This document shows positions 1-64,000 of a stretch of DNA of 64,000 nucleotides, one piece after another; positions within the stretch are counted from its first letter, which is position 1; the number at the start of each line of letters is the position of its first letter. Below the pieces are notes generated by a model. The model made no database searches. It saw only the letters and a list, made by a program, of their open reading frames with translations, and had not been told where the DNA came from. The stretch covers positions 186,001-250,000 of the forward strand of contig CAUYUJ010000336.1 of the NCBI GenBank assembly GCA_963575745.1, read 5' to 3'. This stretch comes from Prorocentrum cordatum. Taxonomy: Eukaryota. The position numbers and the translations under genes were made by a program.

Positions 1-1334
1 CCCCAAGACAATTTCCACGTGCGAAGGGGGCACGACCTGCCCAACATGTACGACGATGGTTGCGCACAGCAGCGGGATATGCAAGACGCGTTGCGCCATA
101 CCACCACATGCTCCAGAACGTTCTGGAAGTCCTCCGCCGGAACATTCTCGTCACACGTTTTCGTGGGTCTCCCCACGTTTCTCACCAGCCGTCGCCGAGC
201 TAGACGAGGCAAATCTATCGGCGGCAGTCGCGAGGGAGCAGAACATGCAGTGAACATGCGGATGGCGATGAAGCGAGAGCGATGTCGTCCGCCCGGCATC
301 CTTATAATCAAAAGTCTAAGTCAAGTGTCTCGTCGGTTCCATGCGAGCTCCTGTTCCACAAGCTCGTCAATGGGGTTTCCTACGGCGCTCCTCGCGCATG
401 CGCGCGCAATTGAGGTCCCAAAGGGGCTTCTCTCACACTGTACTCCCCTCCAAGATGTTTTCAAAACCTTCTTCCACGTCCCCAAAAATAGTCATGAACG
501 CCCCAAGAGGCCCCAAGAGGCGATGGCTGCACACGGCAGCTCCCGAGTACAGTGTCCCTCCCCGTTGCACCGATCACTGTTGCAAGAAGGCGAGAGCAAA
601 GGGATCATGCAGGGAAGAAGAGATGGACGACCGGGGAGCGGAGGAGGACGAGGGGAAGGATGAGAGAAGAGGAATGGATGAGGGAGTGGTACATGCCCGA
701 TCAGATCACGCCCCAGAAGTGGTTGCGACATGCACCCATTGTGTTCTGGCGCTAGAACCTAAGCACGCGCGAAGCGCGCGGTTCCCTAAGGAGAAAAGAG
801 GTAATGTGATGAGGAAGAGCTGTCGGAGGGAGGAGAAGGGAGAAAACAGATGAGGGAAACGAGGGGGGATCATAGCTGCCCTTCTCTTATCGAGGCCTCC
901 CTTACCGTATTTTTCACGTGTTCCCACCCGCATGCAGTCGCACCAAGTTGCGAGAGAGGATATGAAGGCATAGCAGAAAAAATACGATGGGAAGTGGGGA
1001 TGCGGACAATCACTCCCGGACTAGATCCTAAGCGTGCGCGAAGCGCACGTGGCTCAAGTGGTGCTATACCTGAAATCACATACGACAGACAAGCGCAAGT
1101 ATGCTTCGTCTGGCGATCCGAACCAACGAGTTCCAGTACATCAAGAGGTATGTTCTTGATGCGTGTTGTCGGCGCCTGTCGCTGATGTTTGTAATCGATG
1201 CATGTTCTCGACATGTGTCCTTGACGTTTAGTCGTTGGGCCTATGTTTGATGTGCGCGGTGCTGATGTGCATAATTGGTGTGTTTTCTTGGTGTATGTTA
1301 TTGGTGATGATGATTGATGTTTGTTTTACACGTC

Positions 1335-1619
1335 TGTTCGACAAGTTCTCCAATTAGTGCTTGCACTGAAAGGTTCCTAGCGGAGACTGAAAGGCTAGGC
1401 AAAGGTTTCGAGCCTCTTTCGGTGGGCGGCCAGGCTCGCTGGTTCCAGGTTTCGATGCGGGGCCTGCAGGTTAGAGCTCTGGGCAGATGTCGGTAAGCTG
1501 CCGGGTTTCTCGGTTGCGCGGTTTCCTTGTTTTTGGTTTTGTTGGTCCAGCTTCTCGTCGAGATAATAAGCAATATTTCGGTTCTTGCGCCCACGGCCAG
1601 GCTGAGAGTTGAGAGAACA
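1335..1619. mobile_element. Candidate solo LTR
   Basis: Bounded by inverted ends TGTTC...GAACA with near-duplicated 4-bp flanks CGTC / TGTC. Confidence 0.4.
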
Positions 1620-1917
1620 TGTCAGAGAGTAAAGGCCAGAAGTGAGCAGAGAGAACAGAGAGTACTGTGAGAGATCAAGGTACTTAATATCGGGATGAGA
1701 GGCCTTATTCGAATAAGCAGGGTAGCATTGTAGAGGAAGGAGGGAGGGATTGATATAGAAAGAAAGAGAGAGATAGAGAGCGAGAGACAGACAGGCAGAC
1801 AGAACGAGAGAGGGGTGAAGTTACACTTGTATGCACATTTAGACACATATGTAGGCTTATCCTGGGGAAGGACCCAGTCATATGCAGCTATGCGTACCGC
1901 AATTGTGAATATCTTTT

Positions 1918-2003
1918 TCGGTGGAGCTCCCTATGGGACCACGAGGCGCTGCTCTGGGTGGTGGTGGGGGGTGCATGCGGGCGGTAGCACTGGTGCCTGC
2001 CGT
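1918..2003 (+). repeat. Left part of a ~70-bp-unit satellite-like element (GGAGCTCCCTATGGGGCCACGAAGCGCTG family) split by LINE-A
   Basis: Same unit resumes at 8475 after the TSD. Confidence 0.85.
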
Positions 2004-2157
2004 TTTTGTTTTGGTGTGGCCAAGCTCGCGCGGCGCGAGCTCAGGTTCAACAGCTGCCGAGGGGCAGCTGTCGGCGGCGGCGAAAGCCTCGGGAAGCCGA
2101 GCAGCAAAGGACCGAGCTGGCCAAACGGGCCAGCTCGCTGCTGCCAAGCCAGACCCG

Positions 2158-5100
2158 TCAGCCTGCCTTCGCCATCGGGCGCGCCCCCTTCGGCGGCAGC
2201 CCTTGCCTGATATTCGCGACCTTCTCGAGGCGGTGCTGCAGGCCTCGAGCGGTCTCGGGCAACTTGCACTCGGCAGGCAAGCCCCTATGCTTACCGCCTA
2301 TCACGCGGGCATGGCAGTGGCAGCGCGTGCACACGCGATACCCATTGACAGTGCACAGCACGTGTTCGCCGCCGTCTACCCCTGGGACCCCTGTGCCAGC
2401 AGTCGCAGAGGCCGAGGCAGCGAGCGGCCCCGAGGATGCAGGCGGACCAGCGGTGTCACGAGTCACTGGGTCGGCCTCGGCGCCGAGCGAGTCCGCCCCC
2501 GAGCTACCACCAGCTCCACCAGTGGGCTCAGTCGTGCCGCTGCCGTGCCGTGCGCTGACCGCGGGCTTGGCAGACGGCGCGGGAGCGGTCGCAAAGACAG
2601 GCGAGGCGGCACCCGATGGGCAAGTGTCGACGCCAACAGAGGGTGCCCCGTCTGCTCGGTCGGCCTCACTCGCGGTCCCGCTCACACAGGAGCCAGTCGC
2701 AGCAGCCAGCAGGAACTCGATTTTTTCCTGAACCGCCATGCGAACCTTGGCCCTGGGCTCGCCGCTGCATCCGATGGGGCCTCGGACTCCCCCCGCAGGG
2801 CTGCGGGCCCGAGAACGGCGCCCCCTCGGGGGCGGCGGTGCGTCCTGCTCGCCAGCCTCGCTGGCCGCCAGCGCTGCAAAGGCTGCGGCTGCTGTGGCCG
2901 CCGTCGCCAACGCCGCTCGAGCAGGCCTCATCCTCACAGAGCCTCCTGAGTGAAAGGGTGCGTGCGGCTTAGCCGCGCACGGTTTGGCCCAGAAGTGGGC
3001 TTTGATGTTGGCGCTGTAGGCGGTCTTCAAGCAGCGCAGGCAGTGGATGCCTCCGTTGGGGGCCTCGACGACCTCGTGGCCCGTGAGGTGGAGGGAGATC
3101 TTGCCTTCCCGCTTGGCCGCCGTCTCATCAGACAGATCAGCACGGGCATCGGCCGCCTGGCCCCCAGCAGCCGCGACCCAGAAGAACGCCGCATCAAGCA
3201 TGGTCTGCCTCGCACGAATCACCTGCCTGATCTCGTCGGTGGCCCCCGTGCGGCTGGCGATGAACGTGGCACACCGATCAGCTCCAATGTTGCCTCGCCT
3301 CGCCCTGGTTGTGACCAGCCCTTCCTGCACGTGCTGCACCGAAGCGCGGGCCTTGACCTTCGCAGCCCGCAGGCCGCCGTCGCCGAGCCCTCCGAAGTCC
3401 TGAATCGCGTGCCATACACGGACCCAGATCTCGGCCCATGCTGACTTGCTGCTCGTAGTGACCTTTGGCCCGCGAGCGTTGATCCCGTCCACAACAAATG
3501 CTGCGTCAAAATGAGCCGTCACTGGTGGTAGACTGAACTTGAGGAGCAGGAGGAGCGCCAGCAACTCGCTCCCGTCGATGGACTGCAGTGGCCCCGCCAG
3601 TGGCGAGGCGAGGGCTCGCGTGGCTGACCCTGGCCCTGGGTCCACGCTGTCGCCACTCGGCGGAAGGGCCACCACCGCACAGCCAGCACAGGCGACCTGG
3701 GCCCCCCCGTCGATGAAGGCGCCGTCGGCGTACAAGTCGGGCACAGCAAACGGCAAGCCCTCCTCGTAGCCCTTGGTCCACTGCGCATGTGCAAGGAGGT
3801 CGTCGCCAGGCGGTGCCCACCCTGCGCGTGGCCCGGGTAGCCACAACCGACCGAACAGCGTTCTGATCGTGGTGGAGTCGCCCATGCCCTTTGAAGCGCT
3901 CCAGCTCCACCGGCAGCGAGAGGTTGGGCCATGCATCCTGGCACTCCATGTGTCGATGCCACAACGCGCCTAGCTTGTCAGGGCACAGCGAGCATACCGA
4001 GCACGAGCTGAGGCCTGCAGCACAGCGTCTCTCGTTTAGCCACTGACCGTCAACCAGGCACGATCTGGCGCACCCAGCCTCGCTAGGGGTCAAAGTCCTC
4101 CAGCTCCGCGCCACCTTGGTTGAACCTCTCCCCGACATGATCCACCGTCGGACTTGCGGCAAGAAGACCCCCCTGGCTTCGGAAATCCCGTAGCGCGTGG
4201 GCTTTGCCAGCTGCGCCAGCTGCCAGTGCTCGACGGACTTGGTGACGATCTGCCCCGCCGTCCACGGCGAGTGAACTGCCACATTGAGCTTCTCGCCAGC
4301 CTCGGAGACCCACTCAGCGAAGGCGGACGTCGTGAAGCCGATCTTCTGCAGCGACTTGACCGCGGCTCCGATCGGTCCGCGCACGTCAGACCAGATCTTG
4401 GCCACCTTCACGTTCCACTCGAAGGTGGTCCTGGGCATCGACGTCGGGATCCACTGCTCCCAGACTGCCCGAGCCTGCATCATCACGGGCCCAAGCGCGG
4501 CGGCGAAAATGGGGTCCAGGGTCCTGGCCCCTGAGAGCATCAGCACTGCAGTGGCGCTCTTGCCTGCTGGTCGGGCATCCACGGCTCTGACAGTGATGGG
4601 CCCCATCTTGGACAGCTCGCTCTCGTTGTGGCCAGTGCAGTTGACGCCGTAGAGGGCCGAATTGTGCAAGCCAGTGTAGGCAACCTTGGCAGCCGCGGCG
4701 CGCCCTTTCCTTAGCCCAAGAAAACTGCGCACCTTGCCCATGCGCAACTCGACATTGGCGAACCGCTGCTGCCGAATCGCCCTAACTGCTCGTCGCCCTT
4801 CAGCACGATCGATGCCGAGGTTCCTCGCGCGGCGCGCGCCAAGCACCCCTGCAACCTTGAGCAGCCGCCTGGAGATATTGCTGCGGACCCCAGTGGAGTT
4901 ACCCAGGACCCTGGACTTCTTGACGGCGGTTTTGAGCTTCACCTGCTTCAAATGCTGCACGAGGTGCCGTGTGGCACCTACCAGGTCATCCTGCACTTTC
5001 TCAGCGCTGCCCCAGCGCTGCAGCACTAGGTCGTCGACCACGATCGCTGGCGCGACAGCCCCGAACTTTGCGACCATCTCGTCCAGCGGATGCAGCAGCA

Positions 5101-7240
5101 TGAGCTTCATGAAGCCCGTGGCGAACGCATCCCCTGTGAGCACCGTCTGGTATACCTGCAGCTCCTGCGAGCAGCACCCGTCTAAGTGCAGGACCCGCGG
5201 CGCGCGATACAGCGAAATCTGCAGCTTGGCCAGCCACAGCGGGTACCCTTACTTGGTGGCCGCTTGCACCAGGCCCTGATGAGAGACTTGCTCGGACGCC
5301 TTCCACAGGTCGAGCAGGATGCTGGCAGATGCCCAGTCCTGGTCGGGATGCAGCTCCGCCATCATCGCGACCCACTCGGACCTCGTCTGCTGTTGCCACA
5401 CCGCTCTGTCGCAAGAGCGACCCGAAGAAGCCCACCAGTAGGGCCTGTCATTGTCCTTCTCCCACCTTTGCATGAGGGGCCTCCTGAGCCTTCCGTGCAC
5501 ACGTATCACCGCGGCAAGAAGGGCAATGGGACGAAGGCCCCCGTCTGCTTTGGGAATGAAGGCCATTTTTGTGATGAAAGAGCTGGGCCAGTCGGCCTTC
5601 GCCTCGATGGCCATGATGAGGTCAACTGGCGCCTCGATGCCTTGGTCGTCCATGAGATTGAACTCACAGGGCCGTAAGCTGTCGAAATTGGACCCTGACT
5701 GAGGCCTGAAAGACGAGATCACCTTCCGCAGCTCGGCGACTGAAGGTCTACCGGGGCGCTCTCCGAGATCTTGCGGCCATGCAGCGTGGTGCTTCGCAGG
5801 CTCTTGCTCGCGCGGTGCCGCCGCATCCCAGTGACCCGACCACTCGTCCACTAGCGTCTGCAGGCTTTGCTGGATGGTGGACGGCGGCTCGCCGTCTGGC
5901 TTGGCGGGCTTCGCGTTCCAGCTCTGCGCCATCTTGGTGGCCGCGTGGATGCCGCCTGTGCCCGTGGCCACAGAGTGCAGGACCCACTCGTTGTAGTTCT
6001 GGGAGGCCTGGTCCATGTCGGCCTTGACCACCTTCTCCGACCAGCTGAAGCAAGCCGCACTGAGAACGTCCAGCTGCGAGAGGGAGTAGATGCTGGCCCA
6101 CGTGGCTATCACGTGAATGGCGCGCTGCAGCTCGCCGAGCTCGGACGGGCGCCTGCTGACCAGCTTGCGCATGGCACGGAGCGCGCCCAGCCTTGTGAGC
6201 GGGCGCTCGATCTGCGCAGCATCCCTGAGGCAGATGGCGATCGCCCTGCACCCCGTCGATGCACGCCTGGCCCTTCGCAGTCTCGGCGGCGACGGCGCCG
6301 TAGCCGAAGTGCTCGCAAGCCAGGGTCGCTGCCCTCGGCCTGCGTACCTGTCGTGCTCATGGAGGAGCCCACACGCGTCGATCATGTTGGTCTCCGCCTG
6401 GCCGATGAAGATGCGCCACATGCAGTCCAAGTCGTTGGTGTTGGCGATCTTCTCCCGCACCTCTTCCCAGGCAGGTGCGTGGTCCCGCGAGCAGCGCGCT
6501 AGCGGCTTGGCCAGCGGCAGCTGCTTCGCAGTGCGCATGGCCGTGATGTCCTGGTGCCTGCTGGGCCCGAGCAGCTCGAGCGCGACAGGGTAGTGCGGGT
6601 TGAGGTCGAGCCCGTGAATGACGCTGGCCGTGGCCCTTCGAAAGCACCTGGAGACCACGAAGTAGTCGATGATCCTGCCAGCTGGCCTGCATGTGGCCTC
6701 AGTGGGTGCTGCCACCGCCGCCTGCGCAGCCTGGAGCCAGCCCGACTCTGCCAAGACCGACGGTTCCATGTTGAGGTCCCCTCCGACGACGAAGGGCCTG
6801 TTGGCAGCCTGGGGCGCCCTGAGCACCGCGTACAGCGTATATGCGTTGCTCTTGTTGAGGCCGACGTTGACCTCCAAATAGATGTTGACCCACGCGATGC
6901 CGCCTCTGCAGACGCCGTTGAAGCACAGCTGGCCTGCCGAGCAGGTCGAAAGGCCCGAGCCCAAGATGCTGGGGCGCCATCTGCACGAGGCCTCCACTGC
7001 CCTGGGGGCCTGGCCCAGCGTTGATCGCTGGTGCTGCCTCCGGGACCCATCCGAACCTGCGGAGTTGACCCATCTGTGCATCGTGTGTGCGCCGCGAATC
7101 CAGGTGCGTCTCCTGGACGGCCACGAAATCGCAGCGCCTGGCCGTGGAGGTGCCCAGCAGGTTGGCGAACCGAGACCAGGCGTTGCAGTTGACCGCAAGC
7201 CCGACCCACCGCCTGCCTTGCTCGTCCGACCCGCGGGGCA
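2158..7240 (-). pseudogene. LINE-A ORF2 polyprotein: APE endonuclease, reverse transcriptase, RNase H, Cys/His-rich C-terminus; several frameshifts
   Basis: APE: AVNCNAW..DFVAVQETH, VVGGDLNM, RIIDYFVVS, NPHYPV. RT: FIPKADGGLRPIALL, LLDLWKASEQVSH, IVVDDLVL. RNase H: LYADGA, SELLAL, HFDAAFVVDG, GNIGADRCA. C-terminal HCLRC and CTRCHC. Split across ORFs 6699-8627, 5249-7198, 3506-5143 and 2158-3936. Confidence 0.9.
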
Positions 7241-7275
7241 GGGTCGACGACCGACTGCCGCCGATCGCCGCGCTG

Positions 7276-8274
7276 CTACCCTCCCGCGGTGCGTGACCGC
7301 TTGGCCGCCCCGAGGGTGTCGAGCGCTTCCTGGGGCCGCTTCCTGTCGTTGTCGTCCGACGCGCTGCCGAGGAGCGCCCCAGGGTCGTCGCAGCCCATGA
7401 ACTTATCGAAGACGTCCCCTTCTGGCTGAGCCAGGGGGGTGTTCTCTTGATCGGCCCCGCCAGCCGCGCCAGCACCTGCTCCTTCAGCACCGCTTGCGGC
7501 AAGGCCGCCCCGCTGCTGTTCAGGCCCAGGAGGAGGGCCAGCGGCTGCAGCCGAGGTGGCCATCTCGCCCAAGAGCTTGGCGAGGCTGTCCACAACGTCT
7601 GCTCCAGACTTGCCCTCGGTGTCGATGGTGGCGACCTTCCCCTTGAGCGTGCGGATGGTTTCCTCCGCAGTGGTGGCCGAGTAGAGCTTGGCTGCCTGCT
7701 TCTTCGCCTCCTCGAGCTCCGCCTTGCGGTCCGCGAGGGCCTTCTCCGCGTCCGCGAGCGCCTCCAAGGCCTTGCGCGAGCTCGCCAAGAGGCGTTCACG
7801 CTTGGCAGCTGCGCCGGCGACGGCGAGGGAGGCCTGGTCGACCGCCAAGGGGAGCTTCCCCGCCTCAGTGCCCAAGACTCCAGCGGCTGCCTTTCTGCGT
7901 GCCAGCTCGACGTTGTCGCGACTGCTGCCGGAGAGAACATCCTTGACGAGTTCGTACGACTCCAGAGCCATGGCGGCGTAGGCCGCGATCTTGTCGGGGC
8001 CAAGGGCAACGGTGGTGCTGGCGTTGGGCCCTCCTCCGTTAGGTCCGAGCCCTTTGCCACCGCGCCCTTTGCCGCCGCCCTTGGGACCTTTGTGCCAAGG
8101 GGCCCCTTCTCTTCCGCCTCCGACTGCCCACTTGCCACGTGGCCTGACCTCGGCGTCGTTCGCCGCAGGCGCGCTGCGGTCCGAGTGCTTGCCCTTGCAG
8201 CCAGCCCTGATGCAGAGGGAGAGGCGCTGCGGGGCATAGCCACCACAACGCGCACGCTGCCAGCATTTCGCCAT
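7276..8274 (-). CDS. LINE-A ORF1 (N-terminal Cys cluster, Gly/Lys-rich linker, coiled coil)
   Basis: In-frame ATG at 8274 gives MAKCWQRARCGGYAPQRLSLCIRAGCKG. Coiled-coil-like segment ERLLASSRKALEALADAEKALADRKAELEEAKK. Lies between the SL and ORF2. Confidence 0.7.
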   Translation of the reverse strand: MAKCWQRARCGGYAPQRLSLCIRAGCKGKHSDRSAPAANDAEVRPRGKWAVGGGREGAPWHKGPKGGGKGRGGKGLGPNGGGPNASTTVALGPDKIAAYAAMALESYELVKDVLSGSSRDNVELARRKAAAGVLGTEAGKLPLAVDQASLAVAGAAAKRERLLASSRKALEALADAEKALADRKAELEEAKKQAAKLYSATTAEETIRTLKGKVATIDTEGKSGADVVDSLAKLLGEMATSAAAAGPPPGPEQQRGGLAASGAEGAGAGAAGGADQENTPLAQPEGDVFDKFMGCDDPGALLGSASDDNDRKRPQEALDTLGAAKRSRTAGG

Positions 8275-8449
8275 GAGAGCAGGAAGACCCAGGCAACCAG
8301 GCCGAGGAGGAAGACCGCGCACCCTCGGGCAGAGGGAGGCAGGTGGTACCCAGGGGCGGACCTGGCACCACAAAAGGATGGATCGCGAGCTCGGGGAACA
8401 GAGCTATCCCGTGTGTGCCAGGAGGCTAGCAGCCCCCCAAGCATTGGGT

Positions 8450-8471
8450 CTTGAGCCAAAATGGCTACGGA
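8450..8471 (-). other. Dinoflagellate spliced leader, perfect 22-mer TCCGTAGCCATTTTGGCTCAAG, at the 5' end of LINE-A
   Basis: Plus strand reads CTTGAGCCAAAATGGCTACGGA, the exact reverse complement of DinoSL. It is followed by ACCC rather than a GT donor, so this is not an SL-RNA gene. Confidence 0.97.
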
Positions 8472-8474
8472 CCG

Positions 8475-9010
8475 CTGGTGCCTGCCGTCGGTGGAGCTCC
8501 GCATGGGGCCACGAGGCGCTGTACTGGGTGGTGGGTGGGGGGGGGGGCGCATGCGGGCGGCAGCGCTGGGGCCGTCGGTGGAGCTCCCTATGGGGCCACG
8601 AAGCGCTGTGCTGGGTGGGGGGCGCAAGCGGGGTGTAGCACTGGAGCCGTCGGTGGAGCTCCCTATGCGGCCACGAAGCGCTGCACTGGGTGGGGGGGAA
8701 GCATGCGGGCGGTAGCACTGGGGCCGTCAGTGGAGCTCCCTAGGGGGCCACGAAGCGCTGTACTGGGTGGGGGGACGCATGCCGGCGGTAGCATCGGGTC
8801 GGTGGAGTTCCCTAGGGGGCCCACGAACCGCTGCACTGGGTGGGGGGGACGCATGTGGGCGGTAGCATTTGGGCCTTCGGTGGAGTTTCGTAGGGGGCCA
8901 CGAAGCGCTGTATTGGGTGGGTGAAACGCAGGGAGGAGAAAGGAGGCGGGAGGAAAACGCGGGGCGCCGTCTTTTCAAAACGAGGACCCAACATCATAGG
9001 ATGGTTGGGA
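8475..9010 (+). repeat. ~70-bp-unit tandem array with conserved terminus TCTTTTCAAAACGAGGACCCAA...GGTTGGGAA
   Basis: About 6 degenerate units, then a terminus shared with 38583-38625. Confidence 0.85.
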
Positions 9011-10944
9011 ACAACGTATTACACCAGAGAACACCCAAATCAGTGGGTGCTTTGACAAGTAGTGACATGGACATTGAGATCGGCAGTTATATCGATAGCA
9101 AAATTGATGGTGATGACGATATTAAGTTCGTTCGTGAGACCGATCGTGAAGTCGCTTCAGTAAGATTACTAGTAATATCGACCGTGGTATCACTCGTGCG
9201 ATCTACAATGAGATCGACTGTGAGATCGATTATGATATCGATGGTGAGTTCGACATAGTGGTGGGTAGTGACATCGCTGGTGAGATCGATCGACAAGGAG
9301 ATCGAACAGGAACCCAGAAACCCGGTAACGCCCACCGAAATCGGCCCCAGAACCAGCAACTGGGAATTTTGGACCCCCCCGAATTGGGGACCCGGGAACA
9401 CCCGACCGCCCACCCAAATTGGCCCGAAACTTTCGCCAAACAACATCCGCTAGGACCCCCTTCGGTGCAAGCATTAATTGCGGCATTTGGTGGCCCAGTC
9501 CATTGCACGGCATGCCATTGATCACATCGGATGTTTCCGTGAATTTGCCCGGATTCCCTCTGCAAGGGTTTGTGATGTGGTTTGTCCGTTCGTCGTTTCT
9601 TCCGTTTTCCTCTGTCTTCTCTCTAACTCGTTTGAGTTGAATGTCTACATGTATTTCTATTTATAGAGAGAAAAATTATTTGTGAGCACTGTCGGGATGA
9701 TAGAGTAGAACGTCAATCTAGGTGCGTTTGCGTCATATACAACGTCATGCCCCTCTTTTGCATCACTTACCACTGTGTAGAAACCCTCTCTATTCGCGCA
9801 ATCGGAGAGCACGGCAGAGCGAAGCATAGCATGGCATGATGTGGCAGTTTTTGGCCAAGCGTCGCATACTCAAGCATTGCAGCGCAATGCATTGTATCGC
9901 ATAGCGGTACATACTATAGCATTGCATGACATGCCATGGCATGACACGAGATATGGCATGGAATGCCATTGCGTAGCAAAGCAAGGCATGTAATCGCATA
10001 TCGGTAGATAAAGACAAGGCGGCGGGGGACGAGGGTGGACCACATGCGGAGAGGGACACCCTTGGCGCTATGCGGAGCTTCACCGAGTTGGGCCCTTCGC
10101 TGGGCTACTCGTGATTCTTGCCATCCAGGAGGCTCAGATGGCCCATGATTCAGGCGAGACGAAGTAGCATGAGGCACTCAGGAAACGCCGTGGGACGCTT
10201 GAGGTGGACCGCCCCCTGGGCGTGATGCTCCAGCACCAACGCGCGAGCCTTCCTCCTCCTCCTCCTCCTCCTCCTCCTGCACATGCGTTGCTCCGTCCGC
10301 ACCAGCGACAACGCGCGAGCCTTCCAGCGCTCCAGCGCGCCTGCTGGGCCTTTTCTTTGGAGCCGTCCCCAGGACGTTGACAGGCGCCTCGCTTTGCCTC
10401 GCCTCCCTTTTACGCTCGGCAAGCTTCAGCGACGGTGCTGTTGCGTTCCTCGGCGTCTCGAACTCTTTCTTCTGGGTGATTACAGACGCAAACATTATGA
10501 GAGGACGAGTGCAAGGGGATAAAAGCGTGATGTGCGGCAATAGTGCTGAGAAGAATGTGGAACAGACGAGATAAGTTGGATTATCAGAACGACAAATCAA
10601 GATTAAGCGCAGTGTCACGGACTTGACCCACCCTCCCCTCATCAAAACCACACCCACCCCAATCTCTCTCTATATATATATATGTATATAGAAATAATGA
10701 CCCTCACCGAGGGTTCTCCTCCTCCTCCGCCTCTTCCTCCTACCCGTAGCCTACCCGATGACCAGTCGCGCCGCGGCCGAGCGCTCGCCTGGGAATCCCG
10801 GCGCGCCGGTCGGGCGGGCCGGCGCCCAGGGTCCGCAGACGAGGGGCGCCAGCCGAGGGGCTGGAGGCACGGCTGCGCGCCGCCGTGCGTGGAGCGGCTG
10901 GTGCATAGGGCGGCTCCGCCTGCACGGCCTGCTCCTAGAGGAGG

Positions 10945-11072
10945 AAGAGGTACCCCGATTCCCCTTTTTGGGCCTCCTGGGAGGCCCTCGTCGCCACCGC
11001 TGGATTCGCCTCGAAATGTTGGTCAGACGCGCTCCAGGAGAGGTCCGGGGAGTAGCGGTATGGGTACCTTTT
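10945..11072. mobile_element. MITE-like element, copy 1 (TIR core AAAAGGTACC)
   Basis: AAGAGGTACCC...GGGTACCTTTT; internal sequence homologous to 39081-39224. Confidence 0.55.
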
Positions 11073-11294
11073 GCTTCCTCCAGGCTCGCGCCGCGTCCCC
11101 GGGACGGCGTCGGTTACGCGTAAGAAGTACCTTTCGCCAGAGTGAGCTTTGGTGCGGGCTCACGGGGGACCCCCAGGCACTGGCCTGCGCGCTTTGACTT
11201 GGCCCCTGCAGGGCCCCCTAAGCCGCGCATCAAAAGTCAGTGTTCCCTAGGTCCACTCTTGCGTGCAGCAAAGACGGAGGCGCGGGCGTTCAGG

Positions 11295-11870
11295 GCTGAA
11301 ACATCACTTGTGGGAGTTCCTCGCAGATTTCCTTGGATCGGCGCTGGGCCCCCCTGGCAGCGCCTCCGGCGCCGTCCCTGGCGCACTGGCGCGCGTTGCG
11401 CGCCAGGGAGGGGGGCCCCGCGCCGATCCCAGAAATCCGCGCGGAGCTTCCACAGTTGACGTTTAATGCCGTTCTGGGCCAACTCTGAACGGTCTCCGCT
11501 GTCGGGGTTCGGGTATCGTTCAAGGCTGAACGATCCGCGCAGGGTCGGATGCCAGCGCCCACGTCGCGACGGGAGCCTGCCGTGAACCTGCACTGATCCT
11601 CGCCAGGCTCATCCTGGGCCCCGGATGGTGGATCACGTCCCTTGGCGGCGCGCTCAAGGTGGTGGCGCGAGTTGGGAGGCCTCCTAAGAAGGTGGCGCGC
11701 TTCTCAGAAGGCATGGACCTTCTTAGAGGGGCCTGGCGGCTTCTCCGAAGGCTTCTTGGAAGCAGGGAGGGCTTCTAAGAAGGCCCGTGCCTGCCTTCTT
11801 AGATGCTTGCCCTTCCTCTTGGAAGGCCGCCCCCCTCGCGCTACCCCCCAGTGCGCGCCGCCATGTCCTC
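11295..11870 (+). repeat. Dispersed GC-rich repeat with CTTCTCAGAAGG subrepeats
   Basis: 11300-11450 resembles 55040-55190, 11815-11860 resembles 54560-54610, and the CTTCT(C/G)AGAAGG units recur at 56895-57360. Confidence 0.55.
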
Positions 11871-13789
11871 TGGGCCCAAATTAGGTCGGCCGATGGTCGA
11901 TCCGATCGAAACGGTACGGAAGGAGTGGGGACTACGACCGACAGCAGTTCCTGGCCATTTTGAGCAGGATTCGCTGTCGGCGTCGCCGTGGATGTTGTCC
12001 ATTTGAGACAGAACGTCGCCTACACAACAACGGTCTCCTACGGTTTTGGACAACATTAGTTGTTGGGCATCGTGCCCATTTCTCCGTACCCATTTCGGTC
12101 CTCCAAGAAAGACGGGGACTAAGGAAGGGGGGCGAAGTTTGCTGCATTTGGCTGGTTTTGGCCCCGCCGCCAGGCTTCGTCTTCGATGCTGATTCGCGGT
12201 CGCTCTGGGCGCCTGGGAGGTGCCCCAGAAAAGAATTCCGCGCCGCTGGTTCCCCAACCCCTGCTGCTCTCCCCATCTCTGTCTGCTCCCAACGCCCTCC
12301 GGGCCAGAAGACGGGGACGCCGTATCCACCCGCCTGGGAGCCCCGGGTCGGCCTGGCCAGGGCCTGTGCCGGTGCGCAGCCGACGTTCCTCGCAGGTGCA
12401 GAGGCAGGGGTTCCATCTCGTCGTCGGCCTCATGATTCTGCTCAACCTGGCCATTGCCTCCGCTCCGCTGCTCTCGGGGGGTGGGAGGAGGGGAGTTGGT
12501 GGTGGAGGAGGAGAGGGAGGAGGAGGAGGAGGAGGAGGAGGAGGAGGAGGAGGAGGAGGAGGAGGAGGAGGATTGAAAAAGGAGGAGGAGGAGGAGTTAC
12601 TTAGGCAGGAGCGTGGGAGGAGGGCGGGGCAAGAGGAGAACAGGAGGATGAGGGGGGCAGGAGAGGAGCAGTAGGGGGGAGGAGGAGGCGGATGAGGGCG
12701 GCGGGGGCGAGGGACATTTTTTTTCTTGGCCAGTGCCCCGCTCACGGCGACCGAGCCATCCGACAGCACAGGCAGCGTGGGCGTGCACGGGTCCGCAGAG
12801 CTTCCGTCACCGAGGGACGCTGGGAAACATCGGTGAGCCAGAGGCCAAGGTCGCGACCAGGAAGAGGAGGAGGAGGAGTAGGAGTAGGAGCCGTGGGACG
12901 CCGTGTCCCGTAGGAAGAGGAGGAGGAGGAGGAGGAGGAGGAGGAGGAGGAGGAGGAGGAGGACCATCACATGGCTGATGAGGGAGGCTAAGGGTTGGCC
13001 GACCCGACCCTAACCCAAAACCTCGTGGCACCGGGCCACCGATGTTCTCCACAACGGCCTCGGGTGAACCATATGGCCGCTGAGACGGCAGGAGGCTGCC
13101 GACGCTGAACGAGAGCGATGGGCCCAGATGTGGCGTTTGCACACTAGCCTCAGCGGCTCTCATTTCCGCCGCCCGCAAAGGGCAACGGGGAGGGGTGCGG
13201 ATGAGCAACGGTCGGGGTGGACTGGCCGACCAAATCCACCCCCGTGCCCAGACCCCACGGAGGGCGGCCCCCTGTGCAACAGTCCCCGCGGAGGGAGCCA
13301 GCCAGCGCTCCACGGCCGTGCAACAGGGCATCGCCAAACAAAACGCAGCAGCGAAAAGGACGGCCAGCATCGCCTGACTGACGGAACCCCACGGCCAGAG
13401 TTCCAGGGCTGGCTGCGCGACGCCAGCACCGCCAGCCAGGACAATACAGTGACCCCAGATCGAACCTGCAGCGGGCTTAGGCTACCGCGGAAAAAAGGGG
13501 TGGGCGAGCGACAGTCGGGGCGGACTGGCTGGGCCAGGTTCACCCTCGTGCCCAGCACACCTCAGAAGACCCTCTGTGCAGCTGTGCCGCAGAGGGTGAG
13601 TACTCCAGCGCGCCTTCCCCCTGAGACGGGGTGCATGACACGCGTGCGGAAGCGCGCACGCACACACACACGCACACGCACAATAATGTCACGAGGCGAC
13701 GCCAGGACGGCGATGCACCGCCAACCCCTGGTGTAAACAACGCCAGGACGGTGGCAGGCCACGTCCCTAGTGTGGGCCGACCTGGATTC

Positions 13790-16700
13790 TTTAAGCTACA
13801 AATGACGGTGACGGGCCAGAGCTTCCCTCCGCTGTAGACGAAACTGCCTGCTCTGCTGTAGACGAAACTGCCTGCTGAACTTCAGCCAGGGCCTTGCGAT
13901 AGAAGAGCTCGAGAGGCACTGGAGATTTGAAAATTTTGCCAGCGCGGGAGCCGCGCTTAGGGTGGGCGAGGTCCCTCGCCCTCGGCAGCTGATCATGCGC
14001 ATTGCTGGACTCTAGTACGCAGGGGCATTGGCTGACAAGACGGCCCCTTGGTTCCCGCATCCGAGTGGGACCCACACGCAGAGCACAAGATGCGCGTGCT
14101 CTCAAGGAGCTTGTACTCGAAGAGAAATAGGCGGTGTCCACGAGGGTTTTGCGCTAGCGAGGCCAGGCCAGCACAGACTCCTGGGCGTCGCTCGCTGATC
14201 CTACGGTTGTATTGATGCAGATCTTTGGCACTGGCGCGGCAGATGGCGCACGCGTGCTTACCGTAAAGAAACTCCCACCGATGGGCCACGCCAGAACATC
14301 CTTGGGAAGCGGACGAGGGGGGAGGCCGCGGAGGGGGAGGGGCGGCCCCAGGATCCCAGGCGTAGGCAGCGGAGGCTGCTCCCATCGGCGCGCTGCTAGA
14401 GACGGGCTTGGCAAGGGCTCCCCCCCCAGGGCGAGGGTCTACAGGGGGCCGCTTGGGAAGGATCTGGGCCACGTAAAACAGGAAGCGCCGCGACAAACTC
14501 CGATCGGCTTTGCCGAGCTCTTTTTCGGTCCCCGAAGGCCTGTTGAAATGAGAGGTGTCGGCTCGCTTGGCTGCTTTGTCCGCAGCGTCGTTACCTTTGG
14601 CGTGGTTATAAGCGTCATTATTGTTAAAGTCTTGCGAGAGGTTCTGATGGGCTTTGAGTCCGACGAGACATCTCCCGGGCGACGCGACGGCGCGGCCCAT
14701 CAGGATTTTGAACCTTGCGTGGGTGTTCCTTTTATAGGATATCCTGGATTCTTGTATAACTGCAAAGCTCCGGCGTAGTCCGTGCGCACTTGTTCGATGA
14801 GCGGAGAGATGGAGCAATCGTCAACAGTGACCAGCATCTTTGCAACCCCAGGCCCTCGTGGAAAGTCTGAGCCCACTTGGCCAGAAAAAAGCGCGAAGGG
14901 TTCTCCGCTCTTCATAGAGACAACTGGCTAACTAGCCCGCCGTCTGATGGCCAGGGCGCAGGGGGGGTCGCATCTGCCGTCGACGTATACATTCCCCACA
15001 CAAGGCCTCTTCCAGAGAAATATTGGCGCCCTGGCGCCAGAACTGCCAGTTGTCCAATCCAGTTCCTCAGCCTCGAGGGGCTCCGATGCAGAAGTCAGGC
15101 TCATGCTGATGTCCGAACTTAATGAGCGGGTCTCTGCCGCGATGCAAGATGAGCTCGAGCCCATCGGTCGAGAACGCACGGCGCCCCTCGGGTTGGGGCA
15201 GCTGGCAATCGAACAAACGATGGCGGAGGCAGTCCGACGAGGCGCCACAGTCGCAGGCGCAATCCACGGGGTAACCCTCGTTTTTGGCTCTGGCCTTGGC
15301 CCAGCACCCTTGAGATAGAAAAAGGTTTAAAGGCTCCCTCGTTCTTGTTTGCTGAGGCTCTAAAACGCCGGTCGCTATACTGCTATCCTGGGCAGCGCCT
15401 GGGTGGCCCAGTTTGTCGGCCGCTTGCTGGCGCAGCTGGCGAAGCCAAGCTTTCTTCGTGAGTTTCTGGACGAGCGCGGGCGAAACTCAAGTTAAAGGAT
15501 ACTGTGCGCCGTCCTTGGACTGGAAAACTACAGGCGAAATTAGAGTCCAGCCGATGCGATGCAAGAATAGCAGCATGGCTCCGAAAAGGCCCGCGCACGC
15601 TGCCCAAACGAGTGGGGGCGCGGCCCATGAAGGGGCCTCACCGCGGGAGAGGAGGGCCGACGAGGGAGCAAGATCTTGGATTGCGTTGGCGGCGGCTGCC
15701 CTATCAATTAACTGCCGCACTAGAGCAGGCCCCAGGGCTCGCTTCCAGGTTGGGTCTCCCGCGAGGAGCAAGCTGAGGGCCCTGCTTCCTGTGGCGCAAC
15801 TTGGGCCCAGCTAACTTTAGATATTGTTGTTGGGCTATCGCGAGCTGGGAGTTAATGGGGCCTCTCACTCCATGCCCAACAGACGTGGCTGCGAATATGC
15901 CCGTGTTATAGATCGTCCCGGCGTCTCCCCCAGCCTCTTGATCGCCCCCCGGCCCCTTCATCCGCTTCTTGATATTGTTCATCCTTGCCGTGGCGAGCCT
16001 GTCCTTCCCCCATTTGCACTGAGGGGCGCCAGCTGCTGTCGCGCAGCCGTGGTTCGGGCCCGCGATGTCCAGCATCGTGCCTGCTCTCTCGCGAAGCTTT
16101 TCTTTCCTGATTCCTTCGCGCAGCTCTGGAGTGGAGGCGAGCATCTGAGTCTTGGCAAGGGCGGCTGAGCTGTCGAGGTCATGCTGGATGCGCTGGATTA
16201 AACTGCGGCCCCCCCGATCTAGTCTGGCTATGACTGCGCTGGCCTGGCGCGCGCGCGTTTTCATGAGGAGGTCACCCATGAACGTAAACATGTCTAAATT
16301 GGGGTTCTGCTGGGTCCAGGAGTCGAGGGGGTCTAGCGTGTACATCTGTTTGAGATGCGCTGCAAACCCACACCCCGCTGCCATACCGTATACAGTATGT
16401 CCACCGACGCGACGAGATCCTGGAGGGCGACATATCTGTGGTCAGCGCAGATGTTGAGGATAATTCGGAGCAGGGTCGCAGGAAACCCATTGCGTTGGGT
16501 TTGCGTAGCTAGCTTGTCTCTATTGATGTGCCCGCTATAGTTGCTGAGATCGTAGAGAAGCATATCAGAAACAAGTTGCTTGTGACGCTTGCTGAGGCTC
16601 TCGCAATCGAGGCTTTGCTTGATGAGCGCGGCTTCTACAATGGAGTGACTTGCTAGATGAACGAGGAAAGGCCGTCTATGATGGCGTTCACATTCGGGCG

Positions 16701-17490
16701 CAGCTCACTGTCTTACTTTTGCAGCCCACACTCTACACAGGCCCGACATCATTCCAATGGATCTCATTGCTGGCTTAGTTGATTGTGGGTATTGCTGTTA
16801 GTGCGTCGTGGTCAGAACAGAAATGTTGGCCTGTACCTGTGCGGGCATGAAACCTGGTCGTTCGATAATGTGGAGCAGCTTGGCGACCAGGTTAGCCTGC
16901 TGCTCAGGCTGCGAACAGGTTAGCCTGTGCTTGGTGAGACTAGGAGCAGCTTAGCGAAGTGCCTGGGGTGTAAACCGTTTCAGGTCGAAGCTGCCCGAGG
17001 CGGAAAGTTGTTGCGCGGCTTCTCTCCCGTCATGGGGCCCAGGGCGACTCGGACATCTATTGCACTGGGTATGGGGCTTTCTTTCGGGGTGTCGGACACG
17101 CCCCAGATGTTCGCGCGCCTCTCCGCTTCGCCTTCTAAAGTGCTGCTCGGTCGTCCAGGCCATCTTCCTCGCAAGTATGTGGTAGCTGGCTTCCAAGCGT
17201 CTAAACAACTGGTCCATCTGCGAGCCCAGCCGACGCTTTCTTGGAGCGAGCTTTGGACCAATGGTGCCCATGCTTTTAAATCTTCCGAAAATTGTTTCTT
17301 CCTCTCGGAGTCGATGTTTGCGTGTAGATCCTGGAGAAACTGGCTGGTGGCCTGGTCGGCTGCGCCCTCGGATAAGACTCCAGCTGCGATGTCAGCCAGC
17401 AGTAATTCGCACCGCTGGGCGACCGTCTGCAACCTGGCCTTCAGGTCGCTAGCGGCGTGGAACTTCCAGACTCTTGCCCTTGGGGGCGTC
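13790..17490 (-). pseudogene. LINE-B ORF2 remnant (pre-RT helical region, RT, RNase H, Cys/His motifs) with stops and frameshifts
   Basis: Motifs distributed over ORFs 16980-17969, 16333-16563, 15704-16384, 14928-15248 and 13993-14817 (HACAICRAS, ILCSACGSH). Confidence 0.8.
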
Positions 17491-18048
17491 CATCTACGCA
17501 TTCTTGAGTATCTCCAAGGCGTCTGTGTACTCGCGCCCATTGGCTCCGACCCATGTCTTCCAGAATGTGACCTGGGCCTGCGCCGGTGCGACGTGGTCTG
17601 GTTGGGCAGGGACCCCTGGTTCGTTGTCTGGCGCCTGCTGTTGCGATGGCTGCTCCTCGTCGCCGCCGCCCACGAAGCGGACTCGAGATTCCCAGGCGGC
17701 GCCGCGTCCTCCTCGACCACTGGGGCGGGGCAGATGGGAGGGTTGCCTGCTGCTCGCTCTGCTCTGCTGGCCGTCGGCCTGGAGGTGCGCGCCGCACTGC
17801 GAGCAAGCCTTGGCGGGCGCCCATTCCCACCCGCGGCAGCTGGCGCGAGGGCACACAAAGTACTTGCCGCGGGGAGCCATGTCGCAGCGCTGACGAGGGC
17901 GAGGGTGCCAAGAAACAGACTGGAGAGACCGTGGTTGCGTGCGGAGCTCGGGCTCCGAACCTTGGGCATGAGGGGCCTGAGGCAGGGGCTGCCCTGCCAC
18001 CGTCGGAGGGCCTGCTTTGGGGCAGCTCGCCTCGAGCCAGCCCCTCGG

Positions 18049-18070
18049 CTTGAACCAAAATGGCTACGGG
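18049..18070 (-). other. Spliced leader copy at the 5' end of LINE-B (CCCGTAGCCATTTTGGTTCAAG)
   Basis: Plus strand reads CTTGAACCAAAATGGCTACGGG. Positions 2-22 match DinoSL at 20 of 21 nt, and position 1 is C instead of D. Confidence 0.9.
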
Positions 18071-19489
18071 GGAGGAGGAGGAGGAGGAGGAGGAGGAGGA
18101 GGAGGAGGAGGAGGAACTCCGCTCTTCCGTCCTCCTCTCCTCCCCGTCACCCTCCCCGGGCAACCCTCCTCCATCCAGTAGTTTTCTGATGTATGTACCT
18201 TTCCTTGCGACCCCGTGCGGCAACGACCGCTGGGGGTGCGAGTGGGCAGCGACAGCGATAGAAGGAGGAAGACGAGGAGGACGACGACTATCCAGCTGAT
18301 TCTCATGTCTTTCGCCAGTGTGTGCTTCCAGGAGGCTTCTCGTCGCCACGGTTGGACTCCAGTTGAAATTTGTGAAGTGAAAAGTTGAGAAGGCAACCGT
18401 CATTCAACAGCCATATAACTAAAACTTGGTGCTTGTCTCTTGGGGGTCTCTTCGGGGCGCGCTTGGTGTCCTCTCGGGGCCTAGAGTCATGATGGAGGCC
18501 ATCATGGAGGCCATCTTGAGCTATCTGATGCCGCATTGAAACCATCTTGGCCCAAGAGCATCTCAAGTCTGCCCCCGAGTTCTCCGCATCTAGCATAACA
18601 CCATGCGTTAGTGAATGAGTTTGATTGAATGCGTGCCGGCTCTGGCTACTGGAGCCGGCACGCAGACTTCCTGTCCTGTCCTGTCCTGTCCTGGGGCTCT
18701 CTTGGGCGATCTTGGGGCCATCTTGCGTCTTCAGGGGCCAATCAAGGGCGAAACGGCGAGAAGGCACAGATCATTGAACAGCCTTACGTGTCTGGGCGAT
18801 TCTGGCCTCTCGGGGGTGTCCTTGGGAGGCTCAGTGGCTACTGGGAGCTGCCTTGCGGTGGTCTTGGGGCGTCTTGGAGGCATTTCGAATGTCATCTTGA
18901 TCTATCTTGGGCAACATTGAGCAGTCTTGGAGGCCAAGTTCCCAGCGGGAACGCCACGAGTTGTCTCGTTCACTTCTGCCCGCCCTCCCTCCATGCAGGC
19001 ACCACCCTAGACTATGCTTAGACAGAGGTCGAACACACATCAAGTGGGAACCAACACAGACGCCAGGTGCGCGACGCTCGGGAGGTGCGCCACGCGTGCC
19101 ATGTGTGCTGCGCGCGCCAGGTACGCCATGGTGCCCCAGGGGCATCGGACGCCAGGCGCGCCAGACGCGCCACGTGCTCCACGGTCGCGGAGCTTGCCAC
19201 CTGCTCCAACCGTGCCAGGTCCGCGGCTCGTGCAGCGTGCGCCAGGTGGGCCAGTGGACGCGGAAGCGCAACATCGGGCAATGTGTCGAACCCACGTCCA
19301 TTTGATACGAGACCACTTCAAAGTGGCGGCAGGGTGGTCAGCCTTGTGAAGAGCGCGTGGACAAAACGCACCCCTGGACACACATGGGGGCCCATATACA
19401 TATATCGGCGCACCGGGTCCGGGGGCCCGGGGGCCGGGACCCCGACCACAAATGTGGGCCCCGGGGGGCCCGGAGGCTCGTCGGACCGC

Positions 19490-20800
19490 CGGACGCCGTC
19501 CAAGATCGTTCGCAGGCGGCTTCAGAACGCGCTCCGATGGCTCCAGATGCCTTCCAAGACGCCTGTCATGACACCAAGAAGGTCCCAGAAGCCTCCAAGA
19601 CGCTCCGAGAGGCAGCCCAAGAGAGGCCCAAGAAGCAAAAATCGTGCCATTCCTATGGGAAAACGTATATTTTTCGCATGTTCGCCTCTTGGGCTTTCGC
19701 CGCGTTCAAGACGGCCCAAGAGGCGCCCAAGACCGCCCCAAGACGGCCCAAGAAGCTTCCAAGAGGGCCCCAGGACAGCCCAAGAGGGCCCCAAGACGGC
19801 CCAAGAGGCGCCCAAGATGGCCCAAGAGGGCCCCAAGACGGGCCCAAGAGGGGCCCAGAGGGGGACCACGAACCGCAAGCTCGAGCCTTCCGCCCCAAGA
19901 GGCCGCCAGGAGGCCCCAAGGAGGCCCCTCAAGAGGCCCCAGGAGACCCCCAAGAGGCTCCCAACACGGCCTAGGTGGCCCCCAAGAGAGTTCCAAGACG
20001 GTTCACGAGGCGCCCAGGACGGCAAAATTGGATTCCAAAATGGCCTAAGAGAGCCCCAAGGCGTGCCCGAGAGGGGTCCCAGAGGGAGAAAGCCATTGCA
20101 GAATTCCGAGCTTTCGGCCCCAAGAGGCTCCAGGAGGCGCTTGGAAACCACTGCCTCGAACCCCCAATCTGGGTCCACCCCACCTGGGGCCTCCTCGGCC
20201 GCTCCCCGGCCGCTCAAGACAGCCCTTGGGACGCTCCAAGAGCGCCCACGATGGCTTCCAGACTGCCCAAGAGGTTGCCAAGAGCACCCGAAAGCGCCAC
20301 AAGGGGTCCCCAGGACTGGTCCAGATGACTTCCCAGTACCCTAGATGGTTTCAAGACGGCCCAAGAGGCCCCGAAAACGCCCCAAGAGGCCCCAACGAGG
20401 ACCCGACGAAGCAAAAATCGGCACATTCCCTTCGGAAAACGTACATTTTTAGCATATTCGCTTGTTTGGTCTCGAGAGCGTCCAAGACGTCCCAAGAAGC
20501 CCCCTAGATCCTCCCAAGTCGGCCCCGGAGGCCCAAAGAGGGCCCCAAAACGGCCCAAGAGAGCACCAAGACGGCCCAAGAGAGCCCCATGACGGCCCAA
20601 GAGCGGCCTCAAAGGGCCCAAAAGGCTCCCAAGAGAGCCCTGCGCGAGCCACAGGAGACCCCCAAGAGGGTCCAACAGGGCCCCAAGACGGGCCCAAGAC
20701 GGCCCCGGCCTCCCAAGTCTGCCCAATAGCGCTCCGGGACGGCCTTCGAGGGCCCCATAAGAGCCCCAAAAGACCCCAAGAGCGCCGCCAAGAAAACCCA
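19490..20800 (+). repeat. CCAAGA/GGCCC-rich degenerate satellite
   Basis: Recurrent GGCCCAAGA(G/C) units. Related patches at 18430-18940, 26365-26520 and, in reverse, 62340-63660. Confidence 0.85.
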
Positions 20801-23800
20801 ATCATGCCACTCTGTGTGGTTTTCTGATGTTTACGCGTTCTCGCCTCTCCAGTCTCTCAGAACCCCAAAAAGGCTTGAAACATTCGCTCTACCAAGAGGA
20901 TCCCAATATGTTGTAATTCTTCCCTGGCCTGCGCTAGAACCTAAGCGCGCGCGAAGCGCGCGCGTGGTTCTAGTTCCATATGTGACGCAGTTGCTCGCGG
21001 AGGCATGCGCGGAAGACTTACGCGGACTGGCGAATTCGCCTCGGTCGTTTTCTATGTTGAGTGGATCTCGCGGGAGATTTTGCCAGCCACTATCCGTCAG
21101 CATGATTGTTCACGGGACGCATTTTCCGAATGTGTTGTGTAGCACGCGTGTTCCCAGTCCGCCTGGTGCATCAATACGGCGCTATCTACATAACCGTTGC
21201 CGCCACCCTTCGACTGGGTGGGCATCCGAGGGCACAGCTCCCTCCATGAACGATGGCCAGTTGCCCGTTTTTGGGGTGGTCAGCGAAGGCACTCAGGGTC
21301 ATGGATACGGATGCAGCAGGGCATTATCAGCCTTAGACCGCCCGCGCGCCAACGCAGATGTTGATTAATGGTCATCTGCAAGACAGCGCAAGCACGGACA
21401 GCACGGAACTTATTCGGACGTCTTCGGTCGATGCATGGCATCGCACAGCTGGCGGCATGTCGCACCAGACGTGGCAGTGTGAGCAGACCCCCCGCCTGAT
21501 TCCCCGCCAGGCGCATACCCTTCCCTCCACCCCACATCCCTGTTTCTCCTCCTTCTGAATATCTGTTTCTCCTAGATCGCCGAGGTGGCTGGCAGGGTGG
21601 CAGGTTGCTCCGAGGATTCTCCGTCCCGTCCTCCCTCACTCTCCTTCCTTCTGCAGTTACTCTTTTGACCCTGCTCGTCCTTCCCTTCCTCAGGTCCCTC
21701 CTCTGACTTCTGTGTGTCCTCCCTCCTATTGGAACCCCTGTTCTGCAACCTTACCCTCATCTTCTTCCTCTTCAGAACTCTACCCGACGAGGGAACGGGC
21801 GGTCCACCCTCCCCTCTTCCTCCGCGCTCCTGGTATTCCCAATACATCGGCGTCGTCCACTGTAGCTTCTCATTTCATCATCACCGCCATCCTCTATGCA
21901 TGCAGGAATGTCTTACTTTCTCCCTGGTGATTCTTCCCTCTTCTCCGTGACAGTCGCCCCCTCCTGCGTCCCCACCATCCGCCCCATTGGTGTTGTCCGC
22001 ATCACCCTCCTGATCCGTTGTGCCACGTGACCTTCTGAGGCCGACGAGATACTGCCGGTGTCGCTGCGCTTCCCAATTCTGCCCCGTTGCCCCCCCGTCC
22101 CTTCCTTCTTCCTCAAGGTGACTATCGTAGTTTCGACTGACTACGAGCACGTAGTTGTTCCTGTGGGTTGCAACAAGTGCGAGGCGGGCCGCATCGGGGG
22201 GGCCTTGTCATGCGCAAGCGGAGCGTAAAACACCTTGCACGTTGCGAATAGTAAGCCCAATATAATGGAGGATGCGATATTGACGACTCGTGTGGGAGGG
22301 GCTCTGGGAGGATGCATGATATTGGATTGACTGAATATTGTCACGGCTGGGTCCATGGTGGTCGGATGCGACGTGCGTGCTTGACTAATTGATTGCAGCC
22401 GATACATCTGAATATTGCGTAATGCAGTGGCTTACCCCTCATCGAGTACAGATTAGCGTCGGAGGAACAAACGAGGATGTGTCGCAAGACAATGGGGATC
22501 CAGAGGTGGAGGCAACGATTGAGAAGTTCAGGCGGAGAAGGGTTTGAGGCGGAGAAGGAGAAACGCAAGAAGGGGTCATTTAGCGACAAGTCGGAGACGG
22601 CAAGGAGAGAGCGAACGTACGAACAGCAGTTTTGCAATAGCACGTGCCAGCGCTAAAGTACATTGCTACGCGTGATACACAGCATATGCTTTGTATTCAA
22701 TATTTGTATGATCATTTTCACGAGTGTATGCTGCGTCCCACGGCGAAGGAGCCGCACTTGATGGGCACCCGCGGCCATCTCGCTCAAGCCCCGAGCGACC
22801 TCCGCGTGGTCCCTTGCTGCTTCCCCGCTCGCGTGGGTGCGCCTCGCCCACTCTCCTGATAGCAGTGCCCTCGGTCCATGGCGGGCGGTGGTGCCAGCTC
22901 CTGGGGGCTGGTCGGGGACGAGGGGCAGCGGGAAAGGGCAGCGGGGTCCTCCGCGGCCGAGCTGGCCGCTCAGCACCGCCGCGTCGCGGCGCCCGCCGCC
23001 CGGGCGCAGAGCCTGACCCGGCCCTAGCGGCGTTCCGTCGACCGCGCCCCGGGCCGAGCTCGACGAAGTCTTCCTCTCGGTGCGCCAGTTCCTGGAACCT
23101 CGCGTGCGCCAGCGCCTGTACAGCATCGTGGGCCAAACGCAGGTTGAGGTGCTCAGGTACCTCATCGCGACCGACCACGGTGTGTATCTCTCGGACGTGA
23201 TCTGGGCTGCTCCTCCCGGGGTGATCTTGATCGATGGCCGCTCCTTGGTTTTTTCCGGGTCACGGGCGAGGTCACGGTCATCGCCTCGCTCCAGGCTCAT
23301 GGGCGCGAGGCCTCCCCGCCGGCGCTGGGCGTGCCCTGGCAGCCGGACGCGGCGAGCATCGTCACTTCGGACGATGAAGAGTGCGACGTGGTCTACATGG
23401 GTTGCCCGGATGTGCTGCGATGGGACGTTTTCCCTGGCGACGCCGCGGGCGGCGCCGTAGTCGTTGCCCGCGCGTCCTCGCTAGTGTTGCCAGCGCCACT
23501 GGCCCTGGCGGCCCCGGCAGCAACCGCTCGCCTGCAGCAGCCGGTGTCGGACTACCCCTTCGGCTTCCGGAAGGTCGGCTCCGGGGCGGCGGTCATCCGA
23601 CTCTTGGAGCATCAGTGGTCGGACCGGCCCATGGGGGGTCCCTGCCCGACGATATGGGTGTGCACCTTCATCGAGACAAATGACATGTCCCCCATAGGGT
23701 TCCAGAGCAAGTGCCCCAAGGGCCACTTCGCCCAGACCCACTCTGGGGCGGAAGACCCCCAGCGCCTCGCTCAGCTTCGACTTGGAACTGATGGTGACCT

Positions 23801-26800
23801 TCGACCTGCCGAAAGTTCCCGACGCAGCGGCGGCGAAGAAAATCAACCGCAGCATCGCGGTGCAAGAGGAGAAGGGGCGCGGGAGCTTTATCACGAACGC
23901 CGACGAGTCGTTCGACCCGTTTTCTTCTTCTACGGCACCTCGTCGAGGCAGGCCCTCGTGCGCGTACGTCCCCAGCTGCTCGCCTACGTCAGCGGTGACC
24001 TCGGCGAGGGGTGCGCCTGTCCAAGGAGGGGGTGGCGCGCGAGGGGCGCCCGTCCGCCCTCGCTCCCGGCGGCCAGGACACGAAGGCCAGCAAGGACAAG
24101 GACAACGACGAGACAGGGGCGACCGTGGAACGCGCAGCCGGACGTCGGGCCACTTGATGCGCCGAAGCTTGAGCACTCATTTTTTTCTTGCGGCGCTCGC
24201 GCCACCCCAGGTGATCTACGTCGTCGAGGTGTTTTTTTTCTGTGCCGCACATGGCCAAACGGTCCACCCGAGTGGCCGCCCACCTCCCTTGTCGAGCTGT
24301 TCGCCAGCGGTTTCGTCGCTCCGTTTTTTTCTTTGGGTCGCGCGACTCGAGGCCCAATCTGTGGGCTTCGAGATCCCGGACTTCCAGCTACTTGCGGCCA
24401 TGCTGTTTTGAGCCTTCGGTATTGTTCCACAGAGAGCCACCGCGCTGTTGCGCCCACTCAACGGACAGATGCCCCGCACCGAACAACTCTACGATGACCT
24501 AGTTGAGCAGATGCGCTCCGCAGGCCGCATCATCGAACGAGTCCCCGGCAACATCGATGAGACACCATGCGCGGCGACACCTTCATGACAAACGACGGAC
24601 ACCGCGCCCGACGTTTCCTTCAAGAGGGCCCATGGCGGGCGGAACCGATGGTGTGGCTGCCACTGGCGATCCCCATTTGCAGATTGATTTTGGTCAGCAG
24701 TCATATTTGATGAAGCTGGGCAAGCAAGCACATTCTGATAAGCGTCCCTCGCGGACGGCATGCACGCGCATTGCTTCGCGCTTGGGGCGGTGCGCGCCAC
24801 TTGGACGGACAGTGTGCAGAGATGTATTTCCAAGAGCTGGATGCCACAGGTGTTTAGGCGGAGGCGAAGAACGCTGGCGGGCATCATCATGTCGCGTCGC
24901 ATCCTGGTGTCAGGACTCCAGGTGGGGTTGCTTGTGGTAAGCTTGAGTTGAAAGTCTTTCATAGACGCACGCGAAAAGCCTGCCATGCTTGAACTTCCAC
25001 GTCGAGCACTTCGGGTGCACATGGCTTGCGGTCGGAGGCCTACCAGGAAAACGCGATCACTGAAAGGTGACCTCTCCTTTGGCGTGATGTAAAGGACACG
25101 TGCCCTTTTTCGGTATTCAAATTGGAAGCGGTTTCGCTGTAGCGAGCCTCGAGTGCCAATTTTGATGGTGTTATTTCTTGTCCACTGGGAAGCAACAGCG
25201 TCAACGTTGTCCTCATGGCTGGAGTGTTCGTAGCCGTCGCCGTCGCGCCCCTGCAGTTTCTGTGCAAAGAAAAAACGAGCAGGACGGCACAATCTTCGAC
25301 ACAGATAACACAAACCCATACAAGCGTCGTTATGTGTGGGGGGTGGTTGTCGGTGGTTGTTTGGGGCCGGGGCACTTCCCCCCCCTCTTTCCAAAGAGCA
25401 ACCGAAGACAACACGAACGAATTATTATGATTTCGCAGCTCTAGCGGGCCCGTTTTCGCCGTAATCGTCGTCATCGTCGTCGTCGCCGCCGACGCCGCCG
25501 CCGCCCGCGCCGCCGTCGCCGCCGTCGGCGTCAACGTCGCCGCCGCCGCCTCCGCTGTGGCCACCGTCGTGGCGTCGCCGTCGTGTCGTTTCGCTATCAT
25601 CATCGCCTCGGCTGCCGTCGCCGTCCTCGTTTTCCCCATCGTCGCCGCGACGTCATCGCCATCGCCATCGCACCGCTGTTGTCATAGCCGTTGCTGCCGC
25701 CGTCAAGTTTGGGGGTCTTGCGGGCTCTTGGGGCTGGGGCGGGGGCGCGTGAGGCGCGCGAGACTGGGGATGTTTGGAGGTGGGGGGCACGTCTGGAATG
25801 CCATGCCGCGTTTGGCGGGAGATGTCACGCAAAGCCGCACTACGACATCGAATGCAACGCAACGATGCCAAATGACGCTCCCTTTGTGCATGTCAAGCAT
25901 ATGGCACGGCATCTGTGGCTAAGCAGGTAATACTATGTTGTGTTTATGTTTGTTGTCGCGTCACTGTACCAAACCGATATGTGTGATCGTGACGTTTATA
26001 CTGCGCTCATGCGAGTGCGAAAGCGGTAATAGTCATGTGATTGCATAGTGTTGAGTTTGTGATGGTATCCAGGGCCTTCGTACCAAGGGTTTGGCCGCAC
26101 GCCCCACGTCACGATCACACGCAACTTGCACAAAACAGGTCAGACCATTTTGCGCAAAGTAAACAACCAGTCAGTAGGAGGAGGAAGAGGAATATCAAGG
26201 AGGAGGAGGGGGAGGAAGAAGAGGAGGGGGGGAAGCGGGAAATTATCATCTCCTACTCTTCTCTTTCCCCCCCGCTCCCGTTCCCTCACCCCGCAGTCCC
26301 CGTTCCCGCCTCGCCCCCCTCAGCCTCTCTCCCCCCCTCTGGCTCTCTCGCCTTTCGTCAACCTTCTGCCCCAAGACGGCCCAAGAGGGCCCCGAGAGGG
26401 GGCCCAGAGGGGGCGACGAAGGGCCATACGAAATGACATGTCGAACCTTTTCCTCCAAGATGGCCCCGAAAGCGCCCGAGAGGCTTCCGAGGCGTTCCCA
26501 AGCGGTCCCCACGAGGCCCGTCCCTCCCGCGCGCGCCCCTCCTCTGGGCCCTGGCGGGTCCATGGCTGGCCCCTGCGGCGGGCGCGGAACGTGCGGGCGC
26601 GCCCACCGACGCGATGCTCCGACCAGCTCCTTCGCCGAATGCACGCGCGCGCCGCGTTCGCGCGTGCTCGGCCTGCCCGGCCGTCGGAGGACCCGCTCTG
26701 CTTCGACCTGTGGATGCTCTGCAACAGGTTGCGGCGGCGAAGTCCGCTCCTTACCCTCGCCGGTCAACGATTCAGGCAACTCGGTGGGCGGCGGGGGTGG

Positions 26801-27459
26801 GGTTGGGAATTCGTCGACCACGTGGCGAAATCCGAACCCTGCCCACGCCTCCCATCGACTCAGGAGAATCGATGGTTGGTGGGGGGTGGGGTTCGGATGT
26901 TGCCACCTCAGGTTTTTCCTCTGCTTCTCCGACCGGGCCGGCGCCGCACGCGCCGCCGTCCCCCCTTGCTCGGCTTCGCGTGCGTGTGGCCCTTCACCAG
27001 AGTGACCTTGGGTGCGGGCCCAGAGGGTCTCCCCCAGCACTGGCCTGAAGCGGCTTACTCGCTTGAGTTTGGCCCCCTTGCGCAACCCCAAAACCGCGCA
27101 CCAAAAGTCTCGCTGACCCTTCGGGTGCGCCCACAGGTGGGGCCGCTCCGTGTATCGGCGACCCGGGGGGGAGCAGGAGGAGGAGGAGGAGGCGTGTCTG
27201 CGAGAGGGGGGAGGGTGCGTGCGTGCTTCTCCGGCCAGGCCAGCGCCGTGCCCGCTGCCGATGATTCCCCCCTTCGGATGGTTTTTAGGACGTCCCCGAA
27301 CACGGTGTGTGCATGTGTGTTGGTTGAAAAAGTAGAGACGCATTCATCTACGCGAAGATCCCCTATATGTGTATCGATTTGCCCAGACCTGTTCCGCTGC
27401 GAGTGTCTGGGTACAAGAGAGTCAGGGTATGAGTTGGTCAGAGCAACAGATTATGAGAT

Positions 27460-27800
27460 CGTGTGAGTCTGAGTGTGGGTGACTCTGTGTGGACGAGTCT
27501 GGGTGTGAGTGATTGTATGTGTATGAGTGTGAGTACAGTGAAGCTTAGGCTAAGTGCATATGGGTGTGAGCGGTCGAGTGTTAGAGTGTAGGTCTGTGTG
27601 TGAGTGGTCAGAGTGTGAGTGGTCTGAGTGTGATTGTGAGTTTGAGTGGTCTGGCTGTATCTGAGTGTGAGCGGTCTGACTGTGAGTGTGAGTCTGAGTC
27701 TGAGTGATTCTGGGTGTGAGCTTCGGCTCAGTATATCTGAGAGTGACAGAGTCCGAGTATGAGAAAGTCGGTGTGCGAGTCAGAGCGTGAGCGAGTCTGG
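27460..27800. repeat. GAGTGT/GAGTCT low-complexity repeat
   Basis: Degenerate hexamer array; similar patch at 30890-30995. Confidence 0.7.
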
Positions 27801-27879
27801 AAATTCAGACTTGAGACGAAGCAGGCGGGAAGAACGAAAAGAGAGGAGGCACGTCAAAAAACCAGATTTCGGCTCACGG

Positions 27880-29017
27880 GCGATAGGATCCCAGGTAAAA
27901 CAAGCACACACCCGCAGGATTAGAGCCCCAGGACAGGGGCAATACATAGGAGCATACGTAAAACACAGGATTTGTGTTTCGTGGGATGGGTAATCTACAG
28001 GATCATACGTCAAACACTTAGGATTCGCGCTCCAGGAGAGAGCCAGAGGCAATCGATCGGAACCAGCGTAACACACGTAGGATGCGAGCCTCAGGAGATG
28101 GACAACCTATATACACATGTATAATATACATATGTATAAATATGTAGTATATATACATATGTGTAGATATAAAGTATATATATATATATATATGTGCAAA
28201 TCAAATAGGAACATGCATACTATGTTGAGGTATCGAGCCCCAGGAGTGGGGCAATGTATCGGAACATGCGTAACACACGTTGGATTCGAGACCCAGGAGA
28301 AACAATCTACGGGAACATGCGTACACCACGTAGGATTCGAACCGCAGGGGAGGGGCAATCTACAGGAACATACGTAAGACGCTTAGGATTCGAGCCCCAG
28401 GAGGCCCCCTGGAGCCTCCTGGGGCTTCCTGCTTCCTGGGGCATCCTGGGGCATCCTAGGGCATCCTGTGGCCTCCTGTGGCCTCCTGTGGCCTCCTGGG
28501 GCTTCCTGGGGCCCACTGGAATCTCCTGGTGCTTCCTAGGGCCTCCTGGGACCTCTTGGGGCTTCCTGGTGCCTCCTGGGCCCTCCTGAGGCCTCTTGAC
28601 GCCTCCTAGAGCCTCTTGGAGCCTTCTGGGCTCACCTGGGGCTTCCTGGGGCTTCACCGACACATTCAAACCGCTTGAGACATCCCCACAATCTGGGCAC
28701 CATGGGGAACATGAGAGGGGCACTCCATAGGAACATGAGAGGGGCACCCATGGGGAACATGAGAGGGGTAATATATATATATATATATATAAATATATAT
28801 ATAGGTTAATGCGGATTCGAGCCCATGAGAGGGGCAATGTTTGTAGACAGAGCCCCAGGAGAGGGACAGTCTATAGGAACCTACGTACACAACCTAGGTT
28901 TCGAGCCCCAGGAGAGGGGCAAACCATAGGAACATACGTAACAACATTTAGGATTCGAGCCCCATGAGAGGGGCAAACCACGCACACACGCACACACACA
29001 TCTCTCTCCCATTCCCT

Positions 29018-29059
<42 letters not shown>

Positions 29060-30053
29060 AGTGGCACGTGTGTGCCCAGGCTCAAACAAAAAACTGAAAG
29101 GGCGTTTGAAGCAGGAAGACACCATGACGGCGGGATTGGAGATGGAGAAGGGGAAGTTGGGGCTCCCCAGGAAGCCTCAGGAGGCCCGACTTGGATACCG
29201 GAAGCGGCTCCAGGCGGCCCCAGGATTGTGAGTGTTGTGTGGGTTTGTGTGTTGTGTGTGTGTGTGATGTGTGCTCTGTGTTGTGCGTGTTTTCTGTGCG
29301 TTATAGGTGTTGTGTGTTTTATGTTTGTCTAGCGTGTGATGTGTTGGGTGTGATTTGTGTCTCTGTGTGTGTATGTAGTTCTGAGGCCCCAGGAGATCCC
29401 AGGAGGCCCCAGGCGGCCCCAGGAGGCCCCAGGAGACCCCAGGAGGCTCCAGAAGGCCCCAAGAGGATCCAGGAGGCCGCAGGAGGCCCCAGGAGGCCCC
29501 AGGAGGTTCCAGGAGACCCCAGGAAGCTCCGAGGCGGGTTCTGGGGTACCAGAAGGTACAGAAAGCCCCAGGAGGTTCCAGGAGGCCCCCAGGAGGCTCC
29601 GAGGCGGGGTCTGGGGTACCAGAAGGTACGTCGGGGCTCGATTTTGGGAGGATGTCTCAGGCGAAACCGCCATTCTCTGAGAATCGGGGTCAACATGATT
29701 GAAATTACCATGTGCTTTTGAAGGCGTTATGTTAAAATATTGAAATTCCTATGTGTTTTTTGTTGACCCTGACGTCACGATCTGTGTGAGGGGTGCCACC
29801 GATTTTCAGAATTTCGAGGATGTCCCTAGCGAAACGGCGAGAAACATAGTGAACGACGCGGCGCGTACGCATTAATCGCTTCTGAGCTCTACTTCCTTTG
29901 AGAGGTGCGTATGAAAATATGTTTATACATACATTTTTAAATACATATATATATAGATATAAATATGAATATAACTATATAGATACACATATAAGTGTAT
30001 ACAAATACATACACATGTTTGTAGATTTACACAGATGTGTATTTCTGCATATG

Positions 30054-30100
<47 letters not shown>

Positions 30101-30565
30101 ATATAGATGTGCAGACATACGTAACACACATAGGATTCAAGCCTCATACGAGGCACCATAAAATAAAGCACATAGGAGTCGAGCCTCATGGGAGGGGCAA
30201 TCTACATGAACAAACGTAAAAACGTAGGGCTCGAGCCCCAGGAGAGGGGCAATCTATAGGAACATGCGTAACGCACGTAGAATACGTAAGACTGTTAGGA
30301 TTCGAGCCCCAGCAGGCCCTCTTGAGCTTCTGCGTTTCCTGGGACCTCCCAGGGCCTCGTGGGCTTTCCTAGGGCTTCCTGAAGCTTCCTGGGGCCTCAT
30401 GCGGTCTCCTTGAGCCTCCTGGGGCCTCCTGAGGCTTCCTGTGTGTTCCCGAGGGCGTCCTGGGGCCTCCTGAAATCTCCTGAGGGCCTCCTGGTGCCTC
30501 CTGGGGCCTCCTGGAGCCTCCTGGAGCTTCCTGGGGCCTCCTGGGGCCTCCTGGGGCCTCCTGGC
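27880..30565. repeat. Composite repeat region: ~50-bp GGATTCGAGCCCCAGGAGAGGGGCAATCTATAGGAAC units, 10-bp CCAGGAGGCC satellite in both orientations, (TA)n
   Basis: Directly visible tandem units at 27880-28400, 28400-28655, 28700-28980, 29385-29620 and 30110-30565. Confidence 0.85.
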
Positions 30566-32984
30566 ACAACCTGCTCCGAAAGCGGAGGATGACGCGCATG
30601 CAAATAGGCACGCTGCTTGAGATATCCCCGCAAACTGGGCGCGAACGGGCTCGTGAGGCACCCCCCTGCCGCCCCCTCCCCCCGGTGGGAGTACCGAAGC
30701 TAGCGCCTCGCCTTAGACATCCTCACAAACTGCGCCGAAAGCAAAGGGTGTCGCGCATGCGAACAGGCAGACCGCTTGAGACATCCCCACAAGCTGGGCG
30801 CGAACGGGCTCGTGAAGCACCTCCCTGCCGCTCCCCCTTGGGAGTGCTGAGACCAACGCATCGCCTGAGACATTCTCACTGTCTGTGTGTGAGTGATTCG
30901 GAACATGAGTGAGTCTGAGTTGAGTCTGAGTGGAGTCTCAGTGATGAATACGTTTTGAGTGCGTCTGAGTGTGAGCGAGTCTGAGTGTGCTGAGTTCTCC
31001 CGCGCGGTGACAAAAGTGTTAAGAACCACATCTTAGGATATGGGGGAACACACAACAAACTACCTGGCTGGAGCGCCCCCCCCCCCCACAGGTGGATTCT
31101 TCCTTTGCCCCGCTGCTCTGGCAGCTGGGCGCCCCCGCCTGGCCAGCCCTGTGGCTGGGCGCCCCCGCCCCGCCCAGCTGGTTGCGCGCGCCGGCTGGGT
31201 TGGCGGCTCCGCCCGCCTGCCCCGCTGCTCCTGCAGCTGGGCGCCCGCGCCTGACCACTCTTGCCGCCGGGCGTTCTTGGCTCCCCAGGCTTTGATGCGT
31301 GCGCCAGCCGGGCCAACCGGCCCTCCCCCTCCCCGCCTTCCGCCCCGCCGCTCGGGTGTTCCCTTTCGGTTGCGGGCGTCCTCGATGCACCGCGCCACTT
31401 CAGAAGCTGGTGCTCTGTGGCTCAGCAGCCTCTGGCAGTACTGCAGCTCTGCTGCGCGCTTTGCAGCCCTCCGCAGCTGTGCAGCCGGCGGGCCTGCAGC
31501 CTTGCTGTCAGCAGTTCAGCAGGGCAGTATGGCAGTCTTTTGCTGCAGCGAGCTGGTCGAAGGCCCAGCCCTCGTGGTCGCTAGGGCCTTCCCGCATCCC
31601 GCTGGCGCCATACTTGCAGCAAAGCCTGTCGCCCACGGCCTTCTGACGAAAATTTGGATGCTGCCCGCTTCTGTGGGCTCGCTCGCGGCTCCTCCTCCCG
31701 TACTGGTTTGATTTGGTATATGCGATCTGCGCCTGCAACCTCTGCCTCTGCCCCTGGGTGTGGCCTTAATGCCGCTCCGCGTCCACTGCCAGGCCGCCTC
31801 AGTTCAGGCTGGCCGCACGGGCCGCAGGTGTTCGTGCAGTGGGTACCATCCCTCTTTCCCCCGACCTTGGCGGCCCGCTTCCGTCTCCTTCTCCCCGCTC
31901 GCAGCCAGACAGTTCGTTGGTACCCGACCCCGCCTATTGAAGCGCGCGTGCGGATTGCCTTTGCTGCGCTGCGACGTTAAGAACAAGATGTGTTGGCCCG
32001 AGTAGCCCCACCGGTCGTACGCAGTCGATTTCGGCTCCTAGTACGTCGTATGCATCGTATTGAGGATCCGGTCGACAAGCACACGTTGGCACTAACACGC
32101 GTTCTAAGACCATCGACCCTTGCGGCAGGCGCGTCCACAGGGGGGGGGGCTCTCCGGGGAGGGGGGCGGATAGGAGGAGGAGGAGGAGGAGGAGGAGGAG
32201 GAGGAGGACGCGAAACGGCACGAGAGGGAACAGGAGGAGCAGGGGGACTGCGTGCGAGTTGGGAGATGCGGGGGGGAGGAGGACGGGGAGGGCTGTGCCA
32301 CCGTGGTCCCGAAAACCGGATCTGCCACTTCTGCCGTTGGGAACAGGGGGGGAGAGGATGTACGTCTGAGAGGAAGGAGAAGGATAGGGGGGGAGGGGAA
32401 GGGGTGCACGCGGGCCCCCGAGTAATGTGCGCTCGGTGGATTCCGTGTTCCATGGGAAGGGGGGAGGAGGAGGAGGAAGAGGAGGAGCAGGAGAAGGAGG
32501 AGGAGCAGGAGGAGGAGGAGGAGGAGGAAGAGGGAAACAGACAATACATTTAAGAACCAATAGTTTAATATCATGAATAAGAAGAGCAAGACTAGCGATA
32601 GTACGATCCGTACTATTTCTAACATGTTTGAATACTATGACAACAAGAATACTAGCACCAACGCCAATCAGCATAGCAGAACTTGAGCATGAGAAGACTA
32701 TCGGGAAGCAGACGACGAATAGTACAGTAACGAAGATAACGACTACTAAACATAGCAATAGCGAGAATGTCATACATACATACACACGAACATCATACTG
32801 TTACGAATCATACACACATTGCTATTGATACCTAACGCCTGTAATAGTGTAGTCGGAAGAAGACTAACAATCTTCATATTCGTACTACAAGTAATATTGT
32901 TAATCCACAAAGTCATATCCATAGTGCGATTGCTATAAATGAGAATACGATGGCGAATGCTGACATACATAAGCAGACGAGGGT

Positions 32985-33725
32985 CACGAGGAGGAGGAGG
33001 AGGAGGATAAACACGATGAGGAGCAGAAAGAGGAATATGAGGAGGAGGGGGAGGAGGAGGAAGAGGAGGAGGTGGAGGAGGAGGAGGAGGAAAAGGAAAC
33101 ATAGGAGTAGAAGAAGGAGGAGGAGGAGAGGAGGAAGAGGAGGAAGAGGAGGAGGAGGAGGAGGGGAGGAGGGAGGAGGAGGAGGGGGAGGAGAGGAGGA
33201 GGAGGAGGAGGAGGAGGAGGAGGAGGAGGAGGAGGAGGAGGAAGGGGAGGAGGGGGAGAGGAGGAGGAGGAGGAGGAGGAGGAGGAGAGGAGGAGGAGGA
33301 GGAGGAGGAGGAGGAGGAGGAGGAGGAGGAGGAGGAGGAGGAGGGGGAGGAGGGGAGGAGGTGAGAGGGGGAGGAGGAGGAGGAGGAGGGCGGAGGAAGA
33401 GGAGGAGGAGGCGGCGGAGGCGGAGGAGGACGAGGAGGAGGAGGAGGAGGAGATGAAGGAGGAAGAGGACGAGGAGGAGGAGGAGGAGCAGGAAAAGGAG
33501 GAGGAGGAGGAGGAGCAGGGGGAGGGGCAGGAGGAGCAGGGGGAGGAGCAGGAGGAGCAGCAGAAGCAGCAGGAGGAGCAGGGGGAGGAGCAGGAGGAGG
33601 AGCAGGACGAAGAACGGAGGAGGAGGAGGAGGAGAAGGAGGAAGGGGAGGAGGGCGAGGAGGGGGAAGAAGAGGAGGAAGACAATGAGGAGGAGGAGGAG
33701 GAGGAGGAGGAGGAGGAGGAGGAGG
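32985..33725. repeat. Long (GGA)n microsatellite
   Basis: Imperfect GGA tract; others at 12500-12600, 32170-32530 and 35605-35760. Confidence 0.95.
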
Positions 33726-36469
33726 GACGGTGACGGGGAGGCGAAAGGAGAGGGTTGTTGATGGACCGGAGGGGGACACAAGGGATTACGGGCAGGGCGG
33801 GAGATGGAGAGGTCTGGGAAGAGGGAGAGCAGTGAGCATAGCGCGGGGGAGAGAAGAGGAGCGAAGGCAAAGAGGAAACGGAAAAGGAGAGAGGGAGGGA
33901 GGATACCAAGAGATTGATGCGATGGAAGGGAAGGGAGGGAGAGGGGAGGTGGAAGGATGGATGGGGTCGGGAAGGAGGGATGAGGAAGGAGGGGATACAG
34001 AAGGAACGAGGAATGAAAGGAAGAGGGAGAGAAGATTGTGGAGACGGACGGGGTGAAAAGGGAGGAGGGGGGGCGGGTTGAGGAGGAGGGAAGAGGGGGG
34101 AGGGCCGTGTGCGGCGGTACGCGGTATGGGAAGGGTGAGGACGATCTTGACGTTTCTGCTGTTCTTCCGGGCCCACGCCTGCCCGCAGCCGCGCGTCTCA
34201 TGAGCGGCGGGGTGATGGGTGCCCGGCGCTCGCTGGGCGGGCGGGAGGGCGGCCGCGACCCTTCCCCGCTTGGCACCTCGGTGGGGCTCGCGGGGCCCCC
34301 GCCTCGGAGGGCGCCTCCCCTCGCCGGCCGCGGTTCGAGCTGCCGGCACGACCGATGCGGCCGCGATGGCGCGTGCCGGCGGGAACTTCCCAGCGCGTCT
34401 CAGAGGCCGCGCTGGCGCGCGGGTGTTTCAGTGCGGGTCTGTGGCTCGGGCAGGCGCGGTCTCATGATGACGTCGACAACGGCGGCAGCGGAAGGGTCGC
34501 TCGCGCTCGTGGTGTTTTCGCCTCGGTCGGCCAGCCTTGCGCGGCCTCAAGCTCGAGAAAGAACAGCCCACCCGCGCATTCACCAGACGCTTGTGGACTT
34601 AGCCGGCACGCCCCCACGGCGACGATTGCGAATCGCGGCGGCTCCAGCTTCATAAGTCGTTTTATACAACAGTCTCAGTTTTGTTCTAAACAGTTTTCGT
34701 TTTGTTTGTGAACGCACTTCTGCGTTAAAGAAATTGCGCCGTTGCACGTGCGCGTTGGCGCGTTTTGAGCCGTGTCCCAGGCATCTTCGTACGCGGCAGT
34801 TTTTTCTTAAAACGATGTGGGCATGTATTAAACACGCGCTTGGTTTTATAATAATGTTTTTCCCCGGCCCTCGGCGGCTGCTTCGTTCGCAAGTTGCCAG
34901 TGGGCAGAGAGAAACTTTGAGCATATATAATATGATGTCGTGGGTGTGGGGGTGGCTTGAATCGCCTTGCCAATTGGTCGGGCGCTGGCCCTTCCAGACC
35001 GCGCCGGGCCACGAAAAGTCGCCCAGCTGCCAGAAGGCTCTGTGTTCCCAGACCACGTTGGTAAACGATAGAGCGTTGGAGTTGTCCGGTTCCTTCCTGC
35101 GTTCGTGTTGCAGTTTCAGTGTGCGCTCCGACTGGGCAGAGGCCCGCGATTGGACCAGACGATCACGTCACCAAGCATCTTCACGTAGTGGTTCGCGTCC
35201 GTTGTTGCGACGGCCGCGACGTATTGTGCACGGGCGCGGCCCCCTAATCGTGGCAATCTGGCACCGCCGGGTGTGACGTTCGCCCACGTCGTACTTGCAG
35301 TTTTTGACAAAAATTGCCTGCTCAAACGGCACCTTTTGTAAGCTGTTGCGTTCTCGTGCCCATCAGCAGGTCATCGGCGATCATCGCGTCACCACCCGCA
35401 TTATCCAGACCATCGTATTCACTTTGTCCATCTTCGTCATCCGCATGTGGCCTGGTAGCGTTCGCATCCGTTGCTGTTGTCGCTTCTGCAGTCATGATCC
35501 CTTGTAGTGGGGCTCATTATGATTCTTGCCGTGTTGGTGGTGAACACGACGATGACGACGACAGGGGCGACAACGATGAGGATGAATGCTGCGGACGAGT
35601 AGGATGAGGAGGAGGAGGAGGAGGAGGAGGAGGAGGAGGAGGAGGAGGAGGAGGAGGAGGAAGAGGAGAGCGAAGAGGAGGAGGAGGACGAGGAGGAGCA
35701 GGGGGAAGACGAGGAACAGGAGGAGGAGGACGAGGAGGAGGAGGACGGGGAGGAGGAAAACAACTGCACACCCAAGAGTCATCAACGATGTTGGGATACA
35801 CCTTCCCGCCAAACTCGTATCCATAGGCCACATACAAGGATTCACTTCCACTGAGGGAATGCTTCGCTGGGGGGCAACAGTGTGTCAATTTTTGAATGCG
35901 CCAGAATACCACATTCTCAAAGTTTCAACGCTTCGAGTTCACCTGACTGTTGCGTTGTGTCGATATTGATTTGCATGTCATCGCGAGTCGTATTTCATCA
36001 CCGCGAATCAGCGTTACATTTGCGCCCTGACAGTCCTGAGTCATTCGAACGTACCCTGTCTAGAAGGTTAGCCGTGCGAGCCTGAGAATCTTTTGCAAGT
36101 TGTAAAAACCGAATGTGCGCAACGTTGACGAACCACTGAACTTGTTATGTATATTTCAGCCTCTCATCCTCCTGTGCATATATCTCGCCTCCCCGCCCCG
36201 CGGCCGTATCGGATCGCAGGGCCCTTGCGTTGTGTGTTGCGCCTGCAGCGGGCGCGCGCGAGCCCCCGCAAAAGGAACGAACACATGATGTGTTTTGTTT
36301 GTTTGTGTTTTCTCTCTCTCTCTTGCTCTCTCTCCCCCTCTCTCGCTCTCTCCTTTTTTTGTTTTTCTCTCTCTCTCTCTCTTCATTTATGTGTTCTTCT
36401 TTCTCAACACGGTTCCTCACATTTGCACATCGTGTGTCGTTGTGTTCCATACAACTACTTCACTGCGCC

Positions 36470-36930
36470 CCACAACCACAGTTTGAAAAAAGGAGCCGCC
36501 ATCTTCCCGCGAAGCGAATGCAGGGTGTGAAGACGAATGTGATCCGCGCGAAGACGATAACCACATTTTGAAGACGGCCCGCCTTCGAATTTTGAAGACG
36601 GCCCGCCATTTTGAAAACGATGACCACGAATGTGCGGAAACGGGGGCCGCAGTCCGAAAACGACCCACCCTCAATATGCGAAGCCTTTGCACACGTTTAA
36701 AATTGGTGTGCGCCGCGCGAAAACGAGAACCACATGTTGAAAACTACCCGCCCTCAATACATGAAACCCTTTGCAGATGTTTAACACGAGCGTCCGCTGC
36801 GCTAAGCGACAGCCGCAAGCTTGAACTCCACCCACCCTCAATTGGTGATACTGTTGCACAGAATGATGACGAATGCGGGCGGCGCTGAAACTAGGACCAC
36901 ATTTTGAAAATCATCCGCCCTCCATGTGTC
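36470..36930 (+). repeat. Degenerate tandem repeat (CCACATTTTGAAAA..CCCGCCCTCAAT)
   Basis: At least 5 related motifs visible. Confidence 0.55.
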
Positions 36931-37756
36931 AAGATGTTGCCAGCTTCTAATATTCAGCTTCGTAAGTGGCAAGGGGGTCTCCGCCCTTCCAACCGGCATC
37001 GGAGTGCGACGGAACGAAGTTGTTCGTGCGGGTAAATGAAACTAGGAAACATCGGAACAGACAGGGGAGGGGATGGAGGAAACGGGGAAGACAAGGATGG
37101 CGGTGAGCAGTTGAGCAGGAAGACCGTCATATGAAAAGACGCTTGGTTCGCATGTGCCACAGTCGGAAAAGGAATCATATGACAAGCGTGGCGCGGCGGA
37201 GGAGGAGGAGGAGGACGATGAGGAAGATGAAGAGGACGAGGACGCAGACAAAAAAACGCAGCAACAACACGGGGATAACCCCTTTCATCGCCTCTTTCAC
37301 TTCTCCATGTGTTCATCACCCCCCGACTGGGATTTTTTTGTTTCCCCTCTTCTTCCCGTTTTTCTCCCCGGTCCTTCATGTTCATTCCATACCGTCACCC
37401 TCTCCGTCCCTTCCGCTGAGTACACAAAGAGGTGGCATCGCAGGCATTGGCGGCTACAACTAGTTTTGTTTATTGTAAGTTATTTCTCGCAATGTTGCAT
37501 GGCATCAGCAGGTCTTGTTTCATCCTCGCAGGCGTTCGGAATGTCGTCGTTTCAGTTCCCCCGCTCGTAGGGAAGTGCTGGCGGGTGTTTGATCCAAACG
37601 TGGTTAGCCAGTCGGAACAACAGCGCAGTATTAGTTTCACACCGGTTGGCATGAGATCAAAACACAAATTGTTACGCAAACGTAATACACGATCCGGGCA
37701 TAGGACCCAATTTGGTACATTTGTGAGTACTCTCGCTGTGGGTATCACCATGAAAC

Positions 37757-38625
37757 ATGGGGCCACGAACCATGCGAAGGGTGGGCCCCCATGGGGTGGG
37801 GCCGCAACGTGGGCGCTGCCGCTGGGGCTGTAGGCGGGGCCCGCGATGGCGCTGCGGAGCGCGTGAGGGGTGCGCCGCAACGGGGCGGGGCCGCCATTGG
37901 GGCCGACGGTGGAGCTCCCTACGGGGCCACGAAACGTTGTACTGGGTTGGGGGGACGCATGCGGACACCGCCACCGAGGCCTCCAATGGACTTCCCTATG
38001 GGGGCACGAAGCGTCGCACTGGGTGGGGGAAACGCTTACGAAACCGCAAGTGGGGCCGCTGGTGAGGTTCCCTATGCGGCCACGGAGCGCGAGACTGGGT
38101 ATGGGTGAAACGCATGTTGACACTGCCACCGAAGCCTTTGGTGGAGCTGCATATGGGGCCACGAAGCGCTTCAGTGGGTGTGGGAAACGCATGCGGACAC
38201 AGCTATTGAGGCCTTCGGTGGAGTCCCTTATGGGGCCACGAAGTATTGTATTGGGTAGGGAAACGCATGCGAGAGCAGCCTGTGGGGGCTTCAGTGGAAC
38301 CCCTTTTTTATGGGGGCCACGAACCGATGTATTGGGCGAAGGGCCCGTATGCGAGAGCAGCCTCTGGGGCCTTTTGTGAAGCTCGCGATGGGGCCGCGAA
38401 GCGCTGCACTGGGTGGGGGTCCCGCGCGCGAGAGCAGCCACGGGGGTCTTTGGTGGGGTTCATTATGGGGCCACGAAGCGCTGTACTGGAGGGGAGATGA
38501 AGGCAGAGGCAAGGAAGGGGAGGAGGGAGGAGGGAAGCGGGGGAAGAGGGCGGGAAAAGGAGGTGAGAGGACGCGCGGAACTGTCTTTTCAAAACGAGGA
38601 CCCAATACCACAGGACGGTTGGGAA
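37757..38625 (+). repeat. Second array of the same family with the same terminus
   Basis: Repeated ATGGGGCCACGAAGCG..TGGGT units ending in TCTTTTCAAAACGAGGACCCAATACCACAGGACGGTTGGGAA. Confidence 0.85.
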
Positions 38626-39080
38626 ATAGCTGAAGCTCATGTGGTGTGTTGTGGCCTACTTCCGCACTCCTGCCCGCAACCTAGGTCACCCCCAGGGGCG
38701 CGAAGATGAACGAGGTGCGCGCGTCGCGGTCTGGGCCAGAGCGGTCGCCTTTCTCCAGGTGGGCGGCGCGATGGCGCGGGGGCGCGAAGATAGTGGCGCG
38801 TCGGGCATCGCGGGGCGCCATGCGCGATGTTCAGGTGACACCGTACCAGTACCACGCCTCACGTTCATGCGCTGATGGGCGGCCCTTCTCAATGTTTCCC
38901 CACGGTGGGGGAGAAGGGGCGTCTTGGCGGTTTCACTGTGGAGCTGATGCTGCGTTTCTGGGTGGAGGGCGTGAGCGGCTTCTTCTGCGACTCTTCGGAC
39001 CCGCGAGTCGGGTAAAAAAGTAACAGGGAGGAGAGTGGTTATAAGGTGAGGAGGGGGATGGGGATGAGGATCAGAGGAGG

Positions 39081-39224
39081 AAAAGGTACGGATACCGCTA
39101 CCCTGGCCCCGTTTTCGCCTTCTTGGGGGTCCTGGGAGGCTCTCGTCAACACGGCTGGAATCGCCTTGAAATTCTAGTCAGAACGAACATTGGCAGAGGT
39201 CCTGTGAGTATAATGGTACCTTTT
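39081..39224. mobile_element. MITE-like element, copy 2
   Basis: AAAAGGTACGGATACCGCTAC...GGTACCTTTT. Its left end resembles the reverse complement of the right end of copy 1. Confidence 0.55.
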
Positions 39225-40306
39225 CGTTTTCCCAGGGGAGAGGGAATATTGGCAGCGAGAACGAACAGGCGATCGAGGGATGCGGGTATCACGTGAGGTG
39301 GAAGAGGGAGGAGCAAGGTGGGAGGAGTTGCGGAAGGGTGGAAGGAAGGACATCGGATGTGAGGGAGAGGGAGGGAGGGATTAATGGATGGAGTGAGATG
39401 GAGGGAGGAGGGGGGACATTGAGGCAGATGCGACGGATGATGAGAACGCTATGAATAAGGAGGAAGAGGGTAATGTTGAGCTGCCACGGGTGCAACGAGA
39501 TTGTATCTTTTGGGGCAGTCGTAGAACTTGAGGGCAGAAACCACGACGTGAATCACATCCCAATGAGTGAATCCACACTGCATTTTTAATATGTGCGGAG
39601 CTACGTGCTGCCTGCGCAGCATAGTGCAACACGATGCACGCATCATGTGCACCCCACAACTAGAGATAGTGAGTGAAGGGCTGCTCCGGACAATTGGGAT
39701 GTCATCTTCAGCCAGATTGAGTTCCCATTCCGTTCCGCTCGAATCTTGGTGTTCCAATACAAGCCCGACCTTTTCTCGGGGGCCGTCCCTTGCAACCTCG
39801 ATCGTTCTCTGACGGTCCTCAGGAACGACAATCGAGGAGCATCGTTCCCGTACTGTTTTCTGGCTGTCCTGGGATCCCGCAGCGGGCGTCAGAGGAGTTG
39901 ACCCGGAGAGAAAATAGCGGAGGCGGAAAAGGAGAATGAGAAGAAGATTGGGAAAAGGAAGGCATAATGCAGGGAGTCGGAGGGGGGCGAACGGGCGAAG
40001 AGAGGTGTGGAGGAGGGCGGCGGTAGAGTGAAGGAGGCTTCGGTCATAGAGGAAACCGCAACCTTCTCTCTCTCTCTCTCTATTCCGCCCTCTCCCGGAA
40101 GCGCCTGCCAGTTTCACCTCTCACCTGCGCCTTCTGTTTCCTGCCCCCCCCCTTTGCGTCGCGCGATGTCCCCCCCCCGCCCCCCCGCCTCCCCCCGCGA
40201 TTCCGAAAGCCTGGACGTGCTCGCGACCAAAACGCAATTCCAAGTTTTATTGAACAAATGTTTTCTTGGTGCTGGTGTCGGCCTTCTGTCTCCCTAACTT
40301 GGTGGG

Positions 40307-40452
40307 TGTGAAAGCGAGGGTGCTAGACTGCCTAGTGTTTGCCCCTCGTCTCACCCTTTTCGTACCGTAAACATATTGGTTCCTAGGGCCTGTGAGCGTT
40401 AGGCGACACACAGAACACATCGCGCGCCCATCTCAGAAGTTACATCGTCACA
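40307..40452 (+). repeat. 5' LTR
   Basis: TGTGAAAGCGAG...CATCGTCACA. Aligns without gaps to 47377-47522 with about 32/146 mismatches (manual count). Confidence 0.9.
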
Positions 40453-40453
40453 T

Positions 40454-40465
40454 TGGTAGCGGAGC
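40454..40465 (+). promoter_or_regulatory. Primer-binding site (initiator tRNA-Met-like)
   Basis: TGGTAGCGGAGC begins 1 nt after the 5' LTR and resembles tRNAiMet-type PBS sequences. Confidence 0.65.
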
Positions 40466-40589
40466 AGTTCGAGCCACGGACTACAGTGGATAACCCATTT
40501 CGGCGGATCGACTGTCAGCACAGTCTCAGATTCGACGGGCTGCCTGTCCGCAGCATTTCTAAGTCATGGCGCCCAAACGGGAGCCATCA

Positions 40590-43500
40590 TATGACGGACG
40601 AGGAGATCCTGGGGACGAGGGCGACCCAGCTGTTGCGCAGCCGGGAGGTGGATCGTACTTATATTAAAGCGCCCGCCGTCGACCCCAAACACATGGCGAT
40701 GAAGGATTACCGCCGGAGAGTCGCAGTGTTCAGAACACGCGCGTTCTTGCCCATCGAGAAGCAGGCCGCAGAGCTCTACGCAGAATTGCAGGGCGACGCC
40801 TGGGTGCACGCAGAGAACTTCGATCCGACGGAGCTTCAGAATGCAGAAGGGGTCCAGATACTGCTCGGCTTTCTGGCCGATAAGTTTGATGACGAGATGG
40901 TGATGGAGCTTGGTGGTGAGCTCGAGACGCTCTTCACCCAGATGTGCCGCGAGAGCGGCGAGGATATTCGAAACTACATCAACCGCTTCGTCTCGCAGGT
41001 CTCGAGGTTGAAGACGCTACAGATTGAGTTCCCAGATCAGGCGGTCGCGTGATTGTTCATGCGGTGGTTGGGCATGCCGCCAGATCGAAAGGTTGGAGTG
41101 CTCGGCGCGAATCAGAACAAGTATGGGATCAAGCCGTTGCAGAAGCAAACGCTACTCAACATGAAAGATGCCCGAGCGCAGGGCAAGTTCTACCCCCGGA
41201 GGCCCGTGCCAGCGCAATCTGCCACAGCCAAGGGAGGAGCCAGACAGCGACGATGGGGAGCTCACGTGACCGAGAATGATAAAGAGGATGGGAATTTTGA
41301 GGCGCTTCAGACTCAAATGGGGGAGTTATTCGAGGAAGAGGGCGAAGCGGAGGGTGAGTCTACAAGCTGGAGAAGATGTTGGCCATATCGAAAGGCCGTA
41401 AGAAGGACGCCGATCAGGCGAAAGGTCGACGCCGTCGAGACCGTCTACTTGGTGGCAAGGGCATCGGAAGCAAGGGCCGCAACTCGGCAATCGCTGGAGG
41501 CAGGGGGGGGGCTCAGATCGCAACGAGAAACTGAAGGCATGGACGCACTGCGCAGTATGTCAGCGTCTCGGGCACTCGAAGTGCTATCCAGAATGCCCTG
41601 GGCCGCCGAAGAAAGCGCGCATCGCGTCGGCCGACGACCACTTGGAAGAGGGCAACGGCGCCGACCAGTACTGCGTCACTTGGCCGAACATGGAGCAGCT
41701 GATCGCCGGACAGACCTTCTTCGTCAAGAACGCGATGATGACGGGCGCGCTGAACGCAACAATGGCAGCGCAGGAGGAGCTTCTACAGCAGCGCGGAGGC
41801 AAGCTGTTGCCGGACTCGCGCTGCGCCAAGACGGTGGGGGGCCAGGTCTGGCGCGGCGGCGCGAAGCAGAGGCTCGCCAAGTTGGGCCTCATGCCGATCG
41901 ATTTCGACGAGCGAGAAGTTTTCAGATTTGGAGCGGTCAAGCCGATCGCGAGCGCGATTGGAGCGTTGGTGCCGCTTGCCGCGCAGGGGCGCCACTCCGC
42001 GCTGAGGATCTCCATCGCGCCGCGCCTGGTGCCAGCATTGCTGTCTTGGTCAACTGGGCGCTGCCCGCGATCGCGGGATGGAGGCCGGCGAGAGCGCCAT
42101 CGTGCTCAGGAAGCTGGGGGCATCCAGCCCCGCGCTCGGACGCGCCCAGAGCGGGCGCCCAAGTTTCGGCGCGTTGCAGTTAGATTCGGCCCATCTTTTC
42201 ACGACGGCCCAACGCGTGGGCCCGAGCCGGACAGAGATCCGGCACCTTCCGCCATCGCAGCGCCGGTGGGAAGAATTTGAAAAGAGCGGCATCGCACGTC
42301 GCATTCTCGTGCTCTGGAGGATCCCCAAGGCCCCGCTCAGGACATTTCGAGTGGGCCTCCAGAGGGATCCAAAGAGGATTCAAGGCGATATAAATTTCGA
42401 CGAGCGCGACCCGAATCGGAGCGAGATAATTTTCGACCCGTTCGAGAGCGACCCGACTCTGCGCGAGATGAACTTCAGCGCGTTCGGGGGCGATCCGGAT
42501 CGCTCAGGATGCCCCGGAAGAGCCCCGCCGGAAACCAGATAAATGCCAATGTGCGGGAACGGGCGGAAACGCGCGCTTGGCCGCCACGCTGCGCTGCAGA
42601 AACCCGTGCTTTAACAGCAGCAGCAAGCAGAGCAAGCACGACGGGCGCGATTCGATGCCACAGAGCGTTTGCACGATGATGAGATTATGCGTCCTCAGCC
42701 AACATCGTTTCAAGCCGTTTCGGGTGATCGGCGATTTCCCCCATATTCAAATACTTTTCTGTGTCGGCGTGGATTCAGAGTTGGCGCTCTCTCATTGTGG
42801 GCGCCGAGAAGCACTGCAATGCAGCAGCGCTCGCGCATTGGAAGCAGGTGTTCAAGTTAGTTATCGCGGCGGTCGAGATGACCAGGCAGCCGGCAGTGGC
42901 GATCATCTGTCGCAGCGGCCATCGGCGCGGCAAGGAGGGGATTCTGGGGGGTCGATCCGGGCCGCTAGCACCGCGTCGCCCACGTCCGCTCGGGACCGTG
43001 GCCAATGTGGAGTTGCAGGAAGAGATGGAGAGCAACGGACTGGAGTGCCAAGGTCTGGGACGCAGGGGGGCGCGAATGATTCTCAACGAGCAGCGGATCA
43101 GGAACGGCCAGAGCCGAAGGGGTGTTCGAGCAACCGATCCGGAGCTTCGAAGACTAGCCAGGAAAAGCGAGGCGGAGGTCGCCCAGCAGGCCAAGAAGCG
43201 CGACGTCAAGGTAATTAACCGAGGGCGCGATCAAGGACAACATCGCAGACTCCGAGGGCAGTCAAGAAGGAGGAGGTCGTGGTTGAGGCGCCGCTGTGCA
43301 CGACCTCGAAGGATGCTTCAGCGACCAAGAGTGCCTGCTTAGCCTGCCGGAGCTCAGGAAAGGCATATCTCGCAAGGGCAGCGGGGCCACCTTCTTCGGA
43401 TGGCCGCGAGAGCGACGAACCACCTTTGAGGAGAAGGAGTTCGTCGATGAGCGACATGGCGGTTGCAGCGGGAGGCGTCAGCGTGGAGGGGGGCCAGGAC

Positions 43501-46500
43501 CGGGAGACGATAGCTCCGTAGGGGAAGACTCGAAGGCAGCCGGAGCGAAACGCGAGATGGGGCCCAGGCAGATCCAGCGGTGCAGGGGCATTTTCAAGAA
43601 GGTCGTCGGCTTCCTCGCGTGGCAGACCACGTTCGTCGGCGCGTTCCTGGTTAAGCCGCTACTCTCAGACGGCAAGGCTCTCGCCCAGGACCTTTGCGAC
43701 GCGTTTGATATCAAGCCCGACTCGGGCCGCGACCTCGCGCAGATCTTCGCGGGCGAGGCCGTCATCTCAGAAGTGCCCCGCAGGCAGGAGTTCAAGGTCT
43801 GCGAGCCGGTCGACAAGATCTACACATGCAATCTTCGAGAAGTTGAAGACCGACGTGAAGTTCTACAGATTTACCATTCGCGCGACCCGCGCGATTTACC
43901 ATTCACTCTGGGGCATTTGCGCACTCCGTGGACGCAGCTAACGAGCGCCAGCTGCCGGGGGGAAGACAACAATAACTACGTCGCAGGCGCATCGGAGACC
44001 GACCTCTTCTGGCTTTGCGGAGGAGCATTGCAAGACTTCGAGGCGGCCGACGTCGCCCCCGCTTTGATCAAGCCGAATTTGGATCGCACCGCCGATCTGA
44101 AGATTCAGATGCGGTGCAAGCCAGAGCCCGTCGCGGACGACATTGGAGCCGAAAGTTGAGATTGTTCAACAAGGACCTGGCTGCACTGCGTCAGCTACAC
44201 CAGAACCTAGGACATCCCAGCAACGAAGACCTTGCGATATCATTGAGATTCTTGGGATGTCGACCGGAGGTTGCGACGGCGGCGAAGTCATTGCGGTGTG
44301 CTTGTTGCATGAGTGAGGCGAGGAAGAAGATCGCGAGGCGAGCCAGGTTGTCGCACGCAGCAAACTTCACCGAGCAGATTGCTCTGGACTGTTTCACAAT
44401 CGAAGACGTCGATGGCAAGGCTTGAGATTCCTATTCGTTTCATGTTGTGGGCATGGTCGAGAGGCATCATTCAGATACCTCGGTCATGGCGTTCACTCAG
44501 GCATGGGCCAGTTTGGCAGGGCCGCCAGAGAGCGCAGTGATGGGCATGGAACGCGGCTATGGTTTAGTCGCCCAAAAGATGCTTGATGGATTTGACAGTG
44601 CAGTCGTTCCAGTTGCGGGACAGGCAGCGCGCGAACATGGGCGCGCAGGCCGTCGAGGAGGATGGTGGAAGGAGTTGGCCGAAAGGACCATCGCGCGCAC
44701 CGCAGCATCCAGGGGGTCCGACGCGCGCGTCATCTCTTCCGTCGCCAGCGGCGCAATGCACGCATTACGTCGTCGGTGTAGATTCAGTCCAGAGCAGCTG
44801 GTATTCGGCAAGAGCGCGCGACTACCAGCAGATCGAGTGAACGGAGCGCACCACGACGCAGTCCATGAAAGAGCATAACTACAGCATGTGGAGAGGCAAA
44901 TCAAGATGGACCGCAGCCCGCAAGGCTTACATGGATATGCAGAACGACAGCACGCTACGTAAGGCACATGGGGCGCGCCCGAGTACACCCACGCCCACTG
45001 GAACATGGAGTTTCTGCTCCTGTTACCGCCAGCTCAGGAAGGGCTCGATCAAGAAGGGGATACGGTTGGGGCAGGCTGGGATTGTCGGGAAGCAGGGCCA
45101 TAACAATTGGATTTCACGCGGTGGCTTCGCGAAGCTACTGGCTTCAGAACACGTTCGACCTGTCGCTACTGGCGGCGTTTGGGGGCCAGACACCGACGAT
45201 CAACGCGGAGAAGCTCTTGATCAACTTCAGCGACTGCGTCGAGATGTCGGGGCCAGCGCCGACATGGGGCTCGAAGAGCTACGAGGGGAAGAACCACCAC
45301 CGGAAGAAGGAGCTGTCAAGATTGAGGCGGAACCCGCGGGAGCACCTGCCGAAGGCGCGCCAGGAATTCCAGATGAGTCTGATCTCTCACCTGCTGATGA
45401 GCTCCCGGAAGAACAGCCAGACGCAGCGACCGCACCATCTACGTCAATTTCAGCGCCGCCACCTGGACGAGTGAAGGATCGCCCTGAGCCGGAGACTTGA
45501 ACTGCGACGAGTTCAGCGACGTCGAGCCGTGTGCAACCCGCTCGACGACGCACCTCAATGCATTCGGGGAAGCCAACAGCAATAATAAGTTGCACGACAA
45601 ACTGCTGCACGACAAGCCGCGCGACAAGCTGGACAACCGTGCCACGTCAGCATTGCCCATGACAGCGACGAGGGCACTACCGCTAACACCAGCTTTGCCG
45701 CCATGCTACTTGGGGCCCAAGTCCAGAGTGAAAGTCCCCGGAAGGAGCTGCAGGGTCGGGAAATCGCCTGGAAGGACACCCCTGAGGAGCGCGAGCCGCT
45801 CTACCAGAAGGCCATCGCGGGGCGCTGGGAGGAGCGGGGGAAGTTTGGTTCAGTGGAGGCGTCATCGCTGCAAGAATCTCAACAAGCACGACAGGAGGAC
45901 GACAGCAACCGATTCCTGCCGTCCGGGCTCGAGTTCCGCGATCAAAACGTCACTATCTGCATGGGGGCCGATGCCGCGCCGGTGAAAGCCAAGGCCAGAT
46001 TTTGTGCTTCAGGACATCGCGATCCAGATCTACAGACTGAAGCTGTTCGAACTGACGCGCCTACAGTGACCAGAGCCAGACCCATGTTGTTGTTCATAAT
46101 GGCCGGTCGCCATGAATGGGATCCATCGCGCGCCGATCATATCCGCTTTCGTAGAGGGGGATGGGGCAGCCAAGTGACGAGCCTAAGTTCATGAAGCAAC
46201 TACCGCAAGGTCTACCAAACCTTCAACCAGGACAGGTGCTACGAATTTGTCAAGGGGATTTTCGGTTTGGCTAACGCTGCAAGACAATGGCGGGCTACGC
46301 TCAGGAAAGCCCTGCTGAAGGTCAAGCTCGTGAGTCGCCGACTCGATCGAGACGAATCGCATCGTGGCAGGGGCCAAGCGCTGCAACGAGACCGCTATCA
46401 CGATTTCAAAGTTGGACGGCGAGCTACGCTTTCGCTGAATTTCGCGATGCTGCGTGGGGAATGTGGACGAGCCAGATGACGGCGTGTCTGGCACGGCCTG

Positions 46501-47030
46501 GCGGCGCAGGCGGCGGGGCAAGGCAGCTTTCGCCTCGGAGGCCCCGAAGACGTTGAAGGCCAAGAGTCGAGCGGGTTTCTTGATGTTCGTGACAGAAGAA
46601 GATCTTCGAGAACGGCGAAGGTAAAGCTGCATTAGTGGATTGGAGATCCGCCACCAGCAGGAGGGCATGCCGCCGCGCGTTCGCCGCCGGGACAATGAGT
46701 GAGTGCAGCGGGCGCTTTGGGTGCAGCTATTGCGGTGCGCGTTCCTATGCTTGACGCTGTGTATCCCAAGTTGAGTCGATGATATTGACCCAGGTCTGTG
46801 TTCGATTCAGTGCGTGACATATTGAGCCTCACTACATGATGCAGTGCGTCGAGCAGGAGCAGCGAAGTTGCCTGCCGAGAGACACCTAGCGTTGGTTTTG
46901 AATTGATTACGTGTGCTGTTGGAAGATGAAGTTGTGGAAGGGGTGCCCGCCGCTGCCAAATCTAAATTGCCGTTGGCTTGGCGCCCGGCTCAGGGCATGA
47001 TGGTTTATGCGCTCACAAAAAGGATGTATG
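40590..47030 (+). pseudogene. Copia gag-pol remnant (many stops and frameshifts)
   Basis: Gag ~40590-41300. Knuckle HCAVCQRLGHSKCYPECP ~41545. Protease LPDSRCAKTVGG ~41810. Integrase LHQNLGHPS..LRCACC 44185-44310 and core to FSPEQLVFG ~44810. RT KARFCASGHRDPD..DAPTV ~45990 and FGLANAARQW ~46265. RNase H end WRPAQGMMVYALTK ~46980. Confidence 0.85.
43731..44045 (+). pseudogene. Degenerate cytosine DNA methyltransferase-like segment inside the Copia polyprotein
   Basis: DLAQIFAGEAVIS (motif I-like FxG), EPVDKIYTCNL, and LRTPW at the position expected for the catalytic PCxxW. Lies between protease and integrase. Confidence 0.5.
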
Positions 47031-47376
47031 GATCAAATATACGCAACCCGATGGATGGACATGTGATGTTCCGCAAAGACGCCCCGCCCAAGGCAGACGA
47101 CGATCATGACATTATGATGAGTTCATGGCCTACCTATTGGGAGCATTGGGTTTGAGGTGTTTCGATGTGAGCCTGATTCCATGTGTAGCTGTCCAAGAGC
47201 CTGTCGGCCGCCCGTTTGCATTCCGTTCGCGAGCCTTTTTGGACTGAAGTTTGCCGCTCGAGAGAGTGGCGGATTGTCCGCTATCGGCACCCTGGAGTTT
47301 CATGTGCCAGCACGACGCGCGCCATCCATGCTCTCCGCTCCTTGATCGACAAGGGGCAGCATAAGTTTAGAACGAG

Positions 47377-47522
47377 TGTAAAAGCGAGAATGCTAGCATG
47401 CCTTGTGTTTGCCCTTCGTCGCACCCGTTTCGCTCCGTGCAAATCCTGGCTCCCGGGGCCATTGAACTGTAGGCGACGCGCGGAAAACGCCGCGCGCCCA
47501 TCTCAGAAGTTGCATCTTCACA
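47377..47522 (+). repeat. 3' LTR
   Basis: TGTAAAAGCGAG...CATCTTCACA followed by the TSD GTGGG. Confidence 0.9.
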
Positions 47523-47529
47523 GTGGGCA

Positions 47530-49480
47530 TGCTTGGTGCCGCTGTCGGCGGGGGAATTGTTTCGGTCTGTGGTGCGCGGCCGCCAGCGCGCGGTCGAATT
47601 GGCGAGCCGCGCCATCGACGGCTCGAGCTGGAGCGCCGGCCGCAAGGGCGCGGAGTGCGCGCCGACAAGCACGCGCCATTCCAGCAGCATTTGCTGCTTG
47701 AAACTCTTTGGCGGCAAACCGCAGATCCGCGGGGGATGCCCGAGCTGGGGGCAGCCCTAAAGAGCTGTTTCGGGGGTAGTCCGCTTGCGAGACGGACGGT
47801 GCCCCACGGGGCCTCGTCTCTTGCCAACCCGGCAAAATCTCGTTCCCCGAGCGCGCGCGTTGCTGCCGCTTTCTTGGGGGCGCTGTGAGCCCGTAGTGTC
47901 GTTCGCACCTGGGGGGGGGGATCTTGGGCGAATTGGGTTGGGGCCGGAGAAAGTCGACCTCGACAACGCGCCGCGCCTGTGCCTGGACCGGGCGTTGACC
48001 AACAAGTCTGCTGAGTCGGCGAGCTTGCGCGGAGAAGTCGAGCGGCGCTTTGAGAATGATGCTCCGCGCGATACGGAGTATTCCATGATTCCACCTGGAG
48101 TGCGACTCCTCAGCGGCGATGGGCGCGGCCGGCGCAAGGTCGAATGGCCGCCCGGGGCGTCGCCGTCGTCAGGCGAGGGGCGGCGGCAGCTGGGTTCGGG
48201 GGGGCAGTTCGGCCGCCGCTTCAGCCTGCCAGCCAACCCCGAGCGCGCGTTTGACGGGCCGGGCGCCCGTGGGCTCCAGGCAGGCGCCCCGCCGGGTCAG
48301 GAGGTCGGATTGCGCCTGGCCGCGGGCCGCCAACGAGGGCTGGGCGCGCCGGGGTCCGAGCCTGCTGGGCGCGGTGTCGACGGGTAAAAGGGAGTTGACG
48401 CCAGTTGCTGCTCCAGGGCCAGGGGGCTCGAATTCGCGCAGAACGCCGGCCCCCGCGGTGCCAGCGGCACCTGCGCGCGCGCGGAGCACTTGGGCGCCGT
48501 CGCCGACGTGCCCGACCAACGGCGAGAGAATGCCTTCTTTGAGTCTGGGGGCCCAGCGCTCCACGCGATGGAGTCCCGCGGCGACGCTGGCGAGGCTCCC
48601 AGGGCAGAACTGGAGCCCGCCTCAGCCTGGGAATCGCCTCGAGCCAGTCTTGGAAGCTCCGCGCTGGTCCCGACCAGTCTCCTAGCTCGTTGGCGCTGCA
48701 ACGACCTGGCCCTTGAACGTGTGATTGGGCAGTGTGCGTTCTGCGGCCTGGCCGCTCGTGAGTCCTTTTTTTTTCATGCACGCCGCATATGAGTTCCTTT
48801 CGACTCAGGAGCTCGAATCGGGCCCGAAGGTCGAGGGGCTCCCGGCGTTCTGAGGCGCCCTCTTGCTCCCGGGGCGCCACGGGTGGCCTCCGTGGAGCTT
48901 TGCCGTTCTATTGACCGACGCCAGCCTGGCGGGCTGGGCGGCGCCCCGAAGTTTCCGCGGCCCGAGCCAGGTTGCTGGCGTTGGCTGTGTCAGAGAGCGC
49001 TCCGGATTAAAGCGTGTCGGGCCGCTTTCGGTTCTCAAGTCCGCCCTCTTCACCGGCGAGTCGGGGGAGTGGGGGGGTCCAGTTTGCGGGCGATGATTTC
49101 CGCGAAGGCGAGTGGGGGTTCGCCGCGGTTTTTCCCGAGGTCCCCTAGCAGTTCCTCCGAAGCTCCGCTTGAAAGACCCCGGAAAGCGGCGCGGGCCATC
49201 GAGGAAGGAATGCTGTTCGCGGAGGCCCTGGCCTGTGCGAGGGCCGCCCGCAGGTTGTCGAGATCAAGGCGCGGGCGTTTCATCCGGCGGCGCGTTATGC
49301 GCGAGAGTGTGGCCGTCGTTCTCGCTTCCGCCCGCTCGAGTGCAGTCCTGGTCCATATTTGAAGTTTAACGCTTGCGTTTCTGCCCTGAGCGAGAGTGCG
49401 CATTTGACTTCAACCTGTGGCCCTGACGTTTGGAAGGTTTCGTCAGAACTACATCCCTTCTACGTGGAAACACGATGGTT
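47530..49480 (+). mobile_element. DIRS-like retroelement remnant (end of RT and RNase H)
   Basis: LERVIGQCAFCGLAARESF, LLTDASLAGWA, AEALACARAARRL..VVLASARSS and VSSELHP resemble the RT-end and RNase H motifs of DIRS-type elements. No recombinase or RT core recognised. Confidence 0.55.
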
Positions 49481-49944
49481 CTATCCCGCACTATCCTTCG
49501 ATTTTCCCCTCGACGCTCCGCCTCCCCCTTTTGTGCAATCGGCACACCTTGATCGTACGATCGCGGCGCTCTTCTGAACAATGCGCAAGGCAGTCTTAGG
49601 CAGCACGCGGAAAAATTGGGCGAGGCTATCAGTGCGAGGCCCTCTCCTTCTCCCCTTTGCAGTGACAAACAGGTCCTTTCCGAAGGGCCCCCTTGGTACT
49701 TCTATCTGTGCTGTTCGGACTCTCTCTGCCCCTCGCCCCCCGAGCTTGGCTTTCATTTTCGGGCACGCTGACCTCTGCCATACCGCCGTTCGACGACGAC
49801 GTCGACGACGACGACGACGAGGACAGCGGCGTGCGAACCCGCCTCCTCCCTTTCCGCCGAGCGAGGACCGCTGCTGGAACTGGATGGACTGCGGCACCCC
49901 TGCGCGGCAATCTAAGCCTTGCAGTCGAACTTTCCCTCAGGACG

Positions 49945-50455
49945 GGAGGAAGAGGAGGAGGAGGAGAAGGACGAGGAGGAGGGGGAAGAGGAGCATGAGG
50001 AGGATGAGGAGGAGGAGAAGGAGGTGGAGGAGGACCAGGAGGGGGATCAGGAGGAGGAGGAGAAGAAGGAGGAGCAGAAGGAGCAGGAGGAGCATGAGGA
50101 GGAGCAAGAGGAGATGAAAAAGGAAGAGGAGAAAGAGGAAGGAGGGAGGATGAATGAAGAAGGAAACGTAGGAAGGAGGAAGGAGGACGAGGCAGGAGGC
50201 AGGAGACAGGATGAGGAGGAGGAGGAAGAGGAGGAGGAGGATCAGGAGGAGGAGGAATTGGAGGATGAGGAGGAGGAGGTGAAGGAAAAGTGAGGATGGG
50301 AGGGTGAGGGGGAGGAGGAGCAGGAGGAGGATGAGGAGGAGGAGCAGCAGCAGGAGGAGGAGCAGGAGGAGCAGGAAGAGGAGGAGGAGGAGCAGGAGGA
50401 GCAGGAGGAGCAGCAGGAGGAGGAGGAGGAGGAGGAGGAGGAGGAAGGAGGAAGG
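49945..50455. repeat. Imperfect (GGA)n microsatellite
   Basis: Directly visible. Confidence 0.9.
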
Positions 50456-51202
50456 AGAAACCACCACGGAGGGAGGGCGGCGCCTCAGAGGGGCGCCGCC
50501 CTGTGCACGCCGAGGACGCGCACCATGTGCGTGGGGTGGGGGTGTTCGGCGCCCTAGCTGCAAAACGGCCCAGGCCTTAACCGTCCACCATTGCCACCTT
50601 CCCGCGCCGAACCCGCGGCCGCTTTGATGATCACGGTGATGCGGTGCATGTCATGCGCGGCCGTCGCGGCAGCGAGTTCGCCCTCAACCGTGCCGAGAGC
50701 ACCAGCCCGCCCGCGTCAGCCGCAACCGCCGCCATCCGCCCACCAGGCAACACGGGGAGCTCGTCAACCCAGGCGTCGTCCTCCAGAGGCGAAGGCGGGG
50801 CGACCGCGCCCGCGCCCTCTGCGACCCCGTCGCCGACCGCCAGCACGGACGGAGCAGGCGCAGCCACCGCCACTGCCGCGTCCGCCGCCGCTGCCACATC
50901 TACCGTCTCGACTGCCGTCGCGTCGCCAGTACCCTGCACGGGCCCGCCGCGAGTGCCGCCAGCGCCGGCGCGCTCGAGCCACCGAAGGCGGACCGTGGCC
51001 TTGGCTGCGTGGGGCGCAGGCGGAGGCGGCGCATCGGGGGCGCCGGGCGCAGAAGCCCCTCGGCCGCTTGAGGAGCAAGTCGCGGGTCGCCTCCAGGGTA
51101 GCGTTGTGTCCATTGGTCACCTTTGGCATCGGACCCACGGCGAGCTCACGAGGCCGAAGCGGCGCGAGGCCCAGCGGCATGGGACGTGAAGCAGTAAGAT
51201 TG

Positions 51203-51203
51203 G

Positions 51204-51285
<82 letters not shown>

Positions 51286-51455
51286 TATGATGATGATGAT
51301 GATGATGTTGATGATGCTGATGTTGATGCTGATGATGATGATGATGGTGATGATGATTGTGGTGATGATGATGCTCATGAGAATGTCGATGATTATGATG
51401 GTGATGATGATGGTGGTGATGATGATGCGCATGATACTGTTGATGATTATGATGG

Positions 51456-51501
<46 letters not shown>

Positions 51502-52410
51502 ATGATGGTGGTGCTGATGATGCTGATGATGAGAATGCTGATGATGCTGCTGCTTATGATGCTGATGATGGCGCTGATGCTGATGCTGATGATGATGCTG
51601 ATGACGATGATGATGATGAGTATTATGATGATGATGCTGATGGTGATAGTGATGTTGATGGTGATAGTGATTATGCTGATGATGCTGATGACGATGACGA
51701 CGCTGATGCTGATGATGATGATAATGATGCTGATGATGATGATAGTGATGATGCTGATGAGGAGGAGGCGGGAGGGGAGGACGAGGAGGAGGATTGATGA
51801 GGATAGGCACTTATTGCTGCGCGCGAGTGGATGGCTTTTCGATCCGTCGGACGAGGACTGGCGTCGGTGTCTGAAGTGCTCTGCGTGGGTGGACAATTCG
51901 GACGCGCGTTCCCTTGGGACGCATCACAATCATGTGATTCTTGAGGGTTTTGGAGGGGATAGGAGGATGGAGAAGGATGAGGATGAGGACGACACAGGTG
52001 GAGGACGCAGGATGATGCAGAAGGAGTATACCTGATGATGATGCTGATGATGATGATGATGACGATGGTGATGATGATGACGATGACGATGACGATTATG
52101 ATGATGATGCTGATGCTGATTATGATGCTGATGCTGATGCTGATGCTGCTGATGATGATGGTGATGCTAATGATGATGATGCTGATAATGATGGTGATTA
52201 TGATGATTATGCTGATGATGGTGATGATGATGCTGATGATGATGATGATGACGATGATGGTGGTGGTGATGCTGCGGACCATGAATATGAGGATTAGTAT
52301 GAAGATGATGGTGACGATGATGATGATGATGATGATGATGCTGATGATGCTGATATCGGTGGTGATGATGATGACGATGATGATGATGCTGATGATGATG
52401 ATGCTGATGG

Positions 52411-52483
<73 letters not shown>

Positions 52484-52500
52484 GATGGTTATGATGATGC
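51203..52500. repeat. Long imperfect (GAT)n microsatellite, interrupted at ~51760-52033
   Basis: Directly visible; produces spurious poly-M/D/I/H ORFs. Confidence 0.95.
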
Positions 52501-53759
52501 CATTCTGGCGCGGGCGCCCGCCCGTCCTCGTGGCTCTCGGGGCGCGCCTGCGCCCTCTCCTCCCCCTCCCCGCTCGTGCCATGGTCGTCGCCTTGCGCCT
52601 GGCCTGGATTCGGAGGCAGGTCCTGCAGGGCGCTGGCTTTCACATCTCTGCGGGCGGCGCGGCCATGCAGGGGCGCTTCAAGGTGAAGATGACCATCGAC
52701 TTGGGCCTACAGGTCTCGCCCCGCGTGCAGCTCGCAAACCTGGGTCTGGTCGATCATCTTTTTCAATTGGTCAACGCTCATCTGTGGGTGGATCGTGGTC
52801 ACCGCCATTAGGACGGACGGTACGAAGTCTCTCTTTGGCTCTCTGCGCGGCCTGCACCCCTCCGGCATGGGCTTTCCGATGAGGGCAATAATGACGATGC
52901 AGGTGATGGCGGGGATGGCACTGGAGACGGTGGTGAAGGTCGACCTGGCGGCCGTCGTCGATTCCTTTGCGGTGCACCTGCTCTGCCTCACCCACGTGGC
53001 GCTGATCTGTGGCACGCCGGTGCTGGAGATCCCTGGCCTTCTGCTGGACGACTGCCCAAAGTTCCTCGTCGACATGATGATCCTGATGGTGACCTTCCAA
53101 TGGTTCCTCCCTCCTTCCCCTTTCAACTTGTACGCGGATGCTTTTGTACCGTCGCACGTTCTTCGTGGAGGCCCTGGTTATCACCATGGTTGTCTGGAGC
53201 CTATCCCTTCCTCTACTTGATTGCTGCGCGGACCTTCCTGATCTCATTGCTGGCGGTTGGCATCTTCCTGATGGCGACTGGGGTCTTTCTCATAGTGGTT
53301 TGGGTTTTCATGCAGGTCGCACGGATCTACCTGATGGTCGCGTGGAACTACCTGACGATTCTGGTGGTGCTCCTCCAGATGCCCCTCCGTGGGCTGCGGC
53401 GCGCATGGAGTCACTGGCTGGCCTGGCTCTTATTGCAGGTCGTCGTGGTTGTGGTCGCACTGAAGTACTAGGTTGTTCATTTCCCTAACGTGATGGTGCT
53501 GCCCAACGTGTTCAAGCTGAGGCCACCTGGAATAGGATGAACGTGAGCGTCTTTTTGGAATGGCCTTGGCCAGTCGCGTTCGGATTCCGCATTTGTCTGA
53601 CGCTGGGCCGCGCGAGCCTCTTCGCATCGTGGGAGCCCAGACACTTGCCGTGTGCAGTAACGGTAGCGATTGGGAGCCCGTTCGTTGGGACTTCACACGA
53701 TGCCCGATGACTGGGCGTCGCCTCGCAACCAGAGAGAGAGAGAGGAAGCAAATAATAGT

Positions 53760-54104
53760 TATGTTGATGACGATGCTGCTGATGATGATGATGATGCTGA
53801 TGATGTTGATCCTGGTGATGTGGGGGGTGGCGATGCGGATCATGATGATCATGAAGGTAATGGAAGCATGATACGGATGATGCTGCAACGTATGAATGAT
53901 GTTGATGATGTCGATGATGTTGTTGATGATGGATATAATGACGATGATGCTGATGATGACGAGTATAATGCTGATGATGCTGATTGTGATAATGGTGGGG
54001 GTGGTGGCGATGCTGCTAATGCGGGTGATGAGGGTGTTGCTGCTGATGATGGTGATGTTGATGGTGACGATGTTGATGATGACGATGATGATGATGATGA
54101 TGAC

Positions 54105-54138
<34 letters not shown>

Positions 54139-54305
54139 TGGTGGGGGGGTGAAGATGGTGAGTCTGATGATGATTATGGTGATAGTGGGGGTGATGATGC
54201 GGATGATGATTCGGATGATGATGCTGATGTTGCTAACGATAATGGTGATGATGATGCTGATGACGACGATGATGCTGATGCCGGCGATGACGATGATGAT
54301 GATGA
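53760..54305. repeat. Imperfect (GAT)n microsatellite
   Basis: Directly visible. Confidence 0.9.
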
Positions 54306-55800
54306 GGAGGAGGAGGAGGAGGATGAGGAGGAAGAGGAAAAGAAGGACAGTAGGAGGAGGAGGATGGGGATTATGACGATGACGCAGGAGGATCGGGGAG
54401 GATACGGGAGGAGGCGGAGGGGGGGAGCATATGGAGGAGGAGGGTGACGAGGCGGAGGAGGAGCAGGAGTAGGAAGGGGAGGAGGACGGACGACGAGGAC
54501 GCAGGGGAGCGCGGGGTTTCTCGGAGGTTCCCTCCACATCAGACGAAGTCTTCATTACATGCCTCTCTGGAAGGCCGTCCCCCTCGCCGGGCCCCCTCCT
54601 GCGCACCGCCGACTCTCTTTCTCTGTCCACGCTCCCCACCCCCCTCCCAGCGGGGCCGCCGCCTCCCAGAGACCCCCTGGCAGGCATCGTGACCAGCAGC
54701 TTCCTGTGCGCCGCCAGCCTGCAATCGGCGTTCCACCCACGGGCGAGCTGCCGCAAAGGCGATTTGTCACCAGGCGCGAGCGCGGCCTCCCGTGCCCTGT
54801 CTCCAGGCCCCCCAAGTGGGGTCAGAGTTGATGGGGTCGGAGGATCGCTCCGCATCGTTGATGCATCTGCGATGCGGCCCGATGTGAAGCCCACTTTTCT
54901 CGGCTTCGACGTGATCCTCCGACCCCGTCTACGCGGACCCCGCCCAGGAAACCTCTACTGTCGTCTCTCCCTCCCCGCTCCGCCGCCCCGCGTTTTTCGG
55001 AAGGCGCCGGTTGTACACCCGCACCGACCGAAAAGAGAAACATCACATACAGATGTACTTACGGAGGTCTTCACGGATTTCTTGCATCGGCGCTGGAGCC
55101 CTCTGGCGGCGCCTCTGGTGCCGCCCCTGGCGCGCTCTGCCCACCATGGAGGGGGATCCAGCGCCGACCTGAGAAATTTCGCGCGACCGCACCGAGCTGG
55201 GCCAAAACCTGGGTCCGTTGTCCATGTTTGCGCCTTTCTCGCCGATTCGGGAGGGCGTATGCACCGATCCTAGGCCCTGGATCGGCCTGGCCAGGACTGG
55301 TGCAGTTCAGCTGCACAGTTGGCGTCCTCCCTCTTCTCCTCCTCCCGTCTCTTCGTTGTACCCAGATCTCCGCTAATCCTCTCGTTGTCGTCCTCCTCCG
55401 CCTCCTCCTCCTTCTCCTCTATCTGAGGGTGCCAACTTCGTCCTCTATCTGAGGGGGCCAGCTTATGGGCGCCAATGCGATCGTTCAGTCTCGCTCATTG
55501 TTAGGAGAGCCCTTCCGTGCAAGTTTTTCCCCGAAACGGTGAATGCGTAGATTGCCCAACCAGCGACTGAGCTTCCGTGCCAAGAGGGGATGCTTGGGTG
55601 TCCGAAGTCCGTCCTGTACAGCCCAAGGGAGGCCCAGAAAGGCTCCAAGACGGCCTCGCTATGTTTCACGGCGCCGCCAGAAGCCCAGAAGATCACCCTC
55701 CGCTGCCTTACGGCTCCAGGCAAGGGACAGTTGCCTGAGCCCATCACACTCGCCCGACTCTTTTTATCCATAGCATATCTTGGCATTTGTTGCTCTGCAG

Positions 55801-56883
55801 ATGAAACAGATATTGTTGACGGGCGCATTTACCTTAATTTCGAGTTCGTGCGCATCATATGTTGCCCAGCCAATTGTTGTAAGCAATAAGTCGCGTATTG
55901 CGGCATCGACGTTGAAGTCGACAGAAATCACAGGCATGACTTGCACGGCGATCAGCGAGTATCATCCTCCCGGCCTCGATCCCATGGTTTGCAGCAATGT
56001 CTTTGTTGACAGTAACGACGTAGAAGCACCCGATGATGGTTCATATGCATGGGCAGCGGACAACGAAGGAGCATCGGACAAGTTAGGCGGTTGCGTAGGG
56101 ATATGGATCGAGTTGACGTTGCCAGCCGTGTATACTGTGGACATTGTCACTATTCGCCAACGGTATTCCCCCTCCAACCAGGGCGACAAAATGGACGTGG
56201 CGCTGAAGTCTATCAGCGGAGTGGTACTGTCGACGCAGTCCATTACCTTTTCCAACGTCGTCCAGAGCAACCCGCTGGAGGAGGCTATTTCGCTAACGCC
56301 CACTGCTGGTGTAAAGTCTGTCCGTTTTACTTACAGCCAGGCGAACACAGCTGATTGTAGCAGCACTGGTGGTTTTTTGGGAGCGAAGCGTATCAAAGTC
56401 TACGGCCACGCGGACCCTCCGACCACAAACACAGGGGCTGGGGCCGCCGGCGCCGGCTTTGCCGTCGGCGATCCTCACTTGCAGAATATTTATGGCCAGC
56501 GTTTCGACTTGATGATTTCAGGCTGGCATACTTTAGTAAACATCCCTCGCGGCCAACAACCTGAACACGCATTGCTTTTTGTGAGAGCTCAGGCGAGCAG
56601 ATTGAACGACAACTGCGCTGATACCTACTTCACAGCCCTCAACATAACAGGATCCTGGACATCTACACAACAAGCAGGAGGGTACCATTACGTACCAGAG
56701 AGTGTTCCCCACGACGGTACCAAATGGGTTGCTGTTGGTAAGATCCGGCTGAAGGTCGTCAAGGGACGCACGGAAAGTGGCATCCAGTATCTGAATTTCT
56801 ACATCAAGCATCTTGGGCAAGCCGGTTTCGCCGTTGGAGGTTTGCTGGGGGAGGATCGGTGGCGCGCCGGGGGGGGGATGTGA
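55801..56883 (+). CDS. Putative secreted protein: signal peptide, discoidin/F5-8-like domain, C-terminal GDPH (VWD-like) domain; true 3' end uncertain
   Basis: MKQILLTGAFTLISSSCA signal-like N-terminus. WIELTL..VTIRQRY..GAKRIKVYG. GDPHLQNIYGQRFDLM...LNFYIKHLG..VGGLLGED. Balanced composition unlike the surrounding repeats. Runs into repeat DNA after 56856. Confidence 0.78.
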   Translation: MKQILLTGAFTLISSSCASYVAQPIVVSNKSRIAASTLKSTEITGMTCTAISEYHPPGLDPMVCSNVFVDSNDVEAPDDGSYAWAADNEGASDKLGGCVGIWIELTLPAVYTVDIVTIRQRYSPSNQGDKMDVALKSISGVVLSTQSITFSNVVQSNPLEEAISLTPTAGVKSVRFTYSQANTADCSSTGGFLGAKRIKVYGHADPPTTNTGAGAAGAGFAVGDPHLQNIYGQRFDLMISGWHTLVNIPRGQQPEHALLFVRAQASRLNDNCADTYFTALNITGSWTSTQQAGGYHYVPESVPHDGTKWVAVGKIRLKVVKGRTESGIQYLNFYIKHLGQAGFAVGGLLGEDRWRAGGGM

Positions 56884-57479
56884 AAGGGGGGCGGGCCTGC
56901 TCAGAAGGCTCGGAAGTCCTCCGAAGCCTTCCCCGAGCACACGGAGAGCTTTTCAGAGTCCCCGCGGCCTTCTGAGAAGGCCTCCTCCCTTCTTTTTCCC
57001 CCACTCGGTCGCCGCCGAGAGGACGACCACGGATACGCGAGCACGCCCCCAGAGGCATGCCTCCGCCGCCTCAGCCTCTCGGGCGACCGCTCTCCGCGCA
57101 CGGGCCAGACGTCCTCTCAGTCGCACTCGGTCGCACTGGCAGCGTTCGCCTGACCGTGTACGGCGTGGACCGCAGTTAGCACCAGCAGTTTGCGCAACTG
57201 GCAGTAGGCGGCGAGCGGAAGGGGGGAAGTGAGAAGGAGGAGGCCTTCTCAGAAGGCGGCGGGGCTTTTCAGCCTTCTGAGAAGCTTTCTGTACCTTCAG
57301 GGAAGGATTCGGAGACATCGCGGAAGGTTCAGATCACTTCCGAGCCTTCTAAGACGGCCCGCCTCTTCTCACTTCACCCCCAGGCTCGCCGCCGAGCTTA
57401 GGGCGTGGGCCGATGTCAGCACTGGCAATTTGCGCACCTGGCAGTAGGGCAGGGCGTGGCCGCAGTGGTCTTGCGTGCT

Positions 57480-60400
57480 CCTTTTGGCGCAGCATGCTAC
57501 CAGACAGGACCACCATGAGCGCACCGGTGAGCCCACGACAGCCCGAGTATGCCCCCAACGCGAAATAAAAAGCACAGAGGGGGTTCAATCTTTCTGGCTC
57601 CAGGGGGGCCTCTCGCGCTCGAGTTCTCAGTATCGTCGCGCCGCCGTGGGACCTGTAAGACGCACTCCTGTACCACGCGGACATCAGCCGGTTGTGTGCA
57701 GGGTTCCTGTATATCCGGATAGTCTGATAGTTGAAGTGCCGCATCGTATGTTCGTGCCTGGCCTATTTGGCCGTCGATGTTTGTTGTCGGCCGGAGGGTT
57801 TTGCCGCGCGCACGGGAATTGTTCGAAGCATTCAATCGGCGAGAGGACGAGAGGGTCCGCAACAGGGTGTCTTCAAAGGGTGCTGTCTGTCTGCGGCCTT
57901 GCATCCCTTGCGGACGCGTAGGCGTAGGGAAAACATACGCTGAAATCACATGTAGTGGAACAGTAATGCCTCGCTGTCGGTAGAGTTTCGCTTGCCGTTC
58001 GCGAAGGATTGATGACAACGGTTGTGATTCTGCCTGTCTCTGTCATGCTTGAGAAGCCACAGCGAATCCAATGAATATAGCAATTTGCTGAGCAAGCAGC
58101 TGTTGTATATCAGTATCTTGTGCCGCCGACCAACTGCAGAATGAGCCCACAAATTCGCAAGTTGCTGAAACACTCTTCTGGCTTCTCCGATGCGCCACGA
58201 TAGCTCGTTGCCAACGCGTCCATCATTGGTAAGGAGGCGTTGAGAGACATCTCACTATAAGCGTCGCCAATCCTCCTGTAGTTGTTGTTTGGCTCGATGA
58301 GTTCCAAAGCAGTCTGCGATATCCATGCTTGCCGGGTTAGTTGCGCCCTCCGTGGTACAATATATGTGGCAGCACTAAACGCGCGCTCGACGTTCCCCGC
58401 AGCTTCGTCAAGAGAGCAATCTGCAACACTAATATCTGACCACGCGTTGTAAAAACGCCTCGTGAACGAAGGCTGGGTCCCGCACCGAAGCATTGTCGAC
58501 ATGAGGTCGTGCATGTGCCGCAGAAGACTGGAATTGTAAGTTAAGCTCTGCCGTCAACAAGTAGTGGTGGTTGTTCAAAGCAACGGTCGGTGCGTTCTGC
58601 AGAGTTCCACCCAAGATAGAGGCATGACTAAGCACATGGTCGATCTGAGCGCATTTCTTTGGAGAGATGTCGTCGTCCATGGGGAAGAGTATCAGCAAGA
58701 AAGAGATGTGGATCAATGTATTGCGTTTCGCCAGGTTGTTGTTGGAGCAGTTTAGCGTTGAAATCGCCCAATACAAACGTAGTGTTGTGCTGTGTCGTTG
58801 GTCGTACTGTTCTCAGTAATTCTGCGAAGAACGATGGACGAACATCGTACTCGTATTTGCTCTGTGGGGCGTAGGTCGATAGAATCGTCAGTATGTCATG
58901 ATGCACTCGGATTCGCAATGACGCCAAACGTGGTGATACCACCCGGAACGCGACTAAAGAAGAACGGGTCCACGGAGAAACGATGAAGCCGACCCCAGCC
59001 ACAGACCGTTGTTCGTCGTCAGGTTTCCCAGATCAACAAACCATGAAACCGTCGTAATCAAATTATTCGAAACCATGTAGTTGAGCCTCCTGTATGGCCA
59101 AAACGTCGATGTTGTGGGCAAGCATTGAAACAGTTATTTCAGACAACTTTGCATAAGAATCCCCACGGAGACCATCGTCATTCCAAGTGCCAAACATTTG
59201 CGTGCGAAGTGGCTGACATCCACGTCGAGGTTGAAACCACTTGTGCAACCGCGTGGAAGAGTGAGACAATGGAGCGCCCGTGCGCGCTGTAGAAGCCGAG
59301 TGCGATTCCGCAGTTGAGGCGGAACGGTATCTTGCCCGGGAGACGCCCCACGTTGGGAACTGCATGCTGAAACATAAGTGGCCCATTTGCACGGGCTCTC
59401 ATGCCAGGCCGGACTAGACCTGACAAATGCCGCGTTTCCTAATGCCCGTTTGACTTCCCTTTCGGCTGACCCTTCATGCCGCCCAAAGACCGCTGAAGTA
59501 AAGCATTGTATTGGTCTTCCAATTCCTTGAGGCCTTCGTGCTCTTGGAGTTCCTTCCAATCGGCCCATGAATCGGCCCACTCCTTCCCAGCGTTGCCGAC
59601 CACTGTCACTGTAAGGGCGGCCTCTTCGCCAACGCTGACCTCGTATGGGGAGGAGTTCGTAATTTTGATGATGTGGGGGAGTTTGAACGCATCCTTGAAC
59701 AATTCTTTCAGCACGAAACAGTAGTTGCGTGCTGCGCGCTCTGATGGCGGCTGGTCGGGTGAAGCCCAAATGTCCTTACCATTCTGTTGAAGACGGGCGC
59801 TCCTGATAAGTACCGCTGCTGTGGCACGATCAGTCGTATCCAAAAACTCCGCGAACAATATGTTTGGTGGCGTCCTCTTTCATGTACATGTTATGGTGTA
59901 AGTCATAGTAAGCCCATCAAGATTCACAAACACTGCAGTAATAGAGCGCCTATCAATCGGGTCGTGAGGATGTCTGGAATCTCCTTGGCATCGGAGTTGC
60001 TGGTGTTCACGTTCTAAGGCTTGTAGTTTCCCGTGTGCGTTTGTGCCAATGTTCGCTTCTGACCCCGTCCTGGCAGAGGGACCTGGAGTATGCGCTCGCA
60101 AAGTATCCCTGGACTCCAGCGTTTCCAGTCGCATCGTGATGTCGTCGATGGCGTTGGAAATTGGAGCATCCTTAGCATCGAGATCTGCGTGTGAGACTCC
60201 ATGTGTTTCTATCTCGTTTTAAACGCGATAATTTCGGTTTATGTCCTGGCGGATTGGGTCGAGCTGCTCTTTGAGGATCTCTCTGAAGGTGCTCATCGAC
60301 AAAGGCTCCGTGTTCCTGTTTTCGACGTTGTCGCTGGCACCAGCTTTGGCCAGAAGAGCTTGGAACCGTTGCTGTCGTACAATGTTGTTCTCAGCGTCGT

Positions 60401-60625
60401 CTAGCCCGTTCATATCCTGCAGCGGACTTTGGATGCGGTGCTGCTTGAATAGTTGTTGGACAGGGGTGCCTGGCGCACAGGTGTCAACACTTACCCCAAT
60501 AGCAGACATCGATGCAGCGTTGAGTGGATGGGGTGGCGCTGGAATGAATAGGAGAAAAGGAAAGTTCGGGTTTCTGACCACCCACCGCTGGAGCCAAATG
60601 GAGCCTTTGAGCCAAAATGGCTATG
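57480..60625 (-). mobile_element. Non-LTR retrotransposon LINE-C (RTE-like; ORF1 + APE + post-RT region, RT core deleted), 5' tandem SL; 3' boundary approximate
   Basis: APE: TWNDDGL, IDVLAIQE, GVGFIVSP, LSTYAPQS, VLGDFNAK, QIDHVL. Post-RT: LLTNDGRVGNELSWRIGEARRVFQQLANLW..KILIYNSCLLSKLLYSL. ORF1-like IWASPDQPPSER (59439-59858). SL copies at 60588-60625. Confidence 0.82.
60588..60625 (-). other. Spliced leader followed by a tandem relic SL at the 5' end of LINE-C
   Basis: Minus strand reads CATAGCCATTTTGGCTCAAAGGCTCCATTTGGCTCCAG. This contains a 17-nt exact SL core (60607-60623) and then CCATTTGGCTCCAG, resembling the relic CCATTTTGGCTCAAG. Confidence 0.85.
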
Positions 60626-61689
60626 TATCGCCCATGTGTATCGCCCATTTGGCTTGGATGGCCTATGTATCACCCATTTGGCCTTGAATGCTCCAGTATG
60701 GTTGGCATCCACTACGCGTTGAGGTCTCAAGGCAATATTGAGACAATCGACCGTTGTCCGTTGGCGGTAACGCATCGCCCAGCCATGGTTGCCCGCCGTG
60801 TTACGTCGCGGGGCATTCCCCGGGGCGCATTGAGCTCAAATGTGAATTTAATTTCGGGGGCCCCCAAACGGGGTGGTGACCACACCGTGTGGTGAGTCGG
60901 TTGGGGGTTCGGGGTCACCGCACGGTTTTGGGACTTGGGTCGTTTTCCGAGGATGTCTCGGGCGGTTGGGGCCTCCAGGGTCCCAAAACCGTGTGGTGAC
61001 GGCCCATGCGGTGAGGTCTTTGCGGATTTCGAGGTCGCCGCCGGGTCTGTCACCACCTGGTTTTGGGACACCCAATACATGTTGCGTTTCCCCACATGTC
61101 TGCTAATCAAAAAGAAGACTCGCACCGGGAAATGCGAATTCACACGTTGCGTCTTTTCGAAACGTGAATTCGCAGTTTGCGTTTTTGTTCAAAATGGAAA
61201 GTCTCATTCGTGCCTGCCAACTGTGAATTCACATCTTACGTATTGCAACGCATGGGTTCCATTATGCTTGTGCCAGCGAGATTGGTTGGGCGATGCGTTG
61301 CCGCCAACGAAGCATTCCCGTCTCGATACGCCTACGCGCAATGGATGCCAGGCATGCCAGATCATTTGTATAAGACTTACATCGGCCATTCAGCATCCAC
61401 TGTACTTCTCCGCTGCGGACCCTTCTGTGACCCTCCAACTCAAGCGAGTACTTTTTGCACGCCCAGTAACCTTTAGCAAGCAACATATTACGGCGGATCT
61501 AAAAAGCGCCTACGGCGAACCACCGCCGCTCCTTGCCTTTGGAAAGGCCCCTGTGGGCAAAAGTTGTTGGAATCTTGCCACGGTATTGAACTAAGTGTTC
61601 CGCAGTCCGTTGTGGAAGCTTTGGGGGTGAACGCTTGCTGGGGAAGAATTTCGGATATGAAGGATGAAGAGGAGGAGAGGCCGAAGGAT

Positions 61690-62335
61690 GGTGATGATGC
61701 TGACGATGATGCTGATGATGCTGATGATGACGATGTTGTGGTGATACTAGTGTCGATGATGGATCACGGGGATGATGTTGGTGACGATGATCATGACAAT
61801 GATAACGATGCTGATGATGATGATGATGGTGGAGATGATGATGACGACGGTGGAGATGGTGGTGGCGTTGGTGATGCTGATGCTGCTGATGATGGTGATG
61901 ATGATGATACTTGTGGTGATTGTGATGGTGATGCTGACACTGCTGACGGTGGTGATGATGATAAGCATGAGGACGTGGTGGAGGAGGAGGAGGAGGGCGA
62001 CGACGACGATGATGATGATGACGATGATGACGATGATGATGATGCTGATGATACTCATGATGCTGATGATAATTTGGATGAATATGCGCTTGGTGATGTT
62101 GTTGTTGACGACGGCGATGCTGATGATGTTGATGATGTTGATGATGGTGATGATGATGAGGAGGAGGATGATGATGATGATGAGGATGATTATGGTGATG
62201 ATGATGCTGATGATGATGATAATGGTGATGATGATTATGATGATCATGAAGGTGGTGGTTGTGGTGATGGTGGTGATGACGGGGAGGAGAGGGAGGAGGA
62301 GGAGGAGGAGGAGCAGGAGGAGGAGGAGGACGAGG
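61690..62335. repeat. Imperfect (GAT)n/(GGA)n microsatellite
   Basis: Directly visible. Confidence 0.9.
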
Positions 62336-62339
62336 AGCC

Positions 62340-63660
62340 GGCCTCTTGTGAGCGCCTCGTAGGGCCTTTTGAGTGGTTTTTGAAGGAATTCGTGATGAAC
62401 ATCAAGCCTCTTGGTGGCCTCTGAAGGGCCTCGTGGGGACCTCTTTGTGGTTTCGTGGGTGCGTATAAGAGGCCGTTTGGTTTTCAGATGCCGTCTTGGA
62501 GACCCCATTGGGCTGTGTGGAGTTTCTATTGGGACGCTTTCGGGCCGTCTTGCAATTGTTTGGGGCCCCTTTAGGGGCGTCTTGCGGGCCCCTTGGGCTG
62601 TCGTGAGGCCTTTGGGCCATTCTCGGGGCTGCGTTGGGGCCCTCTTGGGCCGTCTTGGCGCTACCTTGGAGGCACCTGAGGCCGTCTCAGGCAGTCGGAA
62701 GCCCGAAAAGGTGAGAACGCCAAAACAGGCTCTAACAGCCCAAGGGGAATCGATGAGGATGGCCTTGTCGTGCCTTCCTGAAGGGCCTGTTGAAGCCCCC
62801 GCGGGCAGTATTGGGGCCTCTGGGGTGCCTCTGGGCATCTGTGGGTTCAGAAGGGAACACTTGGGTCTTCGGAGGCGATCTTGGGGGCCTCCAGTGGCAG
62901 TCTTGGGGCCGCTTGGGTCTCTTCAGGGCCGCCTTGGAAGTCTCGTGGGTCCCCGTAGGGCCCGCTAGGGGCTGTCCTGGGGGCCTCTTGAGCCGTCTTT
63001 GGGCTCTCTCAGCCAGTGTCGGGGCCCATTTGTCGCTTCTTTCGCCGTCGCGGGGGCTACCTTGGCGGCCTCTGGGGTCGTTTTGGGCCGCAGGAAGCAC
63101 ATCCAGGCGAGGACGCGAATATCATTGAAACAGTAAGGGGAGTCAATGAGTTGAGTCTCTTCGGGTCCTCCTGGAGGACCTTTTGGAGCCCTCTTGGGCA
63201 GCATCGGGGCCCGCGCACCAGCGACGGTGCGCCTGCCACCCGCACGGGCCGCTGGCTTCTGATCGGCGATGGCAGTTCCAATTGGGCAGCATCGTGCGCG
63301 TCTATGGCCGTCATGATTTCGTTTTGGACCGTCGTGAGTCCACTTGAGGTTGTCTGTGAGACATTTCGGGGCCATCGAGGTCGCCCTTGGGGCCATGTTG
63401 GGCGTCTTTAGGCCATCCGGGATCGTCTCGGATGCCATCTTGGACCATCTCGGCAACCTGGAATGTGTTATTTAGGGATTTGTTTTGGTACATGGGAACG
63501 TGTTCGGAAGGTTTCGAAGAGACACTATCCAGCACGCCGGCGACCCTCCTTGCACGCAGCGGAGGCCCAGTCCGCCAACGAATTTGAGTCTTGGACCAGA
63601 GGCCTCCCTCAGGGGCCTCTCGGAGGCCTCATGTTTGGGACTCTTGGGGTCTTTTCGATG
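62340..63660 (-). repeat. Same CCAAGA-type satellite family, reverse orientation
   Basis: TCTTGG/GGGCC units. Confidence 0.75.
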
Positions 63661-64000
63661 CTTCAGGCGAGAGAGGGGTGTAAATATTCATAGAGAAAAA
63701 GAGAGAAAGAGGGAGAGAGAGAGAGAGAGAGAGCGAGAGAGGGAGAGAGTGAGGGGAGAGAGAGAGAGAGAGAGAGAGCAAACGACAGAGAGAGAGAGGG
63801 GTGAATGGACCGAGGGAGCGTTGTGAGTATCCACATTGCTCGCCAGTCGTATTATCGCACGGTCCCCAAAGGGCTACATGAAGGAGAACTTGATCTCTGG
63901 TCAGATGGGTCATAATCCTTCTCCTAGCAGGTTCTGCTCTAGCTATTGAGTGTTTCCCCTGTTGCATTCACGAGGCTGGGGCGCACGGGGCGGCGACCTC

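Follow-up and report, generated by a model that had tools for sequence, protein, structure and literature searches.

The LINEs CRE1, CRE2, SLACS and CZAR of trypanosomatids and NeSL-1 of nematodes insert in the spliced leader (SL) RNA gene and carry a restriction-like endonuclease C-terminal to the reverse transcriptase, with no APE. The genomes of dinoflagellates abound in genes of retroposed origin that bear an SL tag. Such SL-tagged retrogenes, or recycled cDNAs, were reportedly recognised by Slamovits and Keeling in 2008. SL relicts are regarded as tags of retroposed mRNAs in the accessible sections of PMC12014239, and those of Song et al. 2017 (PMC5585692) report an enrichment of the GO term 'RNA-dependent DNA replication' in those Symbiodinium genes that have DinoSL relicts upstream. 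As far as the available text of both articles goes, retroposition and retrotransposons are treated there as machinery, the reverse transcriptase behind the SL-tagged genes is stated to be unknown or only presumed to be LINE-derived, and no SL-capped LINE is described. According to excerpts of the literature on L1Tc and ingi, these elements combine an HDV-like ribozyme with the internal promoter Pr77, and L1Tc transcripts are unspliced and start at Pr77. In Hydra, transposon transcripts carry the SL, for which the accessible part of PMC12220107 gives RNA evidence only; in Schistosoma mansoni, the authors of PMC5832876 suggest, in the part available, that SL-containing retrotransposon copies were trans-spliced and retro-transcribed, and they allow for assembly artefacts. 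Finally, SymbioLINE of Symbiodinium has an ORF1 that encodes a DNMT (de Mendoza et al. 2018, PMC5890265), and the terms 'spliced leader' and 'DinoSL' do not appear in the accessible text of that article.

We analyzed a window of 64,000 nucleotides from the dinoflagellate Prorocentrum cordatum that carries, on the minus strand, a LINE with the order target-site duplication (TSD), CGG, DinoSL, 5'UTR, ORF1, ORF2, A-rich tail and TSD (Table 1). This anatomy had been laid out in the original prediction and proved right at every coordinate. The element resembles the SL-tagged retrogenes of dinoflagellates in that a DinoSL encoded in the DNA marks the 5' end of a processed message that was retroposed. 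It differs from them in that the message is the LINE's own and that a 14-bp TSD and an A tail enclose a full, unrelicted 22-nt SL; since the retroposed message is that of the LINE, the presumed engine of retroposition is itself SL-tagged. With CRE, SLACS, CZAR and NeSL it shares the physical tie between a non-LTR retrotransposon and a spliced-leader sequence, but it has an N-terminal APE, its target is a satellite (a microsatellite for the second element, L139, described below) and the SL lies in the cDNA with no SL intron. Neither the insertion site, which is no SL-RNA gene, nor the layout, with the APE at the N-terminus and RNase H and Cys/His motifs behind the reverse transcriptase (RT), is that of SL-gene-targeting elements. 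L1Tc and ingi are likewise APE-type LINEs of a trans-splicing, polycistronic host and, according to the excerpts mentioned above, have a 5' end set by RNA processing through a ribozyme, whereas the window element has the host SL and an Rfam scan found no ribozyme family. The Hydra and Schistosoma cases are alike in that transposon RNAs use the SL trans-splicing of the host; they concern other phyla and other leaders, and in the window the TSD proves that the SL came in as part of the cDNA. SymbioLINE is comparable in layout, as a dinoflagellate LINE with an ORF1 and an RT-containing ORF2.

Table 1. Features of the LINE insertion and of its target in the window.
Feature	Positions	Strand	Basis
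TSD, 5' copy, 14 bp, ACGGCAGGCACCAG	8475..8488	-	sequence; only two window matches at <=1 mismatch
Three extra nt, CGG, between TSD and SL; missing from the empty-site monomer	8472..8474	-	
Exact 22-nt DinoSL, TCCGTAGCCATTTTGGCTCAAG; first bases of the inserted cDNA	8450..8471	-	
5'UTR, 175 nt; begins ACCCAATGC right behind the SL-terminal AG	8275..8449	-	
ORF1, 332 aa and stop	7276..8274	-	
ORF2, N-terminal part: APE endonuclease, first half, including VQETH; +1 frame relative to ORF1	6951..7268	-	BLASTP against P0003
ORF2 past the frameshift near 6950: second half of the APE, linker, RT motifs to LLDLWKA; ends at an in-frame TAA	5252..6949	-	
ORF2, continued: RT motifs (TGDAFAT, VVDD), thumb-like region, C-x2-C...H-x4-C knuckle	3890..5248	-	
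ORF2 past the frameshift at ~3890: RNase H domain, Cys/His-rich C-terminus with stop	2158..3936	-	
3'UTR	2013..2157	-	sequence
A-rich tail, AAAACAAAA; the following A (2003) also belongs to the TSD	2004..2012	-	
TSD, 3' copy, 14 bp	1990..2003	-	
Target: 77-bp satellite array, ~5 monomers, upstream of the insert	8489..8921	.	
Downstream of the insert: what is left of the last satellite monomer, which it interrupts (repeat family D2)	1921..1989	.	

The insert is flanked by a 77-nt satellite, with 5.1 copies at 8536-8921 and one monomer at 1989-1921. When the insert and one copy of the TSD were taken out, a normal satellite monomer was restored; the empty site, whose reconstruction had been proposed together with the prediction, is thus rebuilt from the two flanks as one SL-free monomer. 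No SL-like sequence was found in the satellite flanks with up to 6 errors. With flanks devoid of SL and an SL lying inside the TSD, the claim that the target is an unrelated satellite and that the SL belongs to the insert was borne out. The TSD 14-mer has exactly two matches in the window at up to one mismatch (0.05 expected; at least two in 0 of 100 shuffles) and is a private variant of one monomer, the other monomers reading ACGGC[C/T]CCAG. Because the 14-mer is private to a single monomer, it represents a true TSD, and satellite periodicity mimicking a TSD is ruled out, as the other monomers differ at this position. At up to 3 mismatches the SL 21-mer has three matches in the window, of which only that at 8450-8470 is exact (0.00 expected from 100 shuffles). 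The minus strand carries all three of these SL-like sequences.

The repeat search revealed neither LTRs nor terminal inverted repeats, the only terminal repeats being the TSD and the satellite; an LTR element is ruled out by the lack of LTRs. A non-LTR-type RT, an N-terminal APE, and an exact 14-bp TSD with an A-rich tail and no terminal repeats are all found, as in LINEs. The A-rich tail that had been predicted is present, with a length of only 9-10 nt. ORF2 is broken three times: its APE region carries a frameshift near 6950, a TAA interrupts the frame at 5251-5249, and the frame shifts again at ~3890; four contigs of sequencing run X1 lack one base at 3890. The window copy is structurally complete but mutationally dead because of these two frameshifts and one stop, and the description as 'full-length' holds for its structure and fails for its coding integrity. 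In the window copy, Pfam Exo_endo_phos reached 14.8 bits, under the cut-off of 24.5, no RVT_1 match was obtained at E<=0.1, and RNase H was likewise unrecognised by Pfam. The APE/RT/RNase H architecture foreseen for ORF2 therefore rests on its homologues, the APE being split by a frameshift and the reading frame interrupted in this copy.

A homologue search with ORF2 returned 3721 representatives at E<=1e-3, 279 of them at E<=1e-30. The N-terminal half of the APE aligned with residues 32-133 of P0003 (BLASTP E 4e-15, 39% identity, QETH included), and the RT region aligned with the same protein at 42% identity (E 6e-98), with the motifs PK..GG.RPI, LLDL.KA and VDD in register. The RNase H piece matched residues 1164-1434 of P0003 (E 2e-28), which carry Pfam RNase_H; this family is also found in P0006, where RVT_1 is above cut-off as well. 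A 30-member family profile (A1) compared with solved structures gave RNase H at 7e-10, the RT of R2 and of LINE-1 ORF2p at 2e-9 to 3e-8 and ExoIII nucleases at 7e-5. Judged from these homologies, the window element is an APE-type non-LTR retrotransposon (LINE) with APE, RT, zinc knuckle and RNase H. An RNase H and a zinc knuckle behind the RT are common to several LINE clades, and for this reason no named clade is claimed. The N-terminus of ORF1 is rich in Cys and is followed by a Gly-rich stretch, a middle part rich in Ala, Leu, Lys and Glu that looks coiled-coil-like by eye, and an acidic tail. ORF1 gave no significant Pfam match, and a word-indexed search among 8000 candidates of 182-581 aa gave no homologue at E<=1e-3. 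A Pfam scan of 24 other long ORFs of the window, run to establish gene orientation, detected 0 families. Rfam (cmscan of 1800-8900 with 4227 families, E<=1) gave 0 matches, so that no HDV-like ribozyme was found, though a divergent one could escape such a scan.

The junction between the SL and the element bears on the nature of the RNA template. In the window the SL stops exactly at the exon end, AAG being directly followed by ACCC; the SL-RNA genes L132, L133, L138 and L144 continue from AAG into the intron with GTAC, and this SL-RNA intron is absent after the window SL. A full 22-nt SL and an A-rich tail, with the TSD around both, are present as in an SL-tagged retrocopy. Only the SL exon was transferred, as trans-splicing does. 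The position of the SL inside the TSD, its exon-exact end and the SL-free target indicate that the template RNA was a trans-spliced mRNA, which supports, for the window copy, the transposition intermediate that had been proposed. Insertion into an SL gene is ruled out by the SL-free satellite target, the SL inside the TSD and the lack of a GTAC intron.

The insertion into one 77-bp monomer would have occurred through target-primed reverse transcription (TPRT), generating the 14-bp TSD and the short A tail. The template would have been the mature, polyadenylated message of the element, which probably gained the 22-nt SL by trans-splicing at the AG just upstream of ACCCAATGC. The reverse transcriptase would have reached the very 5' end of this RNA and then added 3 nt, and the extra CGG may have been added without a template, or in connection with the cap, as reverse transcription ended. 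With the RNA copied to its 5' end, the new DNA copy would thus have acquired the SL as its opening 22 bases. We consider it highly probable that the window copy was made by TPRT from an SL-capped, polyadenylated mRNA of the element. That a LINE is copied from a message carrying the SL is expected from known dinoflagellate biology, but no explicit description was found in the literature.

A second LINE of the same superfamily, L139/L146, lies intact on a 9.1-kb contig from another organism. Its order is (AG)n, C, SL 21-mer, 93-nt UTR, ORF1, ORF2, GGGTAAAAAA and (GA)n, the 3' end being A6 followed by (GA)n. Its ORF1 has a RanBP2 zinc finger (E 1.6e-7); its ORF2 is uninterrupted over 2536 aa, scores above cut-off for both Exo_endo_phos (36.6 bits) and RVT_1 (43.3 bits) and shares 23% identity with the window ORF2 across 620 aa. 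The presence of an SL at the 5' edge of such a distant LINE at an unrelated locus argues that the window copy is no freak.

Repetition of the window family was assessed in three sequencing runs, of which X1 alone qualified as a carrier (share 0.22). In this run all 30 bins of the stretch were covered, the depth of words internal to the element ranged from 10 to 142, and 15,018 of the 19,964 placed records were 90-99% alike. Depth was 17.8-57.9 in the bins of ORF1 and the 5'UTR and 10.4-142 in those of ORF2; as the former are covered like the latter, these parts are repeated together. The satellite reached depths of 4.6e4 to 4.2e5, compared to tens for the element, and fills the tables of loose ends and joints. 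A weak hint comes from a single contig of run X3, in which position 7385 of the element adjoins the SL (8450; side of 23 nt, likeness threshold 80%). Inside the window, blastn and tblastn identified no family copy besides the element itself.

Relatives were sought with a 4-member alignment. A metagenome scan yielded seven relative loci, in which no SL was detected when up to 3 mismatches or up to 4 errors were allowed; five of the seven are fragmentary or have no 5' end on the contig. The 5' end of one of these relatives, L002, may adjoin a (TAC)n run, where only a partial SL-like string is present. Among metagenome-assembled genomes (MAGs) that contain SL contigs, LINE fragments were found in G002 (11 matches) and G005 (3 matches), and in the nine loci examined the 5' end was never captured and nothing SL-like turned up with up to 5 errors; G007 and G009 gave only weak nuclease-like matches. 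One LINE ORF among the G002 and G005 matches is open at both contig ends. The scan of viral_contigs with the same alignment detected no relative. A LINE accounted for only one of the 12 GC-rich SL occurrences with at least 300 nt downstream. The SL loci L127, L130 and L141 sit behind microsatellites and their 3' ends are not on the contigs.

An unlikely alternative is that the window copy is a one-off: the RNA of the family would normally come from its own promoter without SL, and the window copy (as well as L139, by coincidence) would go back to an uncommon read-through transcript that underwent trans-splicing at a cryptic AG before the 5'UTR, in which case the SL says nothing of the 5' end of the family. 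Only a single copy of the window family was seen at its 5' end, this copy is defective, and the L1Tc and ingi transcripts of trypanosomatids are, in the excerpts available, unspliced products of an internal promoter despite trans-splicing hosts. No SL relict lies in the DNA behind the window SL, although repeated cycles of SL-carrying daughters might leave a tandem one, a pattern that is present at another locus, L137; re-splicing at the terminal AG of the leader, however, would leave no relict. Against a coincidence, the same layout occurs in a second LINE that is only 23% identical and comes from another organism and locus. Furthermore, trans-splicing is presented as the general fate of dinoflagellate nuclear mRNAs in the accessible text of PMC12014239 and PMC5585692, and the latter also reports, in that text, RT-related GO terms enriched among SL-tagged genes.

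It is very improbable that the SL was acquired by template switching, with the reverse transcriptase ending an SL-less LINE RNA and then jumping to the SL RNA or to an SL-capped mRNA, as in U6/LINE-1 chimeras. Chimeric LINE-1 insertions with small RNAs are known (10.1101/2025.02.02.635956, as far as its accessible text goes), and the 3 extra nt make the 5' junction not perfectly clean. A jump to the SL RNA would, however, start at the 3' end of that RNA and bring along the intron (GTAC...), and after a jump to another mRNA the sequence that follows its SL would have been copied as well. No more than the 22-nt exon is present, and both of the independent elements are joined precisely at the splice junction. 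Scarcely credible is a chimeric retrocopy, in which the SL, the 5'UTR and 'ORF1' would come from a host gene reading into a 5'-truncated LINE whose hybrid RNA was retroposed: the lack of Pfam domains and homologues for ORF1 would agree with it, but the shared coverage of 5'UTR, ORF1 and ORF2 in run X1, the complete APE N-terminus directly after ORF1 and the same ORF1-ORF2 layout behind the SL in L139 speak against it.

Copying of the window element from its own SL-capped mRNA does not by itself specify how the 5' end of the family is set. The original prediction also held that SL addition, and not a promoter, defines the 5' end of the element, which is plausible but unproven. We give about even chances to the proposal that elements of the superfamily normally travel as SL-capped mRNAs, so that trans-splicing sets the 5' end of the transposed unit. 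Re-expression of a copy could proceed in two ways: a read-through transcript might be re-spliced at the leader's own terminal AG, giving the same RNA, or the T-rich motif of the leader (TTTT) might act as a weak promoter. It has to be considered that the window copy, being defective, could represent an atypical RNA whose mobilisation took place in trans. A preprint (10.1101/783902) also points the other way, as the functions of DinoSL-relict genes and RT gene functions did not overlap in two Symbiodinium genomes. The broadest reading is a dinoflagellate-wide LINE superfamily without a promoter-defined 5' end, in which the unit would be cut from host read-through transcripts by trans-splicing, every full-length daughter would start with the SL, and the 5' end would regenerate itself without relicts; such elements would prefer satellites or microsatellites and constitute the long-sought machinery of SL-tagged retrogenes. 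We put this reading forward tentatively and with some doubt.

An SL inside the scars of TPRT would mean that LINE messages share the pool of SL-capped mRNAs with host genes, and that the LINE-type integration reaction can copy SL-capped RNAs to their capped end. This would provide a concrete candidate machinery for the SL-tagged retrogenes of dinoflagellates. It would also allow three modes of LINE 5'-end formation to be compared: use of an internal promoter (L1), processing of host co-transcripts by a ribozyme (R2, L1Tc) and, as proposed here, host trans-splicing. LINE copies will likewise be included in any survey in which upstream DinoSL relicts are scored as 'retrogenes'.

The LINE copy on the minus strand of the window (1990-8488) was originally described as consisting of a target-site duplication (TSD), three extra nucleotides, an exact 22-nt spliced leader of dinoflagellates (DinoSL, hereafter SL), a 5'UTR, two ORFs, a tail and the second TSD, and this anatomy was confirmed at the coordinates listed in the table. 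The SL 21-mer at the element is exact, and the window holds three matches in total at up to 3 mismatches (expected 0.00 from 100 shuffles). The TSD 14-mer has exactly two matches in the window at up to 1 mismatch (expected 0.05; two were reached in 0 of 100 shuffles). A repeat search found neither LTRs nor terminal inverted repeats at the element. Both flanks belong to a 77-nt satellite (5.1 copies at 8536-8921 and one monomer at 1989-1921). As a private variant of the monomer, the 14-mer reads ACGGC-AGGCA-CCAG versus ACGGC[C/T]CCAG in the other monomers, so the repeat represents one duplicated site, and satellite periodicity was ruled out as its origin. Joining the two flanks with a single TSD copy restored a normal monomer devoid of SL, and no SL-like string was present in the satellite flanks when searched with up to 6 errors. 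As the SL lies inside the TSD and the flanks are SL-free, the target is an unrelated satellite and the SL is part of the insert, as had been proposed.

Features of the LINE copy and of its ORF2 reading frames (window coordinates)
Feature	Position	Strand	Description
5' TSD	8488-8475	minus	ACGGCAGGCACCAG
Extra nucleotides	8474-8472	minus	CGG
DinoSL	8471-8450	minus	TCCGTAGCCATTTTGGCTCAAG, 22/22 nt
5'UTR	8449-8275	minus	175 nt
ORF1	8274-7276	minus	332 aa
ORF2 pieces	7268-2158	minus	three frames
ORF2, first frame	7268-6951	minus	first half of APE, contains VQETH
ORF2, frameshift	near 6950	minus	
ORF2, second frame	6949-5252	minus	
ORF2, in-frame stop	5251-5249	minus	TAA
ORF2, after stop	5248 to about 3890	minus	
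ORF2, frameshift	about 3890	minus	
ORF2, last frame	3936-2158	minus	
3'UTR	2157-2013	minus	
A-rich tail	2012-2004	minus	AAAACAAAA
3' TSD	2003-1990	minus	14-mer identical to 5' TSD

The leader stops precisely at the end of the SL exon: the element continues with ACCC, whereas the SL-RNA genes among the SL occurrences recovered continue with GTAC. The SL is therefore enclosed by the TSD, is missing from the target and ends at the exon boundary, and on these grounds the proposal that a trans-spliced mRNA served as template of the window copy is sound. The element transcript would be trans-spliced at the AG preceding ACCCAATGC and also polyadenylated. The satellite would then be nicked by the endonuclease (APE) domain, reverse transcription would run from the A tail up to the capped 5' end with three nucleotides added, and a second-strand nick 14 bp away would generate the TSD. 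That SL addition, and no internal promoter, sets the 5' end across the family would be a plausible extension of this scheme.

A second SL-capped LINE was identified in public collections. An exact SL 21-mer scan returned 119 stretches from viral_contigs and 20 from genome_contigs (156 distinct occurrences), and the ORF2 profile was run on all six-frame ORFs of 145 loci. Apart from seven metagenome relatives (L001-L007), the sole SL locus matched was L139/L146, a contig of 9,096 nt with 70% GC within a bacterial MAG. It carries an (AGAGAC/AG)n repeat, a C and the SL CCGTAGCCATTTTGGCTCAAG, followed by a UTR of 93 nt, an ORF1 that contains a RanBP2 zinc finger (E 1.6e-7) and, 17 nt further on, an ORF2 open without interruption over 2536 aa (Exo_endo_phos 36.6 bits, RVT_1 43.3 bits), then a 3'UTR, GGGTAAAAAA and finally (GA)n. 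Its ORF2 is 23% identical to that of the window across 620 aa; the two LINEs are deeply diverged members of one superfamily from different organisms, inserted into unrelated repeats. The SL thus stands at the exact insertion edge in two diverged members, which makes a trans-spliced template a more general reading. Among the 12 GC-rich SL occurrences that have 300 nt or more downstream, a single one is a LINE. SL was absent from all seven metagenome relatives, most of which have no 5' end on the contig, and no 5' end was captured among LINE fragments in other SL-bearing MAGs. One distant relative (L002:1-80) lies directly behind (TAC)n and starts with TAAAGCGTTTGGCTCATTG, a possible 5' end; this start shares a GGCTCA core with the leader, a partial SL-like string that does not match the SL with as many as 4 errors allowed.

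No second copy of the element is present in the 64-kb window, and the repetition of the family was assessed in sequencing runs. Records of X1, a DNA run containing 22% of sampled words, covered all 30 bins of the compared stretch, and the majority of records were 90-99% alike. Depth inside the element ranged from 10.4 to 142 and the ORF1 and 5'UTR bins (17.8-57.9) fell within that range, so both are part of the repeated unit. One base at 3890 is missing in 4 X1 contigs; the frameshift at this position is therefore peculiar to the window copy or to a minority. All loose ends and joints listed were satellite (satellite bins 4.6e4 and 4.2e5). In another run, X3, one contig joins the SL (8450) to element position 7385, a weak hint given its 23-nt side and the 80% threshold. 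The 77-bp satellite itself (window 8489-8921 and 1921-1989) is extremely abundant in X1 (bin 8336-8572 has a summed word depth of 4.6e4, and bin 8573-8800 one of 4.2e5), has zero depth in a further run, X2, and reaches only 498, in one bin, in X3.

These data bear on other possible sources of the leader. A host-gene/LINE chimera providing SL and ORF1 is unlikely because X1 coverage of ORF1 and the 5'UTR resembles that of the rest of the element and because L139 has a matching layout. Template switching of the reverse transcriptase (RT) onto SL RNA is argued against, as intron sequence would be expected alongside the leader whereas the element passes from the SL exon directly to ACCC. The TSD rules out that the element inserted into an SL gene.

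The description of the copy as full-length holds for its layout, which is complete, but not for ORF2, which is broken by two frameshifts and one stop. In the window copy, Pfam Exo_endo_phos scored 14.8 bits, under the cut-off, and Pfam RT and RNase H had no match at E<=0.1. Relatives provided the assignment. An exhaustive HMMER search recovered 3721 representatives at E<=1e-3, and 279 when the threshold was E<=1e-30. In the RT region, identity to the relative P0003 is 42% (E 6e-98), with the first ORF2 frame aligning to the P0003 APE N-terminus (E 4e-15) and the last frame to its RNase H region (E 2e-28). Pfam RNase_H is present in P0003 and in a second relative, P0006, which also has RVT_1 above cut-off. 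Against solved structures, a 30-member family profile matched RNase H domains at 7e-10, the reverse transcriptases of R2 and of LINE-1 ORF2p at 2e-9 to 3e-8, and ExoIII nucleases at 7e-5. By homology to these relatives, the APE/RT/RNase H architecture is established. In the P0003 cluster, the named members bear the labels Prorocentrum cordatum and Polarella glacialis; taken with the three SL-like strings and a GC content of 59%, they indicate a dinoflagellate genome. Three further relatives (P0058, P0063, P0130) are protein fragments 81-87% identical to the ORF2 of this dinoflagellate LINE but filed in EukProt under the green alga Pyramimonas sp. CCMP1952, a data set that probably contains dinoflagellate sequence. 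For ORF1, Pfam gave nothing significant and a word-indexed search recovered no homologue. An ATG near the ORF2 start is absent in both the window copy and L139. The APE N-terminus frame stays open upstream (6699-8552, minus strand) through ORF1, 5'UTR and SL into the satellite, with an in-frame ATG in the 5'UTR at 8444-8442; it is probably a high-GC by-product.

Three routes are candidates for expression of SL-bearing daughters. Read-through transcription with re-splicing at the leader's terminal AG would yield an identical RNA without relict; splicing at its internal AG would leave a CCATTTTGGCTCAAG relict, as at the SL locus L137; or the T-rich motif of the leader, proposed as a promoter element by Song et al. 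2017 (PMC5585692), could act as such. An Rfam search found no ribozyme family in the element. L137 has two CCATTTTGGCTCAAG relicts in tandem behind its SL, as is classical for mRNAs recycled repeatedly, whereas both LINEs carry a single unrelicted SL.

Other leader sequences were observed. A second SL relict in the window (18049-18069, minus strand; 1 mismatch, CCGTAGCCATTTTGGTTCAAG) comes immediately after (TCC)n (repeat and SL, 18049-18110) and is followed by an ATG-ORF (16980-17969) without a match in Pfam; its tail might be the A9 run that stands ahead of CT-rich sequence at about 12727-12719. An SL-like string at 60606-60626 (minus strand; 3 mismatches), with CCATTTGGCTCC after it and inverted GCCAAATGG pieces before it, may represent a relict cluster that is old and rearranged. 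A simple repeat directly precedes the SL in 4 of the 20 genome_contigs stretches (L127, L130, L139 and L141, with (GT)n, (TCA)n, (AG)n and (ACAG)n), the 3' ends of the L127, L130 and L141 insertions lying beyond the contig ends. Such adjacency to simple repeats or satellite may mean that the integration machinery prefers targets of this kind. AT-rich 'GVMAG' giant-virus bins (L008-L126, viral_contigs; for instance L016, L018-L020, L027, L031, L058-L068) contain the exact SL 21-mer many times per contig. Forty-nine of the 124 copies tallied directly follow one of three AT-rich endings (...ATTTTA, ...TTTTTA, ...AAACCA; longer conserved forms include tttttatttttaaatataaatttta and tttttattattattttactaaacca), and 108 of the 124 are followed within 300 nt (median 51) by an ATG-ORF that is 100 aa or longer. 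When 30 ORFs behind these SLs were scanned with Pfam, DUF4116 repeats, CCCH fingers and an ABC ATPase were found and no viral hallmark. The bins look like viruses, or else alveolate genomes rich in AT, with the host leader hard-coded before genes; a literature search judged by the titles listed found no description of such a dinoflagellate leader in giant viruses.

Retroposed genes bearing SL relicts are an established feature of dinoflagellates (PMC5585692; PMC12014239), and enrichment of RT-related GO terms in SL-tagged genes (Song et al. 2017, PMC5585692) is an implicit precedent for an SL-capped LINE; a 2019 preprint (10.1101/783902) makes the opposite claim that DinoSL-relict genes and RT genes do not overlap in two Symbiodinium genomes. 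Transposon transcripts of Hydra carry SLs (PMC12220107), and SL-containing retrotransposon copies of Schistosoma were suggested to be retro-transcribed trans-spliced RNAs, the authors allowing for misassembly (PMC5832876). The trypanosome L1Tc/ingi elements are reported to produce unspliced RNAs from an internal promoter. A full-text literature search, with bioRxiv supplementary tables outside its reach, did not turn up any dinoflagellate LINE described as carrying the SL inside its TSD. The finding joins LINE biology with dinoflagellate mRNA recycling; largely expected for dinoflagellate specialists, its value lies in a direct link between LINE-type integration and SL-capped RNAs.

What the first reader, a model, noticed from the sequence alone, without database searches (positions are those of the whole stretch)
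8450..60625. All three LINEs in the window, with dissimilar sequences, are SL-capped: a general trans-splicing-dependent retrotransposon strategy
SL sequences occur at 8450-8471, 18049-18070 and 60588-60625, and I saw no other convincing copy in the window. Each lies just upstream of ORF1 of a different non-LTR element: two RNase H-bearing types and one RTE-like type. The LTR and DIRS-like elements have none. Inference: dinoflagellate LINEs may rely on host read-through transcription plus SL trans-splicing to obtain a capped, precisely 5'-defined RNA.
Basis: partly seen in the sequence, partly recalled or inferred. Interest (0 to 1): 0.9.

Follow-up and report, generated by a model that had tools for sequence, protein, structure and literature searches.

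The report
LINE copies headed by spliced leader
Three decayed jumping-gene (LINE) copies in a dinoflagellate genome each begin with the short spliced leader that these algae add to their messenger RNAs, so they were copied back into DNA from mature trans-spliced RNA, which extends the known "recycled cDNA" habit of dinoflagellates to the retrotransposons themselves.

Summary
The window has three convincing dinoflagellate spliced-leader (SL) copies, all on the minus strand (8471-8450, 18069-18049, 60626-60606 plus a truncated relict at 60601-60588). None is expected by chance. Each lies 80-200 nt upstream of an ORF1-like frame of a different non-LTR element running leftwards. These are the only three LINE-like sequences I could detect.

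- Element 1 (2003-8471): ORF1, APE, RT and RNase H. The complete 22-nt SL lies inside a perfect 13-bp target-site duplication, so the SL was part of the inserted cDNA.
- Element 2: RT and RNase H, but no APE.
- Element 3: from another clade, with its RT core deleted.

All three junctions sit at the 3' end of the SL exon, as trans-splicing predicts.

Best reading: these are target-primed reverse transcripts of SL-trans-spliced LINE mRNAs, the LINE counterpart of known DinoSL-tagged retrogenes. Whether this is a general, depended-upon strategy remains untested. No genome was available. SL sites from other collections were LINE-headed in 0 of 136 and 1 of 123 cases, and the second test had low power. 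Interest is moderate: a new member of a known kind.

The parts
8450..8471 (-). Element 1: complete 22-nt spliced leader (TCCGTAGCCATTTTGGCTCAAG on the minus strand).
   Evidence: Exact 21-mer match. T at 8471 read.
8472..8474 (-). Three extra bases (CGG on the minus strand) between the target-site duplication and the SL.
   Evidence: Read. Origin is inferred: untemplated or cap-derived addition.
8475..8487 (.). Target-site duplication of element 1, copy at the element's 5' side (ctggtgcctgccg).
   Evidence: Identical 13-mer at 1990-2002. Both lie in units of the same 77-bp satellite.
1990..2002 (.). Target-site duplication of element 1, copy at the element's 3' side.
   Evidence: It is followed at 2003 by the element's A-rich 3' end (minus strand ...CCACACCAAAACAAAAA).
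2003..8471 (-). Element 1: structurally full-length LINE of 6469 bp. Order: SL, 5'UTR, ORF1, then ORF2 with APE, RT and RNase H, then 3'UTR.
   Evidence: The family profile covers its positions 94-1430 of 1502 across 6922-2914. A target-site duplication lies at both ends.
7279..8274 (-). Element 1 ORF1: 332 aa, intact, with an N-terminal Cys/His cluster and a coiled-coil-like region.
   Evidence: Translation. No Pfam family.
2161..7200 (-). Element 1 ORF2. It is broken by one in-frame stop (5249-5251), a frameshift near 6925 (start approximate) and a frameshift near 3890.
   Evidence: Four contigs of run X1 lack one base at 3890.
18049..18069 (-). Element 2: SL matching 20 of 21 bases (CCGTAGCCATTTTGGTTCAAG).
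13851..18069 (-). Element 2: decayed LINE of the same superfamily. Order: SL, about 170-nt 5'UTR, short ORF1-like frame (17881-17498), linker, RT (16689-15193), RNase H (14661-14053). The APE region is absent. The 3' end and any target-site duplication were not determined.
   Evidence: (co-linear profile positions 304-1453).
18071..18115 (.). (GGA)15 microsatellite directly upstream of element 2's SL. On the minus strand this is a 45-nt pyrimidine run.
60606..60626 (-). Element 3: decayed SL matching 18 of 21 bases (ACATAGCCATTTTGGCTCAAA).
60588..60601 (-). Element 3: second, 5'-truncated SL relict (CCATTTGGCTCCAG, aligning to SL positions 8-22).
   Evidence: The score of 21 is reached by 6 of about 395 random 160-nt windows, so its position carries the argument, not the score.
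58015..60626 (-). Element 3: LINE of another clade. ORF1-like frame with stops (60620-59442), APE (59239-58700), linker (58671-58230), then the RT C-terminal region (58236-58015). The RT core is deleted near 58233. The 3' end was not determined.
40306..47526 (+). Comparator: a probable degraded copia-like LTR retrotransposon with no SL.
   Evidence: 151-bp direct repeats at 40306-40456 and 47376-47526. Retrotran_gag_2 at E 0.022. No SL at chance-exceeding level.

Best explanation
The three features are genomic copies of non-LTR retrotransposons, made by target-primed reverse transcription of LINE mRNAs that had already received the host's 22-nt spliced leader by trans-splicing. Reverse transcription ran to the 5' end of the RNA, so the leader was written into DNA as the first bases of each copy.

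Shown:
- The SL lies in sense orientation at the head of each element.
- Each junction sits exactly at the 3' end of the SL exon.
- For element 1, the SL lies inside the target-site duplication.

Inferred:
- The RNA intermediate has lost everything upstream of the splice acceptor, so new copies carry no upstream promoter. They can be expressed again only if transcribed from outside, by read-through or a nearby start, and trans-spliced again.
- The DNA-encoded SL itself offers acceptor AGs. Use of its terminal AG would restore exactly one SL, as in elements 1 and 2. Use of the internal AG (SL positions 6-7) would leave a truncated relict behind a new SL, as in element 3.

I read the SL as the expected mark of how any retrocopy is made in an organism that trans-splices its mRNAs. 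I do not read it as a proven special adaptation.
For: (1) There are three SL matches and no chance expectation.

(2) All three lie on the same strand as a LINE body and 5' of it, with 80-200 nt between the SL and an ORF1-like start. A rough one-to-one chance estimate is about 1e-5.

(3) Element 1 has an identical 13-bp duplication at 1990-2002 and 8475-8487, within units of one 77-bp satellite. It brackets SL plus element plus A-rich tail.

(4) LINE identity:
- P0001 (element 1 ORF2) has 2124 relatives at E<=1e-3.
- Of 18 relatives scanned at E<=1e-3, 15 have RVT_1, 10 have Exo_endo_phos and 3 have RNase_H.
- A profile built from 18 full-length relatives hits only elements 1 and 2 in the window.
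- Element 3 matches P0156, an APE plus RVT_1 protein, at 48% identity.

(5) In all 3 of 3 cases the SL ends at ...AG and no SL-RNA intron follows.

(6) SL identity falls with element decay: 21/21, 20/21 and 18/21. This fits neutral decay after insertion.

(7) Element 3 carries the SL plus truncated relict expected from a second round. Such tandems are known for retrogenes (PMC5585692 and PMC12014239, passages read).

(8) There is one independent case. Metagenome contig L191 has an SL at 37-58, ORF1 at 365-1684, and an ORF2 whose first 417 aa match the N-terminus plus APE start of LINE protein P0088 (E 2e-33).

(9) Song et al. 2017 report the GO term 'RNA-dependent DNA replication' enriched among genes with DinoSL relicts (PMC5585692, passages).
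Against: - No RNA evidence was obtained.
- Target-site duplications and 3' ends could not be defined for elements 2 and 3. For those two, the claim that the SL is part of the insert rests on analogy.
- Three unexplained bases separate the target-site duplication from the SL in element 1.
- Only element 1 is structurally complete. Element 2 lacks the APE and element 3 lacks the RT core, so none of the three is an autonomous source copy.
- Pfam support on the window's own sequences is below the curated cut-offs: RVT_1 18.8 bits against 29.6, and Exo_endo_phos 14-17 bits against 24.5.
- In two outside samples, SL sites were rarely LINE-headed: 0 of 136 and 1 of 123.
Confidence: 0.8

Rival explanations
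1. Dinoflagellate LINEs in general have given up their own promoter. As an evolved strategy they depend on host read-through transcription plus SL trans-splicing to gain a cap and a precisely defined 5' end. Most full-length copies genome-wide would therefore be SL-headed.
For: - All 3 of 3 detectable LINEs in the window, from at least two clades, are SL-headed.
- A fourth case lies in an unrelated contig, L191.
- A trans-spliced intermediate cannot carry an upstream promoter (inference).
- RT genes are enriched among DinoSL-relict genes (PMC5585692).
- Run X1 holds diverged contigs over element 1 (41 of 397 and 32 of 271 letters differ). Four contigs lack the base at the window's frameshift at 3890. 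This suggests a multi-copy family, some of whose copies have an open frame there.
Against: - The sample is three elements in one window.
- No genome-wide count was possible.
- The pattern is equally predicted if the SL is a passive tag.
- None of the three copies is intact.
- Outside samples gave 0 of 136 and 1 of 123, though these sampled SL sites rather than LINEs.
- An internal promoter downstream of the SL cannot be excluded by sequence alone.
Confidence: 0.35
2. Template switching. During target-primed reverse transcription the LINE reverse transcriptase jumped from the 5' end of an unspliced LINE RNA onto free SL RNA. This would give SL-LINE chimeras without trans-splicing, as in human U6/L1 chimeric retrocopies (recalled from memory).
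For: SL RNA is abundant, and LINE reverse transcriptases can switch templates (general knowledge, recalled). The three extra bases at element 1's 5' junction show that something untemplated happened there.
Against: - A switch onto SL RNA should copy from its 3' end and so include the SL intron. Here all 3 of 3 junctions lie exactly at the exon's terminal AG, with element sequence directly behind.
- The junction falls at a similar place, 80-200 nt before ORF1, in three unlike elements. That fits a splice acceptor, not random 5' ends.
Confidence: 0.04
3. Site-specific insertion. The LINEs target SL sequences or SL RNA genes, as SLACS, CZAR and CRE do in trypanosomatids and NeSL-1 does in Caenorhabditis (recalled from memory). 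On this view the SL belongs to the target, not the element.
For: All three elements abut an SL, and such SL-gene-specific LINE lineages exist in other trans-splicing organisms (recalled).
Against: - In element 1 the SL lies inside the 13-bp target-site duplication, and both flanks are the same 77-bp satellite.
- No SL-gene remainder follows any element's 3' end, and there is no Rfam hit in the window.
- The elements encode an APE-type endonuclease, not the restriction-like endonuclease of the SL-specific lineages.
Confidence: 0.03
4. Chance matches or an assembly chimera that joins SL-bearing cDNA-like reads to repeats.
For: The region is repeat-rich. The source assembly is unknown to me.
Against: - None of 100 shuffles gave any match.
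- Element 1 has a perfect target-site duplication.
- Run X1 holds contigs identical to the window over parts of element 2: 0 differences in 402 nt and in 312 nt. X1 may be the sample the window was assembled from, so it is not independent support.
Confidence: 0.01

Closest known systems
DinoSL-relict retrogenes ('recycled processed cDNAs'). Slamovits & Keeling 2008 is recalled, and is cited in PMC6050394 and PMC5585692, whose passages were read.
   Same: A DNA-encoded SL in sense orientation at the 5' end of a retrocopy. Tandem SL plus truncated relict after repeated rounds, as in element 3. The SL is used as a tag of retroposition.
   Different: There the tagged units are host genes copied in trans by an unknown reverse transcriptase. 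Here the tagged units are the retrotransposons themselves, and one has a defined target-site duplication that shows a LINE-type insertion.
Enrichment of 'RNA-dependent DNA replication' genes among DinoSL-relict genes in two Symbiodiniaceae genomes (Song et al. 2017, PMC5585692; passages).
   Same: It implies that RT-encoding units often carry an upstream DinoSL relict.
   Different: It was reported as a GO enrichment and read as a sign that retrotransposons drive retroposition. In the passages I read there was no element anatomy, no target-site duplications and no statement that LINE 5' termini are the SL.
SL-containing retrotransposons of Schistosoma mansoni (PMC5832876; passages).
   Same: Genome-encoded SL exons merged to transposable elements (six cases). 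The authors interpret them as possibly trans-spliced, retro-transcribed elements.
   Different: A different phylum and a different SL. The authors also allow for assembly chimeras. No target-site-duplication proof appeared in the passages read.
L1Tc/ingi LINEs with the Pr77 internal promoter in trypanosomatids (PMC1874656 and PMC8190864; abstracts in the search listing only).
   Same: LINEs living in a genome whose mRNAs are SL trans-spliced.
   Different: The opposite solution. Pr77 at the element's 5' end drives transcription and yields unspliced transcripts. The elements here carry the SL itself at the 5' end.
SL-gene-specific LINEs: SLACS, CZAR, CRE, NeSL-1 (recalled, not checked in a call).
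   Same: Physical association of a non-LTR element with SL sequence.
   Different: Those elements insert into SL RNA genes using a restriction-like endonuclease. Here the SL is inside the target-site duplication, the target is a satellite and the endonuclease is APE-type.

Membership tests
APE-type non-LTR retrotransposon (LINE) | Reverse transcriptase domain of the LINE type | tested here: met
   Element 1: RVT_1 at E 0.0014 on the read-through frame, below the cut-off. However, there are 2124 relatives, and 15 of the 18 scanned have RVT_1. The family profile scores 384 and 293 bits. Element 2: 56 bits over RT positions 674-881. Element 3: the RT core is deleted and only the C-terminal region remains.
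APE-type non-LTR retrotransposon (LINE) | Apurinic-like (EEP) endonuclease N-terminal to the RT | tested here: met
   Element 1: Exo_endo_phos at E 0.03, and profile positions 94 onward are covered. Element 3: E 0.0056 and 48% identity to the APE of P0156. Element 2: not met, because profile positions 1-300 are absent.
APE-type non-LTR retrotransposon (LINE) | Target-site duplication flanking the whole unit, and no terminal repeats | tested here: met
   Element 1: 13 of 13 bases identical at 1990-2002 and 8475-8487. Elements 2 and 3: inconclusive. Only microsatellite matches or a chance-level 9-mer were found.
APE-type non-LTR retrotransposon (LINE) | A-rich or simple-repeat 3' tail | tested here: inconclusive
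   Element 1 ends in ...CAAAACAAAAA next to the target-site duplication. This is short and not a long poly(A). The 3' ends of elements 2 and 3 were not found.
DinoSL-tagged retrocopy | SL in sense orientation at the 5' end, with the junction at the SL exon's 3' end | tested here: met
   Met in 3 of 3.
DinoSL-tagged retrocopy | The SL belongs to the inserted DNA, not to the target | tested here: met
   Met for element 1, where the SL lies inside the target-site duplication. Not testable for elements 2 and 3.
DinoSL-tagged retrocopy | The transcript of the source copy is trans-spliced in vivo | not testable with these tools
SL-gene-specific LINEs (SLACS/CZAR/NeSL type) | Insertion within an SL RNA gene, so that SL-gene parts lie on both sides | tested here: not met
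   Both flanks of element 1 are a 77-bp satellite. There is no Rfam family in the window.
SL-gene-specific LINEs (SLACS/CZAR/NeSL type) | Restriction-enzyme-like endonuclease C-terminal to the RT | tested here: not met
   The endonuclease is APE-type and N-terminal. The C-terminal part of elements 1 and 2 is RNase H.
   The three closest short relatives (P0156, P0158 and P0159; 934-1010 aa) have APE and RVT_1 only. A fourth relative, P0157 (1714 aa), has RNase_H as well.
   No tree was built, and the window copy lacks the RT core. The ORF1-like frame of about 390 aa (60620-59442) is not what I recall of typical RTE elements.

The most novel reading that the evidence does not exclude
The encoded spliced leader may act as the LINE's portable 5' module. 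The SL ends in AG, so a DNA copy of it supplies a trans-splice acceptor at its own 3' edge. Splicing there swaps the encoded SL for a fresh capped one and regenerates exactly the same 5' end each generation. Promoter-less LINEs of several clades could then persist wherever they land inside a transcribed array. The TTTT/TTTG motif of the SL may add promoter activity, as Song et al. 2017 propose for retrogenes. If so, SL-headed LINEs would be the rule in dinoflagellate genomes. They would also be the natural source of the reverse transcriptase that 'recycles' host mRNAs.
Probability: 0.3. Interest if true: 0.7.

Novelty: new member of a known kind. Interest (0 to 1): 0.5.

Why it matters
LINEs everywhere face a 5'-end problem: a copy made from RNA loses any promoter that lies upstream of the transcription start. 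The known answers are internal promoters (L1; Pr77 in trypanosomes) or insertion into expressed genes (R2; SL-gene-specific elements).

A LINE whose transposition intermediate is a trans-spliced, SL-capped mRNA suggests a third answer, available only in organisms that trans-splice. It also ties the retrotransposons directly to the well-known but mechanistically unexplained 'cDNA recycling' of dinoflagellate genes.

The target-site-duplication-bracketed element 1 is direct evidence for a LINE-type (target-primed) insertion of an SL-bearing RNA. The reviews I read still debate whether LINE-type or LTR-type machinery does the recycling (PMC6050394, passages).

In practice, SL-headed copies mark 5'-complete LINE insertions, which helps repeat annotation in these huge genomes.

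In five full-text searches I found no paper describing SL-headed dinoflagellate LINEs. The idea nevertheless follows closely from published work.

Tried and rejected
- Whole-genome census: no genome is held for this window.
- Direct Pfam on the window: none of 253 ORFs of at least 120 aa had a hit at 1e-3. I then scanned only the element regions and 40-48.4 kb (no hits).
- PDB sequence search with P0001, P0004 and P0003: only a weak DNase-I-like hit (CdtB, E 0.0045) and noise.
- The search for homologous proteins with P0001: nothing. The exhaustive search then found the family.
- tblastx of element 1 against the window: no related copy.
- Target-site duplication and 3' end of elements 2 and 3: only (GGA)n matches and one chance-level 9-mer. 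That call's output was an oversized k-mer dump.
- Metagenome scan for element 1's first 20 bases: 0 matches.
- Sequencing runs: no RNA holder is listed.
- Read laying: the tables were cut to the best-supported rows, which the 77-bp satellite dominated. The loose ends at the SL junction (8471) were not shown, so I could not see whether other copies of the family carry the SL. Joints 1901>8584 and 1948>8566 join satellite to satellite. I do not read them as an empty site.
- ORF1-based search for further SL-headed LINE heads in short contigs: only L191 matched itself, because ORF1s are too divergent.
- Plus-strand SL-like repeats at 60634-60690: their alignment score of 17 is at background level.
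- Rfam: no family in the window.
- The search of earlier findings: nothing relevant.
- In one search the ORF1 reference (7279-8273) was in the wrong frame. I redid it as 7279-8274, with 0 families.

Full report
**1. The observation**

The canonical dinoflagellate spliced leader (SL; motif recalled, and quoted in PMC8045281) matches the window three times with up to 3 mismatches. None of 100 dinucleotide-preserving shuffles gave a match.

All three matches are on the minus strand:
- 8470-8450, exact, with a T at 8471 that completes the 22-mer;
- 18069-18049, 1 mismatch;
- 60626-60606, 3 mismatches.

A 12-nt core gives the same three sites, against 0.46 expected. An edit-distance scan of a 16-nt core adds only a distance-3 copy ending at 60588, directly 3' of the third SL. 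The other distance-3 hits (plus strand: 18556, 22788, 47249) are no more than shuffles give, at 0-2 per shuffle over 6 shuffles.

**2. What follows each SL**

Pfam was almost blind here. None of 253 ORFs of at least 120 aa had a hit at 1e-3. The window's own frames reach only sub-threshold scores: Exo_endo_phos at E 0.03 and 0.0056, and RVT_1 at E 0.0014 on a frame read through one stop with X.

An exhaustive HMMER search with the 717-aa frame P0001 (5252-7402, minus strand) found 2124 relatives at E<=1e-3, 566 of them at <=1e-10. Of 18 relatives scanned at E<=1e-3, 15 carry RVT_1, 10 carry Exo_endo_phos and 3 carry RNase_H. Several score above Pfam's cut-offs, for example P0010 (RVT_1 40.5 bits, RNase_H 37.5 bits), and P0012 has all three domains.

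I built a 1502-position profile from 18 full-length relatives. It hits the window only on the minus strand:
- element 1 at 6922-2914 (profile positions 94-1430; 384, 293 and 82 bits);
- element 2 at 16689-15193 (positions 580-1079).

With filters off, element 2 shows co-linear weak hits from 17585 to 13851 (positions 304-1453), including the RNase H part. Nothing matches positions 1-300, which is the APE.

Element 3 is not hit by this profile. Its APE region finds P0156 (967 aa; APE plus RVT_1 at 121.7 bits) at 48% identity. Tblastn maps the window onto P0156 as follows:
- residues 13-192, 245-320 and 313-395 map to 59239-58230;
- residues 801-874 map to 58236-58015.

The RT core, about 400 residues, is therefore deleted in this copy. 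Neither query set hits anywhere else in the window. The three SLs and the three detectable LINE-like sequences thus correspond one to one, on the same strand and in the right order. A crude chance estimate for that is about 1e-5.

**3. Anatomy of the 5' ends**

- Element 1: SL, a 5'UTR of about 175 nt, then an intact 332-aa ORF1 (8274-7279) with an N-terminal Cys/His cluster and a coiled-coil-like region.
- Element 2: SL, about 170 nt, then a 128-aa ORF1-like frame that also opens with a Cys cluster.
- Element 3: SL plus relict, about 80 nt, then an ORF1-like frame with stops.

In all three the element sequence starts directly after the SL's terminal AG. No SL-RNA intron follows.

**4. The decisive detail: element 1's borders**

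A 77-bp satellite lies on both sides of element 1, at 8484-8930 and 1918-1997. It also occurs at 37863-38625.

Read on the plus strand, the left flank ends ...gcactggtgcctgccg at 2002. It is followed by tttttgttttggtgtgg..., which is the element's A-rich 3' end on the minus strand. On the right, the SL complement ends at 8471. Then come three extra bases (8472-8474), then ctggtgcctgccg (8475-8487), and then the satellite continues.

This is a perfect 13-bp target-site duplication that encloses SL plus element plus tail. The SL was therefore on the RNA that was reverse-transcribed, and it is not a feature of the target.

Element 1 is recent by this measure, but it is not intact. ORF2 has one in-frame stop (5249-5251) and frameshifts near 6925 and 3890.

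Contigs of a DNA run, X1, cover the whole stretch that was laid.
- Over element 2 they include pieces identical to the window: 0 differences in 402 nt and in 312 nt.
- Over element 1 they include pieces about 10% diverged: 41 of 397 and 32 of 271.
- Summed depths are higher over element 1 (13-84) than over element 2 (5-18).
- Four contigs lack one base at 3890, exactly where the window's frame shifts.

I read this as weak evidence for a multi-copy family in which some copies have an open frame at that point. X1 may be the sample the window was assembled from, so it is not independent support for the assembly.

**5. Mechanism**

Shown: the orientation of the SL, a junction at the SL exon's end in 3 of 3 cases, and the SL inside the target-site duplication for element 1.

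It follows that the template was a mature trans-spliced mRNA copied to its 5' end by target-primed reverse transcription. SL identity falls with element decay (21/21, 20/21, 18/21), as expected for neutral decay after insertion.

Element 3's second, 5'-truncated SL copy aligns to SL positions 8-22. It is the pattern described for retrogenes that went through two rounds, and it is explained by trans-splicing at the AG inside an encoded SL (PMC5585692 and PMC12014239, passages). Its alignment score alone is reached by 6 of about 395 random windows. Its position is what counts.

Inferred:
- The intermediate carries nothing from upstream of the acceptor, so new copies lack an upstream promoter and need outside transcription.
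- The single clean SL of elements 1 and 2 would be regenerated if the terminal AG of an encoded SL served as the acceptor.

I have no RNA data.

**6. Rivals**

- Insertion into SL RNA genes (SLACS/NeSL-like, recalled). This is excluded for element 1 by the target-site duplication and the satellite flanks. It also does not fit the APE-type endonuclease or the absence of SL-gene remains, and Rfam finds no family in the window.
- Template switching onto free SL RNA (U6/L1-like, recalled). This should bring in SL-intron sequence, and the three junctions at the exon end argue against it.
- Chance or an assembly artefact. This is excluded by the shuffles and the target-site duplication.
It is not excluded, but the data here do not require it. 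The same picture arises passively wherever mRNAs are trans-spliced and a LINE reverse transcriptase reaches the 5' end. The contrast with the LTR element is likewise expected, because LTR replication rebuilds its termini from internal repeats.

The window's LTR element is only probable. The evidence is 151-bp direct repeats 7.07 kb apart, Retrotran_gag_2 at E 0.022, and gag-, integrase- and RT-like motifs that I read by eye. I could not find a DIRS-like element.

**7. Tests of generality**

No genome is held for this window, so I sampled SL sites elsewhere.

(a) IMG/VR viral contigs.
- There are 119 stretches and 136 unique exact SL sites.
- None of the 136 has a LINE-profile hit downstream.
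- None of the 125 downstream ORFs scanned has RVT_1 or Exo_endo_phos at 1e-5.
- None is hit by 147 LINE proteins in blastp.
- These contigs turned out to be AT-rich and giant-virus-like (see section 9), so they say little about LINEs.

(b) Metagenome contigs, with the SL preceded by a base other than A.
- Only 49 sites have at least 1 kb downstream and 15 have at least 2.5 kb.
- Of 69 downstream ORFs scanned, 17 have Pfam families at 1e-4. All are ordinary cellular ones, such as HSP70, a PP1-type phosphatase, a cGMP-dependent kinase and arginine kinase.
- One site is a LINE head. L191 has an SL at 37-58, ORF1 (440 aa) at 365-1684, and an ORF2 open to the contig end. Its first 417 aa match the N-terminus and APE start of LINE protein P0088 (33% identity, E 2e-33). 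P0088 has Exo_endo_phos at 290-476 and RVT_1 at 878-1101.

This gives one independent example. The base rate shows that DNA or contig SLs mostly precede ordinary genes. These tests sampled SL sites, not LINEs, so they neither support nor refute the statement that 'most LINEs are SL-headed'.

Relatives of both LINE families sit on public contigs of 5.4-6.7 kb, about one element long. Their 5' ends would be the quickest check, but I could not fetch them.

**8. Comparison with what is known**

- SL relicts as tags of retroposed genes are textbook for dinoflagellates (PMC6050394, PMC12014239, PMC11453091; passages).
- Song et al. 2017 report 'RNA-dependent DNA replication' enriched among DinoSL-relict genes. 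This already implies that RT-encoding units carry SL relicts.
- In Schistosoma mansoni, six genome-encoded SL exons are merged to transposable elements and are interpreted as possibly trans-spliced, retro-transcribed elements (PMC5832876).
- Relict dinoSLs also flank some endogenous dinoRNAV genes (PMC10235124).
- In trypanosomatids, L1Tc solves the 5' problem the other way, with the internal promoter Pr77 and unspliced transcripts (PMC1874656, abstract in the listing only).

Five full-text searches listed no paper that describes dinoflagellate LINEs whose 5' terminus is the SL. I opened passages of some listed papers, not all of them. I could not see supplements.

I therefore class this as a new member of a known kind. 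Its useful extra is a target-site-duplication-proven, LINE-type insertion of an SL-bearing RNA.

**9. Seen in passing**

The viral-contig scan gave an unexpected result. In giant-virus bins with a median GC of 21%, the exact 22-nt SL (preceded by A in 129 of 136 sites) sits a median of 50 nt upstream of the ATG of an ORF of at least 80 aa, in 113 of the 123 sites that have at least 600 nt downstream. The genes are typical of giant viruses: ribonucleotide reductase, a family X polymerase, many DUF4116 proteins, helicases, Bro-N and GIY-YIG. One literature search showed nothing in its listing that obviously describes this. It deserves its own follow-up.

**10. Verdict**

The SL is a genuine part of the LINE transposition intermediate. 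Generality and dependence are untested.
- Confidence in the core explanation is 0.8.
- Interest is 0.5.

Noticed in passing
Loci L001-L119 (IMG/VR viral contigs, mostly giant-virus 'GVMAG' bins): AT-rich (median GC 21%) giant-virus-like contigs, up to 267 kb long, encode the exact 22-nt dinoflagellate spliced leader. There are 136 unique sites, and 129 are preceded by A. The SL lies a median of 50 nt upstream of the ATG of an ORF of at least 80 aa in 113 of the 123 sites that have at least 600 nt downstream. The genes include ribonucleotide reductase, Pol X, about 13 DUF4116 proteins, DEAD, ResIII and UvrD helicases, Bro-N, GIY-YIG and FtsJ. No RT was found. Possible readings are viral mimicry of host trans-spliced mRNAs or endogenised or retroposed genes. 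One literature search listing showed nothing that obviously describes it.
   Followed up: partly
L191:1851-1900, and the N-terminus of protein P0088: A 2A-like motif starts the ORF2 of an SL-headed LINE and of its relative P0088...RIGEAANPGP in L191 and ...RVGEAKNPGP in P0088. No NPGP occurs in any frame of the window. That this resembles 2A 'skipping' peptides is recalled from memory, not tested.
   Followed up: partly
L067 (viral contigs): An SL at the very end of a 5.3-kb contig is followed by an ORF with a viral RdRP_1 domain (E 4.9e-7). This resembles the SL-bearing dinoRNAV assemblies discussed in PMC10235124.
   Followed up: no
window 8484-8930, 1918-1997, 37863-38625: A 77-bp GC-rich satellite occurs at three places. 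It is very abundant in run X1 (summed word depth about 197,000 in its bin) and is also present in a marine plankton metagenome run, X2. Element 1 inserted into it.
   Followed up: partly
window 40306-47526 (+): A probable degraded copia-like LTR retrotransposon. It has 151-bp direct repeats 7.07 kb apart (78% identity), a weak Retrotran_gag_2 hit (E 0.022), and zinc-knuckle, integrase-like and RT-like motifs read by eye across frameshifts. There is no Pfam support above threshold.
   Followed up: partly
window 55774-56880 (+): A 369-aa open frame with ordinary protein-like composition and a GDPH motif. It has no Pfam family even at E<=1. It lies just beyond element 3 on the other strand.
   Followed up: no
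window 32988-33725, 49945-50457, 51204-52499, 53761-54305, 61687-62249: Very long, imperfect trinucleotide arrays: (GAG)246, (GGA)167, (TGA)426, (ATG)180 and (GAT)188. They create long spurious open frames on both strands.
   Followed up: no
window 2003-8471, 13851-18069, 58015-60626: All three SL-headed LINEs lie on the minus strand, while the LTR-like element lies on the plus strand. With n=3 this is not significant (1 in 4 by chance). Co-orientation with a local transcription unit is what dependence on read-through would predict. No host gene was identified in the window to give that direction.
   Followed up: no
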